This document shows, piece after piece, positions 1 through 64,000 of a stretch of 64,000 nucleotides of DNA. A model generated the notes under the pieces. The model was not told the origin of the DNA, did not search any database, and was given only the letters and a program-made list of their open reading frames with translations. The position numbers were made by a program, and so were the translations under genes. Every line of letters begins with the position of its first letter. Position 1 is the first letter of the stretch. Source of the stretch: a virus. Location: the IMG/VR virus record IMGVR_UViG_3300033463_000097, one strand, 5' to 3'.

Positions 1-3000
1 TATTGTGTTACTGCAAATGATAACAGTAATAATAACAATACAGATAACGATTGGGTTGCAATCCAAACGGCTGTTGAAGGCCCGTTATTTAGAGGCTCAA
101 CTCAATATACCGGAGGATTGGTTTTAATTTCTAATGGCACTACCGGGCTAGTATCAGAAAGTGGATATAGTATTGGAGCAAGTATACTCAATGGTAATAT
201 TAATAAAATAGCATATTATTCATCTACCAATACTATTGGTCCTGCATCAACTCATTATATAGATAATTCTCGCATCGCAATTAATAGTACAGGAATGCGT
301 ACTACTGGCACAGGAAGTGAAACGTTATATGTAAATGGCGATGCTGCAATTTATGGCGGATTAAGATTTTATAATAGTAGCGGAAGTAATTATTCAGAAA
401 TTTCTTCTACTTTGTCCGCTAATACATCATAGAATGTTTATTTACCAAACTATGCTGGCAATATTTATATTACTCACACTGGTTCTACAACCGCTGTTGG
501 TAGTTCAACATAGCCAGTATATGTTGATACTAATGGAAGAATAACTGCATTGGGATATACAGCAGGTAGACTATATTATAGTGAAAGTACAACATCGTTC
601 GCTGAAACTAGTCATTATGCAACAACTACAAAACTTGCAATAAATGGAGCGGCAATTCCAGATGAAAACAGTCCTACTTTATATGTAAATGGTAATACTC
701 GCATATATGGTAAAGTTATGGAAGGAAATTCAAACACCGTAGCATAGGGCGCTAATTCCCATGCAGAAGGCTCATGGACGATAGCTTTTGGTGATTTATC
801 TCATGCTGAAGGCTATTATACAACTGCTTTTGGAAATGACTCACACGCTGAAGGTTCTGGTTAGTTATTAAACGGAAGTAGTTAGGCATCAATTCAGATA
901 GAAGGCAGCGGACCAAGTTATACTGCTTCAAGTACAATTCCAACTGTTATAAAAGTGGGTATGTTTTTACGAGATGCTAATAATAATGTTAGAAAAATTA
1001 CAGCTATCAATGGGACTACAATTACAGTAGATTCAGCTTTTCCTGGAGGTTCATTAACTAGTGCCACTGTGTAGGTTGGCACTGGAGCAGGAGGCAGTTG
1101 CTCTCATAGTGAAGGAGTAAGAACAACTGCTTATGGTAATTCGTCTCATACTGAAGGAACAAATACAATTGCAATGAGTAGAAGCTAGCACGTATTTGGT
1201 GAATATAATATTATTGATACGACTGGTACAACAAGTACGCAAGGAACATATGTAGAAATTGTCGGCTGCGGTAATAGTGAGGAAAATAGAAAAAATGCCA
1301 GAACATTAGAATGGACTGGTACTGAATCTATTGCTGGAAACTTTTTGCCTATGGCTTCTAATACTTAGGATATTGGTAATACAGATACATATTGGAATAA
1401 TTTATATATTAATAATGAATATATAAATGGTGGAATCGTTAGATCTTAGGTAGAAGTTGATAATAATACTAATTATAAAATTCATCATATTGTTTCTCCT
1501 GGAGGAGGAGCTTTACATCCTAGCCAGTATAGAGGTTTAGTTACCGGGGCTTTAAAAATTAATTTACCAATAAGTTGGACAGGAACAATGCTTCGTTTTT
1601 CAATTGACATTTACGATTCTCGCGCTAATTCTTCCTATACTCATGGGGCCATAGCCACATACGTTATAGGAGGTTATTTAAGAAATGCTAGTGGAACTAA
1701 TAAATGGGAAAGGGTTACCGCATATTCCTATGGCACTGGCGCTAATCATAATTTATCAGTCAGATTTTAGTATGATAATACTAATTCTAAATGTTGTATA
1801 ACCATAGGCGAAATTAATACTTTATGGAATTATCCATAGGTGATAGTTAGAGATATATGCGCCGGTTATCTTGGTAACGAAGCTAGTAGTTTAGTAAATA
1901 ATTGGGATATAAGTTTCGTTAGCAGCTTTACCGGTTTAACTGAAACCGCTAATACAATAGTTACTAATCCAGCATAGTTTGGTGCGTCTATATTTAAACC
2001 TAATTCATCTGGTAATTTTGTAAGAAATTGGTATTTTATTGGCGCTGGCAATGGTAATATAGGAGTTTTTCCAATTAATACTCGAAAAGAAAATATTTAT
2101 ACTCAAAATGCTTATGGTATTGATAATTGGTATATATATAGTGCAGGATCAATGCAAATTGATCAATATACTAATGATAATTTTAATACTTTGCGTTTTA
2201 ATGGTAATTCTACAACTAGTGGTAGTATAATGCGTTAGATATTATTACCAAAAACATTAGCGATAGGAAATACATATACTCTTACTGTAAAAGTAAGTGG
2301 TATTTAGACGGGAACTCCCCAGGTTTCTGCGGCGTTAGTTGGTTTTAATGCAATAAATCAAAGTACAATTAATCAAATGGGATCAGTTACACTTAATCCA
2401 GGTGTTAATACAGTAACTGTAACTATAACATCTAGTAATTTAACTTCTAATTATTTAGGTGTTTAGATTACATCTCCAAAAGCTGATAATACTCAAGCAA
2501 TTTGGATACAAGCTATTAAAGTAGAACAAGGTTCTGTTTCAACACTATGCGATTAGTCTACTGGAAATTTATTAGATACTCCTCAATATAATGAAGAAAT
2601 ATATAGATGTAAAATAGGTTTTTTAACTTATGAAGAATAGTTATGGGTTTAGGGATCTGGAATTTTTGAAGGGAATCTTTAGACTGGAATAAAAACTTCC
2701 ACCTCACAAAGAGCTATTAATTTATTTACTACTGGAGGACAAATATCTTTAGTAAATAATGTTGGTGATACTAGTGAAAGAGGATTATATGTAAGAAATA
2801 AAACATAGCAAGAAAATAATTCTACTGGTGCGTGGGTATTTGCGGTTAATTAGAATAATGCAATTAGTAGGCTTGCAAATTTTGAAACAAATATAATTCC
2901 TAACGCACATAATACATATACTTTAGGTGCAAGTGGAACATCTTCAACATAGAGACATTGGAAAGATGCATATATAGTTACTACACATGGTTCTTTAGAT

Positions 3001-4302
3001 GGTAATGCTACTACGGCAACAACACTATAGACTGCAAGAACTATAACTATTAAAGATAATTCTGGGACATATAGTGGGGATAGTGTTTCATTTAATGGTA
3101 GTGCAAATATTATTTTAAAGATGCCAGCGACTATTGAAGCAACTAAATTAAAAACCGCAGTAAATTTAACGATAAAAGATAGCGATTCTTCAAACTCCGG
3201 AACAGCCGTTTCATTTAATGGCTCAGCCTCGGTAAACTTGCTTTTACCAGCGACTATTAAAGCGACATTACAAGGAAATGCTTCTACTGCATCAGCTTTG
3301 AGTCCAGGGAGAACTATTAATGGTACTACTTTTACTGGAGCAAGCAATATTACTACTGCAAATTGGGGTACTGCACGAAATATAACAATTGGAAATACCA
3401 CAAGAGCCGTTAATGGAAGTACAACCTATTCTTGGTCATTAAGTGATATTGGGGCAGCTGCCGCAACTCATACTCATAGTTATCTTCCACTCGGTGGAGG
3501 TATTATGACAGGATCTATTGGATATAACCATAGCACATAGAAAGGAACAGATCCTAGCTCTGCAGAAAGCTGGGCAATTAATTTAAAAGATTCTACAGGT
3601 CAAAACAATAATAGCCATTTTATGGCAAGGCTTTATCATGGGTTAGATGCAACTAATGGAAATAGAATTGGTCTTTATGTATATAAACCAGTTGCTGGTA
3701 CAACTAATGCAAGTTTTGTTATGCAATATATTAAAACCAATAGTGTTGCAGTAACAACCTTAGCAGGTAGTATATTAAAAGTTACATATACTGCCGATGC
3801 AACTAATCTTACATCAGGAGCACTTTAGGTATCTGGAGGTATTGGATGTGCAAAAACAATTCGTGGAAATCTTGTTTATGGAGCAGTCTGGAATGACTAT
3901 GCTGAATTTAGAAAAACAGAAATAAAAATAGAACCAGGTAGATGTATTAAAGAAATAGGCAATGATTCACTTGAATTAACTACAAAGCGTTTAGAACGAG
4001 GATGTGAAATAGTATCTGATACATTTGGATTTGCTATAGGTGAAACAGAAGAGTGCCAAACTCCAATTGCATCTAGTGGGCGTGTTCTTGCATATCCATA
4101 TGAATCTCGTGAAGAATTCGCTAAACACATTGGATGGGCAGTATGTTCTGGCCCAAATGGAACTGTTTCAATTATGACAGAAGAAGAGGAAGAAAAGTAT
4201 CCAAGTCGCATTATTGGTACAATTTCTGCGGTTCCCGATTATGAAGAGTGGGGCAGCGGAAATGTAAAAGTTAATGGGCGAGTTTGGATTCGTATTCGAT
4301 AA
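1..4302 (+). CDS. Giant tail fibre / receptor-binding protein (5' partial). Frame 1 reads through about 25 in-frame TAG codons and ends at TAA 4300-4302.
   Basis: All + strand track ORFs in this region (118, 550, 1588, 3121, 3622) are in the same frame. That frame has no TAA or TGA for 4.3 kb, only TAGs. The protein has fibre-like repeats (SHAEG..T.A.GN.SHxEG; TLYVNG..IYG) and a C-terminal region resembling the intramolecular chaperone of endosialidase-type fibres. Confidence 0.75.
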
Positions 4303-4312
4303 ACAAAAAAAA

Positions 4313-4346
4313 GGGAGTAGGTTAATATCCTACTCCCTTAATTTTA
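4313..4346. terminator. GC hairpin gggagtag/ctactccc followed by a T-run, shared by convergent genes
   Basis: The stem is 4313-4320 / 4330-4337 with the loop ttaatatc, followed by ttaatttta. Confidence 0.6.
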
Positions 4347-4642
4347 TTAAATATCCTATTTGTAACTTCAATAATTTCTTCGCCATAAGTCGCAATCAAA
4401 TCTGCCACTAATTCTTCCTAATCAACTGTCATATAGACTTCATAACTAAACATTGCAGCGTGCGTAATTTCATGACATAGAACCTTTTTGAGTTTCCAAC
4501 TAGGTATATTCCAACTAAGATAAATGGTCTTGGTATCGTCATCGCAAGCCGCGAGCGCATATTCCCCATTCTATCTCTTTACTTTTGGATGGTTTGGTGA
4601 AACTCTTTTAATGTTCCACCAAACCCCGTTAATATTAAACAT
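4322..4642 (-). CDS. small HExxH (HEITH) metallopeptidase-like protein (ImmA/IrrE-like), 2 in-frame TAG
   Basis: Hand translation gives MFNINGVWWNIKRVSPNHPKVKRqNGEYALAACDDDTKTIYLSWNIPSWKLKKVLCHEITHAAMF..., where q marks an in-frame TAG here and in the other hand translations. The gene overlaps the next one in a different frame. Confidence 0.4.
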
Positions 4643-5186
4643 TTTGTAACTTTGTTACCAAAGTATTCATTTTACGCTATAATAGTGTCTTCTCTTCTGG
4701 AGTGGCGCCCGCAATCATTTCAGTAATATCACTAGTCAATTCTTTCATATATTCATCTAGTTCTTGCATTTTCTTTGGCTAATCATGATTCATTTCTTTT
4801 GATTCCATATACATCTTGCGCTTTTGGCCGGCGCGACCTTCTCTATCATCGTGCATCATAGGATACATTTCTTCATAATAGTGAGTGTCGCCTCCAGAAG
4901 GCTAACCATCATAGTACATTCTACCATGGCGATAATCTTTATCTCTTTCGCCATATGGATAATATGGTAAGTATTTCTCCATATAGTAATATGTGCGTTT
5001 TTCATCGCCGTCTTCTTTTGCTTCCTCCATCGCTTTAACAACGGTGCAGTAGTAAATAGATTTAGATAAATCATAAATCATATCAATAACTTCGCCAAGT
5101 TCTTTTGTATCAACGCAGCGCAAGTCCACCATTTGAGTTTCAACTTGTGAAATTAATTGATCTTTTATCGTTTTCATTCTTTCCAT
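4635..5186 (-). CDS. hypothetical Tyr-rich protein, 3 in-frame TAG (extends track ORF 4902..5186)
   Basis: The codon after 4902 is cta (TAG on the minus strand). The same frame continues to TAA at 4635-4637. An RBS gagaggg lies upstream of the ATG at 5186. Confidence 0.5.
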
Positions 5187-5218
5187 TATGCAACCCTCTC
5201 AATCATAAAGTTTGCATT

Positions 5219-5611
5219 CTAGACATCTACTGGAATAGTGCTTGTATTTTCAACACTAACCTGACTGCAACATCCAACAGGAACATCAATAAAAATGCCA
5301 GCACTGACATTATTATATTCTTCAACGGCTGCTGGAGTTGAAATCATTGTTGAAGTAGCAACTGGTTCACCGTTAATTGCAATTGCTAAAGAAATAGGCC
5401 CTACTGTTTCGCCAGTAGGAACAGCGATATTAGCACTAAAATTAACGAGGAATCTTGCGCGAAGCTGTCCATTTGTCAGCCCGCGCAAGCCAACCAGTCC
5501 ACTACCCTCTCTATGTATCATAGAGATATTACCTGGCACAGCAGTTTCGGTAAAAATAACTACCTAACCCACACCAACGGTTTGAATAGCATTAGCGGTT
5601 ATTTCCATCAT
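5219..5611 (-). CDS. hypothetical (possible structural protein), 1 in-frame TAG
   Basis: A GGAGG RBS precedes ATG 5611. The track ORF 5219..5539 is the C-terminal part of this gene, in the same frame. Confidence 0.5.
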
Positions 5612-5623
5612 GTATCCTCCTTA

Positions 5624-6412
5624 TCAAGCGACAAAGCCATTGCTTAAAGCGCCGCCATAGAGGGCATTATAACCATATGTGCCATAAATACCAGTGTAGG
5701 GGTTAGCTACAAGGTATGCTGGCTGTGCGGCAGGACGCAATGCGTCAATGAGATAAGCATTTTGCTCACTCTGAGAAATTTGGCCCTTAAGAGCCTGATT
5801 TTCAGTTTGAAGAGCGGTAATGCGGTCTTGTACTAAGAAGTCAAGAATAGCACGAGTATTATTGTTAGCATTATCAATAATATCACGAGCGCCAGTTGTA
5901 ATAGCAGCACGATCAGCGCACGCCTCTGTTGCCAGATTGTAATTGAGAGCTGCAAAACCATTAGAGATATTATTGTTTGTCTGGCAATTGCCAAGCTGTA
6001 AAGCAGAAGCATTTGCTGCTAACTGACTTTGGATAGCATTAGTATTTTGTAATCCAGATACTGTACCTGCATTAATAGCCTGAATTGTTTCAAAACCACT
6101 ATTGGCGATTTGAGCCTGTGTGCCCATTAATCCCTGGTTAACTGAAGCAAAACCACTGCAAACACTACTACTAAGATCACGTATTCCGCTACTAATTCCG
6201 GCAACATCAAAGTTATATGCTACATCGGCAGTTACATTACCGGCGCCTCCGCCGTAACCGCCCCAACCATTTCCCCATCCGCCAAAAGCGAATAAAAACA
6301 GTAGGATAATCCACCAGCCGCCGGCGCCAAAACCATCACCGAACATGCCACCGCGGCCGCCAGAAACGGCAGCAATGTCAGATAAACTATAACCTTCGCT
6401 AGAATTGAACAT
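5624..6412 (-). CDS. glycine-rich membrane-associated protein (GGWGNGWGGYGGG segment followed by a hydrophobic stretch)
   Basis: This is the intact 262-aa ORF, with a GGAGG RBS. Function is unknown. Confidence 0.55.
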   Translation of the reverse strand: MFNSSEGYSLSDIAAVSGGRGGMFGDGFGAGGWWIILLFLFAFGGWGNGWGGYGGGAGNVTADVAYNFDVAGISSGIRDLSSSVCSGFASVNQGLMGTQAQIANSGFETIQAINAGTVSGLQNTNAIQSQLAANASALQLGNCQTNNNISNGFAALNYNLATEACADRAAITTGARDIIDNANNNTRAILDFLVQDRITALQTENQALKGQISQSEQNAYLIDALRPAAQPAYLVANPYTGIYGTYGYNALYGGALSNGFVA

Positions 6413-6424
6413 TTAAGTTCCTCC

Positions 6425-6661
6425 TTATAATCCAAATTGTTGTTTGAATTTAGCGAATTCAGTATCAAAGTCGAGACCTCTTTGAGCACATAAATTGCGA
6501 GCAACTTGTTCAATTCCTTTACCATCATTGTTCTGCGCCATTTTTAGTAGATTCTAACCCATTGGCGTATTACCCATTCTTTGTTCTAACATATTCATTG
6601 CTAATTGCTGAGGATTTTGTCCTCCTCTTATCGCTGCTATAAATTGCATTATGTTCTACAT
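6425..6661 (-). CDS. small hypothetical protein, TAG as 2nd codon and one internal TAG
   Basis: GAGGAGG RBS with 7 nt spacing to ATG 6661. The frame is continuous to TAA 6425-6427. Confidence 0.45.
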
Positions 6662-6675
6662 TCAGAAACCTCCTC

Positions 6676-7062
6676 TTAAAATCTGAACTCTTCTTTAGAA
6701 GTCTGCTGCGATTGAGTTTGATCAGGACTCTTCTCAACAAGATTAGTCTATGCTAATGCCTATTTAATTGCGGTTAATGCAGAATTAAATTCTTCTCGCG
6801 TTACGTATTCATTCCCCGCCGGGGCGGTTGGAATATCTTTTAATTCATACATATTTAATGCTGCGGTGCCGTCCAGATTGCATTGTTTAGTATAAATCTT
6901 CCCGTTGGCCAAATCGGGAAAAAATGTTACCGAGCCATCAAAATCGACCGCCGCCGCTCTTACTTCTTCCAGTCCAGATACCGGACGCCCCTTTAATCCT
7001 ATCATTTGCCGAGCCGTTGTATTTGGTGGAGTATAATAATAATTTTGTGGTTGATATGGCAT
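6676..7062 (-). CDS. hypothetical protein, 2 in-frame TAG after track ORF 6760..7062
   Basis: AAGGAGG RBS. The stop listed at 6760 is cta (TAG on minus). The frame continues to TAA at 6676. Confidence 0.55.
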
Positions 7063-7404
7063 TACTGACTAAACCTCCTTTTTTATAAAATTCATGGAAT
7101 TTCTTCCACTACTTCATAAAATTTCGGATAGCAAATTTTACCAAAAACGCCCAAAATTTTCCGGAAAAAATTGGAAACGGGCAAAAAGTATCAAATTATC
7201 TCTCATAGAAATTAATAAGTATAGTGAGAGTAAAAGGAGAACTTAGAAAGGAGTTGAGTGTTCTTGATTGCAGAAATAATAATCAAATACTGGGTACAAT
7301 GGGTTTGCGCTCTTATTGCTGGTGGTGTCATTCTATTTGCGAAACACTATGTTAAATTACAGAAGTAGTCTATGGAAGAAAAATGGAAAGAAAAAGAAAA
7401 GAAT

Positions 7405-7746
7405 ATGTGTGGTAAGATTATTACCACAATAGAAGAAGAAATTAAAAAAGTTGAATCTGCTTCTAAAGAAGAAGATTAGAAAATCCATTGTGAATTAGAT
7501 GAAGTTCATACTGACATAGATATTGTTAGCTCAGGAGTACTCTCTATCTAGGGTAAGCAGTTTAGAGATTATTGTGAATATCTTTTATAGGCAGGACATT
7601 ATATAACCGTTGATGAATATGAAGAGTTTGAATCTGAATATGAAGTATATAAATGCCTTGGCGGCAATCACCGTGGCGATGCTCTACATGCTAGAGTAGT
7701 AGATAAGGTCCAAGCACAAATGCGTGCAGAAAATAAAGTTGAATAA
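7405..7746 (+). CDS. acidic hypothetical protein, 3 in-frame TAG
   Basis: Frame 1 from ATG 7405 to TAA 7744 reads MCGKIITTIEEEIKKVESASKEEDqKIH... I tested ATG 7373 as a start and it is out of frame. Confidence 0.45.
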
Positions 7747-7750
7747 ACTA

Positions 7751-7792
7751 AAAAAGGGGCGGTAGTCAATTAAGACTACCGCCCCTTTTTTA
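7751..7792. terminator. bidirectional intrinsic terminator (ggggcggtagtc / gactaccgcccc, flanked by A-run and T-run)
   Basis: A perfect 12-bp stem sits between convergent genes. Confidence 0.65.
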
Positions 7793-7795
7793 GTT

Positions 7796-8206
7796 TTACG
7801 CAGCAATTTTTATCATCTTATTTTCTTTAACTGCTTCTTCAATTTTTGTTTTAATATATTCATCCAAATCGCCGATAGCCTCACTTAAATATCTATCGGC
7901 CTCTTCTGTCATTGTAACAATGATTGTTTCATAGACACGCTTAAAAGCCTCTTCTTGTGCTTCTTTTGTAAATGCATTCTTTTCTTTAAGAGCATCTACA
8001 TAAGTTTGATTAACCGCAATTACCGCAGAAACAATTGTGTCATTCAACATTTCCACATACTTCTGGACTTTTTGGTCTTTTGCACTGGCCTTGATTTCAT
8101 TTGCCTTTGCATTAATCCATTTTACTGCATATCCAACAAGAGCAATTAGAAGTGGAATTAACACTGTCTAAGTAATAGTTTTTAATAGTTCTTGAAAGTC
8201 TGCCAT
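7796..8206 (-). CDS. membrane-anchored protein, Holin_LLH-like (one N-terminal TM, then a charged helical tail), 1 in-frame TAG
   Basis: The protein reads MADFQELLKTITqTVLIPLLIALVGYAVKW... A GGGGAG RBS precedes the start, and the frame matches track ORF 7796..8164. Confidence 0.4.
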
Positions 8207-8207
8207 A

Positions 8208-8696
8208 TTATTCTCCCCAATCATAAGAATTGTTTTGTTGTTTTATTATATGGGCTCCAATACATATAGCATCACATTCATCTTGTGTAGGAGTAACACC
8301 ATAGTTTGTAGTAACCCACTATTGCGCGGCGCGTTTTTGTTCGGGACGGGTTTTACCCTTTATACCAAGAGTAGATTTCCATGTTCCGGCAAGAACCGCC
8401 GTATTTTTTATTTCCATATCAGTAAATAGTTCATAACAAACTCCAAATACTTCGGCAAGTATTTTAAATGTTGAGACATTGTTTATTCGCTATCCATCCA
8501 TATATATATCTTCAAAAGCGACTTCATCAATATCAAAATTCATAATTAATTCCGCGATGCGGTCCCGCAACTAATTCAGCCGCAGACCTATGTCGTCAGT
8601 TGTCAAATCAATCTTACCATACTCTTGGAGTTCGCCATCTTTAAAATAAGCCCATCCGGTTATTCTGCTGCTTTGGTCTAGCGCAAGCAGTCTCAT
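8208..8696 (-). CDS. ruvC: RuvC-like Holliday junction resolvase, 3 in-frame TAG
   Basis: It begins MRLLALDQSSRITGWAYF and contains VAFEDIYMD and DECDAICIGAHII, carrying the catalytic D, E, D and H residues. The ATG overlaps the dut stop (ATGA). Confidence 0.7.
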
Positions 8697-9262
8697 GATG
8701 TAGAACCAAAACCGCCTTTACGCTTTTGATAACGCTCTTGGAGAGCAATATCATCTTCGGTAATTAGGTAAGGCAGAATAACACCTTGACCTATACGGTC
8801 TCCTTTTTTGAGCTGAATATCAAATGGAGAAAGATTAATCAACTGGAATTGAATATGACCTTCATTATCTTCGTTATTGTAATAATCTCTGTCGATAATA
8901 CCTACTCCATTAGCAAGAATTAACCAATTTTTTAGCGGGGTAGATGAACGAACACTTATTTGTAAATAAGTATCATGGTCTAATTTACACTTAATTCCAG
9001 TAGGAACAAGTGTTGGACGGGCCTTTGTGGTTTTGGTTAAATTTGCCAGTTCTTCTAAATTCAGGGTTAGACGATTATGATAAGTATATTCTTTTTCATC
9101 GGGAAGATATGAGAAATATATCTTATCTTGATGCCCGAGAATACTCGGTACCACAGTATCTTGCGCGACGAAAAAATCATAACCTACGCTACCATCTGTT
9201 GCGCGACGCGGCAGTAATTCTTTATTATCTTTATAGTCGGTAATTAGTTCAAACTTACTCAT
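8693..9262 (-). CDS. dut: dUTP diphosphatase
   Basis: dUTPase motifs are present (RSS, GIIDRDYYNNEDNEGHIQFQLINLS, RIGQGVILP). Confidence 0.85.
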   Translation of the reverse strand: MSKFELITDYKDNKELLPRRATDGSVGYDFFVAQDTVVPSILGHQDKIYFSYLPDEKEYTYHNRLTLNLEELANLTKTTKARPTLVPTGIKCKLDHDTYLQISVRSSTPLKNWLILANGVGIIDRDYYNNEDNEGHIQFQLINLSPFDIQLKKGDRIGQGVILPYLITEDDIALQERYQKRKGGFGSTS

Positions 9263-9525
9263 TAAAACTGCACCTCAAAATCCTTTACATTATAACTTAC
9301 GTCAGCCTGCACTAAGGGGTCTTTTTCATCAGTAAATACTTTGGTAAGACTTAATCTATACCATTCGTCAATTACTTCACCCTTTGCTTTCTTTTCCTTT
9401 TTAATGCAACTATATTTAGCAAGGATAAAACTTGGATTACTTTTCTCTTCTTCGATAATATTTTTTGCTTCGTCAGCATCGTCAACGCGATATGTTTCTG
9501 TAGTTGAAATTAAATATTTAGACAT
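9262..9525 (-). CDS. hypothetical protein
   Basis: Intact 87-aa ORF in the operon. Confidence 0.45.
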   Translation of the reverse strand: MSKYLISTTETYRVDDADEAKNIIEEEKSNPSFILAKYSCIKKEKKAKGEVIDEWYRLSLTKVFTDEKDPLVQADVSYNVKDFEVQF

Positions 9526-9836
9526 TAAAAATCTCCTCCGATTGGATTAATATATACTTCTACATTATTATATGCAAAATTAGTCTTATTCTTTAATATG
9601 TTTTGCCTTACTCTTTCAATATGGGTAACTGGGCCGTATAATGCCACTGTTTTAATCTCAACATTCTTACATAAGTCTGAGATTGTTTCTGCGGCATGAA
9701 TAAATGGAGTTGTTTCTTGAAATAGAGTATGTCCTTCGCCAAGCACATAAATAGTGCAATTCAAATAACCATTTTGGTCTAGTTTACAAACTATTGATTT
9801 TGATTTATCCATGATAATAAACACATCCTTCATCAT
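9525..9836 (-). CDS. hypothetical protein
   Basis: Intact 103-aa ORF. Confidence 0.45.
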   Translation of the reverse strand: MMKDVFIIMDKSKSIVCKLDQNGYLNCTIYVLGEGHTLFQETTPFIHAAETISDLCKNVEIKTVALYGPVTHIERVRQNILKNKTNFAYNNVEVYINPIGGDF

Positions 9837-10311
9837 AAGGAATTAGTATAAACATTTTAGAACCTTTATCAGTTTTTAGCCAAATCTCAGCATATCCTTC
9901 ATAAATATCATATCCTTTTAGCGCACCAACGTAATGCATACAATCAACAAGAGAATCGGCAAATGAATCTAATGTATCGTCATCTCGCTGAAAGATTGTA
10001 ATATATTTATAATCATGCTGTAGAAACACCAATGTCTTATAGGCTTCTGAAAATTTGCCAATATCTTCTTTAAACTTTTCAATATCTTCGAAGTCTGGCA
10101 TTTGGTCCATAAGTTGCTCGTTCAATTCCATTAGCGAGAATGTAATTTCGCTACCAATCGGAGCAACCCAATCCCCATCTTTATATGTAAATACTTTATG
10201 ATTTTCATCTACAATTGCGGTATCGCCTTCAGTAAAATGGTGCATAATCTTCGGGATAGACCGCAATATTTTTTCTGTTTCATAATGATATATAGCCAAA
10301 AATTTCACCAA
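9805..10311 (-). CDS. hypothetical protein
   Basis: Intact 168-aa ORF with a promoter directly upstream. Confidence 0.5.
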   Translation of the reverse strand: MVKFLAIYHYETEKILRSIPKIMHHFTEGDTAIVDENHKVFTYKDGDWVAPIGSEITFSLMELNEQLMDQMPDFEDIEKFKEDIGKFSEAYKTLVFLQHDYKYITIFQRDDDTLDSFADSLVDCMHYVGALKGYDIYEGYAEIWLKTDKGSKMFILIPYDEGCVYYHG

Positions 10312-10323
10312 CTTTTTTCTTTT

Positions 10324-10352
10324 ATTATATCATATTTTTTTTATTCATGCAA
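10324..10352 (-). promoter_or_regulatory. sigmaA-type promoter TTGCAT-17-TGaTATAAT
   Basis: The reverse complement gives TTGCATgaataaaaaaaatatgaTATAAT upstream of the 10311 start. Confidence 0.55.
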
Positions 10353-10364
10353 TTTTATAATTCT

Positions 10365-10817
10365 CTAATTTGGACTCCCGCGCATCTCCAACGTAATATC
10401 TCTGTTGGCCAATTCAAAACGGCCATCTATCAAAACATCAGCCATTTCTAATATATGATTTAATTTTGTTTCATTACGAGCTTGAAGTTCCTCGTAGGTA
10501 TATCCAGTCCAAATATAAACTGTGACCATAGGGAATTTTTCTTTAACGCTAGCAACTACTAATTGTGTTAAAAATAAATTTTCCGGACATAAAGGTTCTC
10601 CGCCCATAATACTTAAATTTCTTTGAACACCATTTTTATCCATTGATTCAATAATTTCATTTAATGTATCGCTAGTAAATTCTTTACCACCATCAAAATC
10701 CCATGTCTCTGGATTATGGCAGCCGTAGCAATGATGCGGACACCCCTATGTAAAAAATGTGAGATTTATACCTTTTCCAGCGGCAATATCATTTTTGATA
10801 ATTCCTGCGTAACGCAT
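10365..10817 (-). CDS. nrdG: anaerobic ribonucleotide reductase activating protein (radical SAM), 1 in-frame TAG
   Basis: The N-terminus reads MRYAGIIKNDIAAGKGINLTFFTqGCPHHCYGCHNPETW (CxxxCxxC motif). The C-terminal part matches track ORF 10365..10643. Confidence 0.8.
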
Positions 10818-13051
10818 TATTCCATCACTCCAACGTGCTTGGTTCTATGATGAACCTCATCTTGTTTTCCAAGATTAAAAGCAGTGGTATAATTTCCGGT
10901 TAAATATCCGGTTACACGACGTAGCTGTTGAATATTGTGTCCGCCGCAAGCGGGGCATGTATCATTAATCTCACCTTGAAAACCGCAATCCAAACAAGTA
11001 TCACTTGGAACATTAATTGCGAAATATGGAATATCCTTATCCATAGCATAATTTACAATTTGTTCTAATGCTTCTGTATTATGCACAGCAGAAGCATCAA
11101 GTTCAACGTATGTAATACAACCCGCACTAGAATATCCGGTTAATTGACTTTCAATATCAATTTTTTCAAATGGACTGACTTGACGCCATACTGGAACATG
11201 CATACTATTTGTAAAGAACTCTTTATCGCTAACATTTAAAATAACTCCATACTTTTCGCGGAATTTCTTCAATGCAGTATAGCAAAGATTTTCTGCAGGA
11301 GTATAATAAACACCAAAGTTTAGTGAATATTCTTTCTTAAATTCGGCGCAGCGGTCTTTAAATAGTTGCTCTATTCTTTTAGCCAACTTCATTCCATCAG
11401 GAGTAGTATGGTCGCAACCAATTAGAATTTGTAAGCATTCTGCCAATCCTAATTGACCAATAACAATAGTGCCATGTTTAAGAGCGCTTCGAATTCCTTC
11501 TTCTGGAATATAACCTGCCATTGTATGATTTTCATACATAAATTTTGCACTTGAAGCATCTTGTGAGCAAATCCAATTAAAACGCTCAATTAACATATCT
11601 TTTGCTTCATGGATTTTTTTATCCAGGAGTTGCATAAATACTTCAACGATGCTATCATCATATTCACACATATATGCTTCTTTTGCCATCATAGCCAACG
11701 TTGGAAGAATAATAGTTACTGGACAGATATTGCCGCGACCATCTTTCAGCTGGCCGAGACCGTTTACATCCCACCCATTTGCGGTGCGGCAGCCCATTGT
11801 GCTAAAATATGTTCTCGGGTCATTAATATCATATCCTGCGTTACCAGACCAGTCAACATTGGCATAGTTTGGATATAAGCGTTTTGCAGTAGATTGTAAT
11901 GCTAATTGATATAAATCATAGTTGGGGTCTCCTGGCTTACGATTAACGCCTTTCATGCATTGAAATATTCCACAAGGGAAAATAGATGTTTTATGCAATT
12001 TGCCTAATCCTTCAATACTAACATCTAGTAATGCTTTTGTAACCATCCTTCCTTCTGGAAGAGTACATGTGCCATAATTAATAGAAGTAAAAGGCAATTG
12101 ATTTCCGCTTCTGGACTGAAGTGTGTTGAGGTTGTGGTACATTCCTTCAACGGCTTGATGGACTTCTCGTTCTGTCATATTCATAGCATATTGATAAACT
12201 TTATTCATTGTATCCTTATCAATATCTGAAAGTTCTTTATAACTAATGCTTTCAATAGGTTCATTTACAAAAATAAACTCATTAGCACGCTAGTAATTGG
12301 CAAGATAGATTAAACCATCTTTCCAATGTTTATAAAAACTTTTTCTCACATATGGAACCATAGTCCAGTCAAGATGAGTTGCACTTACTCCACCAAACTG
12401 TTGCAGACTTTGCAACTGAAAAATTACTGCTACGAGCTGGAACGCTGTGTTCACTGAACCGGCCGGCCGCACATCTGTTTGGCGAGTATTAAATCCATTG
12501 GCAAGTAAATCATCGAATGGAATACTTAAACAGTTATGAGAACCAACAGCATAGGCGTCAAGGTCATGAATATAAATCATATTACCTTCATGATTCTCCC
12601 TTGCCATTTTTGAAACTAAATTATCCAAAGCGTATTGCTTTGTCATATAGGAAGACGCTTCACCAATGCGGCCACCGAATGAATGTTCGTCAACATTAGC
12701 ATTCTGATTTTGAACGTTTCTTGCTTCCAGCTTTTCTCCAATAGCATCAAAGAAGTCAGACTTGATTTCTCTTGCTACTTCTTTCTTATAACGAAAACGA
12801 ATATACGCACGAGCCACATCAGGGCGTTCAGAGCGCATTAAATAATTTTCAACTAAATCTTGAATATCTTCAACTGAATAAGCATCAGCATCTATGCTAC
12901 ACTGTCCATAGATATCGTTTGCAATATCTCTTGCGGTATCATCTTCGTATAGCTATCCATCAACTTCAATAAAAGCACCATTGATAGCATTTATAATTTT
13001 TTGTTTGTCAAAAGGAACTCTTGTTCCGTCTCGTTTTACAACTTCTATCAT
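10817..13051 (-). CDS. nrdD: anaerobic (class III) ribonucleoside-triphosphate reductase, at least 2 in-frame TAG
   Basis: It has an ATP-cone (MIEVVKRDGTRVPFDKQKIINAI) and a glycyl-radical C-terminus (CGFQGEINDTCPACGG...RRVTGYL). Track ORFs 12953.., 12290.. and 10817.. are in one frame, and the separators at 12953 and 12290 are cta (TAG on minus). Confidence 0.85.
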
Positions 13052-13128
13052 ATATATCCTCCAATCTAAAAATTGTAGTATTTTTTTTGGGCCACTACAA
13101 TATTTAGGTTTTGTGATTAGAAAATTAA

Positions 13129-13410
13129 TTAGTTTTGCCCGATGTGGCGAATGAGGTAGTCTATATACCATTTAGCCTTTTCCAGGTCTTGGACACCATT
13201 CTTATGCTTCCATCGCCACAGATATTTAATTGCATTTGCGGTGCATACTGCTTCAATACCTTCAAGCCCAGTCGTGGCCGCAGCAAGCCCATCAATACAT
13301 TCAATACCCCCCGCCGTGTAATGGGCGGGGTGATTTACCATATCATTTGCTGCTTTATCTTTTTCATATTGCTCTGCTATATCAATAGCCCGCTTGTAAT
13401 AATCATCCAT
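13129..13410 (-). CDS. DUF3310-family protein (HPAHY motif)
   Basis: Contains VNHPAHYTAGGIECID. This family often sits next to phage polymerases. Confidence 0.55.
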   Translation of the reverse strand: MDDYYKRAIDIAEQYEKDKAANDMVNHPAHYTAGGIECIDGLAAATTGLEGIEAVCTANAIKYLWRWKHKNGVQDLEKAKWYIDYLIRHIGQN

Positions 13411-16400
13411 TATTCAGCCCCATACCTTTCTGTTGTCAATTCTAAATCTGTATTATTAACTATTTTGTTTATTTTATATAACTGATGCCCCGCAGAAGAA
13501 GCATACTTTTTCGTAATAAAGTCATCGCCGGAGCGAATACCTTGAACTACAATCATTTGTCCGCGGTTAAACCAACTCTTCTCTTTAACTTTCTTTGTCC
13601 CATCTTCTTGCTTCTCAGAGATTTGTTTATCAAATAGAGCAAAATATTCTTTACGGAACTTGACATTAACTACTCCGGTAGGAGTGAGAAGAGATACACT
13701 ACTCTTTACCTTATTCTTTGCTATGCATGTGCCGCAGATGCGATACAGTTTAAAGATATTAATTGTCTTGCCGGCCTTAGTAAATGTTCTTTCTACTTCT
13801 GGATTTTCTGGCAATTTAAAGAAATCGCTTATACCATACTTCTGGAAATTAATATCTTTTAATTCGTGGTCATGATAATAGAAACACATCGCTTCCATTT
13901 CCCATGATGAATAATTACCTTCGGCATATTTATCCCAATCCTGTTTAAATATCAGGCCATTGAGATTATTGAGAATAGCTTCTTTATCGGAGGCAATCCA
14001 CTCTCTAAATATATCCATCCAATGTTGGTATTCTTTTTCCCAAACTTTAATTTCGAGAAACTCATTCTCTTGAATTAATGCATCATATCCCATTTCTTGT
14101 AGAAACGATATTGCGCGTGCATCTAAGAAATACCATGTTGGACTTTCTTTATTCTTACAGACTGCTTTAAGATAACGATTGAACTCATATACTCTACGAG
14201 CCATTATTCGTTCATCTGTATCTTCGGGCAGCAGATTATATCTAATAAGCCCCGGCAGATTTTGTAATGTCAAACGAGATTTCTTATCACACGTTTCCCA
14301 TATGAACCAGGCCATACATAATTTGCGCTCCATCATATTATCAAATGCTCCACTTTTAATTAATGAAACCATTGCCTGTTTCTTTGGATTTACTTTATAA
14401 TAAAAATCTTTTGGAGATACATATGGACGCTTTGCAATAATATCTTTTACAACATCATCATTAACATTTAACAATGCCTTCATACCGAATAGAATTTGAT
14501 TATTTTCAATATCGGGTTTAAATCCGAAGCCTGAACGATTTATATCAACTGTACTTACTTTAATTCCGGCGCTGATAATGTCTCCAAGAGCCTTTGCGAC
14601 TTTTCCATAATCAGTACTTGTGTTCTTGCTTTCAGTTTCTTCTTCTTCCTCAAAATCTTCTTCATCCTCTTCAAGAGAGCCGCTATTTACAATCAAACAT
14701 GCGGTATCCCAATAAATTGGGTTCCAATGTGTCGCTATATATAATGTCTGCGCTCCAATGAAAGAATACGCTAGGGCGTGAATACGAGAGAATGAATAGC
14801 CCATCTGAGGACCGCATCCATGTTTCCATACGTATCGACCAAGAGCTGGAGATTTAGCCTGGTCTAATACTTGCTGCCGCAATGCTGGGATTTTCTTCAT
14901 TTGCTTTTTACCAACAATCTTGCGGGCTGCGTTAGCATCTGCTAAACTGAAATCGCAAATATTTTTATCCATTAGCATCAACATTAGACTTTCCTGGTCG
15001 GGAGGAACGCCATAGTCTGCGAGAAAGTATGGTTCAAGAGTTTTCTGCTCTTCCTTTGTTAATCCTTCTCTATCCATTTCTTTATACCATAGACTTATAT
15101 CATTCTTTTGCTTATAATATTTATCCAATGGTCTCTCTTCATCTTCTTCGCCCATTAATCGCATCAAACCATTTGCGGAAGACATTTCTTGGATAGAATG
15201 AGGTTTAAGTTTCTTTGCTACCTGTGCTCCAACTTGGCTATCAAATTGGAATGTATTAATTACACTTACATTGCCTAGTGCTTCCCAAATCTTTTCATCA
15301 TTAATGGGAAGAACATTAGGATGGAAGTATTTATCATAAACTTCTTTAAGAGATAGATTTTTTTCAATCTCACCATCTTCTTGCAGAAGTTGAATTGTTT
15401 GAACTAATTTATCTTGAACTTCGGTTACGAGGAAGTCATATTTTGTGGCGCCGCAATATTCTACATCATGTAGATTAAACTGACTGATAATCTCTCCTTT
15501 TGGAGTTCTCATAAAAGCACAATACTCAAATGGGTCACCATCTAGTAGAATAACACCAGAAGCATGAGAAGAGCGTTTATTAATTACACTATTAATACCC
15601 ATGATGATTTCCAGTAGTCCAGGATATTTACTTACTTCTCTTATAAATGTGGGAATTGGTTTACGATTCTTCTCTTCATTACCATTGATAACATCATCAA
15701 TATCCCATAGAAAACCACGCTCAGATGGAATAAGAGATGCCATATACTGTGCCTGGTCTACATCAATACCATCGGGATAGTCATCACTACGATAGCCTCG
15801 GCAAGCAGTTAGGATAGCAGATTTTGTGCCTTCGGTTCCAAAAGTAGCAATTCTAACACAACCAAGGTTATCTTTGGCCCATTGCGGCACGTCATCATTA
15901 AACATCTTGCTGCGCTCTTCGGCAATCTTCTTAATAACTATGCCAACTTTACTTGGACACAGGTCAAGATCAATATCGCCCAACTCAACACGTTCATCAT
16001 TAAGATAGCGGAAGAACGGCAAATTCCAAACGATTGGGTCTAACTGTGTAATACCCATTAGATAATGGTTTAGAGCCGCGCAACTTGAGCCACGTCCTGC
16101 GCCCACCATAGAACCGCACTCCCACATCAAATCAATATAGTGTTGAAGTGTATTTGGATAACGGAACATATTAGTTTCCAGTTTCTCACCAATGATGCGT
16201 TTTACTCTTGCTTCTTCTTCAAGACGTGCTAGATATGTATCGTCACCAGTTTCTAATAAATGGTTCCAACCTTTTCCTAATTCGTTGAGTTTATCCCAGC
16301 ATTGATTGACCCAATATCTATCTTGAATATCTTCTGACGCCAAAAGATATTTAAGATTTGGGAACTTTTCCATTTCATCAGCATATGGATTATTGTTTCC

Positions 16401-17363
16401 AAAACCACCACGAGGATAATTCTTTACTTCTACACTTGGAATGTTCTGTTTGCGGAAAAGAGAGAATGGCTGTATTTTATCCTGTATTTCAAGAGTGTTC
16501 TTTATAATCACATCAGCCCAATTTTCTTCGTGAATACTCTGTATTAATAATTCTTTTAATTCATCATATGACATTAGATAGGTGAATTCATAGAATGCAT
16601 CAACCTCACGGTCTCCTTCCTTGGAGTTAAGATATGCTTTATGAATTGGTCTATCTTCTGGACGAGCATAGTGCGCGTCGGTTGCTACAACAACTGTCGT
16701 ATGCGTAACTAATGAAATGGATAGAAGCGTTTGATTAACCAATATTTGTTCTGGAGAATTGCCGGGGGCGCACTCCAAATAAAAATCTTCTCCAAATAAT
16801 CTTTGACAAAAGTCAATAAATTCAAGGATTTTATTATAATATAAACGCGCATTATCCATATCACCAATCTTCTGCGCTGTTTTATATAACATAATTAACT
16901 GCGGCAACTCGCCACCAATACATGCGGTTGTGGCAATTAAATGTCCTTTAAATTTGCTGACCACTTCAATTAAATCTGCTTTTGTAGTTGGAACTCTTTC
17001 CATTTTGCGGTCTGTGTAACTTTCCAACCACGCCTTTGTAGATAACTCTTTTAAGGCCCTGTAACCAATAGCATCCTTTGCAATAAGTATGAAGTGATAA
17101 TACTTTTGGCCCGAACCTTTTTTATCTACAAGATATATTTCATTTCCAAACGCCAGTTTGAAGTCTGGGTATTTTTCTTTAATTTCATTGTAATATTTTT
17201 CGGCTTCAACATGTGCTGCTAGGACTTCATGGTCTGTTATAGCAACACCTGAAAGTCCTAATTTAATTGCAGTATCTATTAACTTTTTTGGGGAATTAAT
17301 AGCATCAAGAAGCCGAATGTTTGAATAATAAGTATGATTATGATAACTAAAATATGATGACAT
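13410..17363 (-). CDS. DNA polymerase III alpha-subunit-like replicative polymerase (N-terminal PHP domain)
   Basis: 1317 aa with no TAG. The N-terminus YHNHTYYSNIRLLDA...GVAITDHEV is PHP-like. Confidence 0.8.
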   Translation of the reverse strand: MSSYFSYHNHTYYSNIRLLDAINSPKKLIDTAIKLGLSGVAITDHEVLAAHVEAEKYYNEIKEKYPDFKLAFGNEIYLVDKKGSGQKYYHFILIAKDAIGYRALKELSTKAWLESYTDRKMERVPTTKADLIEVVSKFKGHLIATTACIGGELPQLIMLYKTAQKIGDMDNARLYYNKILEFIDFCQRLFGEDFYLECAPGNSPEQILVNQTLLSISLVTHTTVVVATDAHYARPEDRPIHKAYLNSKEGDREVDAFYEFTYLMSYDELKELLIQSIHEENWADVIIKNTLEIQDKIQPFSLFRKQNIPSVEVKNYPRGGFGNNNPYADEMEKFPNLKYLLASEDIQDRYWVNQCWDKLNELGKGWNHLLETGDDTYLARLEEEARVKRIIGEKLETNMFRYPNTLQHYIDLMWECGSMVGAGRGSSCAALNHYLMGITQLDPIVWNLPFFRYLNDERVELGDIDLDLCPSKVGIVIKKIAEERSKMFNDDVPQWAKDNLGCVRIATFGTEGTKSAILTACRGYRSDDYPDGIDVDQAQYMASLIPSERGFLWDIDDVINGNEEKNRKPIPTFIREVSKYPGLLEIIMGINSVINKRSSHASGVILLDGDPFEYCAFMRTPKGEIISQFNLHDVEYCGATKYDFLVTEVQDKLVQTIQLLQEDGEIEKNLSLKEVYDKYFHPNVLPINDEKIWEALGNVSVINTFQFDSQVGAQVAKKLKPHSIQEMSSANGLMRLMGEEDEERPLDKYYKQKNDISLWYKEMDREGLTKEEQKTLEPYFLADYGVPPDQESLMLMLMDKNICDFSLADANAARKIVGKKQMKKIPALRQQVLDQAKSPALGRYVWKHGCGPQMGYSFSRIHALAYSFIGAQTLYIATHWNPIYWDTACLIVNSGSLEEDEEDFEEEEETESKNTSTDYGKVAKALGDIISAGIKVSTVDINRSGFGFKPDIENNQILFGMKALLNVNDDVVKDIIAKRPYVSPKDFYYKVNPKKQAMVSLIKSGAFDNMMERKLCMAWFIWETCDKKSRLTLQNLPGLIRYNLLPEDTDERIMARRVYEFNRYLKAVCKNKESPTWYFLDARAISFLQEMGYDALIQENEFLEIKVWEKEYQHWMDIFREWIASDKEAILNNLNGLIFKQDWDKYAEGNYSSWEMEAMCFYYHDHELKDINFQKYGISDFFKLPENPEVERTFTKAGKTINIFKLYRICGTCIAKNKVKSSVSLLTPTGVVNVKFRKEYFALFDKQISEKQEDGTKKVKEKSWFNRGQMIVVQGIRSGDDFITKKYASSAGHQLYKINKIVNNTDLELTTERYGAE

Positions 17364-17392
17364 AAATTTCCCCCATTCTTATATCTATTATA

Positions 17393-17421
17393 TCATATTT
17401 TTTAAGTAATGACAACTATTT
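17393..17421 (-). promoter_or_regulatory. sigmaA-type promoter TTGTCA-17-TGaTATAAT
   Basis: It lies upstream of the polymerase start and overlaps the helicase stop. Confidence 0.55.
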
Positions 17422-18613
17422 TCTCTTTTGCGCGCGTTATACCGGTATAGAGATATTTGCGTTTCATAACTGGCTCTCGCGGCCAGCCTTCATTAAATAG
17501 CACTATTTTATCCCACTCACTACCTTGAGATTTCCAAACTGTAATTGCATATCCATAGGTAAACATAAGTGGCACTTCCTCTTTCAACTTGTTGAGTATG
17601 ATATATTTTGCCCGACCACTTAATATCATCTGCATATTGTTGATTAGATTATAATCGAGGGTAATGTCTTTAAATACCTCGCCTTCTTCGTCTCCGCTCA
17701 TATCACAGCGGATTACTGGCACAGATATGTCTGATACTCTCTTCATTACCCAACCTGGATATAAGCATATATCTGTATTTGAGTAATTTACTATTTTACC
17801 AATTACCCCATTGGTTAATGGATTTTCCAATGTAGATAACATACCCCACTCATTATGGCGATTGATTATCTTATCGCCAATCTGCGGGTCACCAGAGAAG
17901 CCAAGAGCTGAGCGCATCTGCGTGTTCAATAACTCTGTCATTTTATTTGTCGCACATAATACCTGGTCGCCCCATAGCAACACATCAGAGTTACATTGCC
18001 CCTTTTCCATAATCATAACTTCTTTATTTTCACATGGAAAGGTGTATAGAGGTTTTCCCTCTCGAACATGCATAGATAAGCGAATAATTTCACTTTCTTG
18101 CGCTTGTCGCATTATCTCGTCCAAAAAGATATGCGGATTGTCAAGCACATGGTTGTTTGGGTCTTCGCCATCTTCATCGGGGACGGGAGGTAATTGTTCG
18201 GGGTCGCCGCAGGCCAATATATAAACACTGTGGCGGCATAACTGTTCCCACATCTTCTTTGGCAGCATAGAAATTTCATCAACTACTATTACTGCTGGAT
18301 TACCTTCCAAAACAGTGCGCGGATAGAAAGTATAGTTACCACTGGGCAGCATTTTTGCTTGATAAAGCAGTTTATGTGCGGTCATTGCGCCGGGGCAGCC
18401 TTTGTTTTTTAAAACATTAGACGCTTTACCAGTATATGCAATATAGCGCACATCTTCATCAGGTCTTATACCTGGGAGGGCAGAGATAATAAACTTTACT
18501 AGCGTGCTCTTTCCAGTGCCAGCGTAACCGGAAATGCAGGTATATTTTTCATGGTTATTAAAGCGTTCAATCGCTATCTTTAATCCTTCTTCTTGTTTTT
18601 TCGTAAGCTCCAT
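17402..18613 (-). CDS. RecD/Dda-like ATP-dependent DNA helicase (AAA_30/UvrD_C)
   Basis: Walker A GYAGTGKST, VIVVDEISML, and the C-terminal motifs YAITVWKSQGSEWDKIVL and GITRAKEKIVVI. Confidence 0.85.
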   Translation of the reverse strand: MELTKKQEEGLKIAIERFNNHEKYTCISGYAGTGKSTLVKFIISALPGIRPDEDVRYIAYTGKASNVLKNKGCPGAMTAHKLLYQAKMLPSGNYTFYPRTVLEGNPAVIVVDEISMLPKKMWEQLCRHSVYILACGDPEQLPPVPDEDGEDPNNHVLDNPHIFLDEIMRQAQESEIIRLSMHVREGKPLYTFPCENKEVMIMEKGQCNSDVLLWGDQVLCATNKMTELLNTQMRSALGFSGDPQIGDKIINRHNEWGMLSTLENPLTNGVIGKIVNYSNTDICLYPGWVMKRVSDISVPVIRCDMSGDEEGEVFKDITLDYNLINNMQMILSGRAKYIILNKLKEEVPLMFTYGYAITVWKSQGSEWDKIVLFNEGWPREPVMKRKYLYTGITRAKEKIVVIT

Positions 18614-18962
18614 TATCGTGTCTCACCACCCAATCTGTATATTCTTGGAACCATACGTTGTATCGGCTTGCAAAATACATGGTTGAATCGAAACCATCCA
18701 TATCATCGAATAAATAGATACCATATTTATCAAAAGCTTCTTTATCATACTTATCTTCAATGGCATCACGCAAGTCCCATAAACTTCTTCCATCTGTTAA
18801 AAATTCGCTAAAATCATATTTATCTAAAATTTCTATACTATATTTAAATGCTTCATCAAAATTACTATTTTCCTCAAGGTGCTTTTCCGCAGATGTAATT
18901 CTGTTGTTAATATAGGTTTGTTTTATTTCTTCATCCTATTTCAAATTATCTACTACTGACAT
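18567..18962 (-). CDS. hypothetical protein, 1 in-frame TAG
   Basis: An AAGGAG RBS precedes ATG 18962. It reads MSVVDNLKqDEEIKQTY... Confidence 0.5.
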
Positions 18963-18992
18963 AATAAATCTCCTTATTTTTATTCTATATAT

Positions 18993-19021
18993 ATTATAAC
19001 ATAAAATTAGTATTCCGTCAA
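18993..19021 (-). promoter_or_regulatory. sigmaA-type promoter TTGACG-17-TGtTATAAT
   Basis: Consensus elements with 17-nt spacing. Confidence 0.5.
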
Positions 19022-19067
19022 ATTAGAGTAAAAATTTTGAAAAGCACTTTTTAATCGCGGAGACGGG

Positions 19068-19125
19068 GGTGCGCAGTCGCTGGCGGCGCAGCGACCTCAA
19101 GAGAAAAAACGCTGGGTCAAAGACC
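19068..19125. terminator. two consecutive GC-rich hairpins (gtcgctg..cagcgac; cgctgggtc..gacccagcg)
   Basis: Locally ~65% GC in an AT-rich genome, immediately downstream of the gene ending at 19133. Confidence 0.45.
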
Positions 19126-19132
19126 CAGCGCC

Positions 19133-19891
19133 TTATGTCATAAAATATTCAAATGCTTGATTGGCATATTGTTGTCTTAGATACCAGGAACCCGAACCGC
19201 ATCGTTCATAGCATGCCGCAAAAGCGAGTGCCGCATCGGCCGCAGTAGAACTTAATACAAATGTTTCAAATGTATATCCTGTTCTAAATGTTTTTCCGAA
19301 AGCATCAAATTGAGATTCTATGGTTTCGATAAGATATTCGCATTGAAAAATCAAATCTTTTCCTCTTACTTCTGGAAACCAAGTTTTTCCCCATTGACAT
19401 AATCCATAATAAAAACCGCCATCGTATGAATAAAGCCAATATTGAAGATTTAAAGTTGTACCACCAACTTCAGCAATCATATTGCCAATAATTCCAGCCG
19501 CAACTTCGGGACTAAAACCAACTGTTCTTGTTAGATAGAGCCAAACATATGTAGCGTATGGATATTCTTCATATCTCGTCTACCAACGCTCTTTGCTAAT
19601 ATTATTTAACTCTATATTGGCTTGTGCGACATGCCATTCAGCCTTGGCGATTTTAATTACTTCACAATCTTCGTCATAGCCAAGCGCTCTCGCACATTCT
19701 GCCATAGTATGCGCTATTTCTTGTCTTTTTATAAATTCTTCATTTTGGCCTAATTGAGCAAAATATTCGTCAATTCGTTCATCTAAGTCCGGAGTTTCAA
19801 TAAATGGGGATGCCGCATGGGCGTTCCCGCAAGAGTAAGAACAGAACAATAACGAACAAATTACTAAAACAATACATAAAATCTTTTTCAT
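19133..19891 (-). CDS. secreted/lipoprotein with a C-terminal lysozyme-like domain (GIIGNMIAEVGG...GLCQWGKTW), 1 in-frame TAG
   Basis: It has a signal peptide (MKKILCIVLVICSLLFCSYSCGNAHA). Track ORFs 19580.. and 19133.. share a frame and are separated by cta (TAG on minus) at 19580. Confidence 0.45.
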
Positions 19892-20021
19892 ATCTCTCTC
19901 CTTAAAAATAATACGCTAATCTACTTACTATTTCATAATCCTTGATAATTATCTATGGTGAAACATTTCCATTCCAAATATTCTATTTGCAAGTTCCAAT
20001 AACGTTTATTTTTACAGAACC

Positions 20022-21674
20022 CTATTCACTAAATAAACTCTCATACTCTTCTTGTTTTACTTTAAATTTTATTAAACAAATATTATTACCAAGAACGATT
20101 TTGATTGTAGGACTTTTATCAGGAGACATTAGAACGAGATTCTGAGCAGTAACTATAACATCGGTTATTGCAACAAGAGGCTCCGCGAATCCTTGGCCCC
20201 ACATTCCATCCAATTCTCCTATTTTTAATATTGTTTCTTTTTCTTCACCAATATTTTTTGCGTCCCATACAAAATCAACTTTATATGTGGTCGAGAAATC
20301 GGTAACTTTTAAACGAGCATCTATATAAGTAACTAAATCTTCTACTTTTCCTTCTGGAATTGAAACGCCGAAAGCACTTGCATGTCCAGAAGCATAATTA
20401 ACTAAACCGCTATTTAAGATAAACTCTCTAAAATTCTCCAACTTCACATTTGATGGGCAGCGTCCGCTTCCCATCCAGTCAAATCTTTTAATTTCACCAT
20501 TATCATCAGTTTCTATTTCCGGCCTCAATAACAAAACAGGTCGTTGATATTTACTAACAAGTTGGTTAGCAATAAGGCCAGTTAAATTTTGATTTAATTC
20601 ATCAGTTACTTTAATCACCAAAACAGGATGTTCCAATAACTCTTCTGTTTCAATTATTTCCTCAATTCTGTCAGCACTTGCTTCACAGGCTTTATTCTAA
20701 TGGTTTTTAGCATTCGCGCATACTCTACAACTCTAATCAACTCTAAATTCCATTTCGCCTTTACATCCCCGTTTTGTTGAAGGGATTTTTTCAAATGCTT
20801 TATAATCAAGCATACTTTCAAACAGAACAGTTTTTTCTTCTTGACTACCCACTCTAATAACAGCATTAATATATGGTGCTATATAGAATGATACTCCAAC
20901 AGGCGTTACGCCATCTCTTAATGAATATTCTTGTTTTTCTACAAATGCTTCTAAAAATGGATTACAAATATGACTTAATCCAAGACTAATAATTTCCTTT
21001 GTTTCGGCGTCTCGAATATCCATCATATCCGCAATAATTCCAATGGCAGCCAAATCTACCAAATCATCAGAGTAGTTTTTACCTATTACAGAATCAATAT
21101 ACTAACAAAATTTAAATACTACTCCTGCGCCAGATAGTGATTTATTTGGATAATCTCCCAGTTGATTATTAACGATACAAGCAATACTATTTGCGCTTTC
21201 CAGTTCATGGTGGTCTAGAACTAGAACCTCAATGCCACGGTCGCGCAATTTCTTATGCTCTGCTATATCGTTACTACCAGCATCGGGAACTATAACCAAC
21301 TATATACCATCGGGTACATTGTCAGATATAATACCGTGCTATTTTCCTTCTTGTAGCCGATAAAAGAAGTTATTTAGCACGGTGCTAGGGGCAATTTGAT
21401 AAGCATAATTCATTAAGAGTGCTGCTGATGTAAATCCATCAACATCGCTATCTACTTGAACAAAAATTTTATGATCATTGGCTAGATGTGATATAAACAT
21501 CTTTGCGCCTTTTTCCATATTGTGAAGTAGTAGCGGGTCAAGAAGGTCTCTTTCTGTGGTGTTTAAGTAATGATGAATTGCTTCGGGGACAATACCCCGA
21601 CTTGCAAATATCCGTTCAATCGGTGTGTATCCATTATTTACCGAGAGTTCCGGATATATAAGTTGATAGTCCAT
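20022..21674 (-). CDS. recJ: RecJ-like DHH-family single-strand DNA exonuclease, 3 in-frame TAG
   Basis: Four track ORFs share one frame. The protein has DHH motifs VQVDSDVDGFTSAA and VLVLDHHE, and a DHHA1 motif YASGHASAFG. Confidence 0.8.
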
Positions 21675-21692
21675 AGGCTAGTCAACCTCCTT

Positions 21693-22796
21693 TCATAAGA
21701 ACACCCTCTCTTTGAATAATTGTAAAAATACTTCTTTACCCTTATCCACAGGAGCATCCTTATAATCGGTTAACTTATTCTTATCCCAAATAAAACTTAT
21801 ATTTATATAATTTTTATACTTACTATATATACTTACTAATTTCTTTTTCTACTTCTAAAATTCTTCGTCGCCTATATACTAAAACTATCTGTCAAACGCG
21901 ATAATAATTTCTTGCGCTCCTGCGTCCATCAGCAACTACATTTGGAAGGCTGTTAAGTTACTGCCGCAGCAGGCCGCAGAAATATCGCAATCAAAACCAA
22001 AATAGGTTTGATATTTTAATACACTCTTTTCTCCTTCAAACACTATTGCTTTCTTTACTCTTGGAATGTTTCTTCGGCTATTATTAAAATTGTATAAATT
22101 CATTCCAAGAGGATGATTATATAATTGTCCATTTGTATAGACTGGCCTATATTTTCCATATAGTTCACAGTCTGCCTCGCACAGATACCGACCGCGCAGA
22201 CCTATAAATCTACCATCTTTATCGAAGTGCGGAATGGTAATTTGGTCAGCACCGGGGAAGTATCCTATTTCAGCATTATTTAATACTTCTTGTGAAATAC
22301 CTTCATCAAGCCAGGGCCGAATTTTTACATCATAGTTAAAGCGTGATAATATTGTATCATCATATTCTTTTAATACGATATTTGGCACTCTGTTTTGAAT
22401 TTCCTATATACGGCTATATCCTGCGAATATTTTCCAATCTTCCAGCTAATCCGTTTCAGGCGCATTTTCTTCACGCCCAGACAAGCCAAAGCGCTAGGCT
22501 ATCCATCTTACAGCATCATTTAAATCAAAATCCAAATCATGCTGTAATTTCATAACTTTAATACATAATTCAAAAATATCAAAAGTGCCGCAATTACTAT
22601 AACATTGAAATAACCCTGTATTAGAGTAAAAATATAATTTGCGAGACGCTTCCTCGGTCAGAGGATTGTGGCATATGGTTTTTGCTATAATACCCGTATT
22701 TACATACTGCGGTTCGGCGCCCCAATCCTCCAACAAATCAAAAATTTGTTCGTCCGATAAGCAATCTCGTATCTCTTGCTTATCAAAAACTAACAT
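21693..22796 (-). CDS. dnaG: DnaG-type DNA primase (zinc finger plus TOPRIM), about 7 in-frame TAG
   Basis: A CHC2 zinc finger (CHNPLTEEASRKLYFYSNTGLFQCYSNCG) and TOPRIM motifs (AIVFEGEKSV, LLMDAGAQEIIIAFD). The frame runs continuously to TGA at 21693. Confidence 0.75.
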
Positions 22797-22797
22797 A

Positions 22798-22998
22798 TTA
22801 CTTCAAGGTTACTCTAACGCAATGATGAAGAAGCCCGCACTCTTCATTTACATACTTTACCAAGAACTCTTGCGGGTTCATATTTTTATCGGTTCCCTTG
22901 CGGGATTTCAAAACTTCGGCCGCAAAGTTCTGCGGCATGATATACTCTACACTTCCAGTTTTTTCATGTAGAGTTCCTGTCATTCTTACAATTGCCAT
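22798..22998 (-). CDS. hypothetical protein
   Basis: 66-aa ORF whose TAA overlaps the primase ATG. Confidence 0.4.
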   Translation of the reverse strand: MAIVRMTGTLHEKTGSVEYIMPQNFAAEVLKSRKGTDKNMNPQEFLVKYVNEECGLLHHCVRVTLK

Positions 22999-22999
22999 A

Positions 23000-24529
23000 T
23001 TAAAAAGCGCTCTCTTCCTCTAATTTTATTTTAATATCATCCATTTGAATTAATTCATAGTCCCATCCAGTAGCAAACATAGGTTGGATGCGGCAGCAGC
23101 CCAAATCGGCTTTACACCATAAATAAATACCTTTATACCTGCCGCGTCTATTCTTATAAATAGACATTTTAATTACTGGCTTTGGGAATGTTGATTTTGC
23201 TAGGATATTTTCAAGAGATTTTAAATCTTTCTCTTTCACTGGTAATAGCACAGAACCATAGTCTATTTTATCGGCTATACTCTTAGCGCCACGCAGAAGG
23301 TTTTGGTCAGGAGTTTCGCTATCTTGATAATCAGCGTTTAACTGTGTTGAGGATAGAATAAATACTCCATATTGGTTGCATAGGTCTTTCAATTTATTTG
23401 ATAGCATAAATAGAACATTATCTTCGCGCAATCTTACTCCTCCACTACGCCGCGTAATTTCTTCCAAAATCTTCATACTGGTATGGATATAATCGTGAAA
23501 TACATACTTTACATCGTGGTCTCGGATATTTTTCTTGATATGGTTTTCTATATCTTGTAAAGAGAAATCGGGTAACTCATCGATATATACTTTGCCTTCG
23601 CTTAGCACAGAAGCAGCCTGCATAATGCGTTCTTCTTCATTTCCTTCATATTTACCATTAATGATATGTTCTTCATTTACATTAGCGAGGAAAGCAAGCA
23701 TCATTGTTTGCACTTCTTCTTTTTCCTGCTCGGTAGTGATAAATAAAGTTGGCTGTGGCGCACCTGTCTTAATCCATCCAAGATATTCATCATATATCTT
23801 AGCACATCCTATATAGCAGGCATCGGCAACCATTGCTCTGGACTTGCCAACGCCGGTAGGCGCTGACCGCAAGTAAAACTTTTTTAGTCTCGCCCCGCGA
23901 GTAACAGTATTAATAAATGGCCCATATAGAGGCACACCTACTTCCGGATGAAATTTGAAACTCTCAATGAGTTCATATATTCCATCGCCGGCTTGCTCGG
24001 CTTCTTCATAACAATCATCTACATATTTCATTCTGATATTATCAATCTTTTCGTCGATAATATCAGCTATTTGAGTTAATGTAGAGTTATCTAGAACATC
24101 TTCTTGCTGCTGTCGTTTTTTAGAGTCTAGGATATTGTCAACATCATATATATCACTTATATCAAGTCCAAAATTATCATATGCTCTTAATAGAGAAAAT
24201 TTCTTCACTCTATTATAATAGTAATTAAACGAGTCTGGAATGATAACATCAATAATTTTAGTCAGCCATTCATCACCTTTTTGACTTTTATAAATTGCTT
24301 CGCTTTTTGGTCGCGTTGCTAAGAAGTCATTGATATTCGCCAGCGTGATTGTTTTTGCTCCTAGTTCATGTAATTTGAAGATAGAACCAAAAATCACTTT
24401 ATGAAACTGGTCTGGAAAATCTTCGTCAGTAAGGACATATTTATCTGTTTCGTCCAAAAGTGAAGGATTAGCGAAGACGTTGCCAATAACTTGCATAATT
24501 GCGGTTGTATCTACATATTTAGAACTCAT
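23000..24529 (-). CDS. dnaB: DnaB-family replicative DNA helicase
   Basis: A RecA-like domain with Walker A (PTGVGKSRAM) and DnaB C-terminal motifs. 509 aa with no TAG. Confidence 0.8.
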   Translation of the reverse strand: MSSKYVDTTAIMQVIGNVFANPSLLDETDKYVLTDEDFPDQFHKVIFGSIFKLHELGAKTITLANINDFLATRPKSEAIYKSQKGDEWLTKIIDVIIPDSFNYYYNRVKKFSLLRAYDNFGLDISDIYDVDNILDSKKRQQQEDVLDNSTLTQIADIIDEKIDNIRMKYVDDCYEEAEQAGDGIYELIESFKFHPEVGVPLYGPFINTVTRGARLKKFYLRSAPTGVGKSRAMVADACYIGCAKIYDEYLGWIKTGAPQPTLFITTEQEKEEVQTMMLAFLANVNEEHIINGKYEGNEEERIMQAASVLSEGKVYIDELPDFSLQDIENHIKKNIRDHDVKYVFHDYIHTSMKILEEITRRSGGVRLREDNVLFMLSNKLKDLCNQYGVFILSSTQLNADYQDSETPDQNLLRGAKSIADKIDYGSVLLPVKEKDLKSLENILAKSTFPKPVIKMSIYKNRRGRYKGIYLWCKADLGCCRIQPMFATGWDYELIQMDDIKIKLEEESAF

Positions 24530-25050
24530 ACAGTATTGGCCTCCTCGTCCAAAAATTTAAACAACTTTCTTTTCTTGATTTTCCTCTGCGGGGGTTTAAT
24601 TGTAATTATTATTTCATTGGGTTTATACTCTTCAATATTTTTATCTTCGTTTTGTTGCTGTGCTGCCCAAATGTTGTAATAATAATTATAGGCATCCTAA
24701 TAGATGTATGGAACAATACCAATTCCACCATTTGCTTTTTCAATAGGATTATGTTTAATTTCAAAAAAATAGATTAAACTTCTATGGATACCCGAATAAG
24801 TATATTTCTCTTCTTTAATATATTTATCCAGTTGCTTTTTTATTTTAGGAGTAAGCGAAGAAATATTAAGTAATTTCTTGATATAATCTTCCAATGCTTG
24901 TTTTGCTTTTTCTTCTTCGGTTAGAGATGCTTCATGTTTCTTTGCGCAAGCCTCGTGCGCATATCTATTTGCGCGAGCCATCACAAATGGCTCTTTTGAA
25001 GCATCAAAGGTTTCACCACAGTAAAAACATTTTACTAAGTGTTTTGCCAT
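24526..25050 (-). CDS. hypothetical zinc-ribbon protein (possible helicase loader), 1 in-frame TAG
   Basis: Contains CFYCGETF...HEAC. Its TGA overlaps the dnaB ATG (ATGA). Confidence 0.45.
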
Positions 25051-25105
25051 AACATCACTCCATAAAAAACTAAGCCAGAAAACTTATTTTCTGGCTTAGC
25101 AGGCA

Positions 25106-26083
25106 TTACTTTAAGTCTTCTTTCAATTCAGTAACAACCAGATGAATCAAATCTACCTGGTCGATTGTACTATCCGCAATCTTCTTACCCTTACCGAGAT
25201 ATTTTTCTACGATAGAAACGATACGAGGACCATAATAATTAGGGTCTTTCTGCATCAAGGGAGCAACATAATCATTAAATTCAGCAATTTCAGCATCATA
25301 ATCATAGGTAACCGACTCTGGTGTTGTTGAACGCTCGTCAGTGACAAACTGATTATTATTTTCTTTTGCTTCTTTATCAATTGCTTCGTTCAATGCCTTC
25401 ACTAAAGCATCATAGTCCAAATCGACATCATTCTGCATATATTTGAAGCGACATCCACACTCAATTGTATTATCAAGAGAGCGCATAATGAGTTTGCGGC
25501 TTTTTGATACTTCGTCAATTTGAGCATAGGTGTAAATATCACTCATGTCTTTGGCAATGTTATTAATAGACTTCTGTGCTGTCGGCACAGTCATATTAAA
25601 TTCTGTTCCATCCTTACGCTTGAATGTCTTCTCCTGGTCATGAGAAATGAACACAAGAGCATATCCCTGCATAGTGATGGTGCGGAAGGTTTCTTCAAAC
25701 TCCTTCTTGTATTTAGACCAACCATTATTGCTCCAACCGCCATCGCCGATATTATCAATACCAAGTTGATTACAGATATACTTTTCGCAAGCGCTTCCCG
25801 CAAAATCAACTGTATCAATGATAACTGTCTTAAACTTTTCCTTTACTTCTGGCTTTTTCAGTTCACGAACAACTTCTTTAAGTTCAGACCATTTTTCAAT
25901 TGGCTGAGCGTAAATCCCTGGGATAGCATTATATCCCTTTTCAAAAGCGAGAAGTAGAGCGCCGGGGAATTTGGAGCAAAGGGTGGTTTTACCCACCTTT
26001 GCTGGCCCATAGATGTAGGTAATGTAACCGCTAAGGTCACGAGAAACTTTATTAGGCTGAATAGCCAACAGATTAATAGCCAT
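25106..26083 (-). CDS. AAA_24-family ATPase (Sak4-like recombination/annealing protein)
   Basis: Walker A YGPAKVGKTTL and Walker B VIIDTVD. Confidence 0.65.
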   Translation of the reverse strand: MAINLLAIQPNKVSRDLSGYITYIYGPAKVGKTTLCSKFPGALLLAFEKGYNAIPGIYAQPIEKWSELKEVVRELKKPEVKEKFKTVIIDTVDFAGSACEKYICNQLGIDNIGDGGWSNNGWSKYKKEFEETFRTITMQGYALVFISHDQEKTFKRKDGTEFNMTVPTAQKSINNIAKDMSDIYTYAQIDEVSKSRKLIMRSLDNTIECGCRFKYMQNDVDLDYDALVKALNEAIDKEAKENNNQFVTDERSTTPESVTYDYDAEIAEFNDYVAPLMQKDPNYYGPRIVSIVEKYLGKGKKIADSTIDQVDLIHLVVTELKEDLK

Positions 26084-26101
26084 AGTTACTATCTCTCCTT
26101 A

Positions 26102-27043
26102 TTAGAAGTTGAAACCTCCGGCTGCGGGTGCCGCAGCAGCAGGAGCAGCCTTGGATGCCTTATAATCATCCTGACGCTTCTTAATAGTGGCGAGATAGGT
26201 TTCTCTATCCTCACTAGCCTTTTTGAGGAAGGAAGGTGTCATATCACACTCTTCGTCGGTACCATAACTATAAAGTTCCTTAGCACTACCAGTGATAACC
26301 CAATCCTTGCGGGTACTAGATACTGTTCTCACATTATCTTCGCCCCAAGCAGATTCATCAACGTAGGTCTTGGTAACAGTTTGAGAAATCTGCTTACCCC
26401 AAAGACAAGTAAACACAGGACGTGTAGAAGAGGCTTCAAGCCCTTCATAATAACTAATGGCGCCCGGATTTGTTGCTGTGAATTCCACAGGAAGGATAGC
26501 GCCACGGAAATCAAATACGCAGCCCTTTACAACTGCATGCTCGTCAATCTTGCGCTCTTCATTTGGCTCAACATGAACTACATTGGTGATAACCATATCA
26601 GCCTTAAATGTATTACGCTGACTCTCATCTTCGTTAAGAGTATCGGTAAGATGAACAAAACCACCTTCATTGCGCTTTGCGGAAACAAGTTCCTCAACGC
26701 CATTGCGATTAGAATAAAATTCGTTAAGACCAATGGCAGAGTCAATACGAACCTTAACCGCATTTTCCTTACCGCCATTCATAACAGTGGCATGCTTGCC
26801 TTCTACAATATCCTTGAGGACAGTGTAAGTTGCATTAGCGGCGCCCTTTGTGGTTGTGGCGGTAACATATGTGAAATGGATTGGCACAATATTAGTCAAA
26901 GCATTATCTGTTGCGATATCAAGAGTACCCATGATAAAAGCAGTACCTGGGTTCTTGGAGTTCTCTCCGCTCACGCGGGATTCCAACTTATGGTCGTAAA
27001 CATATCCCTCAATGTGTGAAGTATTAATAAAACTTTTCTTCAT
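26102..27043 (-). CDS. putative phage single-strand DNA-binding protein (DUF2815-like partner of Sak4)
   Basis: Its position next to the AAA_24 gene and an SSB-like C-terminal tail (...AAPAAGGFNF). Confidence 0.45.
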   Translation of the reverse strand: MKKSFINTSHIEGYVYDHKLESRVSGENSKNPGTAFIMGTLDIATDNALTNIVPIHFTYVTATTTKGAANATYTVLKDIVEGKHATVMNGGKENAVKVRIDSAIGLNEFYSNRNGVEELVSAKRNEGGFVHLTDTLNEDESQRNTFKADMVITNVVHVEPNEERKIDEHAVVKGCVFDFRGAILPVEFTATNPGAISYYEGLEASSTRPVFTCLWGKQISQTVTKTYVDESAWGEDNVRTVSSTRKDWVITGSAKELYSYGTDEECDMTPSFLKKASEDRETYLATIKKRQDDYKASKAAPAAAAPAAGGFNF

Positions 27044-27055
27044 TATTTAATCTCC

Positions 27056-27418
27056 TTATTCTTCATCTAAATTTGCATTTTTACCTTTTTCAGTTAACAT
27101 ATAAAATATTGGGTCAGACCCCACTTTTTCAAGATAACCATCAGTTACCAACTTACGAGAACTACCTGAGACACTTCTGGACGACAGTCCAAGAGCCTCT
27201 GCAACATCTTTCGTTTTCCATGTTTCAATATTTTGATTATCTTTAAAAAACTTTAAAATGATTTTGCCATTTTCTGTAAATGGCGGCTTTTCTGTACTTT
27301 TTTCTGCGATGAGGGCTTTCCAGTAATCCCATGCATCATCGGGGATATCGCCATTCTGGACGTGGTCCTCACCAAATAAACGCGACACATAATTAATAAA
27401 TGCTTGTTTCTTTGACAT
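27056..27418 (-). CDS. winged-helix DNA-binding protein
   Basis: A wHTH is predicted in the C-terminal half (DVAEALGLSSRSVSGSSRKLVTDGYLEK). Confidence 0.5.
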   Translation of the reverse strand: MSKKQAFINYVSRLFGEDHVQNGDIPDDAWDYWKALIAEKSTEKPPFTENGKIILKFFKDNQNIETWKTKDVAEALGLSSRSVSGSSRKLVTDGYLEKVGSDPIFYMLTEKGKNANLDEE

Positions 27419-27450
27419 AATATTTATACCTTTCTTTATCTTATATATCT

Positions 27451-27479
27451 ATTATATCATTTTTTTTGTAACTCAGCAA
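27451..27479 (-). promoter_or_regulatory. sigmaA-type promoter TTGCTG-17-TGaTATAAT
   Basis: Upstream of the 27418 start. Confidence 0.5.
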
Positions 27480-28245
27480 CCTTTTTAGCAATCTCTGGTT
27501 TCGCTTCGTCCATTTGCTCTTTCCAATCGTCCCAATAAGAATATGTTAAATCATTTGAATAAGAGTTAATACGATTTACATATCCTTGGAGCATATCGAA
27601 GTCCCGAGCATAACAATGATAACTATTTGCGCGATGGGTATAAGTTCCTATTTTAACACCTACTTGTTCTGCAATCCTAGATTGTAATTGAATAAGTGCA
27701 AAGGCGTTCATAAATGCGGCTTTGCATGCATCATTTGAACGGAATAACACCTTCATATGAAGTTTATTATCGCGGATAAAGAATTGCGCATGTTGCCAAC
27801 AGGCAGGGTCATCACTATACATATCTTCTGAATTATCTCTAATATCAATAACCGCACGACGGGAGTATGGGTTACGCTTTAATTCATCAATTACAAAATC
27901 TATTTGATTAACTTCATGAGTATCAGGAAATTTTGTACAATTATCTACATAGTATCTTGTCATTCTATCGTGATAAGTATAAACCCAATTTCCTTTATAT
28001 ATCTCAAAATCCATAATTCCATCAAGCATCTCTTGGCAATACTGCTCCAAACTCACAGGGTCACAAAAAGATAGTTTACTAATCATATCATCTTGTAAAG
28101 GATGCTCAACTACAAATGTCATAGATACTTCTTTCTGTTCTGTATTCCAATCCGGACATGGAACAATTGGCGCTTCATTTAACATTACCAATGACTGATG
28201 GTAAGCCATTGGTAATGTCTTTCCATAACATAAAATTTCTTCCAT
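27457..28245 (-). CDS. thymidylate-synthase-family enzyme (divergent ThyA / possible dUMP hydroxymethylase)
   Basis: It aligns with the ThyA core: YSRRAVIDIRD to RRIIVSAWN, and DPACWQHAQFFI to APCHAFFQFYV with the catalytic Cys retained. FRSNDA and NAFALIQL match ThyA. The N-terminal GDRTGTG-like motif is absent. Confidence 0.6.
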   Translation of the reverse strand: MEEILCYGKTLPMAYHQSLVMLNEAPIVPCPDWNTEQKEVSMTFVVEHPLQDDMISKLSFCDPVSLEQYCQEMLDGIMDFEIYKGNWVYTYHDRMTRYYVDNCTKFPDTHEVNQIDFVIDELKRNPYSRRAVIDIRDNSEDMYSDDPACWQHAQFFIRDNKLHMKVLFRSNDACKAAFMNAFALIQLQSRIAEQVGVKIGTYTHRANSYHCYARDFDMLQGYVNRINSYSNDLTYSYWDDWKEQMDEAKPEIAKKVAELQKK

Positions 28246-28246
28246 T

Positions 28247-28534
28247 TTACTGATTTACTGCAATATTTGAGGTTGTTGTTCCAGTAGTAAAGTTATTAAT
28301 GCATATGTCGTCCGTATTCGCTGAAGTAGCGCTAGTTAAAGTAATACTACCGGTTGTTCCATTATATGTGGTGGTATAAATATACGGAGAACAGATGCTT
28401 GGAGAAGTATAAGTCCAAGTCGTGCCCTGGCCGTTTCTATATCCTTCCCAGTAGGAATCATCAAGTAATTGTTTTAATTCTTTTTCAGTTAATTCAATTT
28501 TTCCATTCTTATTTAGTGTAAATACTTTAATCAT
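28247..28534 (-). CDS. hypothetical Thr/Gly-rich protein
   Basis: 95-aa ORF with a GGAGG RBS. Confidence 0.45.
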   Translation of the reverse strand: MIKVFTLNKNGKIELTEKELKQLLDDSYWEGYRNGQGTTWTYTSPSICSPYIYTTTYNGTTGSITLTSATSANTDDICINNFTTGTTTSNIAVNQ

Positions 28535-28535
28535 A

Positions 28536-28814
28536 TTAGTCCTCCAAACTTAGTGTATAGCCCTAAATAGAATCGCCTAAATAATAGAGAAAACTATCTA
28601 TTTCATCAATAAAAACTGGTTTACAGTCTATATTAAAATCAGGATTCTATAACTCTCTATATGATACAATATCAAATCCAGTAAGACCATAAGCATGCGC
28701 TTTTTCACGCATGGCATATGGATTGCCGCATACTAATATTCCGTTGTTTTCTTTTGCCAGAAGCATGAGTCTACTTGTTTTTCCAGAACCTCGTTTATCA
28801 ATAATTTGGTACAT
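28536..28814 (-). CDS. small P-loop NTPase (DKRGSGKTS), 1 in-frame TAG
   Basis: Hand translation gives MYQIIDKRGSGKTSRLMLLAKENNGILVCGNPYAM... Confidence 0.45.
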
Positions 28815-28823
28815 AATTTTTCC

Positions 28824-29792
28824 TCATTTTATACTATATCCAAAATCTTTGGCATGAAAATAAAGTTGCCAATAATCTTCGCGTTCGTTTAACTTATCTC
28901 TATCGCACTCTTCTACTACTTCAAAAGTAAAGTTCTCTACTCCAATAGAGTACATAGCGGGATAGAGTTTATTCTATGTCCAGTCCTCGGCACCTACGCC
29001 GCGCTTTACATGCTACTTCCAACGGTCTGCAATATTTGCGGCCTGTCCTACGTAACACATACCATTGTTAATATTGGTAATTTTATATATGCCGGTGCGG
29101 ACATTAGGACCGACCACTCTACCAATCATATCGGTAAGCGGCCTCTCATAATATACTTTATAAATTACTTTATTTAGCGGTGTTTTATCTCGTAGATATG
29201 GAAGTACTTCGCGCAAACGCGCAATCTCAGCAATATCTTCACTGGATAAACATATCCTATAAAAATCTTGCTGTGTTTCCATTGCCATCTTGCGCTATGC
29301 TGCCTCAAGCGCGACTTGAACATCTCGCTAAAGTGCAATTATACGTCCATTCCAATATGAGAATTCTTTTTGCTCTTTTTCAATCGCTTCTTGAAACTCT
29401 TCTGCTGCCTCTTGGAGAGTTTTAGCATACTCTTCTTTTGCTTCTTCTCTGCTAGTTTCTAATTGATTAGCAATATTTTCAATTTCTTTATCAAAACTAT
29501 TCTAAGCAATTTCTAATGCTTGATTATAATAATCCTATGCAGCCTTTGCCTAAGTTTCTTTTAGCGTTTCAAAATGCTACTAAATTTCAACATTTTGAGC
29601 CTAAACAATTTCATAGGTTTTTTCTTCTCGTTCTAACTTTTTAGTTAAAACATTGTACTCTTCTGATAACTATTTATTTTTTTGTTCTAACTCAAAATCA
29701 TACTATTTTGTAGATTGTATTTTCGGTCTTAATATAAGGTATGCCCCACAACATCCTACTATAAGACCGATAAGTATATATAGGATAGTCAT
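28824..29792 (-). CDS. GIY-YIG nuclease domain protein with an N-terminal TM helix plus a glutamine(TAG)-rich coiled-coil; about 14 in-frame TAG
   Basis: GIYKITNINNGMCYVGQAANIADRW...YFHAKDFGYS is a GIY-YIG domain. The reading frame is continuous from ATG 29792 (MTILYILIGLIVGCCGAYLIL...) through track ORF 29013..29288. Confidence 0.5.
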
Positions 29793-29795
29793 AAG

Positions 29796-29829
29796 ATAAA
29801 AAAAACGAGGTGAGTTTTATCCCACCTCG
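29796..29829 (-). terminator. intrinsic terminator (cgaggtg..cacctcg, followed by a T-run on the minus strand)
   Basis: Downstream of the 29843..30109 gene. Confidence 0.5.
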
Positions 29830-29842
29830 TTAATTTACTTCA

Positions 29843-30109
29843 TTACTCAGCGTCAGCGGTTGGATCGAAAGCCATGCCAGCCTCGGTGAGAGAGAGGAAC
29901 TTGACCTGCTTGTGGGTACCATCAGGAAGTTCAACCTCAGCAGGAGTGCGGATACCCAGACCCTTGCGCTGGATAGCACTAGTAAAGATACCGTCGACAG
30001 AACGCTTCTCTAGATGAAGAGCCTCAGCAACGTCAGCAGCGGTCACGTCCTGACCATTAACCTTCTTAAGATAATTGAGAACAGCAGCACTATTTTCCTT
30101 CATAGCCAT
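29843..30109 (-). CDS. hypothetical small protein encoded in a GC-rich (~55%) island
   Basis: Intact 88-aa ORF whose composition is unlike its neighbours. A strong promoter lies upstream. Confidence 0.5.
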   Translation of the reverse strand: MAMKENSAAVLNYLKKVNGQDVTAADVAEALHLEKRSVDGIFTSAIQRKGLGIRTPAEVELPDGTHKQVKFLSLTEAGMAFDPTADAE

Positions 30110-30164
30110 GATAAATAATCTCCTTTTTAAATAAATATTTTTTTAATTTTTTCTTTGTGTAAAA

Positions 30165-30193
30165 ATTATATCAAAAAATTTTTTCTTAGTCAA
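30165..30193 (-). promoter_or_regulatory. sigmaA-type promoter TTGACT-17-TGaTATAAT
   Basis: Exact consensus elements. Confidence 0.6.
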
Positions 30194-30381
30194 GAATTCT
30201 GTAAAATTTCCTAAATCATTTCATCCAATAGGTCTAGGTCTTGCCAATCTGTAACGTGGCTTGTATATTTCATAATGTCTTCCTTAGCCTTTTGGATAGC
30301 ATCTTCATCGGGACTGTTTTGAATACAGAGTTCTGCCTTCGCGATTTTCTTTGCTAATGCTTGTAAATCTTTTTTCTTCAT
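30190..30381 (-). CDS. small hypothetical protein, 1 in-frame TAG
   Basis: Hand translation gives MKKKDLQALAKKIAKAELCIQNSPDED...MIqEILQNS. Confidence 0.4.
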
Positions 30382-30414
30382 GTGAATTATTTTTTCCTTA
30401 ATTTTTACGATTTA

Positions 30415-30443
30415 ATTATACAAAATTTTTTTAAGTTAGTCAA
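30415..30443 (-). promoter_or_regulatory. sigmaA-type promoter TTGACT-17-TGtATAAT
   Basis: Consensus elements; it overlaps the ligA stop. Confidence 0.55.
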
Positions 30444-32343
30444 TGTATTTCGCTAAAAACTCTTCTTCTGTAATGATAGGGATATTGAGTTTCTTCGCGG
30501 CAACATTTTTGGCAGAAGTACTGGTTATATCATTATTAATCAATATATCAGTATTCTTTGTTACTGACGATACAGTTTTACCGCCAGCGCTTTCAATTAC
30601 AGATTGTAATTCTGCTCTATTTTTAAAACGAGATAGCGTTCCGGTAATACAAATTTTCTTACCGGATAAAGTATTACTAGTTTCTTTGGGAGCATCATAT
30701 GAGATATTTAAAATTAAAGTCAGATTATCTGCCTCTGTATAATCAAAATCACGGATAGCATCTAATGTAATATAACCAAAATCGTCTAAAAGGGTAAAAT
30801 CATAATTTTCAATAATTGCTTTCCTAAAATTATTCCATGTGCCAAAAGCCTTTGCCAATGTTTTAGACATTGAAGTTCCAATCAGCGGAATACCAATGGC
30901 GCAAATAAATTTATCTAATTGACAATCTTTACTTGCTTCAATGGCGGCGAGCATATTATCAACAGACTTCTCACCAAAACCAGGTTTTTTAGACCATTCT
31001 ATTTTATATTGTTTTAAATTATAAATATCCTCAATACAATTTACCCAACCATACTCAATAAGTTTTTCTAATGTGGCAACCGAAATACCCTTTACATCAA
31101 GTCCTTTTTTGCCAAGGAAGTGATCTAATTTGTTTACAAGTTTTCCTTCACAAGTAGGATTCATACAGTATAATTCCAAAACTCCAGTATCAGATTCTCG
31201 CTGTTCAGTGGCACCGCCGCAGATTGGACAGATTTTAGGCATATCAATATGCTTATCAGTAAAGAAACTTCGCTTACTGGCTTTACTAATTTGCGGAATT
31301 ATCATATTTGCCTTGTATACCCAAATTCTTTCTCCTACATACGGCAGGGTTCCGAGAATATCACTTGCTACACTAATATTGTGTAAACTTGCTCTTTCAA
31401 CTGTGCTACCATCAATATCTACTGGTTCAAAAATAGCAACTGGCGTTAAAATACCAGTTCTACCCATAGACCATTCAATATCTTTTAGTGTAGTTTCATA
31501 TTCATCATCATAAAATTTATATGCAATAGCATTTTTAAAATGATGACCAGTCTCACCGAGAGATTTACCATAAGCAATATTATCAAACTTGAAAACAACC
31601 CCATCTATTGGATAATTATGGTCTGCGCAGAAGTCTTTTACATCATTTATAGCATATGTTGGATTTTCCTTAACCCAAGGTACAACTTCAAAACCATACT
31701 TCTGTAATGCTTCAAGGTTTTCAGTCACAGTATCAAAACCAATACCTTTGATTACATCCCAAGCAATAAATGTGAGTTTTCGTTGAGCACACACCTTTGA
31801 ATCCAAGAGACGAATAGAACCTGCAGCAAAATTACGAGGATTTTTATAGTTGGTAATGAATGTTTGAAAATCGTTCCACATACAAACTATTTCACCATCA
31901 ACTATTAATTCGTCCTGGTAATCAATCTTTTTAGGGATTGACGGAATTACTTTGGCATTATGGGTAACGTCTTCACCAATAATTCCATTGCCGCGAGTTT
32001 CTGCGGAAACCAATTCTCCATTTAAATAACGCAATGAACAAGTTAAACCGTCCATCTTTGCCATCGCAATAAATTCATGGTTGCCTAAAAAACTATTAAC
32101 TTCATCTTCACTCTTGGTTTTATCCAAAGACAGCATTTTGTGGTTATGCTCTACTTTTGGTAGAGCATTTACCACATCATATATTACTTTTTGAGTTGGA
32201 GAATCGGCAAGCGTAATACCAGTTTCTCGTTCTAAATCAAGGAGTTTAAAATAAAGATTGTCCCATTCTTCATCGGTCATAATGGGATGACCTTCATCAT
32301 ATGCCTTGGTTGCATCATTCAGTTTAGCAACTAATTCTTCCAT
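30436..32343 (-). CDS. ligA: NAD-dependent DNA ligase
   Basis: Adenylation motif AMAKMDGL, the OB/Zn/HhH region, and a C-terminal BRCT domain. 635 aa with no TAG. Confidence 0.9.
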   Translation of the reverse strand: MEELVAKLNDATKAYDEGHPIMTDEEWDNLYFKLLDLERETGITLADSPTQKVIYDVVNALPKVEHNHKMLSLDKTKSEDEVNSFLGNHEFIAMAKMDGLTCSLRYLNGELVSAETRGNGIIGEDVTHNAKVIPSIPKKIDYQDELIVDGEIVCMWNDFQTFITNYKNPRNFAAGSIRLLDSKVCAQRKLTFIAWDVIKGIGFDTVTENLEALQKYGFEVVPWVKENPTYAINDVKDFCADHNYPIDGVVFKFDNIAYGKSLGETGHHFKNAIAYKFYDDEYETTLKDIEWSMGRTGILTPVAIFEPVDIDGSTVERASLHNISVASDILGTLPYVGERIWVYKANMIIPQISKASKRSFFTDKHIDMPKICPICGGATEQRESDTGVLELYCMNPTCEGKLVNKLDHFLGKKGLDVKGISVATLEKLIEYGWVNCIEDIYNLKQYKIEWSKKPGFGEKSVDNMLAAIEASKDCQLDKFICAIGIPLIGTSMSKTLAKAFGTWNNFRKAIIENYDFTLLDDFGYITLDAIRDFDYTEADNLTLILNISYDAPKETSNTLSGKKICITGTLSRFKNRAELQSVIESAGGKTVSSVTKNTDILINNDITSTSAKNVAAKKLNIPIITEEEFLAKYID

Positions 32344-32366
32344 ATTTGCTCCTTATTTACAAATAT

Positions 32367-32395
32367 ATTATATAAAAAATTTTTTATTTAGTCAA
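32367..32395 (-). promoter_or_regulatory. sigmaA-type promoter TTGACT-17-TATAAT
   Basis: Upstream of ligA. Confidence 0.55.
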
Positions 32396-32398
32396 ATA

Positions 32399-34741
32399 TT
32401 ATACTTTACTTACTCCGATTACTTTATTACCCTTGATAATCTGATTTCCTACGGTAGTTCTTGCGCCAACTGGTATATCCTTTGCGCTGACGCAAATAGA
32501 GTTTTTATTGCCAACTACCAAAATCATATCTTCATCAGAGATAAGTACCGCGGCAGAAGCAGGTTCTTTACTGTAAATTAAACCCTTACCACCACGATTT
32601 TGAAGTGGAATATCTTTTGTAGCAAATTTCTTTGCGGTCCCCGCTTCTGCGAACACGGCGAGGCTGTCATTGAGGTCTCTAATCGGGAGGCCGCACACTA
32701 CTTCATCAGTCCGCGCAAGCGCAATACCTTTAACACCCATTGTTACACGACCAGATGCCGCAACATCGGTAGACGCAATTTTTATCCCAAAACCCGCTTT
32801 TGAGAGTAAGATTACATCTTCATCTTTCACCAAGAATACCGACGCAAGGCTATCTCCATCCTTCAAACTAATCGCCGCAATACCATTTTTCTTCTTTGTC
32901 TTCAAATATTCTTCCAAACTTGTCTTTTTGACAATACCCTGTTTTGTAACAAAGAATACATATTGAGCATTTGTATCTCTATAAATAGAGTAAATAACCT
33001 GGGCGTATTCATCCGCAGCCATTTGAACAAGCGCATCAATTGGATATCCCTTCGATTGATTAGTTCCTTCTGGAATTTCATCGACCAAGAGACGATACAT
33101 ATTACCCTTGTTGGTAAAAATCATTAGATTATCAAGAGTATTGGTGCGGATAATCATTGATGTAATATCCTCTTGGTTCTTTACGCCCTTACCGTTGCGC
33201 TTCTGTGCTACAAAGTTTTTAGTGGGGATACGCTTCAAAGTATTGCCTTCTGTTAGCACAACGATACAGTTTTCGGCAACAATATCTTGAAGTTCGCCAT
33301 CAGCATTTTCTTCGGCAATATGAACTACTTTTGTTCTGCGGTCATCGCCATATTTCTTGATAATTTCTTGCCAACCCTTAATCAATTCTTGATTAAATTT
33401 ATTTTGGTCGTTCAAAATTTCTTCAATGCGCTGACGCTCTTTCTCTAAATCAGTTTTTTCATCTTCTAACTTCTTAACTTCAAGATTAGCCAAACGGCTA
33501 AGTTTCATATCAAGAACAGCCTTGGCCTGTTCTGCATCGAGAAGGAATCTCTCTTGCAGAGCCTTACTCGCAGTTGCTGCGCTTTCAGAAGATTTAATTA
33601 TCTGTACGACTTCATCAATCGAAGCAAGGCATATTAACAATCCATCAAGTATATGTATTCTATGCTTAATTTTTGTTAAATCAAAGTTAAAACCTCTGCG
33701 ATAGATAATCTTTTCATGGTCAATATGGGCTTGTAATGCTTCTTTCCAGCCAAAAATCTTTGGAAATCTACCATTATCCAGCATAGTCATATTGATGCCG
33801 TAATAATATTGTAATGATGTATTTTTATATAGATATTTAATTACTCTATCAGGGTTTATATTTTTATGTAAATAAATCTTAATATTTACGGTTTCGCCAG
33901 TTAGGTCATTATGTCTTTCTATACCGGGATTTTCTTCTGACATTTCAATTTCTTCCAACTGACCGCAGATTGTATTTGTATAAACTCCATAGGGAATTTC
34001 TTTTACAATTAGACAATGGTCTGATACATCATACTCAATAACTGACCGCAGTTTGCAAGCAGAACCATTCCCTGTCTTTAATGCCTGCTTTACTTCTGGT
34101 TCATTAAGCAACATAGCGCCAGTTGCAAAGTCTGGAACACAATAAATTTCATCAAAATCGCAATCCGGATTTTGCAGTAGATGTATTAGTGCATTATTTA
34201 CATCTTTTATATTGAACTGCGGAATAGAGCCTGCAAGTCCAATACCAATTCCCATTGTACCATTGACGATATTGTAAAATCCCTTACTTGGTAAAACTCC
34301 AGGGTATTTCTCAGTGTCATCATAATTATCTCTCCAATCGGTTATAGTATCTTTTTCTATATCATCAAATAGATGCCCGCAAACGCTACTTAAGCGACTT
34401 GAAGTGTAACGCTGATGTGCCCAGTTGCCTGAATCAAGAAGCGTTCCGACATTACCTTCAACATCCATGAGAGGATATCTCATAGCAAATGACTGGCCAG
34501 AGCGCATCAACACTCCAACGGCGCTACTATCGCCGTGGATATAGAAACGAGATAGAGAGCCAACCGCTTTTAAAGACTTTTTATATGGCTTGTCATATGT
34601 AAATTTATCTGTATATAGCGCATAAAAAATTTGTCTTGCGGAAGGTTTTAAACAATCACGCACATCAACCAGAGCACGAGACTGTAGAACAGCACCGGAA
34701 TACTGTGTAAATGACTGTTCAATTATATCTTTAAAATCCAT
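32399..34741 (-). CDS. type IIA topoisomerase subunit A (GyrA/ParC-like)
   Basis: The active-site region reads YIHGDSSAVGVLMRSGQSFAMRYPLMDVEGNVG, followed by a C-terminal beta-pinwheel region. 780 aa with no TAG. Confidence 0.85.
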   Translation of the reverse strand: MDFKDIIEQSFTQYSGAVLQSRALVDVRDCLKPSARQIFYALYTDKFTYDKPYKKSLKAVGSLSRFYIHGDSSAVGVLMRSGQSFAMRYPLMDVEGNVGTLLDSGNWAHQRYTSSRLSSVCGHLFDDIEKDTITDWRDNYDDTEKYPGVLPSKGFYNIVNGTMGIGIGLAGSIPQFNIKDVNNALIHLLQNPDCDFDEIYCVPDFATGAMLLNEPEVKQALKTGNGSACKLRSVIEYDVSDHCLIVKEIPYGVYTNTICGQLEEIEMSEENPGIERHNDLTGETVNIKIYLHKNINPDRVIKYLYKNTSLQYYYGINMTMLDNGRFPKIFGWKEALQAHIDHEKIIYRRGFNFDLTKIKHRIHILDGLLICLASIDEVVQIIKSSESAATASKALQERFLLDAEQAKAVLDMKLSRLANLEVKKLEDEKTDLEKERQRIEEILNDQNKFNQELIKGWQEIIKKYGDDRRTKVVHIAEENADGELQDIVAENCIVVLTEGNTLKRIPTKNFVAQKRNGKGVKNQEDITSMIIRTNTLDNLMIFTNKGNMYRLLVDEIPEGTNQSKGYPIDALVQMAADEYAQVIYSIYRDTNAQYVFFVTKQGIVKKTSLEEYLKTKKKNGIAAISLKDGDSLASVFLVKDEDVILLSKAGFGIKIASTDVAASGRVTMGVKGIALARTDEVVCGLPIRDLNDSLAVFAEAGTAKKFATKDIPLQNRGGKGLIYSKEPASAAVLISDEDMILVVGNKNSICVSAKDIPVGARTTVGNQIIKGNKVIGVSKV

Positions 34742-34752
34742 ATTTTATCTCC

Positions 34753-36606
34753 TTACTCTGAAATCGTGCTAAAATCTACATTTTTGAAAATGAAATCTCT
34801 GCGCGGCTCAACCTGTGGCCCCATCAATTGTTTCAACAAATCAATTGCTTTTTCATCATATTCCATTACATCAATTCGTTGATTTTTTGGCTCAAACATT
34901 GAGTTGCGGGCAGTTTGCGGCGACAATTGACCAAGTCCCTTGGCTCTTGTTACCTCTCCGCGTATTCTTCCTCTTACCTTTGAATATTCTTCATCATCAA
35001 AATAGTAAGATTCAGTACCTCTATTATTCACAATATACAGCGGAGACCGCAGCCAACACAGGCGCCCCTCTTTGATGAAATCTGGCGCAAGATATGTCAT
35101 CGCTGACATAATCAGCAAACCGATATGATACCCATCAGAGTCAGCATCGGTACAGATGCCAAGCCGGCCATAGCGCAGTTTCTTTGCGTCATACTTACCA
35201 GGGGTGATATTTAATGCGCTCAAAAGAAGTTTGATTTCTTCATTTTGGAATATATCTTCATCATCGTTTGATAGGCAGTTTATCATCTTACCCCGAATAG
35301 CCAATAGACCATAGGTTCGTGAGTCACGGGCCTGTGACATGGCTCCAAGAGCAGAGTCACCCTCGCAGATTAACAGAGTTGAATTTTGACCTAAAAACTC
35401 GGCATCTTTCAACTTGTCAGATGCAAATACCTTGCGCTTTTGATTCTTTTCAATGTCTTTTGTTGCTTCCAATACTTGGCGGCGTGCCCGTTCAGCGGCC
35501 GCTTCGGCACGGGAAATCTTGCGTAGAAGTTCAACAATTGTATTGAACTCGTCTTTATAGCTGCGCTCCATTTCTTTCAATGCATCGCTAAAGCAATTTG
35601 ATGCAAGAGTGCGCAAACTCGCATTATTTATCTTGCTCTTGGTCTGGTTGGCAAAACTTGGCTGCGCCACAGAGCAGTTGATAACATAAAATAGATTGCC
35701 TCTGATAGCATCGCCATCAAAGTTTTCATGCGAGAGAGTATTAAATGTGCGGGTAATCGCAGTCTTCGCGCCGGTTATTGGGGTACCACCTTCGGGACAC
35801 CGCAAACCGTTTACAAACACATAACCCTCTTCTCTCTTGGAACCCCACTGAAATGCTATTTCAACCATATCATCGCCATCTTTGGTAGAATTATAGATAA
35901 TATGATTATGTAGTGGAGTAGATAGATTTTCTTTTATAAAATCCTTAATGCCATTTTTGGCACAATAGGTATTTTTCTTTTTAGTTTCTATATTTGTAAT
36001 GGTGAATGTAATTCCACTATAAAGAAATGAAATATCTTTTATATCCTTACAAATCTTGTCAAATGAATAGCCAATTTCACCATTTTTAAACACTTCTGGA
36101 TCTGGACTAAACGATATTAATGTACCATTTGGTTCCGTGGTCGCGGATTCTTCATATTTTTCCAAATTGCCCTGTAAAAATTTTGCATGAGCACTTTTTC
36201 CATCTCTATATGTGTAAACCTCAAACCACTTTGCTGACAGACAAACACACTTAGCCCCGATGCCATTCAGGCCCGAGGCGTTTTTATATACGCTTTCATT
36301 GAACTTACCACCAGTATGAGAACGAGAATATATTGAAACCAATACATTTTCGCCGTCTTCTCGCATACCAAAAGGCACTCCACGACCGTAGTCTCTAACG
36401 CAGACTGAATTTCCTTTTTCGCTTACATAAATCTCAATTTTATCTCCAAAACCGGCCAATGCTTCATCTGTGGAGTTATTGATAATCTCTTTAAATGCTT
36501 GGTATGTTCCCTCATTATCATCCGATCCAAGGTACATTTGGATACGAGTACGCACACCTTCACGGAAATCAAGAGATTGTATGGCTTCAATACCATAATT
36601 ATCCAT
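34753..36606 (-). CDS. type IIA topoisomerase subunit B (GyrB/ParE-like)
   Basis: GHKL ATPase motifs (EIINNSTDEALAGFGDKIEI; DYGRGVPFG) and TOPRIM (LLICEGDSALG). Confidence 0.85.
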   Translation of the reverse strand: MDNYGIEAIQSLDFREGVRTRIQMYLGSDDNEGTYQAFKEIINNSTDEALAGFGDKIEIYVSEKGNSVCVRDYGRGVPFGMREDGENVLVSIYSRSHTGGKFNESVYKNASGLNGIGAKCVCLSAKWFEVYTYRDGKSAHAKFLQGNLEKYEESATTEPNGTLISFSPDPEVFKNGEIGYSFDKICKDIKDISFLYSGITFTITNIETKKKNTYCAKNGIKDFIKENLSTPLHNHIIYNSTKDGDDMVEIAFQWGSKREEGYVFVNGLRCPEGGTPITGAKTAITRTFNTLSHENFDGDAIRGNLFYVINCSVAQPSFANQTKSKINNASLRTLASNCFSDALKEMERSYKDEFNTIVELLRKISRAEAAAERARRQVLEATKDIEKNQKRKVFASDKLKDAEFLGQNSTLLICEGDSALGAMSQARDSRTYGLLAIRGKMINCLSNDDEDIFQNEEIKLLLSALNITPGKYDAKKLRYGRLGICTDADSDGYHIGLLIMSAMTYLAPDFIKEGRLCWLRSPLYIVNNRGTESYYFDDEEYSKVRGRIRGEVTRAKGLGQLSPQTARNSMFEPKNQRIDVMEYDEKAIDLLKQLMGPQVEPRRDFIFKNVDFSTISE

Positions 36607-37060
36607 ATTTTCGCATTACCTCCTCTTCGGTCATACGGCCAGTAGCAAGAGCATCGGCTAGTTCATTGCCTAAAATACCCTTATGACCGTCGATTTTTAT
36701 TAATTCAATTTTATATCCTTTTTCTTCTATTTTATCATATTTTTGTATAATTTGCAAGTTTTCTGGCGTTTTTTTATCACTTTTTATCCATCCGTTATAC
36801 TTCCAATTATTTTTCCATTTAGTTAATGTATTTATTGTATATGCACTATCACAATATACAATTGGAACAAAGAAATTGTATTCATGACCAAAACGAATTA
36901 GTGCATATAAAGCCGCTGATAATTCCATTTCATTATTTGTAGTATTTTTAAATTGTTCTTGGTGGCAGAATACAACTTTATCATCGCTATCTAATTTTAC
37001 AACAGCGAATCCACCGGGACCAGGATTAGGATGCGCCGAGCCATCAATGTATATAGCCAT
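36599..37060 (-). CDS. rnhA: ribonuclease HI
   Basis: RNase H fold motifs (IYIDGSAHPNPGPGGFAVV, ELSAALYAL, DSAYTIN, IDGHKGILGNELADALA). Confidence 0.85.
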   Translation of the reverse strand: MAIYIDGSAHPNPGPGGFAVVKLDSDDKVVFCHQEQFKNTTNNEMELSAALYALIRFGHEYNFFVPIVYCDSAYTINTLTKWKNNWKYNGWIKSDKKTPENLQIIQKYDKIEEKGYKIELIKIDGHKGILGNELADALATGRMTEEEVMRKYG

Positions 37061-37227
37061 CAAAAACCTCTTTCTTCATCTTCACCTGGTAGTATTCGCA
37101 CATCTATATCTTCTGGAATACAAATGACTATATCATTAGGATAAGCCATTTCAAATGTTTTGTGAATCTGTTGAATTACTTCCCAGTCATATTTATCAGT
37201 TGGAAAAGTTACTATAATTCTCTTCAT
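37060..37227 (-). CDS. small hypothetical protein
   Basis: 55-aa ORF with ATGA overlaps to both neighbouring genes. Confidence 0.4.
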   Translation of the reverse strand: MKRIIVTFPTDKYDWEVIQQIHKTFEMAYPNDIVICIPEDIDVRILPGEDEERGF

Positions 37228-37928
37228 TCTAAACTCCAATCTATTGGTTTACTACCCATTTTCTCTAAAAATTCATTAGCCCGTGAGAAACAATAACTTC
37301 CAAAAAATGGGATACTTCCTCTTGATGCGCTTAACGGACTTGGATGACTACATAAAATACAAGACTTTTTCTTTTCTTCTAAGATTTTTATCCAATATTG
37401 AGTATTAAACTCTGGTAAAAATGTCGTTCTCAGCACGTCCTGAGCGTAATTTCCCCACGCCATAAATACGATTGGCTGCTCTAAAAAGGCTGTTTTTAAT
37501 ACAACATTTCGTGTAAAATCTTGCCATCCCCAATTAGAGTGACTATTTGCATGATGTGCTTCAACGGTCAGTGTTGCGTTGAGTAGCAGCACTCCCCGTT
37601 CAGCCCATGGGGTTAAGTCTGTTGTTGTAGGCATTGCGCAACCGATATCGGCGCACATTTCTTTAAATATATTCCGTAAACTAGGTTGAATCGGATTTCC
37701 ATTCGCAATTGAAAATGCTAACCCGTTAGCCTGACCTGGCGTATGATATGGGTCTTGCCCTATAATTACTACTTTTACATTGTCCGGAGGTGTTAATTCA
37801 AACGCGCGGAATATCTAATCCTACGGAGGGCAAATTATCTTACCATTTTCTCGCTCTGTTTTTGCGGATGCGGCAAGACATTGTGCTTTAAAAATTGCTT
37901 CTGGGGCTAAAATATCTGTCCATTTCAT
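37224..37928 (-). CDS. ung: uracil-DNA glycosylase (family 1), 2 in-frame TAG
   Basis: GQDPYH and HPSPLSASRGSIPFFGS motifs. The first TAG aligns with the Gln of the conserved E. coli PPQ motif, and the second sits in the position of the human PPPHQ Gln. Confidence 0.8.
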
Positions 37929-37959
37929 AAAAATTCATTCCTTTTTCCTATATATAAAT

Positions 37960-37988
37960 ATTATAACATATTTTTTTATAGAAAACAA
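37960..37988 (-). promoter_or_regulatory. sigmaA-type promoter TTGTTT-17-TGtTATAAT
   Basis: Upstream of ung. Confidence 0.5.
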
Positions 37989-37989
37989 T

Positions 37990-38020
37990 AAACCCCGTAG
38001 ATAAAAATCTACGGGGTTTA
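37990..38020. terminator. intrinsic terminator (aaccccgtagat / atctacggggtt)
   Basis: A perfect 12-bp stem follows the holin gene. Confidence 0.65.
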
Positions 38021-38023
38021 TAA

Positions 38024-38353
38024 TCATATACCATAATCAGTATTTATGTCAATCGGTTCTTCCTCTTGGCCAGGCTCAAAAGGCAATATTTCATCATCAA
38101 GCAAGTCATTTAGAATTGCTTCATATTTAATACCATTTTTAGTATTTTCTGCTTTTGCCTTATTGTAGTAGAAACCTTGACTTACGCCATATGCGCTCCA
38201 CGCTACACCGGGGATAACGCTAAGCCAAGGTAGAGAACCGGTATATCCGTTGATAACACATAAAAAGGCTAGAACAATATAAGAAATTGTTATAATCCAG
38301 ATTAGTAACCCTTCCCAAATTAGTAATTTTTTGGAAAATTCTTTTTGTTTCAT
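38024..38353 (-). CDS. putative holin (two TM helices, charged C-terminal tail)
   Basis: It lies immediately downstream of the endolysin, and its ATG overlaps the lysin TGA (ATGA). Confidence 0.5.
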   Translation of the reverse strand: MKQKEFSKKLLIWEGLLIWIITISYIVLAFLCVINGYTGSLPWLSVIPGVAWSAYGVSQGFYYNKAKAENTKNGIKYEAILNDLLDDEILPFEPGQEEEPIDINTDYGI

Positions 38354-40056
38354 TTTAGTAATCCCAATTTCTTCAAAATTCTATGAACTACTGTAATGAA
38401 TTCCTCTCTGGTAATATATTTCTTATACATCTTGCGGCCCTTGTCATCACCTTGAATGAAACCATTTTGCTCGGCCCAAGCACGTGCTTCGGCAGACCAA
38501 CTTTCATTTGTGTCTTTATTTGCCTGTTCGACAATCCAAGTTTCCATCATTTCATTAAATCTTTCCTGTGTCATATCTTCATCCTCCTCTGCTAATGCAT
38601 TAGTGACAGTTGTAGCCAATTCGCCCAAACGATTATATAGCCAATCGCCGGGGCAGGATTTATTTGCGAACCAACGATGGACTGTAATAATCATTTCATC
38701 TGCTTTTGGTTCATAACCTAATGCCATAGTCTTATCACTAAACCAGATTAATTTTGTTTTATTATAACGTTTGCATATGTCAATACATAGTCTTATTAAT
38801 GACTAGAAGACAACTTCATTCATACGATATGGGTCAAATGTATCGCTTGCGCATTCAATAGTAATAGCGCGATTATCATTTGCCGTGTTTGAAGAACACC
38901 AACTTCTATCTTTTTCCTCAACATATAGTCCAATGCGGCCGTCCTTATCAATGCCATAATTTGAAGAAGCCTAAGTGGTTGAACGAGCAAACCACGCTCC
39001 AAGTGCTTCTGCAGTGCATTGTCCTACAACGCAATGAGGAGTAATTCTATCAATAGAATGAGTGCGATTTGCAGTCTTATTTGGTGATATTGTTTTTACT
39101 GCGATTAATGGACTATTGCTCATTTCTTGTTTTTCCTCCTCAACTTTTGGCTTTTCTGTTTCATTTACGTTAGTTTTTTTTTCAGTTACAATAAATGGAC
39201 TATATCCTTTTGATTGTAAATCTCTTAACATATTTTCAGCATTACTTCTTACTGAAAATGCTCCTACCTATACTTTATAATATGGGGCAACATATGTAAC
39301 AAAAGCATTTTTATAATTAGCCCCAAGGGTTTTGATTTTATCACAAAAAGCATTTGCATTTTGTTTCGATGCGAAAGCGCCAACCTATATTCTATATATC
39401 ATAGAAATAGTTTCAGTTGGCTATTCAACTGTTTTATATTCATCTTTAAAATAAATAGCAACCATGTTATCAACAGGACGATTGTAAGAAGCAACTGCAT
39501 ATGGCTTTCCACTATATAGTAATCTTGTGCTGCCTCCGCCATCTAAGTTAATAGCATAAGTGCAACCAGTTTTTAATACTATATCAGCCGCTTCGTTAAA
39601 TGTGGCTCCTGGACTATCAATAGAAAATGTATAGACATAATTTTCATCATACCCAATAATAGTTCTACGTGCGCGTCCAGAAATTTCTGTTGCCATAGAA
39701 ATGGGAGCTTTCTATCCGTTTACCACAAGTGGCGGATATCCAGAAATAAAATCTATCCAATTTCTTTCATTATCTCTACCATAGCATAAATTTCCAGTAG
39801 TATCAATACCCATACCATAAATTAAGCCAGTATCAACAGCTTTAATTATTCCATTATCAATATAATCCATTGTTGGTTTTCCATCGCTGAAATTAAAAAA
39901 TCCGCCATTAATTAGAATGTCGGGCTTATTATTTACACTATTATAATAATTATCTAGCGTCTAAGTTGGCTCCTTAGCTGAAACAAAATCAATTTTTTGA
40001 ATATGTTCTTTCTTTGTTTTTGTAATAAATACATTTGACTAAACCTATAATCCCAT
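38350..40056 (-). CDS. multi-domain endolysin: phosphodiester-glycosidase-like domain, two SPOR repeats, Amidase_2-like domain and a C-terminal SLH domain; about 8 in-frame TAG
   Basis: Track ORFs 39421.., 38971.. and 38350.. are in one frame. The domains show AINLDGGGST (NAGPA-like), VGAFASKQNA/VGAFSVRSNAENMLRDLQSKGY (SPOR), a PGRP-like YGIDKDGRIGLYVEEKDRSW...RAITIE, and SWSAEARAWAEQNGFIQGDDKGRKMYKKYITREEFITVVHRIL (SLH). Confidence 0.7.
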
Positions 40057-40102
40057 TCATTTCACCCCTTTATAAAAAAGTAGAGGCTATAAATTATAGC
40101 CT

Positions 40103-41359
40103 CTACGCAATTTCTGCTATTCTACTACGGTGAATTTGTTTCAATTCAACTTCACCATATATATCTTCGCCTCTAAATACTTTTGAGACGCGTCTCATTC
40201 CATTATTTATACCTTCATAATCAACTAAATCAACCTGACTTTTTGTATCGCCATCAAGTATAATGATGGAATCTTCTCCAACTCTTTGAAGAGCAAGTTT
40301 TAATAATTCTACATCCAAATTCTGCGCTTCCGTTATATAAATACCTGCGTTCATTCCAGAGGTGTCATAGCCTCGAATATCGCTCATTGGAAGTAGAATT
40401 AATTTTTCATTATCAATTAACTATTCAACAGCAATCTTTCCACCAATTTTACTTGAAAGAAAATTACCAATTTGTGAATCTAATAGTTTTTCATCACGAG
40501 ACCCAGGATAAAATCCCAATTTTGCTGCATTTTTAGTAGCAACAGTATTGCAAAATATAATAATTTTATCTATTTTTCCCCTATCCAAAAGTGAAAATAA
40601 ATAACCTACAGCAAGATGTGATTTACCTGCGCCCGCAGGACCTTTTATCATTGTAATTTTATTATTCATTAAACTGTCCGCGGCCATAGCCTGATAAATA
40701 TCGCCACGATATGGTTTAACTTCACCTAATTGTTTTGAATAAAAACTTTTATATTTTAGTTGTCTAAATTCTTTTCCAGTCCACAGTAATGTATCTACTC
40801 TCTCTTGGCTTTTTTTATCATATATATTAATATATTCATTGATATATAGCTCTTCACTATATTCCTATTGGTTAGAGTAGAAGTAAGCCATTTCTTCTTC
40901 GTTAAAGTAATATTCTTTATATCCAGTATAATCATCATTATCTATTTTAATGCTTTCGATATTATCTATTCCAAAAATTGGTATCGCGAGCATTTTTAAT
41001 GCAACATCATTCGTAACAAATTTTGGTAATTGTTGAACCATATTACTGTGATGATATACCATAGCAAGAATTTTTGTATCATTGGTTACTTCATATTTAA
41101 ATTCTTCTAATATATCCAGACAATCTATATTATAGGGCAAGCATTCCCATTTATCTGGATTTTCATCAAGTTTATGAAGAAGCTGGCGAGCAGTATACTT
41201 GACGCTTTGGTCCTTATTAGCGGAAGTTTTGATATGCTCTAATTCATTAAGTGTAATGGATGTAATTATAATATTTTCATCCTCTTTTTTATTTTCAAAG
41301 AGCGAATCGGCTACTAATAATAAACTACTTGTATCATAATATTTATTCGTCATCTTCAT
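40103..41359 (-). CDS. phoH: PhoH-like ATPase with N-terminal PIN domain (YlaK-like), 1-2 in-frame TAG
   Basis: PhoH motifs are GPAGAGKSHLAV and LGFYPGSRDEKL. Track ORFs 40865.., 40421.. and 40103.. share a frame. Confidence 0.75.
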
Positions 41360-41663
41360 ATTCTTCTTCTTCCTCTTCTTCATTAGAAATACAAAACCCA
41401 ATGGCCTAGGTTTTGTTGTTTGATGATTTTTTATCTGCAATTTCCTATGTTTTAAGATTTATTTCGGCAATTTTTATTGCCATATTACCTTTTTTTGTTT
41501 CAAGCCACGATAAAAAAGTTGCTTGTAATTCATCTAATATTGGGGCTATCCACTAGCAAAAGGCAAAACCTGCGAAAAAAATAAGTAAAACTTTAATAAA
41601 AATCACCCTTTCTACTGGCTATATATTTTAAGTTAGGTGATTTAAAAATTAATCATTTTTGCC

Positions 41664-42074
41664 CTATCTTTTCTTTCGTATATATTTATAAAAATCATCT
41701 TTATCTTCAATATATTGCTTTAAACTCGCTTTTTCAAAATTTATTTTATTATTACACCATTTAATTTTTTCTTCAAGATTTTTAATTTCTTTTAACAATC
41801 TTTTATATACATAATCTGATGTTGAAATTTTTGGACTTATTGTGCTTTTAAAATGGGCTAGTCCGGTAAGTTCATTATGAGCAATCTTACGCTTTGCTTT
41901 AAAATAGTTAATACGAGCGCGCCTTAGAGCAATTTCACATCCAACCTTTTCACTTTTCATATCTTCATCTTCAGCGGCGACATGTGACTGTCCAATATAT
42001 ATGTCCTATCCTTCCCAAATAGCGCATAGGGCCAGACCGTTTTCTTCATCCCATTCAAAATAAGGTTCCGTCAA
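41664..42074 (-). CDS. hypothetical protein, 1 in-frame TAG (probable TTG start)
   Basis: Extends track ORF 41664..41960 upstream to a GGAG RBS. Confidence 0.4.
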
Positions 42075-42123
42075 TTTATTCAACTCCTTTTTTTATTTTA
42101 TTATAGCAAAAAAAATAAAAAAA

Positions 42124-42153
42124 AGCAACCGAGAGAATGTTCTCTCGGTTGCT
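42124..42153 (-). terminator. intrinsic terminator (agcaaccgagaga / tctctcggttgct, followed by a T-run on the minus strand)
   Basis: A 13-bp stem immediately after the stop of the 42154 gene. Confidence 0.65.
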
Positions 42154-42735
42154 TTATATAAGTCCAAAATTTGATTTTTGATTTATAAAAAATCCAGCAT
42201 CTGTATAGATTTCGTTTAAAATATCTTTATTGTCAAGCATTTCTTGATAAGTCAGCCATTGACACTGAACAAGTAAAATAGAGATATAAGTAAGAATAAT
42301 TTGCAGATTATATTTGTTCAATGTAATTATTTTGAAAGGTTTTAATAAATCTATATTTTCAGTAATAAAATCAATTAACGCATCGACATCATCAAGTTTT
42401 TTAGAGTCAAATTGACGCACTTGTGTTATTGTGATAAATTCCTCTGCCGTGATTTCATCGTTAAAAACTAGCTCTAAGAAATTAGTATTATTTATAAACT
42501 TTTGTATTAATAGGCAATATTTATCATAATTTTTTTTAGATGAATAGAATTCTATAAATTGATAAAAAGATGTTAATTGATTTTCGGTTGCCTCTTCATC
42601 CGTTAAAACAATCGGATAAAATATAATATCATCAATACTAATTAAGTCACTATCTAATTCTTCATCTTGTTCAAGATAATCAATAATATTCATTTTAGTT
42701 TTTTGTATATATAAAAGGTTACTTTCATTAGACAT
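42154..42735 (-). CDS. hypothetical protein (last gene of the radical-SAM operon)
   Basis: 193-aa ORF. An AGGAGG RBS precedes it and its start overlaps the radical-SAM stop. Confidence 0.5.
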   Translation of the reverse strand: MSNESNLLYIQKTKMNIIDYLEQDEELDSDLISIDDIIFYPIVLTDEEATENQLTSFYQFIEFYSSKKNYDKYCLLIQKFINNTNFLELVFNDEITAEEFITITQVRQFDSKKLDDVDALIDFITENIDLLKPFKIITLNKYNLQIILTYISILLVQCQWLTYQEMLDNKDILNEIYTDAGFFINQKSNFGLI

Positions 42736-44074
42736 TTTTATTTGCCTCCTTTGATAGCTATAATAAAGAATTAAATTCCTCTTCTGAAATAATTTGTAGT
42801 GCCCAATCTTTTGGGACTAAAAGAGGCATTGGATTTTGTATATGTGTTTTTAAATAGCTTTTATTTTTTAGATAACTAGATGCTAAAACTCTTGCTATAT
42901 GAGTAATACAATGATAGTTAGTTCTATATCCTATTTCATTAGATACCTCATATGAGTATGCCGCACAATCTCCGCATCCTTCTTGTATTGGACAATCAAT
43001 ACAATCTTTATGACAACTTAGCTATTTTTGACGATTAACGGTTTTAAACTGTTCAATTATTTTTTCCTATTCATCATTATAAATAAAACCATGCTCAACA
43101 TCACCAATTTTCATTTTAATTGCTTTTTCATATCCAATTGAGCTTGGGCAATATCTTAAACAAGGATAAATATCTCCTCTTGGGTCAAGGCATATCATTG
43201 AGCCAGAACCTCCACACCAGGGTATATCTTTTTCGTACCGTGTAACGCCACATTCATCATCCAAAATTGTAATATATATATCATCTTGTAGATTATTTTC
43301 TAATAAATAATCATTTAATTGTTTTAATTGTTCATATAAAATTTTTCCATCAACATCTGTCCACCCTTCTTCATAGACGCAGTTAATAAAAATAATTTTA
43401 TATTTTTCTATACTAATTAAATCATGTAATGCTATATAAACCTTATCAACATTAGAAGGAGATATAGTAATTTTGGTCTAGTCTAAGAGTTGATTTTTTC
43501 TCCAATCTTCAACTGCCCTATGTACAATATCATATGACCCTTTTCCATCTGGAAATAATCTACACGTATCATGTAAATCTTTATTCCCATCAATTGTAAT
43601 TGTCATATTTATATACTATTTATACTTATTTAAATAGTTTTGAACCTTTGGCTCAAAATATAACGTACCATTTGTAGCAATATTGAATCTAAAACGAAAT
43701 AACCACGGATGATTTAATCTAATTAATTCATCAATAAAATATTCACTCACCTAATCGATAAGTTCAATTTCTAATAATGGCTCTCCACCAATGAAATCAA
43801 TTATGGCTCCCTTGCTTTCCCATGAATTAATATATTTTTTACTTCTATCATCGCCTGCTAATAAAATATCTATAAATTTTTTAGCTGTATTAAAATCTAA
43901 TTTGGTAGATGTTTTTTCATGCTAATAACAATATGAACATTTGAGGTTGCAAAATTCAGTTACCTATAATGTTATTGTATAGACGTGATTTCCACCAACC
44001 CTAGTATTAATACGCTCATTTGGATAGAATAACCTGATAATCTAATCTGAGAATTGCTCATTTTTTATTTTCAT
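42728..44074 (-). CDS. radical SAM / SPASM-domain maturase (anSME-like), 6 or more in-frame TAG
   Basis: The N-terminal part reads MKIKNEQFSDqIIRLF...TITLqVTEFCNLKCSYCYqHEKT (CxxxCxxC) with a glycine-rich GGEPLL motif. The C-terminal auxiliary-cluster cysteines are ...DDECGVTRYEKDIPWCGGSGSMICLDPRGDIYPCLRYCPSS...CHKDCIDCPIQEGCGDC. The frame is 449 codons. Confidence 0.75.
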
Positions 44075-44079
44075 AGCAT

Positions 44080-44373
44080 TTAATCTTCTTGAACATTAAT
44101 TTTTAATTCCCTATTATAAAAGGTTAATTCCCAATTAATTACCTGTGGGTATTTTTCTCTTATATAGGTAAATTCAAAATTCTTTTTTGCTAAATCATAT
44201 TTAACAAAAAATTCTTGGTACTCAGAAAAATATTTATCAAATAGTTTTTCGTTTACATCTGGCTTTTCGCTTAAAAAGTCTAGTAAATTTTTTCTAGATT
44301 CAACTTCATAACTTAAAGCTTCTAAGAAGTTTACAGTTTCTTCTCCTATTGTTTCTATATATGTTTTTATCAT
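44080..44373 (-). CDS. small hypothetical protein between the Cys-repeat protein and the radical-SAM enzyme (candidate recognition or chaperone component)
   Basis: 97-aa intact ORF whose stop abuts the radical-SAM ATG. Confidence 0.5.
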   Translation of the reverse strand: MIKTYIETIGEETVNFLEALSYEVESRKNLLDFLSEKPDVNEKLFDKYFSEYQEFFVKYDLAKKNFEFTYIREKYPQVINWELTFYNRELKINVQED

Positions 44374-44390
44374 AATAATCTCCTTTTATA

Positions 44391-45278
44391 TTATCCTACT
44401 CCTGCATTACTACTACATCCACCTTCACATCCAATGCCACAAGAGCCAGTGCATTGGTCATTACATGCAGTATAGCATCCACCAACACACTGAGTCCCAC
44501 ATCCACCTTGACAACTTCCTCTACACCCGAGGCATCCGGTAGTACATTGAGATAGACATGTATCTAAACACGAATCTAAGCATCCGTTTTCACAATTGCC
44601 ATAACAACTAGAATAACATTCTCCTTCGCATCCAGTAGTACAATCTTCTCCACACGATGTGTCACAGGAACCTGTGCATCCCCCAGTGCAATTTCCACCA
44701 CAGTTTACTTGACACCCAGAACCACATCCAGCTCCGCAAGCTCCTCCACAACCTGTCGCACAGCTTGTTCCACACTATCCAGTACATCCTGTTGCACATC
44801 CGGTGCCGCAAGTTGTACCACATCCACTACATGTTCCAGTGCTTTTCATACGACATACGCCAACACAGCCGCCGTAGCATAATCCTGTGCATCCACTTGA
44901 ACAATCTGTTCCATCCACATCACTTTGACTACCTCTAACTCTTGATGCATAAGTAGCAACATACTATTCCATTTCACCTACAAATGCTTCAGTAATTTTT
45001 GTTGTACCACCAGATGTAAGGGTTGTAGTTGCAGGATGTTGGTTATGAATTGCATTCATTGGAGTAGCAATTTCTTTATAGTGTGTAACAGTTATTTTTA
45101 CTCCTGCGGCAGGCGTTGTTGTAAAATTCCCGACCTAATTTGATACAGATTTTGATCCAGATGCTGAACCAATACCATCTCTTCTACTGCATTCATAGTT
45201 AATATCTGTTTTTAAGGTGGTAATTCTTTCTGCTGTTATTGTTTCACCAATTGCCACATACACCAACTCCTTTTTCAT
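44391..45278 (-). CDS. cysteine-repeat protein: ~115-aa N-terminal domain followed by about 43 Cys in tandem C-x3 units, 3 in-frame TAG
   Basis: The C-terminal half reads ...DCSSGCTGLCYGGCVGVCRMKSTGTCSGCGTTCGTGCATGCTGqCGTSCATGCGGACGAGCGSGCQVNCGGNCTGGCTGSCDTSCGEDCTTGCEGECYSSCYGNCENGCLDSCLDTCLSQCTTGCLGCRGSCQGGCGTQCVGGCYTACNDQCTGSCGIGCEGGCSSNAGVG. I checked the reverse complement by hand. The track does not list this ORF because it has no start codon after the last TAG. Confidence 0.7.
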
Positions 45279-45484
45279 ATTTTTTCTATATAAAATATAA
45301 AAAATAAATAAATTAAATTAAATATATATGTCCAATCTATTTCTATATATATTATAGCAAAAAAATACTAGAAAAGCAAGTTTTCTACATTTTTCTCAAA
45401 AAATTTGCTGACGCCTAAGCGCGCGGGGCAAGGGCCGTTCGCGAGGTCTGATTATAAAGAAGGAGAGGCTCAATTAAGAGCCTC

Positions 45485-46273
45485 TCAACCGTAATATCCA
45501 CCATCAGGCGGGTCGCGCTTATATTCTATCCCATTCGGGCATTTTATTTTATCTGAAATAACCGGTCCCGAGCAACTATTACCCTGCCATACGCACTTAT
45601 CACAATTTGATGATTTATAGTAATATAAATCCCAATTTGCTTCGACAAGACGTCTTTCTTCTTTAACTTTTGTTACTGCTGCTGATTCTTCTTCAATATC
45701 GAGAAAATCTTTACACTCTTTTACTTTTGCATACATTTCCTCAATAATATCATCAAGCAGCACTGGCTTGCAGTCATGGCTATCAACGCCAACGTGATAC
45801 ATATAAGGCATATCCATGTAGAAGTTTGTCTTTTGATGCGTATGACCGAAAAGGTTGAGAGTCATCTGCTTTAGACTTTCCTTTTCAAGATTGCCCGTCA
45901 ACGTGGGATAATGGCTCATATAGAAGTGATGCTTTTTATACTTGAGCGTATCGACATTGCTAACATCTTCCACATTGTCGAGATTCAGATATGCTTGTAT
46001 ACGCTTTTCAGTATCATGGTTACCGAGTACAATATGTAGATGGCCATGCATCTGACGAATCCACTCTAGACCACTTCTCATACTCTCTGCGCCGCCAAGC
46101 ATTAGGTCACCCAGGACGTACACTTCATCGTCGGGAGATACGAGAGTGTTGTGTCTTTCGACAAGTGCTATATTCATATCTTGAATGGATTCAAAACCAC
46201 GCGGTTTCCAGATGAATTCTCTATCGTGGTTAAAATGCCAGTCGCTAGTTACCCAAATCTTAGGTTCAGCCAC
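45485..46273 (-). CDS. calcineurin-like metallophosphoesterase (phosphatase component of a kinase-phosphatase pair)
   Basis: MPP motifs are present (DWHFNHD, GDLMLGG, GNHD, GHTH). Confidence 0.75.
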   Translation of the reverse strand: MAEPKIWVTSDWHFNHDREFIWKPRGFESIQDMNIALVERHNTLVSPDDEVYVLGDLMLGGAESMRSGLEWIRQMHGHLHIVLGNHDTEKRIQAYLNLDNVEDVSNVDTLKYKKHHFYMSHYPTLTGNLEKESLKQMTLNLFGHTHQKTNFYMDMPYMYHVGVDSHDCKPVLLDDIIEEMYAKVKECKDFLDIEEESAAVTKVKEERRLVEANWDLYYYKSSNCDKCVWQGNSCSGPVISDKIKCPNGIEYKRDPPDGGYYG

Positions 46274-46757
46274 GATGCATCTCCTCCTCTGCTCCGTCTT
46301 CGTAGATGTTCTTAATCATGTGGTAAGTATAGGGGTCGCTAAGAGGGTGCGTCAGAGTGCCGCGCATTTGATAGATGACCTTAGTGGGGACTTGTGCCAG
46401 TCCCTCACGACCAGAATTGCGTTCCACGCAAGTTTCCACAGCGGTCTTAAAGACAATGCAACTCACATCTACGCCTTCCAGATTCAGATGACTAATGAGT
46501 TTGTTGCGCGAAGCCCAGTTCAGATGAGTAGCATCCGCAATCACATCTTCTCCGTGGTCCAGATGATACTGAATTTCGTGCAAAAACTTGGAATAAACCA
46601 TGCGCTCATGCTTAAAATACTCTTCGTCACGCTTCAGCAACTGGAAACGAATTGCATCACGAGAGACATATGCGGCATCGCCCTGATTCTTTTTAGCCCA
46701 ATAGGACTTGCCGCTACCCGGCAGACCGACAAGTATCCACAGATTCTTGTGCTTCAT
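46266..46757 (-). CDS. P-loop polynucleotide kinase-like protein (AAA_33)
   Basis: Walker A WILVGLPGSGKSYWA. It overlaps the phosphoesterase gene. Confidence 0.65.
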   Translation of the reverse strand: MKHKNLWILVGLPGSGKSYWAKKNQGDAAYVSRDAIRFQLLKRDEEYFKHERMVYSKFLHEIQYHLDHGEDVIADATHLNWASRNKLISHLNLEGVDVSCIVFKTAVETCVERNSGREGLAQVPTKVIYQMRGTLTHPLSDPYTYHMIKNIYEDGAEEEMHRG

Positions 46758-46968
46758 CTTTATACACCCCATTCTCAAAATTTTCTAGGAATTCCTCTTT
46801 TTCTTCACTGTTACGCACCTCAATATGATTGACCTCTACTTTACAGTAGGGACAATACAATTTTTTTCGGTGCATTGCTCCATGTAGGTATCCCGCTTTT
46901 CGTCTCAGCGGGATACCTGGTCGGCCGCAAAGCAAACAGTAAAACTGATGTTCTTCATATTTAGCCAT
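46714..46968 (-). CDS. small zinc-ribbon protein
   Basis: Cysteine pairs CLLCG...CPYC. Confidence 0.4.
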   Translation of the reverse strand: MAKYEEHQFYCLLCGRPGIPLRRKAGYLHGAMHRKKLYCPYCKVEVNHIEVRNSEEKEEFLENFENGVYKDEAQESVDTCRSAG

Positions 46969-46969
46969 A

Positions 46970-47194
46970 TCATTTATCCTTCTTTGTAGTGATACGCGCT
47001 CCAGGAAGAAGGATATGAAGCAGAATCATCAGCCCATAAAACTGCCAGAAGGTAAGAGCAGGAAGGCCAAAAATATTGACCATAATTGCTCCCCAAAGCA
47101 GCATGCCAATCCACGCGCCAAAAAGCGCCAGGATAAGAGAAATGACAATAACGCCGATTGCGATACCGACCGCTTCCCAATCAGAGGATCTCAT
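46970..47194 (-). CDS. small membrane protein (two TM helices)
   Basis: A hydrophobic 74-aa ORF sitting behind a strong promoter. Confidence 0.45.
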   Translation of the reverse strand: MRSSDWEAVGIAIGVIVISLILALFGAWIGMLLWGAIMVNIFGLPALTFWQFYGLMILLHILLPGARITTKKDK

Positions 47195-47227
47195 TTAATA
47201 ACAACTCCTTTTTCATTTTCTATATAT

Positions 47228-47256
47228 ATTATATCATATTTTTTTATAAAAATCAA
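47228..47256 (-). promoter_or_regulatory. sigmaA-type promoter TTGATT-17-TGaTATAAT
   Basis: Consensus elements. The upstream terminator hairpin (gcctcct..aggaggc) abuts the -35 element. Confidence 0.6.
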
Positions 47257-47289
47257 ATAAGCCTCCTAGCAACCAGGAGGCTTATATTT

Positions 47290-47481
47290 TTATTTATATT
47301 GTTTATTTAATTCTCCATGACAGAAGTATAGCCGAATTTCATTGCTTGGTTCATGATTATTCACATTACCATCTTTGAAAATTTCAAGACGACAATTTGA
47401 ACCTTGAATGGGTCTTAACTGCCAGGCTTCATATTCAGATCTTGACATAAGAAGTTCAATAAAAAATTCTAAATCGCTCAT
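47290..47481 (-). CDS. hypothetical protein
   Basis: 63-aa ORF. Confidence 0.35.
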   Translation of the reverse strand: MSDLEFFIELLMSRSEYEAWQLRPIQGSNCRLEIFKDGNVNNHEPSNEIRLYFCHGELNKQYK

Positions 47482-48425
47482 TCTGTCAAATCAATCATAT
47501 AATTACTACTATCTCCAAGAACTGTACTCGGCAGCACGCCATCCCACTGCTTAATCCAATAGTAGTTAATAAGATCTGGTGTCAATGCGGCCGCAATACG
47601 CTCGTTCATATTGGCTTCGCGCTCACCGGCATACAGAGCCGCGTCTGCCTGAACCTTGACAACTTCAAGGTCTGCTTTCGCTGCAATAATGTCCTGTTCA
47701 GCCTTGGCGTTTGCTGCAATAATAGCGCGTTCCGCTTCTGCTTCTTGCTCCATTGTTTTCTGCGCCTGCTGGGTTTCTGCTGTCAGTTTGTTCTGTGCTG
47801 CAACTTGTTTTGCTTCAACAGCCGAAGTAAAAGCATCGGTAAAGTCAAGGTCTTCAACAGCGATTGAAATAATTTGAATCCCATATCCCTGCATATCTTC
47901 TCGCATCAAATCAACAATGGAAGAAGATAGGATTTCTCGTTTTGAAATTAGGTTTTCCGCAGTATATTGAGAGAAGATTGCCTTCGTATTCTCCTGGATG
48001 CGAGGGTACATAATGCTTTCATAGTAATTCTTACCAACGGTACGATACAATTCTCGCGCAGTCTGCTGGTCGATACAATAGTTTACTGACATAATAATAT
48101 CGACCTGCTGGATATCACTAGAAAACGCGGAAGTTGTGATTTCTACCTTCTGGGCTCGATTATCCATTGTTACAACTCTCTGCCAAGGAGCAATAAAGTT
48201 GATACCAGCACTTACTGTACGCTCTTCAACTGCTCCAAACGTCGTTAAAATACCAGTATATCCAGTCGGTACGATACCAATACAACTAACAATAAAAAGA
48301 ATAATTGCTATAATTAAAAATACTACTCCAACAACTTTTGGAACTGATTCTTTTATAGCAATACCCCATACGAATGCAACAATTGCTCCAATAATAAGCA
48401 GAATTGCAAGAATAAACCAAATCAT
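47478..48425 (-). CDS. SPFH/band-7 domain membrane protein
   Basis: An N-terminal TM helix, an SPFH core and a coiled-coil tail (AEAERAIIAANAKAEQD). Confidence 0.65.
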   Translation of the reverse strand: MIWFILAILLIIGAIVAFVWGIAIKESVPKVVGVVFLIIAIILFIVSCIGIVPTGYTGILTTFGAVEERTVSAGINFIAPWQRVVTMDNRAQKVEITTSAFSSDIQQVDIIMSVNYCIDQQTARELYRTVGKNYYESIMYPRIQENTKAIFSQYTAENLISKREILSSSIVDLMREDMQGYGIQIISIAVEDLDFTDAFTSAVEAKQVAAQNKLTAETQQAQKTMEQEAEAERAIIAANAKAEQDIIAAKADLEVVKVQADAALYAGEREANMNERIAAALTPDLINYYWIKQWDGVLPSTVLGDSSNYMIDLTE

Positions 48426-48440
48426 TATTTTTCTCCTTTT

Positions 48441-48821
48441 TTAATTTTTTGTACAGGTTGGGCCACCTGGTGCATATAGATTATAGAACATACATTCTGA
48501 TTGAACACAGGGAAGAAATTCCTCTTCCATCCACTCTGCTCTTGGAAGATTCAGCATAACTTTTTCTCCTTCGATATGAGTAGCATAATCATTCTGATAG
48601 AAGATAGTCTTCTTGCGAAAAGGACAGAGCTTTGGCTTTATTGGCTCAGGTTGAGAAATTGCTGTAGTAGAGGGTTGGGACCAATCCGGCTGAGGATCTC
48701 CAGTTCCTCCGTTGCTCTTAAACGGTTTCCACGGGTAAGGGTAATCATCTTCTCTGAAGGTAGGAGCTTGTGGAAGTTCCATTTCTTCTTTTGAAACAAT
48801 TAAATTATCTGGATTATACAT
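48441..48821 (-). CDS. hypothetical protein
   Basis: 126-aa ORF. Confidence 0.4.
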   Translation of the reverse strand: MYNPDNLIVSKEEMELPQAPTFREDDYPYPWKPFKSNGGTGDPQPDWSQPSTTAISQPEPIKPKLCPFRKKTIFYQNDYATHIEGEKVMLNLPRAEWMEEEFLPCVQSECMFYNLYAPGGPTCTKN

Positions 48822-49109
48822 TTATTCACCATCCATTTTTGCGCCACAGTTGGGACAATAGTTATGTGCAAATTGATGTAAAGCTCCAAGATATATTTCT
48901 TCACCGCATTTACTGCATAGAGCAATATCATCTTGTGGAGAATATTTTAATATTCCATGTATTACTGGCGCTACATCTGCGGCTGGTATGTTTTTTATTT
49001 CTTCTAATGCCCACTTAGTCTCTACTTCAATATAAGAAGCGTTACAGGACCAGTCTATAAGAGTTTCTTTAAGTGTGTCTTTGGTTACATATTCATCCAT
49101 TTTCTTCAT
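48822..49109 (-). CDS. hypothetical zinc-ribbon protein
   Basis: Contains CSKCGEE...CPNCG. Confidence 0.4.
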   Translation of the reverse strand: MKKMDEYVTKDTLKETLIDWSCNASYIEVETKWALEEIKNIPAADVAPVIHGILKYSPQDDIALCSKCGEEIYLGALHQFAHNYCPNCGAKMDGE

Positions 49110-49275
49110 CCTCTCTTTCTAAAAAACACGGACAAGGTTCATCTTTATCGGTAAGTGAATACTTGCCACAATGATAGGTATGATTTCCGTCCATATACAG
49201 AGAGAAAACATGGATATTCTCACAGCGCTGACATTGCGCTGCAAGTTCATCCCAATGTCCTTGACAGTATATCAT
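49093..49275 (-). CDS. hypothetical Cys/His-rich small protein
   Basis: 60-aa ORF. Confidence 0.35.
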   Translation of the reverse strand: MIYCQGHWDELAAQCQRCENIHVFSLYMDGNHTYHCGKYSLTDKDEPCPCFLEREDEENG

Positions 49276-49295
49276 TTTTGAACCTCCGCTTCATC

Positions 49296-49538
49296 TTACG
49301 CTACAGGCATAGGTCCAACCGGTTCTGCGGGCAACGCTCTTACCTGCTCAATGATGCTATTCAATACTTGCTCAGTTTCATCTGAACAAGCACAGAACTC
49401 ACCAAAGACAATATCAAAGATACTGTCTTTGGTGACATATTCGGGGGTTGGATGCTCTGTTTTCTGAATCAGTCTGTCTATGGCAGAATCTAATTCATCT
49501 ATGCAGGCACAGAACTTATCTAATTCGGCATCATTCAT
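49296..49538 (-). CDS. hypothetical protein
   Basis: 80-aa ORF. Confidence 0.35.
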   Translation of the reverse strand: MNDAELDKFCACIDELDSAIDRLIQKTEHPTPEYVTKDSIFDIVFGEFCACSDETEQVLNSIIEQVRALPAEPVGPMPVA

Positions 49539-49643
49539 CCTGAACCTCCTGGGCCTCTTTTATTTTATTCATAAGATAATCATAACTCATTTTATCAATT
49601 TCCCAATATGGAATTCTAACTAAAGGAGGCTAATCAATTAATC

Positions 49644-50987
49644 TCAAATGTCCTGTGCTTCCTCGCCAATTAGTTCCTCTCGCTCCTCCATATCAGGCTC
49701 GGCCGCAAGGTCCTTGGCCAGGCCTTCGAGAACCTTGAAACTAAAGTTCTTATGCTTGTAGGCGCAGAACTTCGGACGGTTTACAATGCGGATAACAACG
49801 CCCTCGCGCACGTGAGTCTTGCCGATAGGGTCGGGACCATCGTAAAACATTTCTGCCATCTCCTTGACATAGTTGCCGGGAGATGCCCAGCCGCCGCAGT
49901 TATCGGGGATAATGCCGCGGAACAGAAGAGGAACGCAGTTAGCGCCCATCTGCTCGCAGCGATAGCGTAGATAGTCAGGCGGATACTCTGTAACGTCGCC
50001 ATCCTCATTGGTAATGGTCATACGATAGACATAGCAGGCGGACTGAGGAGGCTCGCAGCCATAAGAGAAAACAGTAGTCTTGCCATACTGCTTAGAGAAC
50101 TCCTTATCAGAAATCTTGCTGTTGGAAACAGAAGGCATGATAGGAGCGCCGGTGTCGGTAAAGCCGACAATCTCGTAGTAGACAGTCTCACCCTTGCGCA
50201 GCTTACCCTCGAAGAACTTTGCGTGCGGCGCACGGAACGCATTATTGCCGTAATATCCGCCATCATCGAAGTCATTGAGAACAACACGGCGAGTTCCGGT
50301 TACATAGCCCCAGTCATAGATGGGAGTACCCTCACGACGGAAAATCTTGTCCCAGAAAGTGCGCTTGTAACCCTGGAACTTAGGCAGATAGCCAGTACGT
50401 CCAGAAGTACCATGCATCTTCAAAGTAATCTCAATCAGATCCTTCTCTTTGAACGCACCGAGGTTATATGCCAACTGCTCAGTATCGGCGTGCTCTGCAA
50501 ACAGAGGAGCCAGAGGGACACTCTTTTTGCGAGTACGATTACCCTCACTGACATGACCCTGACGAATATTGCTCTTCGGGATATACTTACGGCAAATTTC
50601 ATGCCCGTTCAGCATCTCAATCTTATCACCGACCTCGAACTTGGTCTCGCCAGTGTAAGCCAGAGACTCAAGCGGCATATACAGCCCTTCGGACTTCTCG
50701 CCGCGCAACTTCATCGCGCGAATATTGCGCTTATCGGGGTCAAGATAACCACCGATGTTATTTCCATTTTCGTCCTTTTTACGGACAAGGTTATTCTGAG
50801 CGCAGTACTCCTCGCTCAACTGGAGGTCGATAGGGAAGTATACTCCGATATCGCCAACCTTAACATCCAGACCAACGATAACAGAAGCGCCGAAGATAGT
50901 CGCAATCTGAAGACGGTCTGCATTAGAGTGCGGACTCAACTCTGCGATTTTTACAACGTAGCCAACATGCTCGCTCATTTTTATCAC
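49644..50987 (-). CDS. ATP-dependent RNA ligase (Rnl2-like KxHG nucleotidyltransferase) with an N-terminal tRNA-binding OB domain; GC-rich gene
   Basis: The N-terminal region reads VVKIAELSPHSNADRLQIATI (tRNA-binding domain-like) and motif I is KMHGTSGR (T4 Rnl2 has KIHGTN). The gene is ~55% GC, carries a long antisense ORF and has no TAG. Confidence 0.6.
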   Translation of the reverse strand: MIKMSEHVGYVVKIAELSPHSNADRLQIATIFGASVIVGLDVKVGDIGVYFPIDLQLSEEYCAQNNLVRKKDENGNNIGGYLDPDKRNIRAMKLRGEKSEGLYMPLESLAYTGETKFEVGDKIEMLNGHEICRKYIPKSNIRQGHVSEGNRTRKKSVPLAPLFAEHADTEQLAYNLGAFKEKDLIEITLKMHGTSGRTGYLPKFQGYKRTFWDKIFRREGTPIYDWGYVTGTRRVVLNDFDDGGYYGNNAFRAPHAKFFEGKLRKGETVYYEIVGFTDTGAPIMPSVSNSKISDKEFSKQYGKTTVFSYGCEPPQSACYVYRMTITNEDGDVTEYPPDYLRYRCEQMGANCVPLLFRGIIPDNCGGWASPGNYVKEMAEMFYDGPDPIGKTHVREGVVIRIVNRPKFCAYKHKNFSFKVLEGLAKDLAAEPDMEEREELIGEEAQDI

Positions 50988-51007
50988 TCCTTTATTTTTC
51001 TATATAT

Positions 51008-51036
51008 ATTATATCATTTTTTTTTATAAAAATCAA
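51008..51036 (-). promoter_or_regulatory. sigmaA-type promoter TTGATT-17-TGaTATAAT
   Basis: Consensus elements upstream of the RNA ligase. Confidence 0.6.
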
Positions 51037-51046
51037 GAGGGGAATT

Positions 51047-51316
51047 TTAATTCCCCTCTATAAGATAATGTTTGTAGATTGTGTCGATTTCTATCTGCGC
51101 AATGTCATCAATATAGAAATCTTCGCGGCGAGGGTCATCATCATCCCAGGTATTAACAATATCATGATGTTTATCTAGCCAATCATCAATACCTTCATTA
51201 ATTGATGCGCCATACCAATCCCAATTATCAACTCCACCGCTTTCAAGATAACTAAGTTTAATTGAATCTTGAAGCATATTTTTTAATACATCTTCTGCAA
51301 TTTTATAATATCTCAT
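51047..51316 (-). CDS. hypothetical acidic protein
   Basis: 89-aa ORF. Confidence 0.4.
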   Translation of the reverse strand: MRYYKIAEDVLKNMLQDSIKLSYLESGGVDNWDWYGASINEGIDDWLDKHHDIVNTWDDDDPRREDFYIDDIAQIEIDTIYKHYLIEGN

Positions 51317-51585
51317 CTGAATCCCTGAGCCTCCAGTTGTGACATAGCCATATATAGCATACGCCCTGACTTACTTTTGGTTTTCTCAACCATACCCATT
51401 TCAACAAGTTCATTGAGACATCGTGCCATTTTCTGACTTGTCTGGCCAGCGAGACTTACACGCTGCGCGCAAATTTCATTGATAGTCAATGCTACTGGAC
51501 TTTCATTTAGAACATCCAATGCGTCTAGGGTGATTGCTTGCGTCTGTTCCTTAGTGTATTTTGATGTTTTTCTATATGCTGGCAT
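51313..51585 (-). CDS. winged-helix DNA-binding protein
   Basis: A wHTH is predicted (MARCLNELVEMGMVEKTKSKSGRMLYMA). Confidence 0.45.
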   Translation of the reverse strand: MPAYRKTSKYTKEQTQAITLDALDVLNESPVALTINEICAQRVSLAGQTSQKMARCLNELVEMGMVEKTKSKSGRMLYMAMSQLEAQGFR

Positions 51586-51586
51586 G

Positions 51587-51703
51587 TTACTTCTCCTTAT
51601 GATTTTTATGCTGCCGTTCAGTGATGAATGAGCCTAGCGCCATTCCCGCAAAAAATAGGACGAGCGCCGCACAGCCCGCTACAAAATACAAATATACATT
51701 CAT
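51587..51703 (-). CDS. very small membrane peptide (MNVYLYFVAGCAALVLFFAGMALGSFITERQHKNHKEK)
   Basis: Sits between a promoter and the wHTH gene; the stop overlaps the next ATG. Confidence 0.35.
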   Translation of the reverse strand: MNVYLYFVAGCAALVLFFAGMALGSFITERQHKNHKEK

Positions 51704-51731
51704 AAACAACATTCCTTTACTTTATATATCT

Positions 51732-51760
51732 ATTATATCATATTTTTTATATAAAGTCAA
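51732..51760 (-). promoter_or_regulatory. sigmaA-type promoter TTGACT-17-TGaTATAAT
   Basis: Exact consensus elements. Confidence 0.6.
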
Positions 51761-52668
51761 AGACAAGGCCATTTTGAACTTTCATTTACCGGTTTCCAAC
51801 CTAAACATTTATTGTTTTCATCTACATGGTCGCACATACATCCACCAAACCACCCACAATTATCACAGGTCTAGTCGTCATCAATGTGAAAATATGGACT
51901 TTTTATAAGCCACCAGTCTAATTCGCCAGTTGCATCATAGTTTTGCCACCGATGCCAAATATCATCAATATTTTCTGTATCTTTGAAAAACTGCTCTACA
52001 TGCGGTCTCTCCAGGCGGTCGGCATGATAATGTCCGAAACACCAGATATTTCCAATCATATTATGTTTAATGTTTTCAAGAAAAATTTCCATTTTCTTTT
52101 CAACTTTGCTTTGGTCAATAAAGCCTAGAAACAAATCGGTTGGCTCCCATTGAATTGGGCAAGTATGAGTTAGCATGAAATCAACTTTTTGATTGGAAAA
52201 ATATTGAAGTGCTGCGCTCATTTCATACGAATCTAGTTGTTCGTCTTGAAACCATTGTGCACCACGCTCTAAACGATAGAATTTATCAACCGAGTATGCG
52301 CCACCAATAATACCAATTTTATAATTGAGAATGTAGTAGATGCCAAAATCTCTAAAATATCTAATATTAGGCCACCGCGGTTGATAATAAACCTCGCCAT
52401 TTACATCGCGGTCATAGACCATTTCCATACCGTCAACATTCTGCGGCCGCGCCTCATGGTTCCCACGAACACAATAAATTTTAAATTTATAAGTTTTACT
52501 TATTTTATTTTTAAGATGACTGTCTCTGTCATCGAGAAAATAGTTAAATCCTGCGTCGCCAAGGATAATTACCGCAGTGTTTTCATCCTGTTGGATTTCT
52601 TTATCATAGTTGCGAAAACGAGAAAAATCAGCATGAGTGTCTCCCGTAATCAGCACTTTATTAATCAT
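51757..52668 (-). CDS. second calcineurin-like metallophosphoesterase with a Cys-rich C-terminal tail, 1 in-frame TAG
   Basis: MPP motifs ITGDTHAD, ILGDAGFNY, VRGNHE and GHYHAD. The track stop at 51871 is cta (TAG on minus), and the frame continues through CDNCGWFGGCMCDH. Confidence 0.7.
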
Positions 52669-52768
52669 TTTATCACATACTTTCTATAAAAATACTCCCA
52701 AAGGGTATGATAAAGAAAGATGCTATTCAAAGCATATTCATCATACCATTTCATTTTTTTAATCCTCC

Positions 52769-53173
52769 TTATTTATTATACCATGCTACAAAAGTAGTTC
52801 CTTTTGGATATCTATACGGACGACTCCAATTAATGGGACCGAGTTCTTCTCCACCAAAAGCAATATAATCTCCCTGTCCATCATAGGCGTTGAAAGATCC
52901 ATTTTCTACCATTTTGGCAAATATATCCGCTAAAAATAATTCTCCAAAAGTAAATTTTTTGTTGTAAACAAGATAAATCATTTGTTCACACAACTGTTGA
53001 AGTTGTTCCTTTTCTTCAGTAGCATTATATGTTTTATCTTTTTGTTTATTTTCTTCTATCAACGCTGCTGAATAATAAAATTGATTAAGAATACTATTAA
53101 TCATATAAGAATCAGGTTTTTCCATTATCATACTCCCATTTATACCAGTCATAAATTTCTTCTGGTGAATCAA
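52769..53173 (-). CDS. hypothetical protein
   Basis: 134-aa ORF. Confidence 0.4.
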   Translation of the reverse strand: MIHQKKFMTGINGSMIMEKPDSYMINSILNQFYYSAALIEENKQKDKTYNATEEKEQLQQLCEQMIYLVYNKKFTFGELFLADIFAKMVENGSFNAYDGQGDYIAFGGEELGPINWSRPYRYPKGTTFVAWYNK

Positions 53174-53303
53174 AAACTTGTTTAGTAGTCCAACCGCAAT
53201 GAGTGCAAACAGGATAATAATACACCAGTAAAGAATGCCAATTAATGTTTTTAGCGATATATAGTTGAGTTTTGCATTTGGGGCAGTAAATTTTTTTATT
53301 CAT
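53112..53303 (-). CDS. small zinc-ribbon protein
   Basis: Contains CPKC...CTHCG. Confidence 0.35.
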   Translation of the reverse strand: MNKKIYCPKCKTQLYIAKNINWHSLLVYYYPVCTHCGWTTKQVFDSPEEIYDWYKWEYDNGKT

Positions 53304-54120
53304 TTACTGCCTCCATATCTCTTTGAACACTAATTTTCATAATTTCATATGCAACATCATCTAGAAGTTCATCAATAGTACGATCAACTGGGTCTTTTTC
53401 GTGAATAGTAATAAAATTATCGCAAATAGAGTGAATTTCATCATAAGTTTCTTTTGCGATTTTTCTAGCATCTTCCAAATTATGGCAACCGAGTTTTACC
53501 TCTTTCAAATATTCTGGCTGTTTAGTAATGAGGCAACTGCCATAATCTTCTCCAGAGATATATCTTTTTAGATATTCAGATACTCGTAGGAGGTGTGAAA
53601 GTTGTTTCGGGTCGTAGCCGTATTTCTCAATCCAAGGCATGCGCGCAGGATAGTGATGTTCCATGGCGAAATACTTTTCAGACGCAATACCCATCATAGA
53701 CTTGACGCTGCGCACACGGTCGTAGTGAGTGATTTCCTCGCGATGCTCAATTAGACGTTCCCATTCGTGGTAGAAGCCGGTATTTGGACACCAAAAGTAT
53801 GGAGTATAGAGAATCTCAAGGAAGTTGAGATTCTGCTTGCGGAAAGTCTGAACGTAGAGCCGAATGTCTTTGAGGTCAATATGCTCTTCGTTTTCTCTGA
53901 TGTGTGTGGTGCTTAGAGGCTTCCGCGCAAGCGCAATCTCTTTGAAACTCGGTGTCACAATGCATTTTGTATCAATATCAGAACCTTCATAATCCAGACC
54001 GTAGTTTTGACTACCCTGTAGGAAGATGCCAACAATATGCTTTTCGGGGACAAGAGTACGAGCTTCATCAAGATGCTCCATTACTCGTTTCATAATTTCT
54101 TTATCAGAATGGTAATTCAT
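53296..54120 (-). CDS. nucleotidyltransferase-fold protein (Pol-beta superfamily GS...DxD)
   Basis: Contains GIFLQGSQNYGLDYEGSDIDT. Confidence 0.55.
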   Translation of the reverse strand: MNYHSDKEIMKRVMEHLDEARTLVPEKHIVGIFLQGSQNYGLDYEGSDIDTKCIVTPSFKEIALARKPLSTTHIRENEEHIDLKDIRLYVQTFRKQNLNFLEILYTPYFWCPNTGFYHEWERLIEHREEITHYDRVRSVKSMMGIASEKYFAMEHHYPARMPWIEKYGYDPKQLSHLLRVSEYLKRYISGEDYGSCLITKQPEYLKEVKLGCHNLEDARKIAKETYDEIHSICDNFITIHEKDPVDRTIDELLDDVAYEIMKISVQRDMEAVNE

Positions 54121-54166
54121 TTACAGCCCTCCTTCATGAAAATGGTTCAAATGTCCATTCTTTTTT

Positions 54167-54649
54167 CTACTTATTAGAAGCCCGCCCAGCGCATCTCCGC
54201 AATTCTTCAATCATAGCATCTTGCTCTTTTTGAAGTTGTTCTACTCTCTTGGCGCCTTCTTCGCGGACCGTTTTTGCCAAGGCGAGAACTTCCTGGGTAT
54301 TTTCATAATCCTCGCCACGCTTTTCTAATTCTTTTTTATATTTGAGATACTTGCGATAATCTTTTCTCGTTAAAAATTTGATATAAATATATTTCCATTT
54401 ACGATATTGATTACTATTATATATATTCTTTCTATATACTGGAAGATAATAATATCGACTATCATCCCAATTGGAGTTTAACATATGCTCCCAATGATCT
54501 GGGTCTGCATTATAGAAAGTGAGCCATTGATCAAATGTTAGCCAGGTAACTCTTTCAGGACAAGATGATAATTCTTCATCATCCTGTCCGAATCTGGCTT
54601 TTTTATGCCATTTATACCTTAACATTCTTAAACAGTTTCTCCTTTCCAA
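54167..54649 (-). CDS. hypothetical basic protein
   Basis: 160-aa ORF. Confidence 0.4.
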   Translation of the reverse strand: MERRNCLRMLRYKWHKKARFGQDDEELSSCPERVTWLTFDQWLTFYNADPDHWEHMLNSNWDDSRYYYLPVYRKNIYNSNQYRKWKYIYIKFLTRKDYRKYLKYKKELEKRGEDYENTQEVLALAKTVREEGAKRVEQLQKEQDAMIEELRRCAGRASNK

Positions 54650-54851
54650 AATCTGTCAGCCAATAAACCATCTTGCCGGCCGCGCCAGACTTACCAACGT
54701 AACCAGCAGAGACGAGCGGCCGCAGCGTTCCAGAAATAGACTGAGGAGTAACAACCTCATTATATTTGCGGTAAATGAATCCCTTAATTTCAAAACTATT
54801 GAGGCAGGGATGCTCGTCCAGAACCTTAACAATCATATCCTTGTTAGCCAT
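54612..54851 (-). CDS. hypothetical small protein
   Basis: 79-aa ORF. Confidence 0.4.
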   Translation of the reverse strand: MANKDMIVKVLDEHPCLNSFEIKGFIYRKYNEVVTPQSISGTLRPLVSAGYVGKSGAAGKMVYWLTDFGKEKLFKNVKV

Positions 54852-54886
54852 TTTTTATTACTCCTTTATCATTTATTTCTATATAT

Positions 54887-54915
54887 ATTATATCATTTAT
54901 TTTTATAAAAATCAA
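54887..54915 (-). promoter_or_regulatory. sigmaA-type promoter TTGATT-17-TGaTATAAT
   Basis: Consensus elements. Confidence 0.55.
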
Positions 54916-55328
54916 TTAGAAATTCTACTGTGATAGAACCTATCTATTGGTTCCCAATCCTCTACCGCAATACCGCCACAATGATATTTCTCAAACAAGT
55001 TATAATAACAAATTGTTAGATATGTATCATCCATCCAGTCAGGATATACTTCTTCTTTTGAAAGAATTGTGTAATTTGGTTTAAGAGAAATAATTTTCTG
55101 CCATACACTTTCCATCGTGCGATAGCCACGTTTCATCATCTCTTGGCGAATAAGCCAGGAGTATGTGATAAAATGGTCATAATCATACTTAAGAACTTTA
55201 TTTACTAAGATATGATTTGGTGTGCCGTCTTTGATGATTCCTCCTGCAATTGCACTACACTCACGCCATTGCGCTACAAGATGTTCGCGTGACAATAACG
55301 GAATAAGATCTTTATGCCATAATCTCAT
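54912..55328 (-). CDS. hypothetical protein (first gene of the minus block)
   Basis: 138-aa ORF with a promoter directly upstream. Confidence 0.45.
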   Translation of the reverse strand: MRLWHKDLIPLLSREHLVAQWRECSAIAGGIIKDGTPNHILVNKVLKYDYDHFITYSWLIRQEMMKRGYRTMESVWQKIISLKPNYTILSKEEVYPDWMDDTYLTICYYNLFEKYHCGGIAVEDWEPIDRFYHSRISN

Positions 55329-55349
55329 AATATACTCCTTTTTTATTTT

Positions 55350-55378
55350 ATTATACCATATTTTTTATATAAAGTCAA
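55350..55378 (-). promoter_or_regulatory. sigmaA-type promoter TTGACT-17-TGgTATAAT in the divergent region
   Basis: Consensus elements. Confidence 0.55.
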
Positions 55379-55454
55379 ATGGGCGAAATAGAGCAATTGA
55401 AATAAATTAATTTTTACATTTTATAGAAATATCTGATAGAAAGGAGCAATTCAT

Positions 55455-55622
55455 ATGGATTTAACTGATATCGTTACCATTGGTAAAAATGAATATTTTA
55501 TTACCGAGTTTAATAAACTCCTGGCTTTATCTACTTTTGCCATTCCTGGCTCAAAAGTATATTGCACTGAAACTGAAAAGACATATATATGTGTCGATGC
55601 TAATAAGTGGGTGAGTATGTAA
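55455..55622 (+). CDS. small hypothetical protein (first gene of the + strand structural block)
   Basis: RBS AAGGAG. It reads MDLTDIVTIGKNEYF... Confidence 0.45.
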   Translation: MDLTDIVTIGKNEYFITEFNKLLALSTFAIPGSKVYCTETEKTYICVDANKWVSM

Positions 55623-56077
55623 TGGATTTATTTACATTTGCTTTAATGAAAAAGAATTCCTCCGGTGGCGGAGGAAGTGCGCCAGATTTAAGTGCATACG
55701 CTAAAAAAACAGACTTAAATATTTATGCTAAAAAAGATGAGGTAAGGGCATATGTGCCGTTTCCCGATGGATGGATTACGGTTGCGCAAGATAGCAGCAA
55801 AACCATTAAGGATTTATGCGATGTGATTAAAAATGATGAACTTGCCATTGGCGGTCGTGTATTTTTAGGTGGTATTCTATGCGGCTTAAGTGGAATTACT
55901 GGCTTAGCCAATGCTGATGCTGTCGTTGAGATTATTAGCGGCAATACTCCAAACACAAAAGTAATTCATGTTGTAATGACAAGTGGTAGTGTTGCTCCAT
56001 ATAGATGGGAATATACCTATTGGAATGGAGGTAATTCTCATACCGCAGACTGGGTAAGTTGGGAACTGGCAACTTAA
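55622..56077 (+). CDS. hypothetical structural protein
   Basis: ATG 55622 (MDLFTFALMKK) is in frame with track ORF 55607..56077. Confidence 0.5.
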   Translation: MDLFTFALMKKNSSGGGGSAPDLSAYAKKTDLNIYAKKDEVRAYVPFPDGWITVAQDSSKTIKDLCDVIKNDELAIGGRVFLGGILCGLSGITGLANADAVVEIISGNTPNTKVIHVVMTSGSVAPYRWEYTYWNGGNSHTADWVSWELAT

Positions 56078-56106
56078 TTTATTTTAAAATGGAAAGGAGA
56101 ATATGA

Positions 56107-56616
56107 ATGGATTTAATAACATATAATACAATTAAGAACAAGAAAAATGTTGTAAATAATTATGTTTCTTATTATCCTTATTATTATTGTCCTACTCCCA
56201 TACAAAAAGAAAAAACTACCGTAGTAAAGTCTTGTCCAATTACACACAATTATTATTATCCATATGGCTATTATCATCCATATTTTCCAATGCCATAGCC
56301 AATTAAACCAAAATAGCGCCCATTTACTACAACTATTATCTCAGCATATGATATAGCCGTAAAAAATGGATTTGAAGGAACCGAACAAGAGTGGTTAAGT
56401 AGCTTAATTCCATCCATAGGAGAAAATGGACATTGGTTTATAAATAATATTGATACAGGGCTAATTGCAACATTAGATAAAAATATAGATTATAATGATT
56501 TAATAAATAAGCCTACATTAAATGGACAATTATTATAGGGCGATATTAATTTAGAAAATATTTCAGAAGAATTTATTAATGATTTATTTGCAGAAAAAAT
56601 AAATCAAAATAATTAA
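56107..56616 (+). CDS. Tyr/Pro-rich N-terminal protein (YYPYYYCP...YYYPYGYYHPYFP), 3 in-frame TAG
   Basis: Frame 1 is continuous through the TAGs to TAA 56614. Confidence 0.45.
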
Positions 56617-56644
56617 TAAAAAATATGAGAGAAAGGAGTTAAAA

Positions 56645-56890
56645 ATGGCAAATAAACAATGGCTTGATGCAGAAGGTCTAGAAACACTAGTTGAGCATAT
56701 TAAATTATTACATAATTAGCAGCAAGAAGTTATTGACACTTTAAATGCCTCTAATAATACTCCTGGCTCTATTGGCAAAATGATAAATGATGCTATTGCA
56801 CAGTTAGACACAGCCAATTTATTCCACGGAGATACTATATATTTGTATGGTGGTTCTGCTTCTGAAGTAATGGAGGAGGCAGATGAATGA
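56645..56890 (+). CDS. hypothetical small protein, 1 in-frame TAG
   Basis: RBS GAAAGGAG. It reads MANKQWLDAEGLETLVEHIKLLHNqQQEV... Confidence 0.45.
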
Positions 56891-57408
56891 AAAAAGTAAT
56901 TAATGCAATTATTTAGTTGCGACGAGATAATGATTATAATTTTGAAAATATAAAAAATACTTTTGTACCAGCAAATGGCGAAGTTGTTTTAGTAGATACG
57001 GCTTAGGGAGGATTACGAGCCAAGGTTGGGAATGGATATAGCACATATGCAGAATTATAGTTTACAGATTAGGATATTCGTAATACAGTTCAATAGGGGT
57101 ATTATAGTGGGGGAGAATTTTATAAAGACCAAACTTTAAATACCCCTTTTGAAAAGATGATTAATAAAATTTACATAGATAAACCTCATAGTAAAATTTT
57201 TTATTTTAATGGAGTTGAATATGTTCCAATAGATGCTACATTAACGACCGCATCAAGTGAATTAGCAGGAACTATGAAATTATATAACACTATTGGATAT
57301 AATATAGATGGTACTATGACACAAAAAAGTATTACTGATGAATTAGATTTAAGGTATAAAACCAATATTGATGATGATAATGAATTATTAATATTTTCAT
57401 TAAATTAA
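56887..57408 (+). CDS. hypothetical tail-associated protein, 5 in-frame TAG
   Basis: ATGA overlap with the previous gene; in frame with track ORF 57157..57408. Confidence 0.45.
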
Positions 57409-57422
57409 GGGGGATATAAAAT

Positions 57423-58703
57423 ATGGCGCAAACATATACACATACACCAGTTCTTTCTAAAGTAAAGATGGGTAATACCACCTATTACTTAAAAGATGCT
57501 GATGTTCGTGCGATTTTAGATACTTTTGGTAATTCTGTGACATATAGCGTTGCTAATTCTATCGCAGATGGTAGTGAAGGACTCGTTACTTCGGATCAAG
57601 TATACGATTTTGTTAACCGTTAGATTGGCGCAGTCGGAGATATTTTAAATTTACGTTCTGAAACCGATCATACTGATGTCGAAACTCCAGCAGCAGGCGA
57701 TTTTGTTGTTGAAGATGATGGCTCTGAATGGTTATATGATGGTACAACATGGCGTGAAGTTGGTTCTGAAGCTGCATATGTATTAAAAACATTTACCATT
57801 GCCGGCGTTAATATGCAAGATAATATTACTGCGGCAGAATTACAAACTGCATTAGGACTTAAAGCTCTTGCATATAAAGATAAGGGTTCTGTTTCAATCA
57901 CAACTGTTGATGGAATAAACGCTTTCTCAACTGGTAAAGCTGGCTCATATAGCGTAAGCTCTACTCCAGTTTCAGTTCCTGCTACATATAGTGCTCTTGA
58001 TGTAACTCCTGCAGGTTCGGTTTCCATTACCGCCGGAACGGCAGCCGCAGCTAGCTATGATAAAGCTACTTCGGTTTCAGTTGCAACGGCAGCCCCTGCG
58101 GAGGGCCAAAGTGCAACCTATACTCCTGCCGGTAGCGTATCGATAACAGATGTTACAGTTACTCCGGCTACTGGTGAAGTAGCAACCGTTACCAGTGCTG
58201 GTACTGCTTATCAACTAACTGCAGGTAGTGTTACACATGCAAGTGATACAACAGGAACTTTTACTACTGAGGGGGTTGTTGCTTCAGTCGGCACGGGCAC
58301 CGATGCAGAAACTTTAATTTTAAGCTCTGCTAACACTGGCTCTGCTGTGACAGCAGTTGGTACAATTTCTTATACGAGTCCCTCATTGACTGGAACACTT
58401 CCAACTTTTGGAACTGCAAGTGTTGTTACTGGAATTTCTGGAGCTTCTGCAACTGCTTCATTTTCTGGTGAGGGCGTTATGATTAATGCAACTCCTGGTT
58501 ATACTACGACTGCTGCAACAGTTACACAACCTACTTTCACAGGCAGTTTTTCTGGTACATCAAAAAGTGTTACACCTACTGTAGCAACTACTGTTTCCGC
58601 AGCAGGTACAGATGGAAGCGTTACTGTCGCTTCCGAATCTATTACTCCAACATTTACAAGTTCTGAAAAAACAGCATAGGTTACTTTTGGAGTAAATTCT
58701 TAA
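57423..58703 (+). CDS. tail fibre protein with Ig-like Ser/Thr/Ala/Gly-rich repeats (TPAGSVSIT ...), 2 in-frame TAG
   Basis: Track ORFs 57423.. and 57813.. share a frame. The frame continues through tag 58677 to TAA 58701. Confidence 0.6.
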
Positions 58704-58781
58704 TTTCTTGAAAACGATAGAAATTATATAAAAAAAATAAATTATATAACCTTTGAAAACGATAAGGGATATAATTTTTTC

Positions 58782-58826
58782 TCGGGTAGAGGATAATTAT
58801 ATCCTTTACCCGTTTTTTTTATTTAA
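58782..58826 (+). terminator. hairpin cgggta..tacccg followed by a T8 run
   Basis: Downstream of the 57423..58703 gene. Confidence 0.5.
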
Positions 58827-58840
58827 GGAGAAAACATATT

Positions 58841-59068
58841 ATGGAAAAAACAAAAGTTTTTATAAAAAGTGATACAGAAGAAAATTGGAATAAAGCTAAA
58901 AATTTTATTCCAAAAGAAAATGAAGTTATTGTATATACTAATTTTAGTCCAAATGGTATAAAAATTGGCGATGGAAAAACTAAAATACAAGATCTCCCTT
59001 TTGTAAATAATGCAGAATATTTTATAGAAAAAGATACTTTAATTATTAATACAATAAGGGGGGGATAA
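58841..59068 (+). CDS. small hypothetical tail protein
   Basis: 75-aa ORF with RBS AAGGAG. Confidence 0.45.
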   Translation: MEKTKVFIKSDTEENWNKAKNFIPKENEVIVYTNFSPNGIKIGDGKTKIQDLPFVNNAEYFIEKDTLIINTIRGG

Positions 59069-59069
59069 T

Positions 59070-60509
59070 ATGGCCGATCTTTCAAAAATTAATTTAAATA
59101 ATAGTGTATATAATATAAAAGATGCCACTGCCCGAACTAATCTTACAACTCATACTGGTAATACAACAGTACATATTACCGCAGCGGAACGTACTGCTTG
59201 GAATGCAAAGCAAGATGCATTAACTATAGATACAGCTATGAGTTCAACAAGCACTAATCCGGTATAGAATAAAGTTATAAATACTGCGTTAGGAACAAAA
59301 CAAAATACAATTACAGCTGGCGCCGGATTATCTTTTGGAACTGGCACAGCAGCCGCTACACTTGGACATAGTAATAGTATAACTGCGGGGACTGCTGGTA
59401 CATCATCGGCTACATCTGGATCAACATTAGCAGTTCCATATGTCACTTATAACGCATAGGGGCATATAACTGCTGTGGGTACCCACACTCATACTGTTAC
59501 TGGATTTTAGGCGCCAATTACTGCTGGCGCAGGCTTATCATTTGGAACCGGAACAGCGGTAAATACTCTTGGGCATAGCAATAGTATAACCGCCGGCACA
59601 GTAGGAACCTCAAGTGCAACTTCTGGATCCACGTTAGCAGTTCCGTATGTTACATATAATGCACAAGGACATATAACTGCCGTAGGCACCCACACTCATA
59701 CTGTCACTGGCTTTCAGGCTCCTATAACAGCGGGGACAGGGCTAGCATTTGGAACTGGAACGGCAGCAGCTACTTTAGGACACAGTAATAGTGTTACCGC
59801 GGGTTCTGTGGGTACTTCAAGTGCAACATCTGGGTCTACTCTGGCTGTCCCATGGGTTACTTTTGATTCTTGTGGGCATATGACAAACAAGGGTACACAC
59901 ACCCATACGATTAGCGGATTTGTTCCTACTGCCCCTTCTTCAACAGCTGTTGACGCAGCTGCTCAAGCTAATTCAATTGTAATAGGCAAAGCAGCAGCCT
60001 CGTCTGCTAATATTCCCGCTGCCTATGCATCGCTGTATATTAATATGCCGTGGAGCTCAGATTGGGCAACGCAATTTTTAATAAATTCACAAGGCAATGC
60101 ATATTTTAGAATGGCAAACAATACCACAACAAATTCAACAACAACCACAACGGGCACGTGGAAGAGAATTGCGCCTGCTAACGCAGATGGTATTGTTCAA
60201 ATTGCCAACGGTGGAACTGGGGCCAGTGCGTTAACTGGATTACTAGGAAGTAATGGTAGCGCTTTTTATGCTAATTATACTGGAAGTGTTGTAGCTGATT
60301 GTAATAGTGCTACAACTGGAGGACTTTACAGAGTAAATTCCAGCTCTACAAAGACTAATGCACCAGCTAGCGGAACTTATACTGGAATACTAATTGTATT
60401 TTAGTATGCTGCTTCAAACGTGGGTCAATTAGCTGTGCTTTGCCGTGGTAATGGAGTTTACTACCGTCAGTTATATAGTAGTACATGGAGTTCATGGACC
60501 AAATTATAA
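59070..60509 (+). CDS. tail fibre with three tandem ~63-aa repeats (..SITAGT.GTSSATSGSTLAVPYVTYNAQGHITAVGTHTHTVTGFQAP), 4 in-frame TAG
   Basis: Track ORFs 59070.. and 59808.. share a frame. In repeat 1 TAG occupies the positions that are CAA and CAG in repeat 2. Confidence 0.7.
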
Positions 60510-60521
60510 AAAGGAGAAATT

Positions 60522-60878
60522 ATGTATAGACATATTATATATATAGATGAATAGAATAATATTATTGGAGCAGAGAGTTTAACAGAGGATGATGAATTTT
60601 TACTTGAAAATCCTATTATCTTTGAAACGTCGGAAGAAAAGATTTTTGAACCAGAGCCAGGTCATCCTGCTTGGGGTGTCTTTGCTCCAGATAATATGAC
60701 ATGGATACCTTGCTATCGCTATGACGTATCCAATCATTTGATCTTAAAACGATCTCAAGCAGATATCGATAGTGATATAGCAAGCATACCAGAACCTCCT
60801 CCCTCTATTTTAGATAGAATTGAATCATAGGTTTTTTATACTGCAATGATGACAGATACTTTATTGGAGGAGGAATAA
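60522..60878 (+). CDS. hypothetical acidic protein, 2 in-frame TAG
   Basis: RBS AAAGGAG. It reads MYRHIIYIDEqNNIIGAESLTEDDEF... Confidence 0.4.
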
Positions 60879-60881
60879 TAT

Positions 60882-61004
60882 ATGTTTGAAAAAATTAAAA
60901 AATGGTATAAACAAGGATTATGGAATATTGTAATGGTGGCAAATGCTGTTTCTAAAGGAATTATTACTCAACAACAATATGAAGAAATTATTAATCAAAA
61001 ATAA
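60882..61004 (+). CDS. xkdX: XkdX-family small phage protein
   Basis: MFEKIKKWYKQGLWNIVMVANAVSKGIITQQQYEEIINQK matches the XkdX signature. The RBS is GGAGGAGG. Confidence 0.7.
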   Translation: MFEKIKKWYKQGLWNIVMVANAVSKGIITQQQYEEIINQK

Positions 61005-61008
61005 AAAA

Positions 61009-61044
61009 AGGGAGATACCTAAATTGGTATCTCCCTTTTTTTTG
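61009..61044. terminator. bidirectional intrinsic terminator (agggagatacc / ggtatctccct, flanked by A-run and T-run)
   Basis: It sits between convergent genes. Confidence 0.65.
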
Positions 61045-61052
61045 TTTTTGTT

Positions 61053-62600
61053 TTACCGGATGCAAGCGTAACGCTCGGAGTCCAGCTTATCGAACATGAG
61101 GTCGTAGGCAGTGACGCCCTTGAGAACCTGCTCGAAGATGACAGGACTGAAACCAGAGACGTAGCTCACGTGGCCGGAGACACGCATCGGGATGTTATCC
61201 TGACGCGCCTGGACGTTCCAGAATACAAGATTCGGCATCTTGTAGCCAGCAGCGTTCCAGCGCTTTTCGATGGTCTCGAAAAGGGTCTCACTTACACCGG
61301 CGTGGCGCATATAGCCCCAGCGGTCGCGCTCAGTACCGTTGCTGCAAGTGCAAGCATTGAACTCCATGTCGGAGACAATGATTACAGATGCAGGAATCTC
61401 GTCCTGAGAGCAGTGGTTCTGCTTTGCGATGCGGAGCATCTGGTCAAAGACAGCCTCCACGTTGGTGCTTCCATCCCAGTCCGCCTGCGCCATACGGTTC
61501 ACCTTGTCGACAAAGTCGACACCGGTTACTTCGATGAACGTAGGACGATCACTGAAGGTGAAAAAGTGGTCTGCAAATGCGCCACGATTGCGCTCGGCGC
61601 AATACATAGCGATAGACAGAGCAACTGCGAGAGGATCGCCGTACATAGAACCAGAGGTATCGGCAACGCAGATACCATTAAAGGTACAACCCTTAAAGTA
61701 ATCTGCAAGATTCTCCCAGTACTTGTTGACCATCAGACGCTCAGTGTCGTCGAGGTCACCACTCTTACGGCCGCCGAAGTAGCCGCCCCAGTGACCGAAG
61801 CGCATAGCCTCCTTGACAACCTCGTAAGGATACAGAGCCTTGGCGTTAACCTTGGTATTCTTATCCTTAGCGAAGTCCTCATAAGACTGAACAGCCTTTT
61901 CAGACTTCATGCGCTCGATATCGTGACGCGCAAACGCGTTACGATAAATCATACCGGCGCGAGAAGGAATCTTGTCGAATTCAATCTCGTCCCAGCGGCC
62001 CGCAGACATCAGACGCTCCAGAACGCGAATGCGCTCACGGAGGATAGACAGAGTCTTGCGGTACTCCTTGTGATTCATGCCGAAATACTTGCGGGTCTTG
62101 TCCGCCAGCTTACGGGAATCCAAGGAGCTAGTATTCTCACTCTTCAGCCACTTAGCCAGAAGAGAAGGAGTCTTGCACTGAACGTCGAGTGCAAGCTGCT
62201 TATGCATCAGCTTGAACGCGTCCTGCTCCAGCGGAGTGCCGACAAAAACATACAGGTCGTCCCAGCGACCGAACTCTGGGACGTACTGCAGATTAGGACG
62301 CATAGACTCAGTGTACTCCCGCGCCAGATACTTGGTCACGACGCGGAAGAAGCGACGCTCACCCTGTCCCCCACGCACGTCGCGCAGATAGAACAGGCAC
62401 TTCATAGCATAGACAGGCTCTTCATCGAAAGCCTTCATGAAGAGGTTGATAACATCAGCATCGGTGCGGGTACGGTATGCCCCACCGAGCGCGAACAGGT
62501 CGAGCAGACCGTCAAGAGTGCTCTTGTAGGTCAGCGCGCCATTCTCAGTGTAGGTGTAGTTGCTCTCGGCCTTGAGAGCATCCATGAACTTGTTAGCCAT
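61053..62600 (-). CDS. vWA-domain protein of the DUF2828 / Ro60(TROVE)-like family; GC-rich (~50%) gene
   Basis: 515-aa ORF with a vWA-like MIDAS region (VADTSGSM). It carries a full-length antisense ORF (61170..62693), has no TAG, and differs in composition from the surrounding genome. Confidence 0.5.
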   Translation of the reverse strand: MANKFMDALKAESNYTYTENGALTYKSTLDGLLDLFALGGAYRTRTDADVINLFMKAFDEEPVYAMKCLFYLRDVRGGQGERRFFRVVTKYLAREYTESMRPNLQYVPEFGRWDDLYVFVGTPLEQDAFKLMHKQLALDVQCKTPSLLAKWLKSENTSSLDSRKLADKTRKYFGMNHKEYRKTLSILRERIRVLERLMSAGRWDEIEFDKIPSRAGMIYRNAFARHDIERMKSEKAVQSYEDFAKDKNTKVNAKALYPYEVVKEAMRFGHWGGYFGGRKSGDLDDTERLMVNKYWENLADYFKGCTFNGICVADTSGSMYGDPLAVALSIAMYCAERNRGAFADHFFTFSDRPTFIEVTGVDFVDKVNRMAQADWDGSTNVEAVFDQMLRIAKQNHCSQDEIPASVIIVSDMEFNACTCSNGTERDRWGYMRHAGVSETLFETIEKRWNAAGYKMPNLVFWNVQARQDNIPMRVSGHVSYVSGFSPVIFEQVLKGVTAYDLMFDKLDSERYACIR

Positions 62601-62684
62601 AGTAGTTTTTCTCCTTTTTCTCTTATTGATTTCCTCTTGGACAAGAGGATTTTTAAGATTTTCCTTTATTTATCTTACTTATAT

Positions 62685-62713
62685 ATTATATAATATTTTT
62701 TTATAAAAATCAA
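62685..62713 (-). promoter_or_regulatory. sigmaA-type promoter TTGATT-17-TATAAT
   Basis: Upstream of the 62600 start. Confidence 0.55.
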
Positions 62714-62728
62714 ATTAGAGATTTTTTC

Positions 62729-63166
62729 TTAAGCCACTTCAGAGTCTTCCCAGAAGAAATAGTCACAACCATCTGTGTTACGAATAAATTTTAATAGCTT
62801 AGAGTATCTCTCATTCTTAAACCAATCATTAAAGATATAGATATAAGAAACATTTTTAATACCCATTGCTGTGCATAGAGCTTTATATTCAAGAATCTTC
62901 CATGCACACGCACCTAGTTTTTCATCGCATGAGCCTTTTGTGCCTTGCCGCTTCTTCTCGTAAATAATGATTTCATTTGTATTTGGAATAAAGTAAGCTT
63001 CATCTGGTTCAAATTCCCACGATAGATAATCCGTTGGAGTAATACCATGCTTTTTTACCCACGAACAGAATTTCTTTTTAGAAATATCAATTCCATCTGT
63101 TCTGGCAATACGCGCCTGACGTTCAAAAGCAAGTCCAGTTGTAGTATCTCGAGATGCGTGCGTCAT
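62729..63166 (-). CDS. PD-(D/E)xK-like nuclease candidate (restriction-endonuclease-like)
   Basis: FEPDEAYF...NEIIIYEKK resembles a D...ExK motif. It lies directly downstream of the methyltransferase. Confidence 0.35.
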   Translation of the reverse strand: MTHASRDTTTGLAFERQARIARTDGIDISKKKFCSWVKKHGITPTDYLSWEFEPDEAYFIPNTNEIIIYEKKRQGTKGSCDEKLGACAWKILEYKALCTAMGIKNVSYIYIFNDWFKNERYSKLLKFIRNTDGCDYFFWEDSEVA

Positions 63167-63187
63167 AATAATTTTCTCCTTATTTAT

Positions 63188-63739
63188 TTACCTTTCTAAT
63201 TCTTCAATAATTAAATCTCTTGGTAAAAAATTTTTACAAAGATAACAAGATCCAAAAGATACTCCATCTTGAGTTTTTGTCATAGAAATATCTTTATAAT
63301 AATTAATTCGTGCGTCAAAACCTAAATATTGAATATTTTTCATATATGGAAAACGAGCTTGTCCTTGTAATGTGGGAATTGGTAAAAGCATAGCATATGG
63401 TTTATCCAATTCATAAAGTCTTTTTAAAACATCGTCTTTACAGGAAAAAGGTGGATTAGAAATAATTATATCATAATTATCTGGCTCATAATAAAAGAAA
63501 TTTTCTCCATTATCAATATGTGTAGCAATTACTGTTACATTATCAATCTTAGACAAAATTTCTACATACTTACTAAACTACATATCAAATGGACACCAGA
63601 TAATTAGAGAACTTTTCTAATTGCGTTCCATATACTGTTTAATATATTTTACTAATGGCTAAACCGCATAGGCCGGAGTGTAAACTTCATCAGAGGCTTT
63701 GTCGGTTTTCGCAGTTAAATATCCTTTATTAATAGGCAT
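63188..63739 (-). CDS. phage Dam-like N6-adenine DNA methyltransferase (small, NPPF motif), 3 in-frame TAG
   Basis: It reads MPINKGYLTAKTDKASDEVYTPAYAVqPL...DIIISNPPFS. The RBS is AAGGAG and the frame is 184 codons. Confidence 0.6.
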
Positions 63740-63765
63740 AAAAATACTCCTTTAATAGTTATTTT

Positions 63766-63841
63766 TGGACGTACTCCTCGGATTCGAACCGAGACCTCAA
63801 GGCTTTGCAGGCCTGCGCCTTAACCATTTGACTAGAGCACG
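63766..63841 (-). tRNA. tRNA-Cys (GCA)
   Basis: A hand-folded cloverleaf: the acceptor stem CGTGCTC/GAGTACG has one G-U pair, the anticodon loop is CTGCAAA, the discriminator is U73, and CCA is encoded. Confidence 0.7.
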
Positions 63842-63844
63842 ATA

Positions 63845-63920
63845 TGGTGCGCCCTCGGGGATTCGAACCCCGACCTGACAGATTAAAAGTCTGCTGTGCT
63901 ACCGCTAACACCAAGGGCGC
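63845..63920 (-). tRNA. tRNA-Lys (UUU)
   Basis: The acceptor stem GCGCCCT/AGGGCGC is perfectly paired. The anticodon loop is CTTTTAA, the T-loop is TTCGAAT, and CCA is encoded. Confidence 0.7.
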
Positions 63921-63926
63921 ATATTA

Positions 63927-64000
63927 TGGTGGGTCATCAGGGACTTGAACCCTGGTCTCGCAGATTAAGAGTCTGGTATAATAGCCACTATACGAATGAC
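63927..64000 (-). tRNA. tRNA, probably Lys (CUU); the 5' end runs off the window
   Basis: The T-arm is CAGGG-TTCAAGT-CCCTG with ACCA at the 3' end. The anticodon loop is CTCTTAA with a 4-bp stem. Confidence 0.55.

What the first reader, a model, noticed from the sequence alone, without database searches (positions are those of the whole stretch)
1..4302. A 4.3 kb open frame with ~25 TAG and zero TAA/TGA: giant tail fibre only readable with TAG recoded
Frame 1 from the window start to 4302 has no TAA or TGA at all in an AT-rich sequence, where a random frame would be hit every ~20 codons. It contains about 25 TAGs. All five + strand track ORFs in the region are pieces of this frame, and the product has coherent fibre-like repeats throughout. 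The C-terminal ~150 aa (from GNLVYGAVWNDYAEFRKTEIKIEPG) resembles the auto-cleaving intramolecular chaperone (peptidase S74-like) of endosialidase-type fibres, but with Asn where the nucleophilic Ser is expected.
Basis: seen in the sequence. Interest (0 to 1): 0.7.

Follow-up and report, generated by a model that had tools for sequence, protein, structure and literature searches.

The report
TAG-recoded giant phage tail fibre

Summary
Frame 1 of window 1-4299 has 25 TAG and no TAA or TGA (chance about 1e-37). It ends at TAA 4300-4302, followed by a terminator hairpin.

It is the C-terminal 1,433 codons of a 2,123-codon tail-fibre gene with 34 TAGs. The real start is a TTG 2,070 nt upstream of the window.

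TAG is read as glutamine:
- Half of the window's genes need TAG read-through, including RecJ, primase and endolysin.
- TAG sites align with invariant Gln in homologues.
- The closest relatives carry two Gln-like tRNA(CUA) genes in the same tRNA array that the window end cuts off.

This is genetic code 15, already described for gut phages.

The S74 reading of the C-terminus is not supported. There is no Pfam hit, no Ser-Lys motif, and the profile comparison gives probability 0.2%. The last 147 residues instead belong to an unannotated family of about 2,600 clusters with an invariant NDYAE motif. That family is a compact, distant branch of Peptidase_G2, the phi29 gp12 autochaperone. The motif aligns with gp12 Ser691|Asp692...Glu695, bridging sequences pass Pfam's G2 threshold, and the model shows a beta-tulip fold. 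I predict cleavage at Asn1298|Asp1299; this is not tested.

Verdict: a new member of a known kind, of modest interest.

The parts
1..4302 (+). C-terminal 1,433 codons plus the TAA stop of a 2,123-codon tail-fibre gene. The start is a TTG 2,070 nt upstream of the window, and the whole gene has 34 in-frame TAGs.
   Evidence: N-terminus MALFKIFKG... matches the N-termini of homologues. PHROG tail-fibre hits.
430..3828 (+). The 25 in-frame TAG codons read as Gln. First bases: 430, 511, 745, 862, 883, 1072, 1186, 1366, 1447, 1768, 1837, 1975, 2236, 2305, 2464, 2554, 2638, 2650, 2680, 2806, 2851, 2950, 3028, 3538, 3826. TAG supplies 25 of the 47 Gln codons.
   Evidence: (aa 396 aligns with Q in 71 of 99 homologues).
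676..1380 (+). YadA-head-like repeat region (aa 226-460, SHAEG repeats). This is the part shared with about 300 fibre homologues.
   Evidence: PF05658, 21.9 bits, below the 25-bit cut-off. (many homologues are annotated PF05658). (phrog_25468).
1369..1929 (+). Segment aa 457-643, shared only with P0009 and P0010 (43-46% identity).
1918..2880 (+). Orphan central region (aa ~640-960) holding 9 TAGs. No homologue, family or structure match was found. I take it to be the receptor-binding part, but that is inference only.
   Evidence: The open frame alone has a chance probability of about 6e-9, derived from the codon frequencies.
3001..3477 (+). Distal-fibre repeat region (aa 1001-1159), ending in a THTH His-x-His motif followed by LPLGGGIMTG.
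   Evidence: phrog_21722, long tail fiber distal subunit, 2.5e-10; phrog_26292..
3859..4299 (+). C-terminal conserved module (aa 1287-1433). It is a compact NDYAE family and a distant branch of the Peptidase_G2 / phi29 gp12 D4 autochaperone.
3892..3906 (+). Predicted self-cleavage site: Asn1298 (3892-3894) | Asp1299 (3895-3897), with Glu1302 at 3904-3906. These align with gp12 Ser691 | Asp692 and Glu695. Cleavage would release a 135-aa fragment.
   Evidence: Cleavage itself is inferred, not shown.
4300..4339 (+). TAA stop (4300-4302) and an 11-bp bidirectional terminator hairpin (4311-4339) between convergent genes.
63766..64000 (-). Start of a tRNA array: Cys(gca), Lys(ttt), Lys(ctt). The window end cuts it off. 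In the closest relatives the same array continues with Leu(taa) and two tRNA(CUA) suppressors.

Best explanation
The region is the 3' two-thirds of a 2,123-codon tail-fibre (receptor-binding) gene. It belongs to an uncultured phage of at least 132 kb, probably infecting Clostridia-class Firmicutes in an animal gut or rumen. The replication module is distantly SPbeta-like.

The phage uses genetic code 15. About half of its genes, including this fibre, contain in-frame TAG codons. A phage-encoded, Gln-type amber suppressor tRNA (anticodon CUA) decodes them as glutamine, while TAA and TGA still terminate. The fibre can therefore be made full-length only after the suppressor is expressed in the infected cell. 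Before that, translation stops at the first TAG, codon 101.

The fibre is a mosaic:
- a conserved N-terminal anchor;
- YadA-head-like beta-roll repeats;
- an orphan central part, the likely receptor binder;
- distal-fibre repeats with a His-x-His motif;
- a 147-residue C-terminal module.

That C-terminal module is a compact relative of the phi29 gp12 D4 autochaperone (Peptidase_G2, beta-tulip fold). I propose that it nucleates trimer folding and then cuts itself off between Asn1298 and Asp1299, using the Asp...Glu pair of the invariant NDYAE motif. This would leave a mature fibre of about 1,988 residues.

Shown here: the open frame, TAG=Gln, the fibre identity, and the homology of the module to G2 rather than S74. 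Inferred: the suppressor tRNA in this particular genome, the timing role of recoding, the cleavage and its exact site, and the host.
For: Open frame.

Recoding is genome-wide:
- With TAG=Q, RecJ (9 TAG) matches phrog_2484 end to end at 7e-150. Primase, GIY-YIG nuclease, endolysin, radical-SAM and PhoH genes also need read-through.
- 30 of 58 ORFs carry 125 TAGs in total.

TAG = Gln:
- RecJ TAG sites 314, 326 and 574 align with Q in 118, 117 and 119 of 119 homologues.
- The standard-code Bacillus phage BUCT083 has Q at 3 of the 8 sites.
- Fibre aa 396 aligns with Q in 71 of 99 homologues.
- In relatives L089 and L095, 3 of 5 TAGs in the C-terminal module fall on positions where other family members commonly have Q.

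Suppressor tRNA:
- Relatives L010, L011 and L012 have the array Cys-Lys-Lys-Leu followed by two tRNA(CUA). The window's array starts identically and is then cut off.
- These CUA tRNAs share discriminator G73 and the acceptor stem with the phage tRNA-Gln, and they pass Rfam's tRNA threshold.

Full gene and start.

Fibre identity.

Relatives' fibres have 819 to more than 2,487 codons with 8-31 TAGs.

G2 link:
- The PDB profile search gives phi29 gp12 as best hit (E 0.0046), aligning WNDYAE with W-S691-D692-F-A-E695.
- Mature gp12 ends at residue 691 (PMC6542822).
- 2 of 14 family members hit PF11962 weakly, and it is the only family hit by more than one member.
- Bridging proteins L100 and L101 carry AVWNDYAE and pass the PF11962 gathering score, at 40.4 and 25.7 bits.
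- hhalign: family versus bridges 97%, E 2e-11; bridges versus G2 90%, E 2e-6.

The module always sits at the extreme C-terminus, NDYAE is present in 145 of 146 representatives, and conservation starts sharply just before it.

Known precedent: bioRxiv 10.1101/2021.08.26.457843, PMC9523058, PMC10607447.
Against: - No suppressor tRNA lies inside the window. I could not retrieve the DNA beyond its end, so the tRNA is inferred from synteny with relatives that are only 74-85% identical in the neighbouring protein.
- Many of the RecJ homologues may themselves come from recoded phages whose Q was assigned by a gene caller.
- The query module does not hit PF11962 at all. It is about 50-90 residues shorter than the Pfam model. 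The direct family-versus-G2 comparison without the bridges gives only 58% probability.
- The AlphaFold monomer model is poor (mean pLDDT 55; the first 83 residues score below 50). Foldseek found nothing significant.
- Cleavage has not been observed for any member of this family.
- TAG-rich RecJ and primase sit among TAG-free replication genes. That does not fit a simple split into standard-code early genes and recoded late genes.
Confidence: 0.8

Rival explanations
1. The C-terminal module is a permanent part of the mature fibre. It could be a beta-tulip trimerisation or receptor-binding knob, and would not be an auto-cleaved chaperone.
For: No cleavage data exist for this family. The module lacks the middle part of the G2 domain. 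Beta-tulip domains also serve as stable trimer interfaces in decoration proteins. The residue before the Asp is Asn here, but Ser or Ala in proven or canonical G2 members.
Against: The module is equally conserved on fibres whose bodies are otherwise unrelated. That is the pattern expected of a folding device, not of a host-specific tip. The gp12 cleavage-site residues Asp and Glu are invariant. Conservation begins abruptly a few residues before NDYAE.
Confidence: 0.22
2. One reading: the C-terminus is a Peptidase S74 (endosialidase-type) intramolecular chaperone in which Asn replaces the nucleophilic Ser.
For: The module is at the C-terminus of a fibre. An N/S-D dipeptide is followed a few residues later by R-K. 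Some homologous fibres do end in true S74 domains.
Against: PF13884 gives no hit at E<=10. No S74 structure appears in the PDB profile search at E<=10. hhalign against five S74 domains from the same homologue set gives probability 0.2%. The S-D-x-R-x-K spacing is not met.
Confidence: 0.03
3. TAG is a true stop. On this view the region is a decayed pseudogene or a string of small ORFs.
For: Standard-code gene callers produce short ORFs here (JGI calls on L002).
Against: The chance of having no TAA or TGA is about 1e-37. Homology runs across the TAGs. Essential genes elsewhere in the window show the same pattern with full-length family matches. Five relatives have the same kind of fibre ORF. The fragments have a median length of 38 aa.
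Confidence: 0.01
4. TAG is read through, but as an amino acid other than Gln. Candidates are pyrrolysine (ARAGORN labels every CUA tRNA 'Pyl'), Tyr, Leu, Ser or Trp.
For: ARAGORN's label. Most fibre TAG sites fall in variable positions where homologues have S, T or A.
Against: Conserved sites are Gln almost without exception. The CUA tRNAs share their acceptor stem and G73 with tRNA-Gln. No Pyl machinery turned up among the window's genes that were scanned.
Confidence: 0.03

Closest known systems
Code-15 (TAG to Gln) recoded gut phages: crAss-like, Lak, and the Garnet/Amethyst/Topaz clades (bioRxiv 10.1101/2021.08.26.457843; PMC9523058); also phAss-1 'Phassvirus' (PMC10607447)
   Same: In-frame TAG in structural and lysis genes, decoded by phage suppressor tRNA(CUA). 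Only part of the genes are recoded. The host uses the standard code. phAss-1 is likewise about 136 kb, is predicted to infect Clostridia, has three suppressor tRNAs, and has a 'destroyed' tail fibre gene.
   Different: No close relative was found in GenBank phage records. The best protein matches are SPbeta-like phages at 37-40% identity. Here TAG also fills RecJ and primase, while the polymerase, gyrase, ligase and helicase genes next to them have none.
phi29 gp12 pre-neck appendage, C-terminal D4 autochaperone (MEROPS G2, Pfam PF11962; PDB 3GQH, 3SUC, 6QZ9)
   Same: A C-terminal module on a trimeric host-recognition protein. The W-x-D-[YF]-A-E-[YF] motif sits at the domain start and aligns with the gp12 cleavage site. 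There is a second shared motif (SDTFGFAIGE against SETAGFVLGE). The fold is beta-tulip. The two are linked through bridging sequences that pass the Pfam threshold.
   Different: After the predicted cut the module has 135 residues, against 163 in gp12, and it lacks the middle insertion. It gets no direct PF11962 hit. Asn is invariant before the Asp, where gp12 has Ser and most G2 members have Ala. Neither cleavage nor ATP dependence has been tested.
Peptidase S74 intramolecular chaperone of endosialidase, T5 pb1 and similar fibres (PF13884)
   Same: Same position and the same presumed job: help the trimer fold, then leave. It is found on other fibres of the same homologue set.
   Different: Different sequence family. 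The Ser-Lys dyad motif is absent, and no profile similarity was found.
YadA-like head repeats of trimeric autotransporter adhesins (PF05658), as found in many phage fibres
   Same: The SHAEG-type repeats at aa 243-290 and the homologues annotated PF05658.
   Different: The score is below Pfam's cut-off (21.9 against 25 bits), and the repeats cover only a small part of the protein.

Membership tests
Code-15 (TAG=Gln) recoded phage | In-frame TAG in genes whose full-length homology is restored by read-through | tested here: met
   (RecJ matches end to end at 7e-150, plus primase, endolysin, radical-SAM and PhoH genes). for the fibre.
Code-15 (TAG=Gln) recoded phage | TAG positions correspond to conserved Gln in homologues | tested here: met
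   (118, 117 and 119 of 119 at three RecJ sites). (a standard-code Bacillus phage has Q at 3 of 8 sites). (fibre aa 396, 71 of 99).
Code-15 (TAG=Gln) recoded phage | Phage-encoded suppressor tRNA with anticodon CUA | tested here: inconclusive
   None in the window. Two are present at the syntenic place in the closest relatives. The DNA past the window end could not be fetched.
Code-15 (TAG=Gln) recoded phage | TAA and TGA are kept as terminators | tested here: met
   The fibre ends at a TAA followed by a terminator hairpin. The recoded ORFs tile the window when TAA and TGA are used as stops.
Code-15 (TAG=Gln) recoded phage | Peptide evidence for Gln at TAG positions | not testable with these tools
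   This needs metaproteomics, as in PMC9523058.
Peptidase S74 intramolecular chaperone (PF13884) | Match to the family profile | tested here: not met
   (no hit at E<=10). (hhalign probability 0.2%). (no S74 structure at E<=10).
Peptidase S74 intramolecular chaperone (PF13884) | Ser-Lys dyad in an S-D-x-R-x-K motif at the cleavage site | tested here: not met
   The query has N-D-Y-A-E-F-R-K. True S74 homologues show SDERLK and similar.
Peptidase S74 intramolecular chaperone (PF13884) | Located at the C-terminal end of a trimeric fibre or spike | tested here: met
Peptidase_G2 autochaperone (PF11962, phi29 gp12 D4) | Match to the Pfam profile above the gathering score | tested here: not met
   The query gets no hit. 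2 of 14 family members hit at E 0.003, below the cut-off. The bridging proteins L100 and L101 do pass.
Peptidase_G2 autochaperone (PF11962, phi29 gp12 D4) | Asp and Glu of the D-[YF]-A-E motif at the cleavage site (gp12 Asp692, Glu695) | tested here: met
   The gp12 mature end at residue 691 comes from PMC6542822. The catalytic role of the Asp and Glu comes from my own recollection of Xiang et al. 2009 and MEROPS, and I did not verify it here.
Peptidase_G2 autochaperone (PF11962, phi29 gp12 D4) | Profile-profile homology | tested here: met
   Direct comparison: 58%, E 1e-4. Through the bridges: 97% and 90%.
Peptidase_G2 autochaperone (PF11962, phi29 gp12 D4) | Tandem beta-tulip fold | tested here: inconclusive
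Peptidase_G2 autochaperone (PF11962, phi29 gp12 D4) | Autocatalytic cleavage after trimerisation | not testable with these tools
   Needs protein biochemistry.
Phage tail fibre | Similarity to annotated tail-fibre families, and a fibre-type N-terminal anchor | tested here: met
   (phrog_2631, 7032, 11518, 21722 and others). (the MALFKI...YFTTDDGKFYID N-terminus is shared with homologues).

The most novel reading that the evidence does not exclude
The NDYAE module would define a large, unannotated family of compact fibre autochaperones. It has about 2,600 clusters at 50% identity, almost all from uncultured Firmicutes phages, and none in 50,697 GenBank phage records. Its invariant Asn-Asp junction would reflect a cleavage chemistry different from phi29 gp12: Asn cyclisation to a succinimide, as in inteins, nodavirus capsids and some autotransporters, assisted by the neighbouring Asp and Glu.
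Probability: 0.15. Interest if true: 0.5.

Novelty: new member of a known kind. Interest (0 to 1): 0.3.

Why it matters
The practical value is in annotation. Standard-code gene calling shreds this 2,123-residue receptor-binding protein into about 35 fragments. Even the code-aware public gene call starts 117 residues too late. Host-range prediction and fibre engineering for this phage group therefore need code 15 and non-ATG starts.

The C-terminal NDYAE module is a clean, very widespread marker for fibre genes in uncultured Firmicutes phages. It has no Pfam, PHROG or NCBIfam entry, so adding it, linked to Peptidase_G2, would annotate thousands of proteins.

Biologically, the window adds one more lineage with an SPbeta-like replication module to the known code-15 phages. 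Its pattern of TAG-free and TAG-rich replication genes could be used to test the idea that recoding times gene expression.

Tried and rejected
- Nucleotide search of window 1-8000 against GenBank phages found nothing relevant.
- tblastn of the C-terminal module against GenBank phages gave no match.
- Pfam, NCBIfam and PHROGs on the C-terminal module gave no hit.
- phmmer of the whole fibre against PDB sequences gave no hit.
- AlphaFold on the module with a 14-sequence alignment gave mean pLDDT 55, and only residues 84-157 are usable. Foldseek against the PDB found nothing significant.
- I tried to reach the DNA beyond the window end to find the suppressor tRNA. One exact-pattern scan of IMG/VR and two of the JGI metagenomes found nothing. 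The ENA contig starts 246 nt inside the window end.
- I looked for TAG-to-CAA/CAG exchanges between this fibre and relatives' fibres. The five IMG/VR relatives share only the C-terminal module, so too few sites were informative.
- A homologue search with the central region (aa 480-965) returned nothing. Since P0009 and P0010 do match aa 457-643, this is partly a limit of the word index.
- Rfam found only tRNAs and no theta or HDV-like ribozymes near the tRNA arrays.
- The Xiang et al. 2009 paper on gp12 and the published Borges et al. 2022 paper were not in the library. I used PMC6542822 and the bioRxiv version instead.
- Pyrrolysine, pseudogene and S74 readings were considered and rejected; see the rival explanations.
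Full report
**Observation.** Frame 1 of window 1-4299 contains exactly 25 TAG codons and no TAA or TGA. The first TAA is at 4300-4302. From the local base composition, 83 TAA/TGA codons are expected in 1,433 codons, so the chance of none is about 1e-37. The other five frames hold 68-186 stops each over the same span, and this is the longest TAA/TGA-free run in the whole window. The five + strand ORFs of at least 60 aa found under the standard code are all in frame 1, and each ends at one of the TAGs. An 11-bp bidirectional terminator hairpin (4311-4339) follows the TAA.

**Where it comes from, and the whole gene.** The window is nearly identical (1 mismatch, at nt 397, in 16.4 kb) to ENA metagenome contig ERZ27257207:k141_9022181 (132,035 bp). 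The same phage appears in JGI sample 3300028797 and in two Logan runs. The public gene call for the fibre has 2,006 residues and starts at an ATG. However, the frame stays open for another 354 nt, and that stretch reads as a typical fibre N-terminus (ALFKIFKGTTEEF...GFAYFTTDDGKFYIDI). A TTG preceded by AGAAAGGGG marks the likely start. Several homologues begin with MALFKI.KG...YFT.DDG.FYID, aligned residue 1 to residue 1. The real product therefore has 2,123 residues and 34 TAGs, and the window holds its last 1,433 residues.

**TAG is a sense codon across this genome.**
- With TAG read as Q, a RecJ-like exonuclease (9 TAG) matches phrog_2484 end to end at 7e-150. Primase (8 TAG), a GIY-YIG nuclease (12), the endolysin (9), a radical-SAM protein (9) and PhoH (3) are likewise restored.
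- The TAG=Q translation of RecJ is already in the public protein collection, 100% identical (P0121).
- In my ORF set, 30 of 58 genes carry 125 in-frame TAGs, which is 33% of their Gln codons. The other 28 carry none.
- The fibre's TAG density (17 per 1,000 codons; 25 of 47 Gln codons) is typical of the TAG-using genes.

**TAG means glutamine.**
- RecJ TAG sites 314, 326 and 574 align with Q in 118, 117 and 119 of 119 homologues.
- In the standard-code Bacillus phage BUCT083, 3 of the 8 aligned sites are Q, in line with the overall 36% identity, and no other residue recurs more than twice.
- In the fibre, the one TAG at a well-conserved position (aa 396) aligns with Q in 71 of 99 homologues.
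- In relatives L089 and L095, 3 of 5 TAGs in the C-terminal module fall on positions where other family members commonly have Q.

**The suppressor tRNA.** The window itself holds only tRNA-Cys(gca), Lys(ttt) and Lys(ctt), at its very end. I fetched 80 related loci through the neighbouring DUF2828 gene. In the closest ones (85%, 85% and 74% protein identity), the array starts with the same three tRNAs in the same order. It then continues with Leu(taa) and two tRNA genes with anticodon CUA. Most other relatives also have a CUA tRNA in this array. These tRNAs share discriminator G73 and the acceptor stem with the phages' own tRNA-Gln; one has the stem of tRNA-Gln(CUG). The neighbouring Leu, Lys and Cys tRNAs have A73 or U73 instead. 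Rfam scores them as tRNA above threshold. For this phage the suppressor is thus inferred to lie 1-1.5 kb beyond the window. I could not fetch that DNA.

**Fibre identity and build.** Along the whole protein, from the start:
- Residues 61-117 and 493-630 match PHROG tail-fibre families.
- Window aa 226-460 carry YadA-head-like SHAEG repeats. They score 21.9 bits against PF05658, just under the cut-off, and about 300 homologues are shared, many annotated PF05658.
- Window aa 457-643 match only two proteins.
- Window aa ~640-960 have no homologue anywhere.
- Window aa 1001-1159 match 'long tail fiber distal subunit' phrog_21722, and the stretch ends in THTH plus LPLGGGIMTG.
- The last 147 residues form a sharply bounded conserved module.

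Five IMG/VR relatives have fibre ORFs of 819 to more than 2,487 codons with 8-31 TAGs. They share only this last module with the query. That is the usual mosaic pattern of fibre evolution.

**The C-terminal module is not S74.** PF13884 does not hit at E<=10. The S-D-x-R-x-K motif seen in true S74 fibres of the same homologue set is absent. A profile of the module against five such S74 domains gives probability 0.2%.

**It is a distant, compact branch of Peptidase_G2.**
- A profile search of the whole 1.84-billion-protein representative library finds 2,606 clusters (1,706 at E<=1e-30). In the 150 listed, the module ends within a residue of the C-terminus, on proteins of 157-2,386 residues.
- NDYAE is present in 145 of 146 representatives examined, and always with Asn before the Asp.
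- No Pfam, PHROG or NCBIfam model covers the module. It is absent from 50,697 GenBank phage records.
- A profile search of PDB sequences gives phi29 gp12 as the only hit below E 0.1 (E 0.0046). It aligns GAVWNDYAEY with GNTWSDFAEY, which puts Asn on Ser691, Asp on Asp692 and Glu on Glu695. Mature gp12 in the virion ends at residue 691 (PMC6542822).
- Canonical PF11962 fibres in the homologue set carry ADYAEYFEW at the same relative place.
- Two of 14 family members hit PF11962 weakly, and it is the only family hit by more than one member.
- A scan of 185,579 species genomes found 13 loci, mostly Clostridia-class MAGs from gut and rumen. Two of them (a Clostridiales Family XIII isolate and a Fusobacterium MAG) carry AVWNDYAE(W/F)FE and pass the PF11962 gathering score.
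- hhalign gives family versus these bridges 97% (E 2e-11, 99 columns, including a second motif, TPIA.SGRVL against FVPVGL.GR). Bridges versus phi29-type G2 domains give 90% (E 2e-6). The direct comparison gives 58%.

**Mechanism proposed.**
- Inferred: early in infection the host ribosome stops at TAG, so the fibre, the endolysin and other TAG genes cannot be completed. Once the phage tRNA(CUA), charged as Gln by host enzymes, accumulates, they are made. This is the timing model of Borges et al..
- Also inferred: the C-terminal module helps three chains register and fold. It then cuts the chain between Asn1298 and Asp1299 (nt 3892-3897), releasing 135 residues.
- I recall from Xiang et al. 2009 and MEROPS that gp12 Asp692 and Glu695 are needed for cleavage and that release needs ATP.

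**What does not fit neatly.** TAG use among the replication genes is bimodal. PolIII-alpha (48 CAA/CAG codons and no TAG; P about 5e-9), gyrase A and B, ligase, DnaB and an SF1 helicase have none. RecJ and primase, which lie between them, have 8 each. TAG-free genes are on average richer in GC (39.2% against 35.5%). Either the TAG-free set is what must be made before the code switch, or part of it was acquired recently from standard-code genomes. I did not resolve this.

**Comparison and novelty.** Code-15 phages with partly recoded genomes, suppressor tRNAs and 'destroyed' fibre genes have been described (bioRxiv 10.1101/2021.08.26.457843; PMC9523058; PMC10607447). They include 136-kb phages predicted to infect Clostridia. 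This phage has no close relative in GenBank. Its RecJ-PolIII pair resembles SPbeta yorK-yorL at 37-40% identity. The finding is therefore a new member of a known kind. The modestly new part is the NDYAE module: a very large, unannotated, compact branch of G2-type autochaperones with an invariant Asn at the predicted cut.

**Verdict.** Interest is 0.3.

Noticed in passing
whole window; for example 13410-17363(-), 32399-36606(-), 30436-32343(-) against 19902-22796(-): TAG use is bimodal. 28 ORFs have none, including PolIII-alpha, gyrase A/B, ligase, DnaB, SF1 helicase, AAA_24 and DUF2828. 30 ORFs use TAG for about a third of their Gln codons, and these include RecJ and primase, which sit between the TAG-free replication genes. 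TAG-free genes are richer in GC (39.2% against 35.5%).
   Followed up: partly
window 46000-52000: A higher-GC island (41-43%) of TAG-free genes that prefer CAG over CAA. It includes an SPFH/Band7 gene, an RNA-ligase-like OB-fold gene and a metallophosphatase. It may be a recent acquisition from a standard-code source.
   Followed up: partly
window 63766-64000(-) and loci L010-L012: The window ends inside a tRNA array. Three public assemblies of this phage also break here. Relatives continue the array with Leu(taa), two tRNA(CUA), and further on Gln(ctg) and Gln(ttg).
   Followed up: yes
L040:1109-1181; L065:4384-4457; L076:3499-3572; L086:4310-4383; L014:6309-6657; L018:6952-7261: Related phages carry other odd translation genes: a tRNA with anticodon TTA (which would read TAA), tRNAs that ARAGORN calls with a four-base 'taaa' anticodon, and tmRNA genes.
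   Followed up: no
upstream of window 1 (L001 18132-18482, minus strand): The public ENA gene call for the fibre starts at an internal ATG. The real start is a TTG 351 nt further up, which adds 117 residues of conserved fibre N-terminus.
   Followed up: yes
window 397: This is the single base difference from the ENA contig across 16.4 kb of overlap: G in the window and A in the contig (Glu against Lys in the fibre).
   Followed up: partly
window 56107-60878(+): A second cluster of fibre-like genes with in-frame TAGs. The 479-aa product of 59070-60509 has three ~60-aa repeats, each with a THTHT His-rich motif, and neighbours XkdV_N-like and XkdX-like genes.
   Followed up: partly
window 28824-29792(-): This gene has the highest TAG density in the window (12 in 322 codons). 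It encodes a GIY-YIG nuclease domain behind an N-terminal hydrophobic segment and a long coiled-coil-like stretch.
   Followed up: no
window 25508-27019(+) and 61023-62693(+): Long stop-free ORFs (504 and 557 codons) run antisense to real genes. They look like shadow ORFs, not genes.
   Followed up: no
window 10341-13171(-): Anaerobic ribonucleotide reductase NrdD with its radical-SAM activase, which fits a strictly anaerobic host.
   Followed up: no
window 1918-2880(+): The central ~320 residues of the fibre match nothing in any protein, family or structure search. This stretch is the natural candidate for the receptor-binding part.
   Followed up: partly

What the first reader, a model, noticed from the sequence alone, without database searches (positions are those of the whole stretch)
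4300..55330. TAG sense codons are unevenly distributed: core replisome genes have none, primase, RecJ, nrdD, ung and structural or coiled-coil genes have many
The TAG-free genes are the PolIII-alpha-like polymerase (1317 codons), both helicases, ligA, the gyrA/gyrB-like genes, rnhA and dut. Counts elsewhere are about 7 in primase, 3 in RecJ, at least 2 in nrdD, 2 in ung, about 8 in the endolysin, about 25 in the big fibre and about 14 in the GIY-YIG/coiled-coil gene (about 12 of them in ~160 codons). The three GC-rich genes (29843-30109, the RNA ligase, the Ro-like vWA gene) are also TAG-free. This pattern fits either a temporal expression switch (genes needing the suppressor tRNA are expressed after it accumulates) or different evolutionary ages of the genes.
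Basis: seen in the sequence. Interest (0 to 1): 0.6.

Follow-up and report, generated by a model that had tools for sequence, protein, structure and literature searches.

The report
Uneven amber-codon use in recoded phage
This is part of a large phage genome that reads the stop codon TAG as glutamine, and TAG is kept out of the genes that sit just behind host-type promoters but used freely in later-positioned tail, lysis and some replication genes, a pattern already described for other recoded gut phages.

Summary
Under code 15 (TAG read as an amino acid) the window holds 79 tightly packed genes with 133 in-frame TAGs. Their distribution is far from uniform: chi2 is 231, against a maximum of 192 in 50,000 simulations. 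PolIII-alpha, both helicases, LigA, GyrA, GyrB, RNase H and dUTPase have none.

- **Meaning of TAG:** it aligns to Gln codons in relatives.
- **What TAG replaces:** it replaces CAG almost one for one.
- **Conservation:** the partition holds in TAG-recoded relatives at 40-85% protein identity. Orthologues of TAG-free genes carry 1.9 TAG per 1000 codons, and orthologues of TAG-using genes carry 13.6. This argues for selection, not chance or recent acquisition.
- **Transcription architecture:** genes between a host-type extended -10 promoter and the first terminator carry 2.6 TAG per 1000 codons. Genes after terminators or without such a promoter carry 12.7.
- **Suppressor tRNA:** it is not in the window. 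A related contig places a tRNA(CUA) directly next to the same Lys-Lys-Cys tRNA array that is cut by the window's right edge.

The temporal-switch reading is therefore supported indirectly. The evolutionary-age reading fits at most two or three GC-rich cargo genes. The phenomenon and the model were published by Borges et al., so this is a new lineage of a known kind.

The parts
1..4302 (+). Tail-fibre-like gene, cut at its 5' end: 1433 codons, 25 in-frame TAGs, TAG/(TAG+CAG) = 0.89
   Evidence: no Pfam hit
4322..7062 (-). Six-gene unit without a consensus promoter, all of unknown function (PHROG hits without annotation): 11 TAGs in 898 codons. Only the Gly-rich gene 5624-6412 is TAG-free
7796..17363 (-). 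Unit behind promoter 17415-17387. PolIII-alpha (0 TAG in 1317 codons), DUF3310 (0), NrdD (2), NrdG (2), three small genes (0), dUTPase (0), RuvC-like (3), holin (1). It ends at terminator 7793-7748
17402..18962 (-). Unit behind promoter 19021-18993: small gene (1 TAG) and SF1 helicase (0 TAG)
19133..25050 (-). Block after terminator 25100-25069 with no consensus promoter of its own. phrog_4680 gene (1 TAG), DnaB (0), small gene (0), Toprim primase 21693-22796 (8), RecJ 19902-21674 (8), Phage_lysozyme2 (1). Gaps between the genes are 0-20 nt
25106..27418 (-). Unit behind an extended -10 promoter upstream of 27418: wHTH gene, gene of unknown function, AAA_24 ATPase. 0 TAGs in 758 codons
27457..29792 (-). 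Block after terminator 29831-29804. TM/coiled-coil/GIY-YIG gene 28824-29792 (12 TAGs), 28536-28814 (2), 28247-28534 (0), ThyA-like gene (0)
29843..37928 (-). Nearly TAG-free stretch behind promoters 38052-38023 (or the TGTTATAAT site just upstream of ung), 32395-32367, 30443-30415 and 30193-30165. UDG (2 TAGs), small gene (0), RNase H (0), GyrB (0), GyrA (0), LigA (0), 30190-30381 (1), GC-rich 88-residue gene (0)
38024..40056 (-). Block after terminator 40106-40080: three-domain endolysin (NAGPA + SPOR + Amidase_2; 9 TAGs, three of them at codons 4, 6 and 32) and a TM protein (0 TAG)
40094..45278 (-). Two units behind TTGCTT-17-TGCTATAAT promoters that nevertheless use TAG. Cys-rich protein (3), radical SAM (9), PIN-PhoH (3), 41649-42074 (2), and two TAG-free small genes
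45485..55328 (-). Six short units behind consensus promoters: 18 genes, 2980 codons, 3 TAGs. Metallophosphatases, AAA_33 kinase, Band7, RNA ligase, gp5.9-like protein, wHTH proteins, RlaP-like nucleotidyltransferase, DenV
55455..60878 (+). Plus-strand block of nine genes, tail-fibre-like: 17 TAGs in 1732 codons, TAG/(TAG+CAG) = 0.81
   Evidence: (XkdV_N faint, XkdX)
61053..62600 (-). GC-rich (0.54) DUF2828/DUF7788 Ro-like gene behind promoter 62713-62685: 0 TAGs in 515 codons
63766..64000 (-). tRNA array Cys(GCA), Lys(UUU), Lys(CUU). The last tRNA is cut by the window's end. No tRNA(CUA) is inside the window
   Evidence: In the related contig L045 the order is Sup(CUA)-Lys(CUU)-Lys(UUU)-Cys(GCA)

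Best explanation
The window belongs to a large uncultivated phage; an independent assembly of it is 132 kb. Its SD sites and promoters are of the Firmicutes type. It uses genetic code 15, in which TAG means Gln, but only in part of its genes.

**Shown here:**
- TAG stands where relatives have Gln codons.
- TAG replaces CAG almost one for one.
- TAG/(TAG+CAG) is bimodal: 0 in one set of genes and 0.8-1.0 in another.
- The same sets hold in recoded relatives.

**Inferred mechanism:**
1. After injection, host sigma-A RNA polymerase fires at about 17 extended -10 promoters (TTGAYT-17-TGnTATAAT).
2. The genes just behind these promoters contain almost no TAG. They include anti-host and repair functions, gyrase, ligase, PolIII and small wHTH proteins. 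Unmodified host ribosomes with active RF1 can translate them.
3. The tRNA array is transcribed from the same promoter type. By synteny with a related contig, it carries a tRNA(CUA) just beyond the window's right edge.
4. Full-length protein from TAG-containing genes appears only once the suppressor can outcompete RF1. These genes are the fibre and other tail-like genes, endolysin, GIY-YIG protein, primase, RecJ, radical SAM and PhoH.
5. Several of the most TAG-rich genes also lie behind intrinsic terminators without their own promoter. Transcriptional delay and translational delay would then act in the same direction.

**Inferred evolution:** CAG changes to TAG by C-to-T transition under AT pressure. 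Where TAG is tolerated it drifts to the T/C equilibrium seen at Leu codons. In genes that must work before the code switch it is purged.
For: **Code 15 is in use.** Coding density is 94.5% with TAG read as sense. Pfam domains span the TAGs.

**TAG means Gln.** Window TAGs align mostly to CAA, TAG or CAG in close recoded relatives: 49 of 98. That level of conservation is close to the one for window CAG (63%) and CAA (61%).

**TAG replaces CAG.** (CAG+TAG)/Gln-type codons is 0.48 in TAG-free genes and 0.46 in TAG-using genes. TAG/(TAG+CAG) is 0 in 11 genes and at least 0.8 in 8 genes, counting genes with at least 5 such codons.

**Neutral control.** Leu TTG/(TTG+CTG) is 0.53-0.63 even in TAG-free genes, yet none of their 155 NAG-type Gln codons is TAG. 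In TAG-using genes TAG/(TAG+CAG) is 0.71, close to the Leu values of 0.69-0.80.

**Conservation.** In recoded relatives, orthologues of TAG-free genes carry 45 TAGs in 23,120 aligned codons (1.9 per 1000). Orthologues of TAG-using genes carry 152 in 11,170 (13.6 per 1000). PolIII has 0 in 2662, GyrA 0 in 3847, LigA 0 in 2564. The GIY-YIG gene has 64 in 1869.

**Architecture.** Promoter-proximal genes carry 32 TAGs in 12,164 codons. Post-terminator or promoter-less genes carry 101 in 7,959 (Mann-Whitney p = 7e-5). The early region 45485-55328 has 3 TAGs in 2980 codons, although it is mostly small accessory genes.

**Suppressor.** L045 carries tRNA(CUA), scoring 39 bits in Rfam. It lies directly 5' of Lys(CUU)-Lys(UUU)-Cys(GCA) and behind a TTTGCA-17-TATAAT promoter; a 52-nt stretch covering that promoter is 85% identical to the window's LigA promoter region.

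**Published model.** Borges et al., bioRxiv 10.1101/2021.08.26.457843.
Against: - There are no expression or proteome data. Promoters and terminators are consensus matches only; the number of promoter-like matches in each region is at or near what shuffled sequence gives. I made the A/B assignment after seeing the TAG counts.
- There are exceptions in both directions. The units behind the two TTGCTT promoters use TAG heavily (radical SAM has 9). DnaB and ThyA-like are TAG-free inside post-terminator blocks.
- Primase is needed for replication, so replication itself would have to wait for the suppressor. The simple picture of early replication and late structure does not fit this.
- TAG-free status of dUTPase, SF1 helicase, DnaB and AAA_24 is not conserved. 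Relatives have up to 6 TAGs in these genes.
- The suppressor tRNA was not found in this phage, only in a relative whose kinship rests on a tRNA array and a promoter.
- No release factor, aminoacyl-tRNA synthetase or RF1 antagonist was seen in the window.
Confidence: 0.6

Rival explanations
1. Different evolutionary ages. TAG-free genes were acquired recently from standard-code sources and have not yet accumulated CAG-to-TAG changes.
For: The RNA ligase, the DUF2828/vWA gene and the AAA_33 kinase have GC of 0.46-0.54 against about 0.36 for the window, and use almost only CAG for Gln. No orthologue above 36% identity of the first two was found in the fetched parts of relatives. The family contains standard-code members as close as the recoded ones: DnaB is 71% identical in L025 and L036. 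The code change is therefore recent.
Against: PolIII, GyrA, GyrB and LigA have ordinary GC (0.34-0.41). They are present in all relatives and stay TAG-free in several recoded lineages at 40-82% identity, while neighbouring genes carry TAGs. The GC-rich 88-residue gene is 81-88% conserved in several relatives. Leu first-position T/C in TAG-free genes is already AT-shifted at 0.53-0.63.
Confidence: 0.12
2. Cost avoidance without timing. Amber decoding is leaky or slow, so genes whose products must be full-length and accurate avoid TAG whatever their time of expression.
For: The most consistently TAG-free genes are long, multi-domain, essential enzymes: PolIII, GyrA, GyrB and LigA. TAG-free genes also differ in general codon use, with GC3 of 0.31-0.34 against 0.24 and more AAG, GAG and CTG. 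This could reflect selection on translation.
Against: The fibre, at more than 1433 codons, has 25 TAGs. Essential primase and RecJ have 8 each. The nearly TAG-free region 45485-55328 consists mostly of small accessory genes with no special need for accuracy. Length is therefore not the determinant.
Confidence: 0.15
3. Compositional drift only. TAG density simply follows local AT content, with no selection on TAG itself.
For: TAG/(TAG+CAG) correlates negatively with GC3 (Spearman -0.58, p = 4e-5). Out-of-frame TAG trinucleotides are about 35% rarer in TAG-free genes.
Against: Out-of-frame TAG is still 11-16 per 1000 codons in TAG-free genes while in-frame TAG is 0 in more than 10,000 codons. 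The distribution is bimodal rather than graded. Class membership is conserved across relatives.
Confidence: 0.05

Closest known systems
Alternatively coded gut phages of Borges et al. [quoted passage not shown]
   Same: Only part of the genes carry in-frame recoded stops. Structural and lysis genes are recoded, and use in replication genes is variable. Standard-code and recoded members are close relatives. The model is that early genes are translated in the standard code and late genes after suppressor tRNAs appear. The method is the same: recoded codon counted against the standard codons for that amino acid, per gene family.
   Different: This lineage has a YorL-type PolIII-alpha (40% identical to that of SPbeta), gyrase and NAD-ligase, in contigs of 130-200 kb. 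I could not assign it to any named clade, and it has no near match in INPHARED. Here TAG-rich and TAG-free replication genes sit in one gap-free block (DnaB, primase, RecJ). The endolysin is TAG-rich but the holin has only one TAG.
TAG-recoded crAss-like phages (Yutin et al. 2021, PMC7886860; Peters et al. 2022, PMC9523058)
   Same: TAG is read as Gln. The papers listed deal with phage-encoded suppressor tRNAs and late genes. The abstract of Peters et al. reports metaproteomic evidence for code 15. I did not read these two papers in full.
   Different: crAss-like phages infect Bacteroidetes (abstracts listed). From my own knowledge, they have a different replication apparatus and a block-wise genome layout. 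No homology was detected here beyond generic domains.
phAss-1 / proposed Phassvirus (Babkin et al. 2023, PMC10607447)
   Same: A TAG-recoded gut phage of about 136 kb with 36 tRNAs, three of them tRNA-Sup(CUA). About 28% of its ORFs are recoded. Orthologues differ between species in whether they carry TAG, including dUTPase, NrdG and holin, as I see here between relatives.
   Different: There is no nucleotide match above about 85% in INPHARED, whose release postdates the deposit of phAss-1. No polymerase hit was closer than that of SPbeta.

Membership tests
Code-15 (TAG read as Gln) recoded phage | In-frame TAGs inside genes whose homology continues across them, and compact gene models only when TAG is read as sense | tested here: met
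   94.5% coding with TAA/TGA stops. NRDD, DHH/RecJ_OB, PhoH, UDG and Amidase_2 domains span TAGs. The family-search tool refuses the standard-code translation of RecJ because it contains 8 stops.
Code-15 (TAG read as Gln) recoded phage | TAG positions correspond to Gln in homologues | tested here: met
   Q is the commonest partner in both directions. At codon level, 49 of 98 window TAGs face CAA, CAG or TAG in close relatives.
Code-15 (TAG read as Gln) recoded phage | Phage-encoded suppressor tRNA with anticodon CUA | tested here: inconclusive
   None in the window or in about 30 fetched loci of relatives. The window's tRNA array is cut at 64000. A related contig, L045, has tRNA(CUA) directly 5' of the same Lys(CUU)-Lys(UUU)-Cys(GCA) array.
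Code-15 (TAG read as Gln) recoded phage | Host uses the standard code | not testable with these tools
   The host was not identified. The only genome hit was a tRNA-Lys 3' half in a Gemmiger MAG of 68% GC, which is uninformative.
Partitioned code use (early genes in standard code, late genes recoded; Borges model) | Recoded codon enriched in structural and lysis genes and avoided in a defined set of other genes, beyond chance | tested here: met
   Chi2 is 231 against a maximum of 192 in 50,000 simulations. Fibre 17.4, endolysin 15.8 and the plus-strand tail block 9.8 TAG per 1000 codons, against 0 for PolIII, gyrase and ligase.
Partitioned code use (early genes in standard code, late genes recoded; Borges model) | Avoidance is a property of gene families across related recoded genomes | tested here: met
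   1.9 against 13.6 TAG per 1000 aligned codons in orthologues. The test uses few lineages and is not corrected for phylogeny.
Partitioned code use (early genes in standard code, late genes recoded; Borges model) | TAG-free genes are expressed before TAG-containing genes | not testable with these tools
   Only indirect evidence: predicted promoter and terminator positions.
Partitioned code use (early genes in standard code, late genes recoded; Borges model) | Code-change genes (release factor, aminoacyl-tRNA synthetase), which only some clades have | tested here: not met
   No RF or aaRS domain in any window gene. The rest of the genome was not seen.
Recoded intron or free-standing homing endonuclease (as in Agate phages) | GIY-YIG gene with a sporadic, mobile distribution, inserted in or next to an early gene | tested here: not met
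   The GIY-YIG domain is present. However, the gene has a TM helix and a coiled coil, and it is conserved at 29-53% identity in nearly all relatives fetched for this region (10 of the 20 tabulated loci), standard-code ones included.

The most novel reading that the evidence does not exclude
Inside one promoter-less, gap-free gene block, DnaB is readable in the standard code while the primase and RecJ immediately downstream need eight amber read-throughs each. The code switch would then act as a translational checkpoint within a single mRNA. The start of phage DNA replication, and not only lysis and assembly, would wait until the suppressor tRNA has taken over.
Probability: 0.15. Interest if true: 0.55.

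Novelty: new member of a known kind. Interest (0 to 1): 0.3.

Why it matters
The window gives a clean, quantified example of partitioned genetic-code use in an undescribed phage lineage that carries a YorL-type polymerase and gyrase.

Three details make it useful:
- TAG has replaced CAG almost completely in permissive genes and not at all in protected genes.
- The protected set is conserved across relatives.
- The split follows predicted promoter and terminator positions, not functional modules.

For annotation, the practical point is that such genomes need code 15. For biology, it offers a set of paired genes, such as DnaB against primase and RecJ in one block, on which the translational-timing hypothesis could be tested directly.

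Tried and rejected
- **Whole-window ORF totals.** I compared totals under alternative codes. Removing any stop codon lengthens ORFs in all six frames, so this was not discriminating and I did not use it.
- **Nucleotide search of INPHARED.** No match.
- **Looking for the same phage.** Exact 50-mer searches of genome and metagenome collections gave no match. An exact tRNA 27-mer in IMG/VR gave no match.
- **Encoding-contig look-up.** The look-up that worked found an independent 132-kb ENA assembly, which stops just before the tRNA array.
- **tRNA scans of fetched loci of relatives.** No tRNA(CUA).
- **Host identification.** The Gemmiger MAG hit is a bacterial tRNA-Lys in DNA of 68% GC, not a host clue.
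- **TAG position and context.** TAGs show only a weak 5' shift (mean relative position 0.446, KS p = 0.01), and mis-set starts may inflate it. The base after TAG does not differ from that after CAA or CAG (p = 0.42).
- **Late-promoter motif.** A k-mer scan of intergenic DNA recovered only the early extended -10 motif.
- **GIY-YIG gene as a mobile homing endonuclease.** Rejected, because the gene is conserved across the family.
- **PHROGs.** It added only the holin and gave no structural assignments.

Full report
**What the window is.** With TAA and TGA as the only stops, the window resolves into 78 tightly packed genes covering 94.5% of it; after correcting starts there are 79 genes. Most have strong AAGGAG-type ribosome-binding sites. 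Genes at 4322-55328 all lie on the minus strand. A 5'-cut fibre gene (1-4302) and a nine-gene tail-like block (55455-60878) lie on the plus strand. Pfam identifies the following:
- a replication and nucleotide-metabolism set: PolIII-alpha, SF1 helicase, DnaB, Toprim primase, RecJ, LigA, GyrA, GyrB, RNase H, UDG, dUTPase, NrdD, NrdG, a ThyA-like gene and a RuvC-like gene
- a three-domain endolysin
- PIN-PhoH and a radical SAM enzyme
- an RNA-repair-like set

PHROGs adds a holin. The polymerase is about 40% identical to YorL of SPbeta, and INPHARED holds no close nucleotide match. An independent 132-kb ENA assembly carries the same genes. IMG/VR holds relatives at 40-85% protein identity on contigs of 100-200 kb.

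**TAG is a sense codon for glutamine.** Domains run across the in-frame TAGs. In close recoded relatives, 49 of 98 window TAGs face CAA, TAG or CAG. This is about the same conservation as for the window's own CAG (63%) and CAA (61%). All 79 gene models end in TAA or TGA. This follows from how the models were built, but the compact fit of the models supports it.

With corrected starts there are 133 TAGs in 20,123 codons.
- Chi2 is 231.1, against a simulated mean of 78 and a maximum of 191.7 in 50,000 simulations.
- There are 44 TAG-free genes holding 10,357 codons, where 25.8 TAG-free genes are expected.
- The stated range 4300-55330 alone gives chi2 of 211.3 against a maximum of 157.7.
- Counting TAG against Gln codons gives the same answer.
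- Poisson probabilities of zero TAG, are below 0.0005 for PolIII, 0.005 for GyrA, 0.013 for LigA, 0.015 for GyrB, 0.031 for DnaB and 0.064 for the SF1 helicase.

Primase is 8, endolysin 9 and GIY-YIG 12. RecJ is 8, not 3. The apparent hot spot in the coiled coil is a Gln-rich stretch with an ordinary TAG share of 0.48.

**TAG replaces CAG.**
- The share of NAG-type codons among Gln-type codons is the same in both gene sets: 0.48 in TAG-free genes and 0.46 in TAG-using genes.
- In the first set these codons are all CAG (155 CAG, 0 TAG). In the second they are mostly TAG (138 TAG, 57 CAG).
- Per gene, TAG/(TAG+CAG) is bimodal. It is 0 in 11 genes and 0.8-1.0 in 8 genes, with a few in between.
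- The synonymous Leu pair TTG/CTG differs by the same first-position T/C change and serves as a neutral yardstick. Its T share is 0.69 in TAG-using genes, close to their TAG share of 0.71. It is still 0.53-0.63 in TAG-free genes, where the TAG share is 0.
- Out-of-frame TAG remains common in TAG-free genes, at 11-16 per 1000 codons.

TAG therefore behaves as a neutral synonym of CAG in one set of genes and is excluded from the other.

**The partition is conserved.** The family contains both standard-code and TAG-recoded members. In eight non-redundant recoded loci, orthologues of the window's TAG-free genes carry 1.9 TAG per 1000 aligned codons, and orthologues of TAG-using genes carry 13.6.

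| Gene | TAGs / aligned codons in recoded relatives |
|---|---|
| PolIII | 0 / 2662 |
| GyrA | 0 / 3847 |
| LigA | 0 / 2564 |
| GyrB | 2 / 2623 |
| GIY-YIG/coiled-coil | 64 / 1869 |
| PhoH | 19 / 2034 |

The rule is not absolute. DnaB has 6 TAGs in L023, AAA_24 has 6 in L033, and dUTPase has 2-5. Such lineage-specific differences were also reported for phAss-1 and its relatives. The sample of lineages is small and not corrected for shared ancestry.

**Relation to transcription signals.**
- About 17 intergenic sites on the minus strand share one motif, TTGAYT-17-TGnTATAAT, often followed by ATATATAGAA.
- Strong intrinsic terminators follow several units: 7793, 19134, 25100, 29831, 38021, 40106, 42155, 45486, 47285 and 51059.
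- Genes between such a promoter and the first terminator carry 32 TAGs in 12,164 codons (2.6 per 1000; TAG/(TAG+CAG) = 0.16).
- Genes after a terminator or without such a promoter carry 101 TAGs in 7,959 codons (12.7 per 1000; 0.68). Mann-Whitney p is 7e-5.
- The region 45485-55328, six short units of mostly small accessory genes, has 3 TAGs in 2980 codons.
- The endolysin, the GIY-YIG gene and the block holding DnaB, primase and RecJ each start right after a terminator, with no promoter of their own.

There are caveats. The signals are consensus matches. I made the assignment after seeing the TAG counts. Two units behind TTGCTT-type promoters use TAG heavily. DnaB is TAG-free inside a post-terminator block.

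**The suppressor tRNA.** The window has only Cys(GCA), Lys(UUU) and a cut Lys(CUU) at its right edge. A 27-nt match to the Lys(UUU) tRNA found one metagenomic contig, L045. Its tRNA order is tRNA(CUA)-Lys(CUU)-Lys(UUU)-Cys(GCA). The CUA tRNA scores 39 bits against the Rfam tRNA model. The array lies behind a TTTGCA-17-TATAAT promoter; a 52-nt stretch covering it is 85% identical to the window's LigA promoter region. L045 also carries a flagellin-like gene with an in-frame TAG. By synteny the suppressor should lie just beyond position 64000. This is an inference, not an observation.

**Interpretation.** The best-supported reading is the published one (Borges et al.).
- A set of genes is kept readable in the host's standard code because they must work before the phage's suppressor tRNA takes over.
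- The remaining genes are free to use TAG and are thereby delayed.
- The evolutionary-age alternative fits at most the GC-rich RNA ligase and DUF2828/vWA gene. It is contradicted for the core enzymes and for the conserved GC-rich 88-residue gene.
- A pure cost-avoidance model is weakened by the 25 TAGs in the fibre and by the TAG-poor small accessory genes.
- Pure compositional drift cannot give 0 of 155.

What is less expected is the mixture inside the replication module. Primase and RecJ (8 TAGs each) follow TAG-free DnaB with gaps of 0-20 nt. If timing is the cause, replication itself would wait for the code switch. Borges et al. already note that recoding of replication genes is variable.

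**Verdict.** The phenomenon is known and the lineage is new. Interest is modest.

Noticed in passing
window, minus strand: 55378-55350, 54915-54887, 51760-51732, 51036-51008, 47256-47228, 32395-32367, 30443-30415, 30193-30165, 19021-18993, 17415-17387, 62713-62685, the gap 10312-10340, and others: About 17 copies of one promoter-like motif, TTGAYT-17-TGnTATAAT, often followed by ATATATAGAA. It is the only repeated intergenic motif found. No separate late-promoter motif was detected.
   Followed up: partly
window 51313-51712 (-): The 441-nt gap holds two small TAG-free genes that the first gene pass missed: a 41-residue transmembrane peptide (51587-51712) and a 90-residue wHTH protein (51313-51585). 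Both lie behind a consensus promoter.
   Followed up: partly
window 54612-54851, 51313-51585, 29843-30109, 27056-27418 (-): Small wHTH-like proteins sit directly behind early-type promoters. The GC-rich 88-residue one (29843-30109) is 81-88% identical in several relatives, standard-code ones included. They may be regulators or nucleoid proteins.
   Followed up: no
window 45485-54120 and 61053-62600 (-); L045 1591-1704: An RNA-repair-like gene set: RNA ligase, AAA_33 kinase, two metallophosphatases, an RlaP-like nucleotidyltransferase and a Ro-like DUF2828/DUF7788 protein. In the related contig L045, a YrlA-like Y RNA match (36 bits, below the gathering score of 69) lies directly 5' of the CUA tRNA.
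   Followed up: no
window 51047-51316 (-): An 89-residue protein matches the T7 gp5.9 RecBCD-inhibitor family (PF25708, E = 8e-8).
   Followed up: no
window 42728-45278 (-): A 295-residue protein has a long C-terminal Cys-rich repeat (GCxGxC-type). A small gene and a radical SAM enzyme follow in the same unit. This could be a peptide-modification pair.
   Followed up: no
window: PhoH codon 446 of 448, NrdG 151 of 158, 41649-42083 140 of 144, 57423-58703 419 of 426, and four more: Eight of the 133 TAGs lie in the last ~10 codons of genes. They may be former TAG stops now read through to a nearby TAA or TGA. About 4.7 are expected by chance, so this is not significant.
   Followed up: partly
L025, L036, L032 and other IMG/VR loci: Standard-code relatives are as close to the window (DnaB 71% identical) as the TAG-recoded ones, so the code changed within this family over a short evolutionary distance.
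   Followed up: partly
window 38350-40056 (-): The endolysin combines NAGPA (phosphodiester glycosidase), SPOR and Amidase_2 domains. Three of its 9 TAGs are at codons 4, 6 and 32.
   Followed up: no
L001 1198-2907 and L003 3672-5402: In two relatives the primase region is split into two ORFs of 295 and 254 codons, where the window has one gene of 367 codons. This could be an insertion or a different domain arrangement.
   Followed up: no

What the first reader, a model, noticed from the sequence alone, without database searches (positions are those of the whole stretch)
38024..40056. Lysis cassette with a 569-aa four-module endolysin (NAGPA-like, 2x SPOR, amidase, SLH) hidden behind 8 TAG codons
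Read with TAG as a sense codon, three separate track ORFs join into one gene. The N-terminal region has an LDGGGS phosphodiester-glycosidase-like signature. Two SPOR repeats follow (VGAFASKQNA..., VGAFSVRSNAENMLRDLQSKGY), then a PGRP/amidase_2-like core, then a C-terminal S-layer-homology domain (AWAEQNGFIQGDDKGRKMYKKYITREEFITVVHRIL). The holin overlaps its stop (ATGA). SLH and SPOR cell-wall targeting are unusual in an endolysin. They imply a host with SLH-anchoring secondary cell-wall polymers (Clostridia, Negativicutes or Bacilli).
Basis: partly seen in the sequence, partly recalled or inferred. Interest (0 to 1): 0.65.

Follow-up and report, generated by a model that had tools for sequence, protein, structure and literature searches.

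The report
TAG-recoded four-module phage endolysin gene
A large gut phage that reads the stop codon TAG as glutamine encodes a four-part cell-wall-destroying enzyme, and its gene probably also has two internal start sites that would yield three nested proteins. Each part is a known kind, but the combination is new.

Summary
The gene is real: window 38350-40056, minus strand, 568 aa. It has nine in-frame TAG codons (not eight) and no in-frame TAA or TGA. TAG means glutamine here. Most of the window gene's TAGs align with CAA/CAG in at least one ortholog. Two sit on the conserved Q of the SPOR motif.

- **Domains.** Pfam gives NAGPA (47-202, DGGGS motif intact), one SPOR domain (221-291, not two) and Amidase_2 (333-471).
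- **New observation.** AGGAGG plus ATG sits in frame at both domain boundaries, codons 312 and 495. The 495 site is conserved in 28-30 of 33 module clusters, against 3.6% background. The gene therefore probably also makes Amidase-SLH (257 aa) and free SLH (74 aa) products.
- **Neighbour.** A holin-like membrane protein overlaps the stop codon (ATGA).

The exact protein is already in public catalogues. TAG-recoded lysis genes, single-SLH endolysins and internal starts are all published. I rate it a new variant of known kinds.

The parts
38350..40056 (-). Endolysin gene. 568 codons plus a TGA stop, nine in-frame TAG codons read as Gln. Predicted full-length product 64.2 kDa.
40062..40070 (-). 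Shine-Dalgarno sequence (AAGGGGTGA) of the full-length start codon
   Evidence: (sequence read directly)
40080..40106 (-). Terminator-like hairpin (12-bp stem plus T run) between the PhoH-like gene and the lysin start
40045..40047 (-). In-frame TAG, codon 4. The other eight are at 40039-40041 (codon 6), 39961-39963 (32), 39712-39714 (115), 39421-39423 (212), 39385-39387 (224), 39268-39270 (263), 38971-38973 (362) and 38803-38805 (418).
   Evidence: Codon alignment with orthologs shows CAA/CAG at most of these sites.
39451..39918 (-). NAGPA / phosphodiester-glycosidase-like domain, residues 47-202
   Evidence: Pfam PF09992, 84-86 bits against a cut-off of 25. Matches NAGPA structures 6PKU/6PKY and DUF2233 structure 3OHG.
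39529..39543 (-). DGGGS motif, residues 172-176. This is the invariant substrate-recognition and catalytic loop of NAGPA.
   Evidence: Nearly invariant in alignment A1. Aligned to NAGPA's DGGGS. Role taken from PMC13474241.
39184..39396 (-). Single SPOR domain, residues 221-291. Both VQVGAF halves have their conserved Q encoded by TAG.
   Evidence: Pfam PF05036, 58-63 bits. Aligns with 1X60 CwlC SPOR.
39121..39140 (-). Internal start signal 1: AGGAGG (39135-39140), an 11-nt spacer, then ATG of codon 312 (39121-39123) at the SPOR/amidase boundary. Predicted product is 257 aa, Amidase_2 plus SLH.
38644..39060 (-). [quoted passage not shown] H341, Y367, H460, K466 and C468 are invariant in the family.
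   Evidence: Pfam PF01510, 58 bits. PHROG endolysin families, E 2e-83. Invariant columns.
38572..38588 (-). Internal start signal 2: AGGAGG (38583-38588), an 8-nt spacer, then ATG of codon 495 (38572-38574) inside the acidic linker EEDED. Predicted product is 74 aa, 8.9 kDa, with no TAG codon.
   Evidence: The local RNA is unstructured.
38353..38574 (-). C-terminal module, residues 495-568: an extra N-terminal helix plus one divergent SLH repeat. It keeps a Trp, GFIQG (532-536) and TREE (549-552).
38024..38353 (-). Holin-like gene, 109 aa. One strong TM segment (16-34), a weaker hydrophobic segment (about 40-63) and an acidic tail. Its ATG overlaps the lysin's TGA (ATGA). It contains no TAG.
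   Evidence: Syntenic orthologs.
37988..38021 (-). Terminator-like hairpin (15-bp stem) directly after the holin-like gene

Best explanation
This is the lysis cassette of a large phage (about 132 kb) that uses code 15, where TAG is read as Gln. The phage probably infects gut Clostridia.

The 568-aa endolysin combines two catalytic modules and two wall-targeting modules:
- An N-terminal NAGPA-like phosphodiester glycosidase with an intact DGGGS motif. I infer that it cuts GlcNAc-1-phosphate linkages that attach or decorate wall polymers.
- A SPOR domain. From established knowledge, SPOR binds glycan strands stripped of peptides, which is the product of amidases.
- A zinc Amidase_2 that cuts MurNAc-L-Ala.
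- A single SLH repeat that I infer binds a secondary cell-wall polymer.

The protein has no signal peptide. Release should therefore depend on the overlapping downstream holin-like membrane protein.

Full-length synthesis needs nine TAG read-throughs. The gene also carries two conserved internal ribosome-binding sites with in-frame ATGs, exactly at domain borders. I infer that it also yields a 257-aa Amidase-SLH form (two TAGs) and a free 74-aa SLH polypeptide (no TAG). Free SLH copies would let the single repeats assemble into the three-pronged SLH fold together with the enzyme.

Shown: the reading frame, TAG = Gln, domain identities, conservation of the start signals, and synteny. Inferred: use of the internal starts, oligomerisation, the NAGPA substrate, and holin function.
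For: **Frame and code.**
- Nine TAG codons and no other in-frame stop.
- With TAG read as sense, 94% of the window is coding, and 39 of 77 ORFs carry TAG.
- Seven of the nine window TAGs align with CAA/CAG, or with a shared TAG, in orthologs.
- Two TAGs encode the conserved Q of the SPOR motif VQ[IV]GAF.

**Domains.**
- Pfam hits for NAGPA, SPOR and Amidase_2. PHROG endolysin families match at E 2e-83.
- DGGGS and the zinc ligands are invariant in alignment A1. The role of DGGGS is taken from PMC13474241.

**SLH.**
- Family members pass the Pfam SLH cut-off: 37.1, 33.4, 25.1 and 22.6 bits.
- Those members match the window's family profile at 86 bits.
- That profile finds canonical three-repeat SLH proteins at E 1e-16 to 1e-22 among 1.84 billion proteins.

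**Internal start at codon 495, across 33 module clusters.**
- 30 have ATG or GTG at module residue 1.
- All 7 Val starts use GTG, although GTG is only 16.6% of Val codons elsewhere in these ORFs.
- 28 have GGAGG at -20 to -4, against 13 of 358 (3.6%) for other in-frame starts.
- Glu-Glu pairs elsewhere are GAGGAG in only 3 of 64 cases.
- Genuine stand-alone module genes with their own SD exist in related phages (L011, L061).

**Internal start at codon 312.**
- AGGAGG is kept in 5 orthologs even though the linker residues differ (EEEKQE, KEELKV, SGGINS, KEEPQV, SGGITD).
- It is absent in the two orthologs that have F or Y instead of M.
- Codons 312 and 495 are the only in-frame starts with an SD in the window gene.

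**Cassette and precedents.**
- PhoH - lysin - small membrane protein - UDG synteny holds in 122-179 kb contigs.
- Precedents: single-SLH LysBT1 trimerises, and two-polypeptide endolysins are common.
Against: - No protein or expression data exist for any product.
- The window's own C-terminus is below the Pfam SLH cut-off. Its monomer model has no significant structural match. The tandem model that hits SLH structures has only pLDDT 64.6.
- No suppressor tRNA was found in the window or in related pieces.
- The holin-like protein matches no holin family, and its tail is acidic rather than basic.
- TAG also occurs in primase, a RecJ-like gene, a radical-SAM gene and UDG. Suppression therefore cannot be purely a late event, and a lysis-timer role for the TAGs is not established.
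- SD-like linkers could be relics of gene fusion.
- No bacterial or phage NAGPA-family enzyme acting on cell walls has been characterised, so the substrate is a guess.
Confidence: 0.72

Rival explanations
1. The internal AGGAGG+ATG signals are not used for initiation. They would be leftovers of the gene fusions that built the protein, carried along with each module. Alternatively they are SD-like pause sites that help the domains fold one after another. On this view the gene makes only the 568-aa protein.
For: The segment from M312 to the end equals a complete stand-alone endolysin of related phages that begins MSNS.L (L020, L032, L048). The module also exists as its own gene (L011, L061). Fusion history is therefore real. 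Pinto et al. estimate a notable false-positive rate for predicted internal starts: 15% of portal genes have one.
Against: The modules have diverged to about 45% identity, so silent sites should have drifted. Yet GAGGAG/AGGAGG and ATG/GTG persist in 28-30 of 33 clusters. All Val starts are GTG. At codon 312 the SD is kept through different amino acids, and it is lost together with the Met in two orthologs. A pause site would not need a start codon at fixed spacing.
Confidence: 0.22
2. The nine TAGs have no specific regulatory meaning for lysis. They only reflect genome-wide use of TAG as an ordinary Gln codon. Timing of lysis is set by transcription and by the holin.
For: TAG makes up 19% of Gln codons across the window. 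It occurs in 39 of 77 ORFs, including primase (8), a RecJ-like gene (8), a radical-SAM gene (9), a GIY-YIG gene (12), PhoH and UDG. Orthologous lysins carry only 2-3 TAGs. The holin-like gene has none. Terminator-like hairpins bracket the cassette.
Against: The lysin is enriched for TAG: 9 of 18 Gln codons, binomial p = 0.003. Core replication genes lack TAG entirely: PolIII-alpha-like, DnaB, gyrase A and B, ligase, RNase H. Borges et al. report a lysis-gene bias in other recoded clades.
Confidence: 0.5
3. The protein is not the endolysin. It would be another wall hydrolase, for example a virion-associated lysin used at entry, and the neighbouring small protein is not a holin.
For: The cassette lies among replication and nucleotide-metabolism genes rather than next to structural genes. 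The small protein has no holin family hit.
Against: There are no tail or virion domains. The best PHROG matches are endolysin families. The Amidase-SLH part is orthologous to annotated endolysins that sit beside holins in cultured Clostridia phages. The tight ATGA coupling to a conserved membrane protein is kept in all orthologs.
Confidence: 0.06
4. The gene is a decayed pseudogene and the TAGs are real stops.
For: In the standard code the frame breaks into fragments of at most 125 aa.
Against: All nine interruptions are TAG and none is TAA or TGA. They align with Gln codons in orthologs. Catalytic and motif residues are invariant. The same pattern is genome-wide.
Confidence: 0.01

Closest known systems
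LysBT1 (Brevibacillus thermoruber prophage endolysin, PMC12285257) and Paenibacillus LysPt1/7/9/10 (bioRxiv 10.64898/2026.09.23.753664)
   Same: An N-acetylmuramoyl-L-alanine amidase followed by a flexible linker and ONE C-terminal SLH repeat carrying Trp, GIIxG-like and TRAE-like motifs. LysBT1 trimerises, and its SLH is predicted to form the three-prong spindle.
   Different: The window's SLH repeat is far more divergent and falls below the Pfam cut-off. It has an extra N-terminal helix (MTQE.FNEMM). It is preceded by a conserved internal SD+ATG. The protein also carries NAGPA and SPOR modules, and the gene is TAG-recoded. No internal start is reported for LysBT1.
Two-polypeptide endolysins encoded in single genes: Lys170, LysIME-EF1, CD27L/CTP1L, LysP7951 (PMC9430671, PMC7098653, PMC4777826)
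   Same: An in-frame internal SD plus start codon in the linker before the wall-binding domain. The free binding domain multimerises with the full-length enzyme.
   Different: The binding domains in those cases are not SLH. Here the products are predicted, not shown. A second internal start lies upstream, and the three nested frames contain 9, 2 and 0 recoded stop codons.
Staphylococcus phage phi2638A endolysin isoforms (PMC12203907)
   Same: An internal start removes the N-terminal catalytic domain and gives an Amidase+CBD short form alongside the full-length enzyme. This parallels the codon-312 start.
   Different: The domains differ (M23-Amidase_2-SH3b), and that gene uses the standard genetic code and has been tested experimentally.
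TAG-recoded (code 15) gut phages: crAss-like, Lak, Garnet/Amethyst/Topaz and others (Borges et al., bioRxiv 10.1101/2021.08.26.457843; Peters et al., PMC9523058; phAss-1, PMC10607447)
   Same: Low-GC large phage. In-frame TAG read as Gln in lysis and structural genes. Core replication genes are TAG-free. The hosts use the standard code.
   Different: Here several replication-associated genes (primase, RecJ-like) are also recoded. No suppressor tRNA was found in the 64-kb window. I did not place this phage in any named clade. It has no DNA-level relative among 50,697 deposited phage genomes.
B. subtilis CwlC (amidase + SPOR, PDB 1X60) and gut-phage CHAP-NAGPA-SH3_3 endolysins (PMC13284279)
   Same: CwlC pairs a MurNAc-L-Ala amidase with one SPOR domain. 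The 2026 gut-phage survey lists NAGPA as a second catalytic module in four endolysins.
   Different: CwlC uses Amidase_3 and is a host autolysin. None of the surveyed architectures is NAGPA-SPOR-Amidase_2-SLH. No NAGPA module of any lysin has a demonstrated substrate.

Membership tests
Code-15 (TAG to Gln) recoded phage | In-frame TAG codons inside conserved genes, with no other in-frame stops | tested here: met
   Nine TAG and zero TAA/TGA in the lysin. 143 TAG codons across 39 of 77 ORFs. Coding density is 94% with TAG read as sense.
Code-15 (TAG to Gln) recoded phage | TAG positions correspond to glutamine in homologs | tested here: met
   TAG aligns with CAA/CAG in orthologs L004 and L014. 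TAG falls on the conserved Q of SPOR VQ[IV]GAF when aligned with CwlC 1X60.
Code-15 (TAG to Gln) recoded phage | Phage-encoded suppressor tRNA (anticodon CTA) | tested here: inconclusive
   The window holds only tRNA-Cys and two tRNA-Lys, at 63766-64002. None was found in related pieces. About 68 kb of the genome could not be reached. Borges et al. detect one in only about 40% of TAG-recoded genomes.
NAGPA / phosphodiester glycosidase (PF09992) | Profile match above the curated cut-off | tested here: met
   84-86 bits against a cut-off of 25, covering 5-169 of 169 profile positions.
NAGPA / phosphodiester glycosidase (PF09992) | Invariant DGGGS loop with the catalytic Asp | tested here: met
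   D172-S176 are present and nearly invariant in the family. They align to NAGPA's DGGGS. Role taken from PMC13474241.
NAGPA / phosphodiester glycosidase (PF09992) | Hydrolysis of a GlcNAc-alpha-1-phosphodiester | not testable with these tools
   Needs an enzyme assay. The wall substrate is my inference.
SPOR domain (PF05036) | One domain of about 76 aa made of two beta-alpha-beta halves | tested here: met
   Single hit at 221-291, 58-63 bits. End-to-end alignment with 1X60. There is one domain, not two.
Amidase_2 (PF01510) N-acetylmuramoyl-L-alanine amidase | Profile match plus zinc ligands (His, His, Cys) and the Tyr/Lys catalytic residues | tested here: met
   58 bits against a cut-off of 26. 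H341, Y367, H460, K466 and C468 are invariant in A1. Assignment of their roles follows T7-lysozyme-type amidases and comes from my own knowledge.
SLH (PF00395) | The sequence itself scores above Pfam's gathering cut-off | tested here: not met
   14.5-15.6 bits against 20.8.
SLH (PF00395) | Homology to SLH repeats at family level | tested here: met
SLH (PF00395) | Conserved Trp, GIIxG-type loop and TRAE motif used for SCWP binding | tested here: met
   W (in SWSAEARAW), GFIQG at 532-536 and TREE at 549-552. Motif definition taken from PMC12285257.
SLH (PF00395) | Three tandem repeats forming one pseudo-trimeric domain | tested here: not met
   There is one repeat only. Trimerisation of separate chains would be needed, as in LysBT1, OmpM or SlpA.
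Two-polypeptide (internal-start) endolysins | In-frame SD plus start codon in an inter-domain linker, conserved among relatives | tested here: met
   Codon 495: 28-30 of 33 clusters against 3.6% background. Codon 312: 5 of 7 orthologs, and lost together with the Met in the other two.
Two-polypeptide (internal-start) endolysins | Two or more polypeptides actually produced and assembling | not testable with these tools
   Needs expression, MS and SEC-MALS.
Holin | Small membrane protein with at least one TM segment and a charged C-terminus, encoded next to the endolysin | tested here: met
   109 aa. TM segment at 16-34 (Kyte-Doolittle score 2.84), a weaker segment at about 40-63, and a net charge of -9 over the last 40 residues. 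ATGA overlap with the lysin. Conserved in orthologs.
Holin | Membership of a described holin family | tested here: not met
   No Pfam or NCBIfam hit. The only match is PHROG 17876, of unknown function, at E 1.6e-4.

The most novel reading that the evidence does not exclude
One recoded gene is a three-in-one lysis device. Ribosomes would start at codons 1, 312 and 495 and make NAGPA-SPOR-Amidase-SLH, Amidase-SLH and free SLH. The single SLH repeats would co-assemble into hetero-trimers that dock on the host's secondary cell-wall polymer.

The three nested frames contain 9, 2 and 0 TAG codons. The efficiency of TAG suppression during infection would therefore set both the timing and the subunit ratio of the complex. 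The NAGPA module would detach or uncap GlcNAc-1-phosphate-linked wall polymers so that the amidase can reach the peptidoglycan.
Probability: 0.25. Interest if true: 0.72.

Novelty: new variant of a known kind. Interest (0 to 1): 0.5.

Why it matters
- **Annotation.** Standard-code gene calling shatters this enzyme. It also creates spurious 'stand-alone' 70-aa proteins, many of which sit in public catalogues.
- **A wall-binding module family.** The SLH-like module is a widespread wall-binding module of gut Clostridia phage lysins that Pfam precomputation mostly leaves unannotated. A profile of it gives 495 representatives at E <= 1e-10 and 15,236 at E <= 1e-3, the looser set merging into ordinary SLH proteins. 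It is attached to Amidase_2 and CHAP domains and, judging by sequence, to other catalytic domains. It nearly always carries its own ribosome-binding site. This points to a large, untested class of multimeric endolysins. It also suggests how single SLH repeats reach the trimeric state.
- **Engineered lysins.** For lysins aimed at gut Clostridia, the free SLH subunit may be required for activity.
- **NAGPA substrate.** The NAGPA module is a candidate enzyme for cutting the phosphodiester that ties wall polymers to peptidoglycan. No such activity has been assigned to any phage protein.

Tried and rejected
- **Profile against PDB sequences.** The top hit was Sap SLH, but at E 0.14 only.
- **Rival weak Pfam hits.** Ish1 and Lsr2 appeared weakly. 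I rejected them after the family-level SLH evidence.
- **Suppressor tRNA hunt.**
  - The window and nine loci held none.
  - Exact-match scans of viral and JGI contigs with tRNA-array sequence found nothing.
  - Seven related IMG/VR pieces held only ordinary tRNAs.
  - The ENA contig starts at about window position 63755, so the rest of the tRNA array was unreachable.
  - A look-up with the 515-aa neighbour failed.
- **DNA-level relatives.** Among 50,697 deposited phages, only short matches to the amidase portion appeared, and nothing matched the gyrase-ligase block.
- **phAss-1 (PMC10607447).** I considered it as a possible relative because of its similar size and TAG recoding. No link was established.
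- **NAGPA in deposited phages.** Only weak hits (E about 1e-3) to hypothetical proteins.
- **Full architecture in bacterial reference genomes.** Not found. Matches cover only the amidase, with or without the SLH-like part.
- **Pseudogene reading.** Rejected; see the rival explanations.
Full report
**The observation.** On the minus strand, an ATG at 40056 opens a frame that runs to TGA at 38350-38352. The ATG is preceded by AAGGGGTGA. The frame contains nine TAG codons (codons 4, 6, 32, 115, 212, 224, 263, 362, 418) and no TAA or TGA. The product is 568 aa. In the standard code the frame falls into fragments of at most 125 aa. The next gene (38024-38353, 109 aa) starts at an ATGA overlap with the lysin stop. 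The TAG count (eight) and the length (569) are each off by one.

**TAG is a glutamine codon in this genome.**
- With TAG read as sense, 94% of the window is coding. The 77 ORFs end in TAA (55) or TGA (22), and 39 of them contain TAG.
- In a codon alignment with two orthologous lysins from 179-kb and 122-kb contigs, the window's TAGs mostly face CAA or CAG. The orthologs' own TAGs face Gln or similar codons in turn.
- Codons 224 and 263 encode the conserved Q of the SPOR motif VQ[IV]GAF, as seen against B. subtilis CwlC, PDB 1X60.
- Half of the lysin's Gln codons are TAG (9 of 18), against 19% for the window overall (p = 0.003).
- This is the known code-15 phenomenon of gut phages. Borges et al. 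report that lysis and structural genes are preferentially recoded.
- Here recoding is not confined to late genes. Primase and a RecJ-like gene carry 8 TAGs each, a radical-SAM gene 9, a GIY-YIG gene 12, and PhoH and UDG also carry some. PolIII-alpha-like, DnaB, gyrase A and B, ligase, RNase H and the holin-like gene have none. A lysis-timer role for the TAGs therefore remains a hypothesis.
- No suppressor tRNA is present in the window. I could not reach the other half of the genome.

**Domain content.**
- Pfam gives NAGPA at 47-202 (84 bits), one SPOR at 221-291 (58-63 bits) and Amidase_2 at 333-471 (58 bits). PHROG endolysin families match at E 2e-83.
- The NAGPA module keeps the DGGGS loop (172-176). 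A 2026 structural study of human NAGPA describes this loop as strictly invariant from bacteria to man and as containing the catalytic Asp.
- The amidase keeps H341, Y367, H460, K466 and C468.

**The C-terminal module and SLH.**
- The window's own sequence scores only 14.5-15.6 bits on Pfam SLH, below the cut-off of 20.8.
- Its AlphaFold monomer consists of three helices at pLDDT 85 and resembles nothing in the PDB.
- Family-level evidence settles the question.
  - Relatives from IMG/VR and the protein catalogue score 22.6-37.1 bits on SLH. They match the window's family profile at 86 bits.
  - That profile, searched against 1.84 billion representatives, retrieves proteins with three, five, six or seven matched stretches at E 1e-16 to 1e-22. 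The seven I checked with Pfam are canonical SLH proteins scoring 122-209 bits.
- The Trp, the GFIQG loop and TREE correspond to the Trp, GIIxG and TRAE motifs used for polymer binding.
- The module is therefore one divergent SLH repeat preceded by an extra helix (MTQE.FNEMM). It is not a three-repeat SLH domain.

- The module begins with an invariant Met. The acidic linker before it is encoded as GAG GAG GAT GAA GAT, which spells AGGAGG eight bases before the ATG.
- I examined 72 distinct loci falling into 33 clusters at 80% identity. These were IMG/VR contigs plus the orthologs.
  - 30 clusters have ATG or GTG at this position.
  - All seven Val codons there are GTG, although GTG is only 16.6% of Val codons elsewhere in the same ORFs.
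  - 28 clusters have GGAGG at -20 to -4, most often AGGAGG with an 8-nt spacer. The figure is 3.6% (13 of 358) for other in-frame ATG/GTG codons.
  - Glu-Glu pairs elsewhere are GAGGAG in only 3 of 64 cases.
- The signal persists whatever the linker residues are (PVKEEEE, SQKEEEI, RLEGEE, YEEDDD) and whatever catalytic domain sits upstream. Pfam confirmed Amidase_2 and CHAP in two cases. The other upstream domains I judged only from their sequences, as GH25-like, phage-lysozyme-like and M15-like.
- In two related phages the module is a separate gene with its own SD (L011, L061).
- Many of the '70-aa proteins' in the catalogue are artefacts. They are the tail of a recoded lysin called in the standard code after a TAG.
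- The local RNA is unstructured.

**The internal start at codon 312.**
- A second signal lies at the SPOR/amidase border, where MSNSPL begins the amidase part.
- AGGAGG sits 9-11 nt upstream in the window and in four orthologs. The linkers nevertheless read EEEKQE, KEELKV, SGGINS, KEEPQV and SGGITD.
- The two orthologs with Phe or Tyr in place of Met have no SD.
- Codons 312 and 495 are the only in-frame starts with an SD in the whole window gene.
- About 43% of ORF starts in the window carry a comparable SD core.

**Mechanism proposed.**
- Shown: the reading frame, the meaning of TAG, the four modules, the intact catalytic motifs, the two conserved start signals, and the conserved synteny PhoH - lysin - small membrane protein - UDG - RNase H - gyrase - ligase in contigs of 122-179 kb.
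- Inferred:
  - The gene yields a 64.2-kDa full-length enzyme (nine TAGs), a 257-aa Amidase-SLH form (two TAGs) and an 8.9-kDa free SLH polypeptide (no TAG).
  - The single SLH repeats assemble into a trimer, as LysBT1 does. The free copies would supply the partners, as in the two-polypeptide endolysins Lys170, CTP1L and LysP7951.
  - The codon-312 form parallels the phi2638A short isoform.
  - SPOR, which from established knowledge binds peptide-free glycan strands, would hold the enzyme on the amidase's own product.
  - NAGPA would cut GlcNAc-1-phosphate diesters of wall polymers. This last point is the weakest, because no wall substrate is known for any family member.
- The protein has no signal sequence. 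Export should depend on the downstream membrane protein, which has one strong TM segment, a weaker second one and an acidic tail. It is conserved in orthologs but matches no holin family. It has no good SD and overlaps or abuts the lysin stop in all orthologs, which suggests translational coupling.
- Terminator-like hairpins flank the cassette at 40080-40106 and 37988-38021.

**Host.** The amidase part is 60-72% identical to endolysins of phages and prophages of Ruminococcus, Oscillospiraceae, Acutalibacteraceae, Faecalibacterium, Lachnospiraceae and other Clostridia. None of the listed matches covers the NAGPA domain. The four-module form was seen only in the family of large recoded phages (P0001-P0014; three further members, P0015-P0017, lack the SLH module).

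**Comparison with what is known.**
- The identical protein is already in public catalogues (P0001).
- TAG-recoded lysis genes are published.
- SPOR and Amidase_2 combinations are common, and CHAP-NAGPA-SH3_3 lysins were listed in a 2026 gut-phage survey.
- A single C-terminal SLH on a phage amidase was first reported in 2025 and again in 2026.
- Internal starts are predicted in about half of Gram-positive phage endolysins.
- I found no paper that combines SLH, endolysin and internal translation, and none linking 'phosphodiester glycosidase' with endolysins.
- The finding is thus a new variant built from known kinds. The new elements are the specific four-module architecture, a large SLH-like module family that carries its own ribosome-binding site, two nested internal starts in one lysin gene, and their overlay on a recoded frame.

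**Verdict.** The gene is of moderate interest (0.5). It is not a new principle. It is a clear, testable case of a multi-product, probably multimeric endolysin, and it gives a useful handle on an unannotated wall-binding module of gut Clostridia phages.

Noticed in passing
window 39121-39140 (minus strand): A second internal AGGAGG+ATG lies at codon 312, the SPOR/amidase border. The SD is conserved at nucleotide level through different linker residues in five orthologs. It is absent where Met is replaced by Phe or Tyr. The part from codon 312 onward equals a complete stand-alone endolysin of related phages.
   Followed up: partly
window 40080-40106 and 37988-38021 (minus strand): Strong terminator-like hairpins lie immediately before the lysin start and immediately after the holin-like gene. 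No recognisable sigma-70 promoter lies between the upstream hairpin and the start codon. Expression of the cassette may need read-through or antitermination.
   Followed up: no
window 63766-64002 (minus strand): A tRNA cluster (Cys-GCA, Lys-TTT, Lys-CTT) runs off the end of the window. The 132,035-bp ENA contig of the same phage begins at about window position 63755. The assemblies are therefore permuted and the genome is probably circular or terminally redundant. No suppressor tRNA was seen.
   Followed up: partly
window 28824-29792 (minus strand): A GIY-YIG endonuclease-like gene has 12 TAG codons in 322 codons, the highest density in the window. A likely mobile homing-type gene thus follows the phage's own code.
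   Followed up: no
window 19902-22796 (minus strand): A RecJ-like exonuclease (590 aa) and a DNA primase (367 aa) carry 8 TAGs each. The adjacent DnaB-like helicase and the PolIII-alpha-like polymerase carry none. Recoding is therefore not limited to late genes in this phage.
   Followed up: partly
window 118-4302 (plus strand): A 1394-aa ORF has 25 TAG codons, with TAG encoding 56% of its Gln. Its repetitive Ser/Thr/Gly/Asn-rich sequence looks like a tail fibre. Neighbouring plus-strand ORFs at 56-61 kb include XkdX- and XkdV-like products and also use TAG.
   Followed up: no
window 61053-62600 (minus strand): A 515-aa TAG-free protein carries DUF2828/DUF7788. A 507-aa open frame lies on the opposite strand (61170-62693), which hints at unusual local composition. 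The exact protein was not found by look-up, although the ENA contig encodes a 515-aa product there.
   Followed up: no
L011 2945-5221 (155-kb contig ERZ28614714 scaffold_94): In a related phage the lysis locus reads CHAP lysin, then a stand-alone 71-aa SLH-like module gene with its own SD and two TAGs, then a CHAP+SH3_3 lysin. The free module here is a separate gene rather than an internal-start product.
   Followed up: partly
L007 3188-4219 and catalogue proteins P0131-P0240: Many 63-73-aa 'hypothetical proteins' in public catalogues are the C-terminal SLH-like module of recoded lysins. They were called as separate genes because a TAG lies upstream and the conserved internal Met offers a start.
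   Followed up: yes
L124 (Acutalibacter caecimuris) and L162 (Roseburia MAG), about 3001-3783 and 527-1273: Prophage amidases in standard-code Clostridia genomes end in a single SLH-like repeat (SAWAKAATEYCKRKGIFAGDGAGNFDWQKPITREQ). This repeat lacks the N-terminal helix and has no internal Met or SD. It is a second form of the single-SLH binding module.
   Followed up: no
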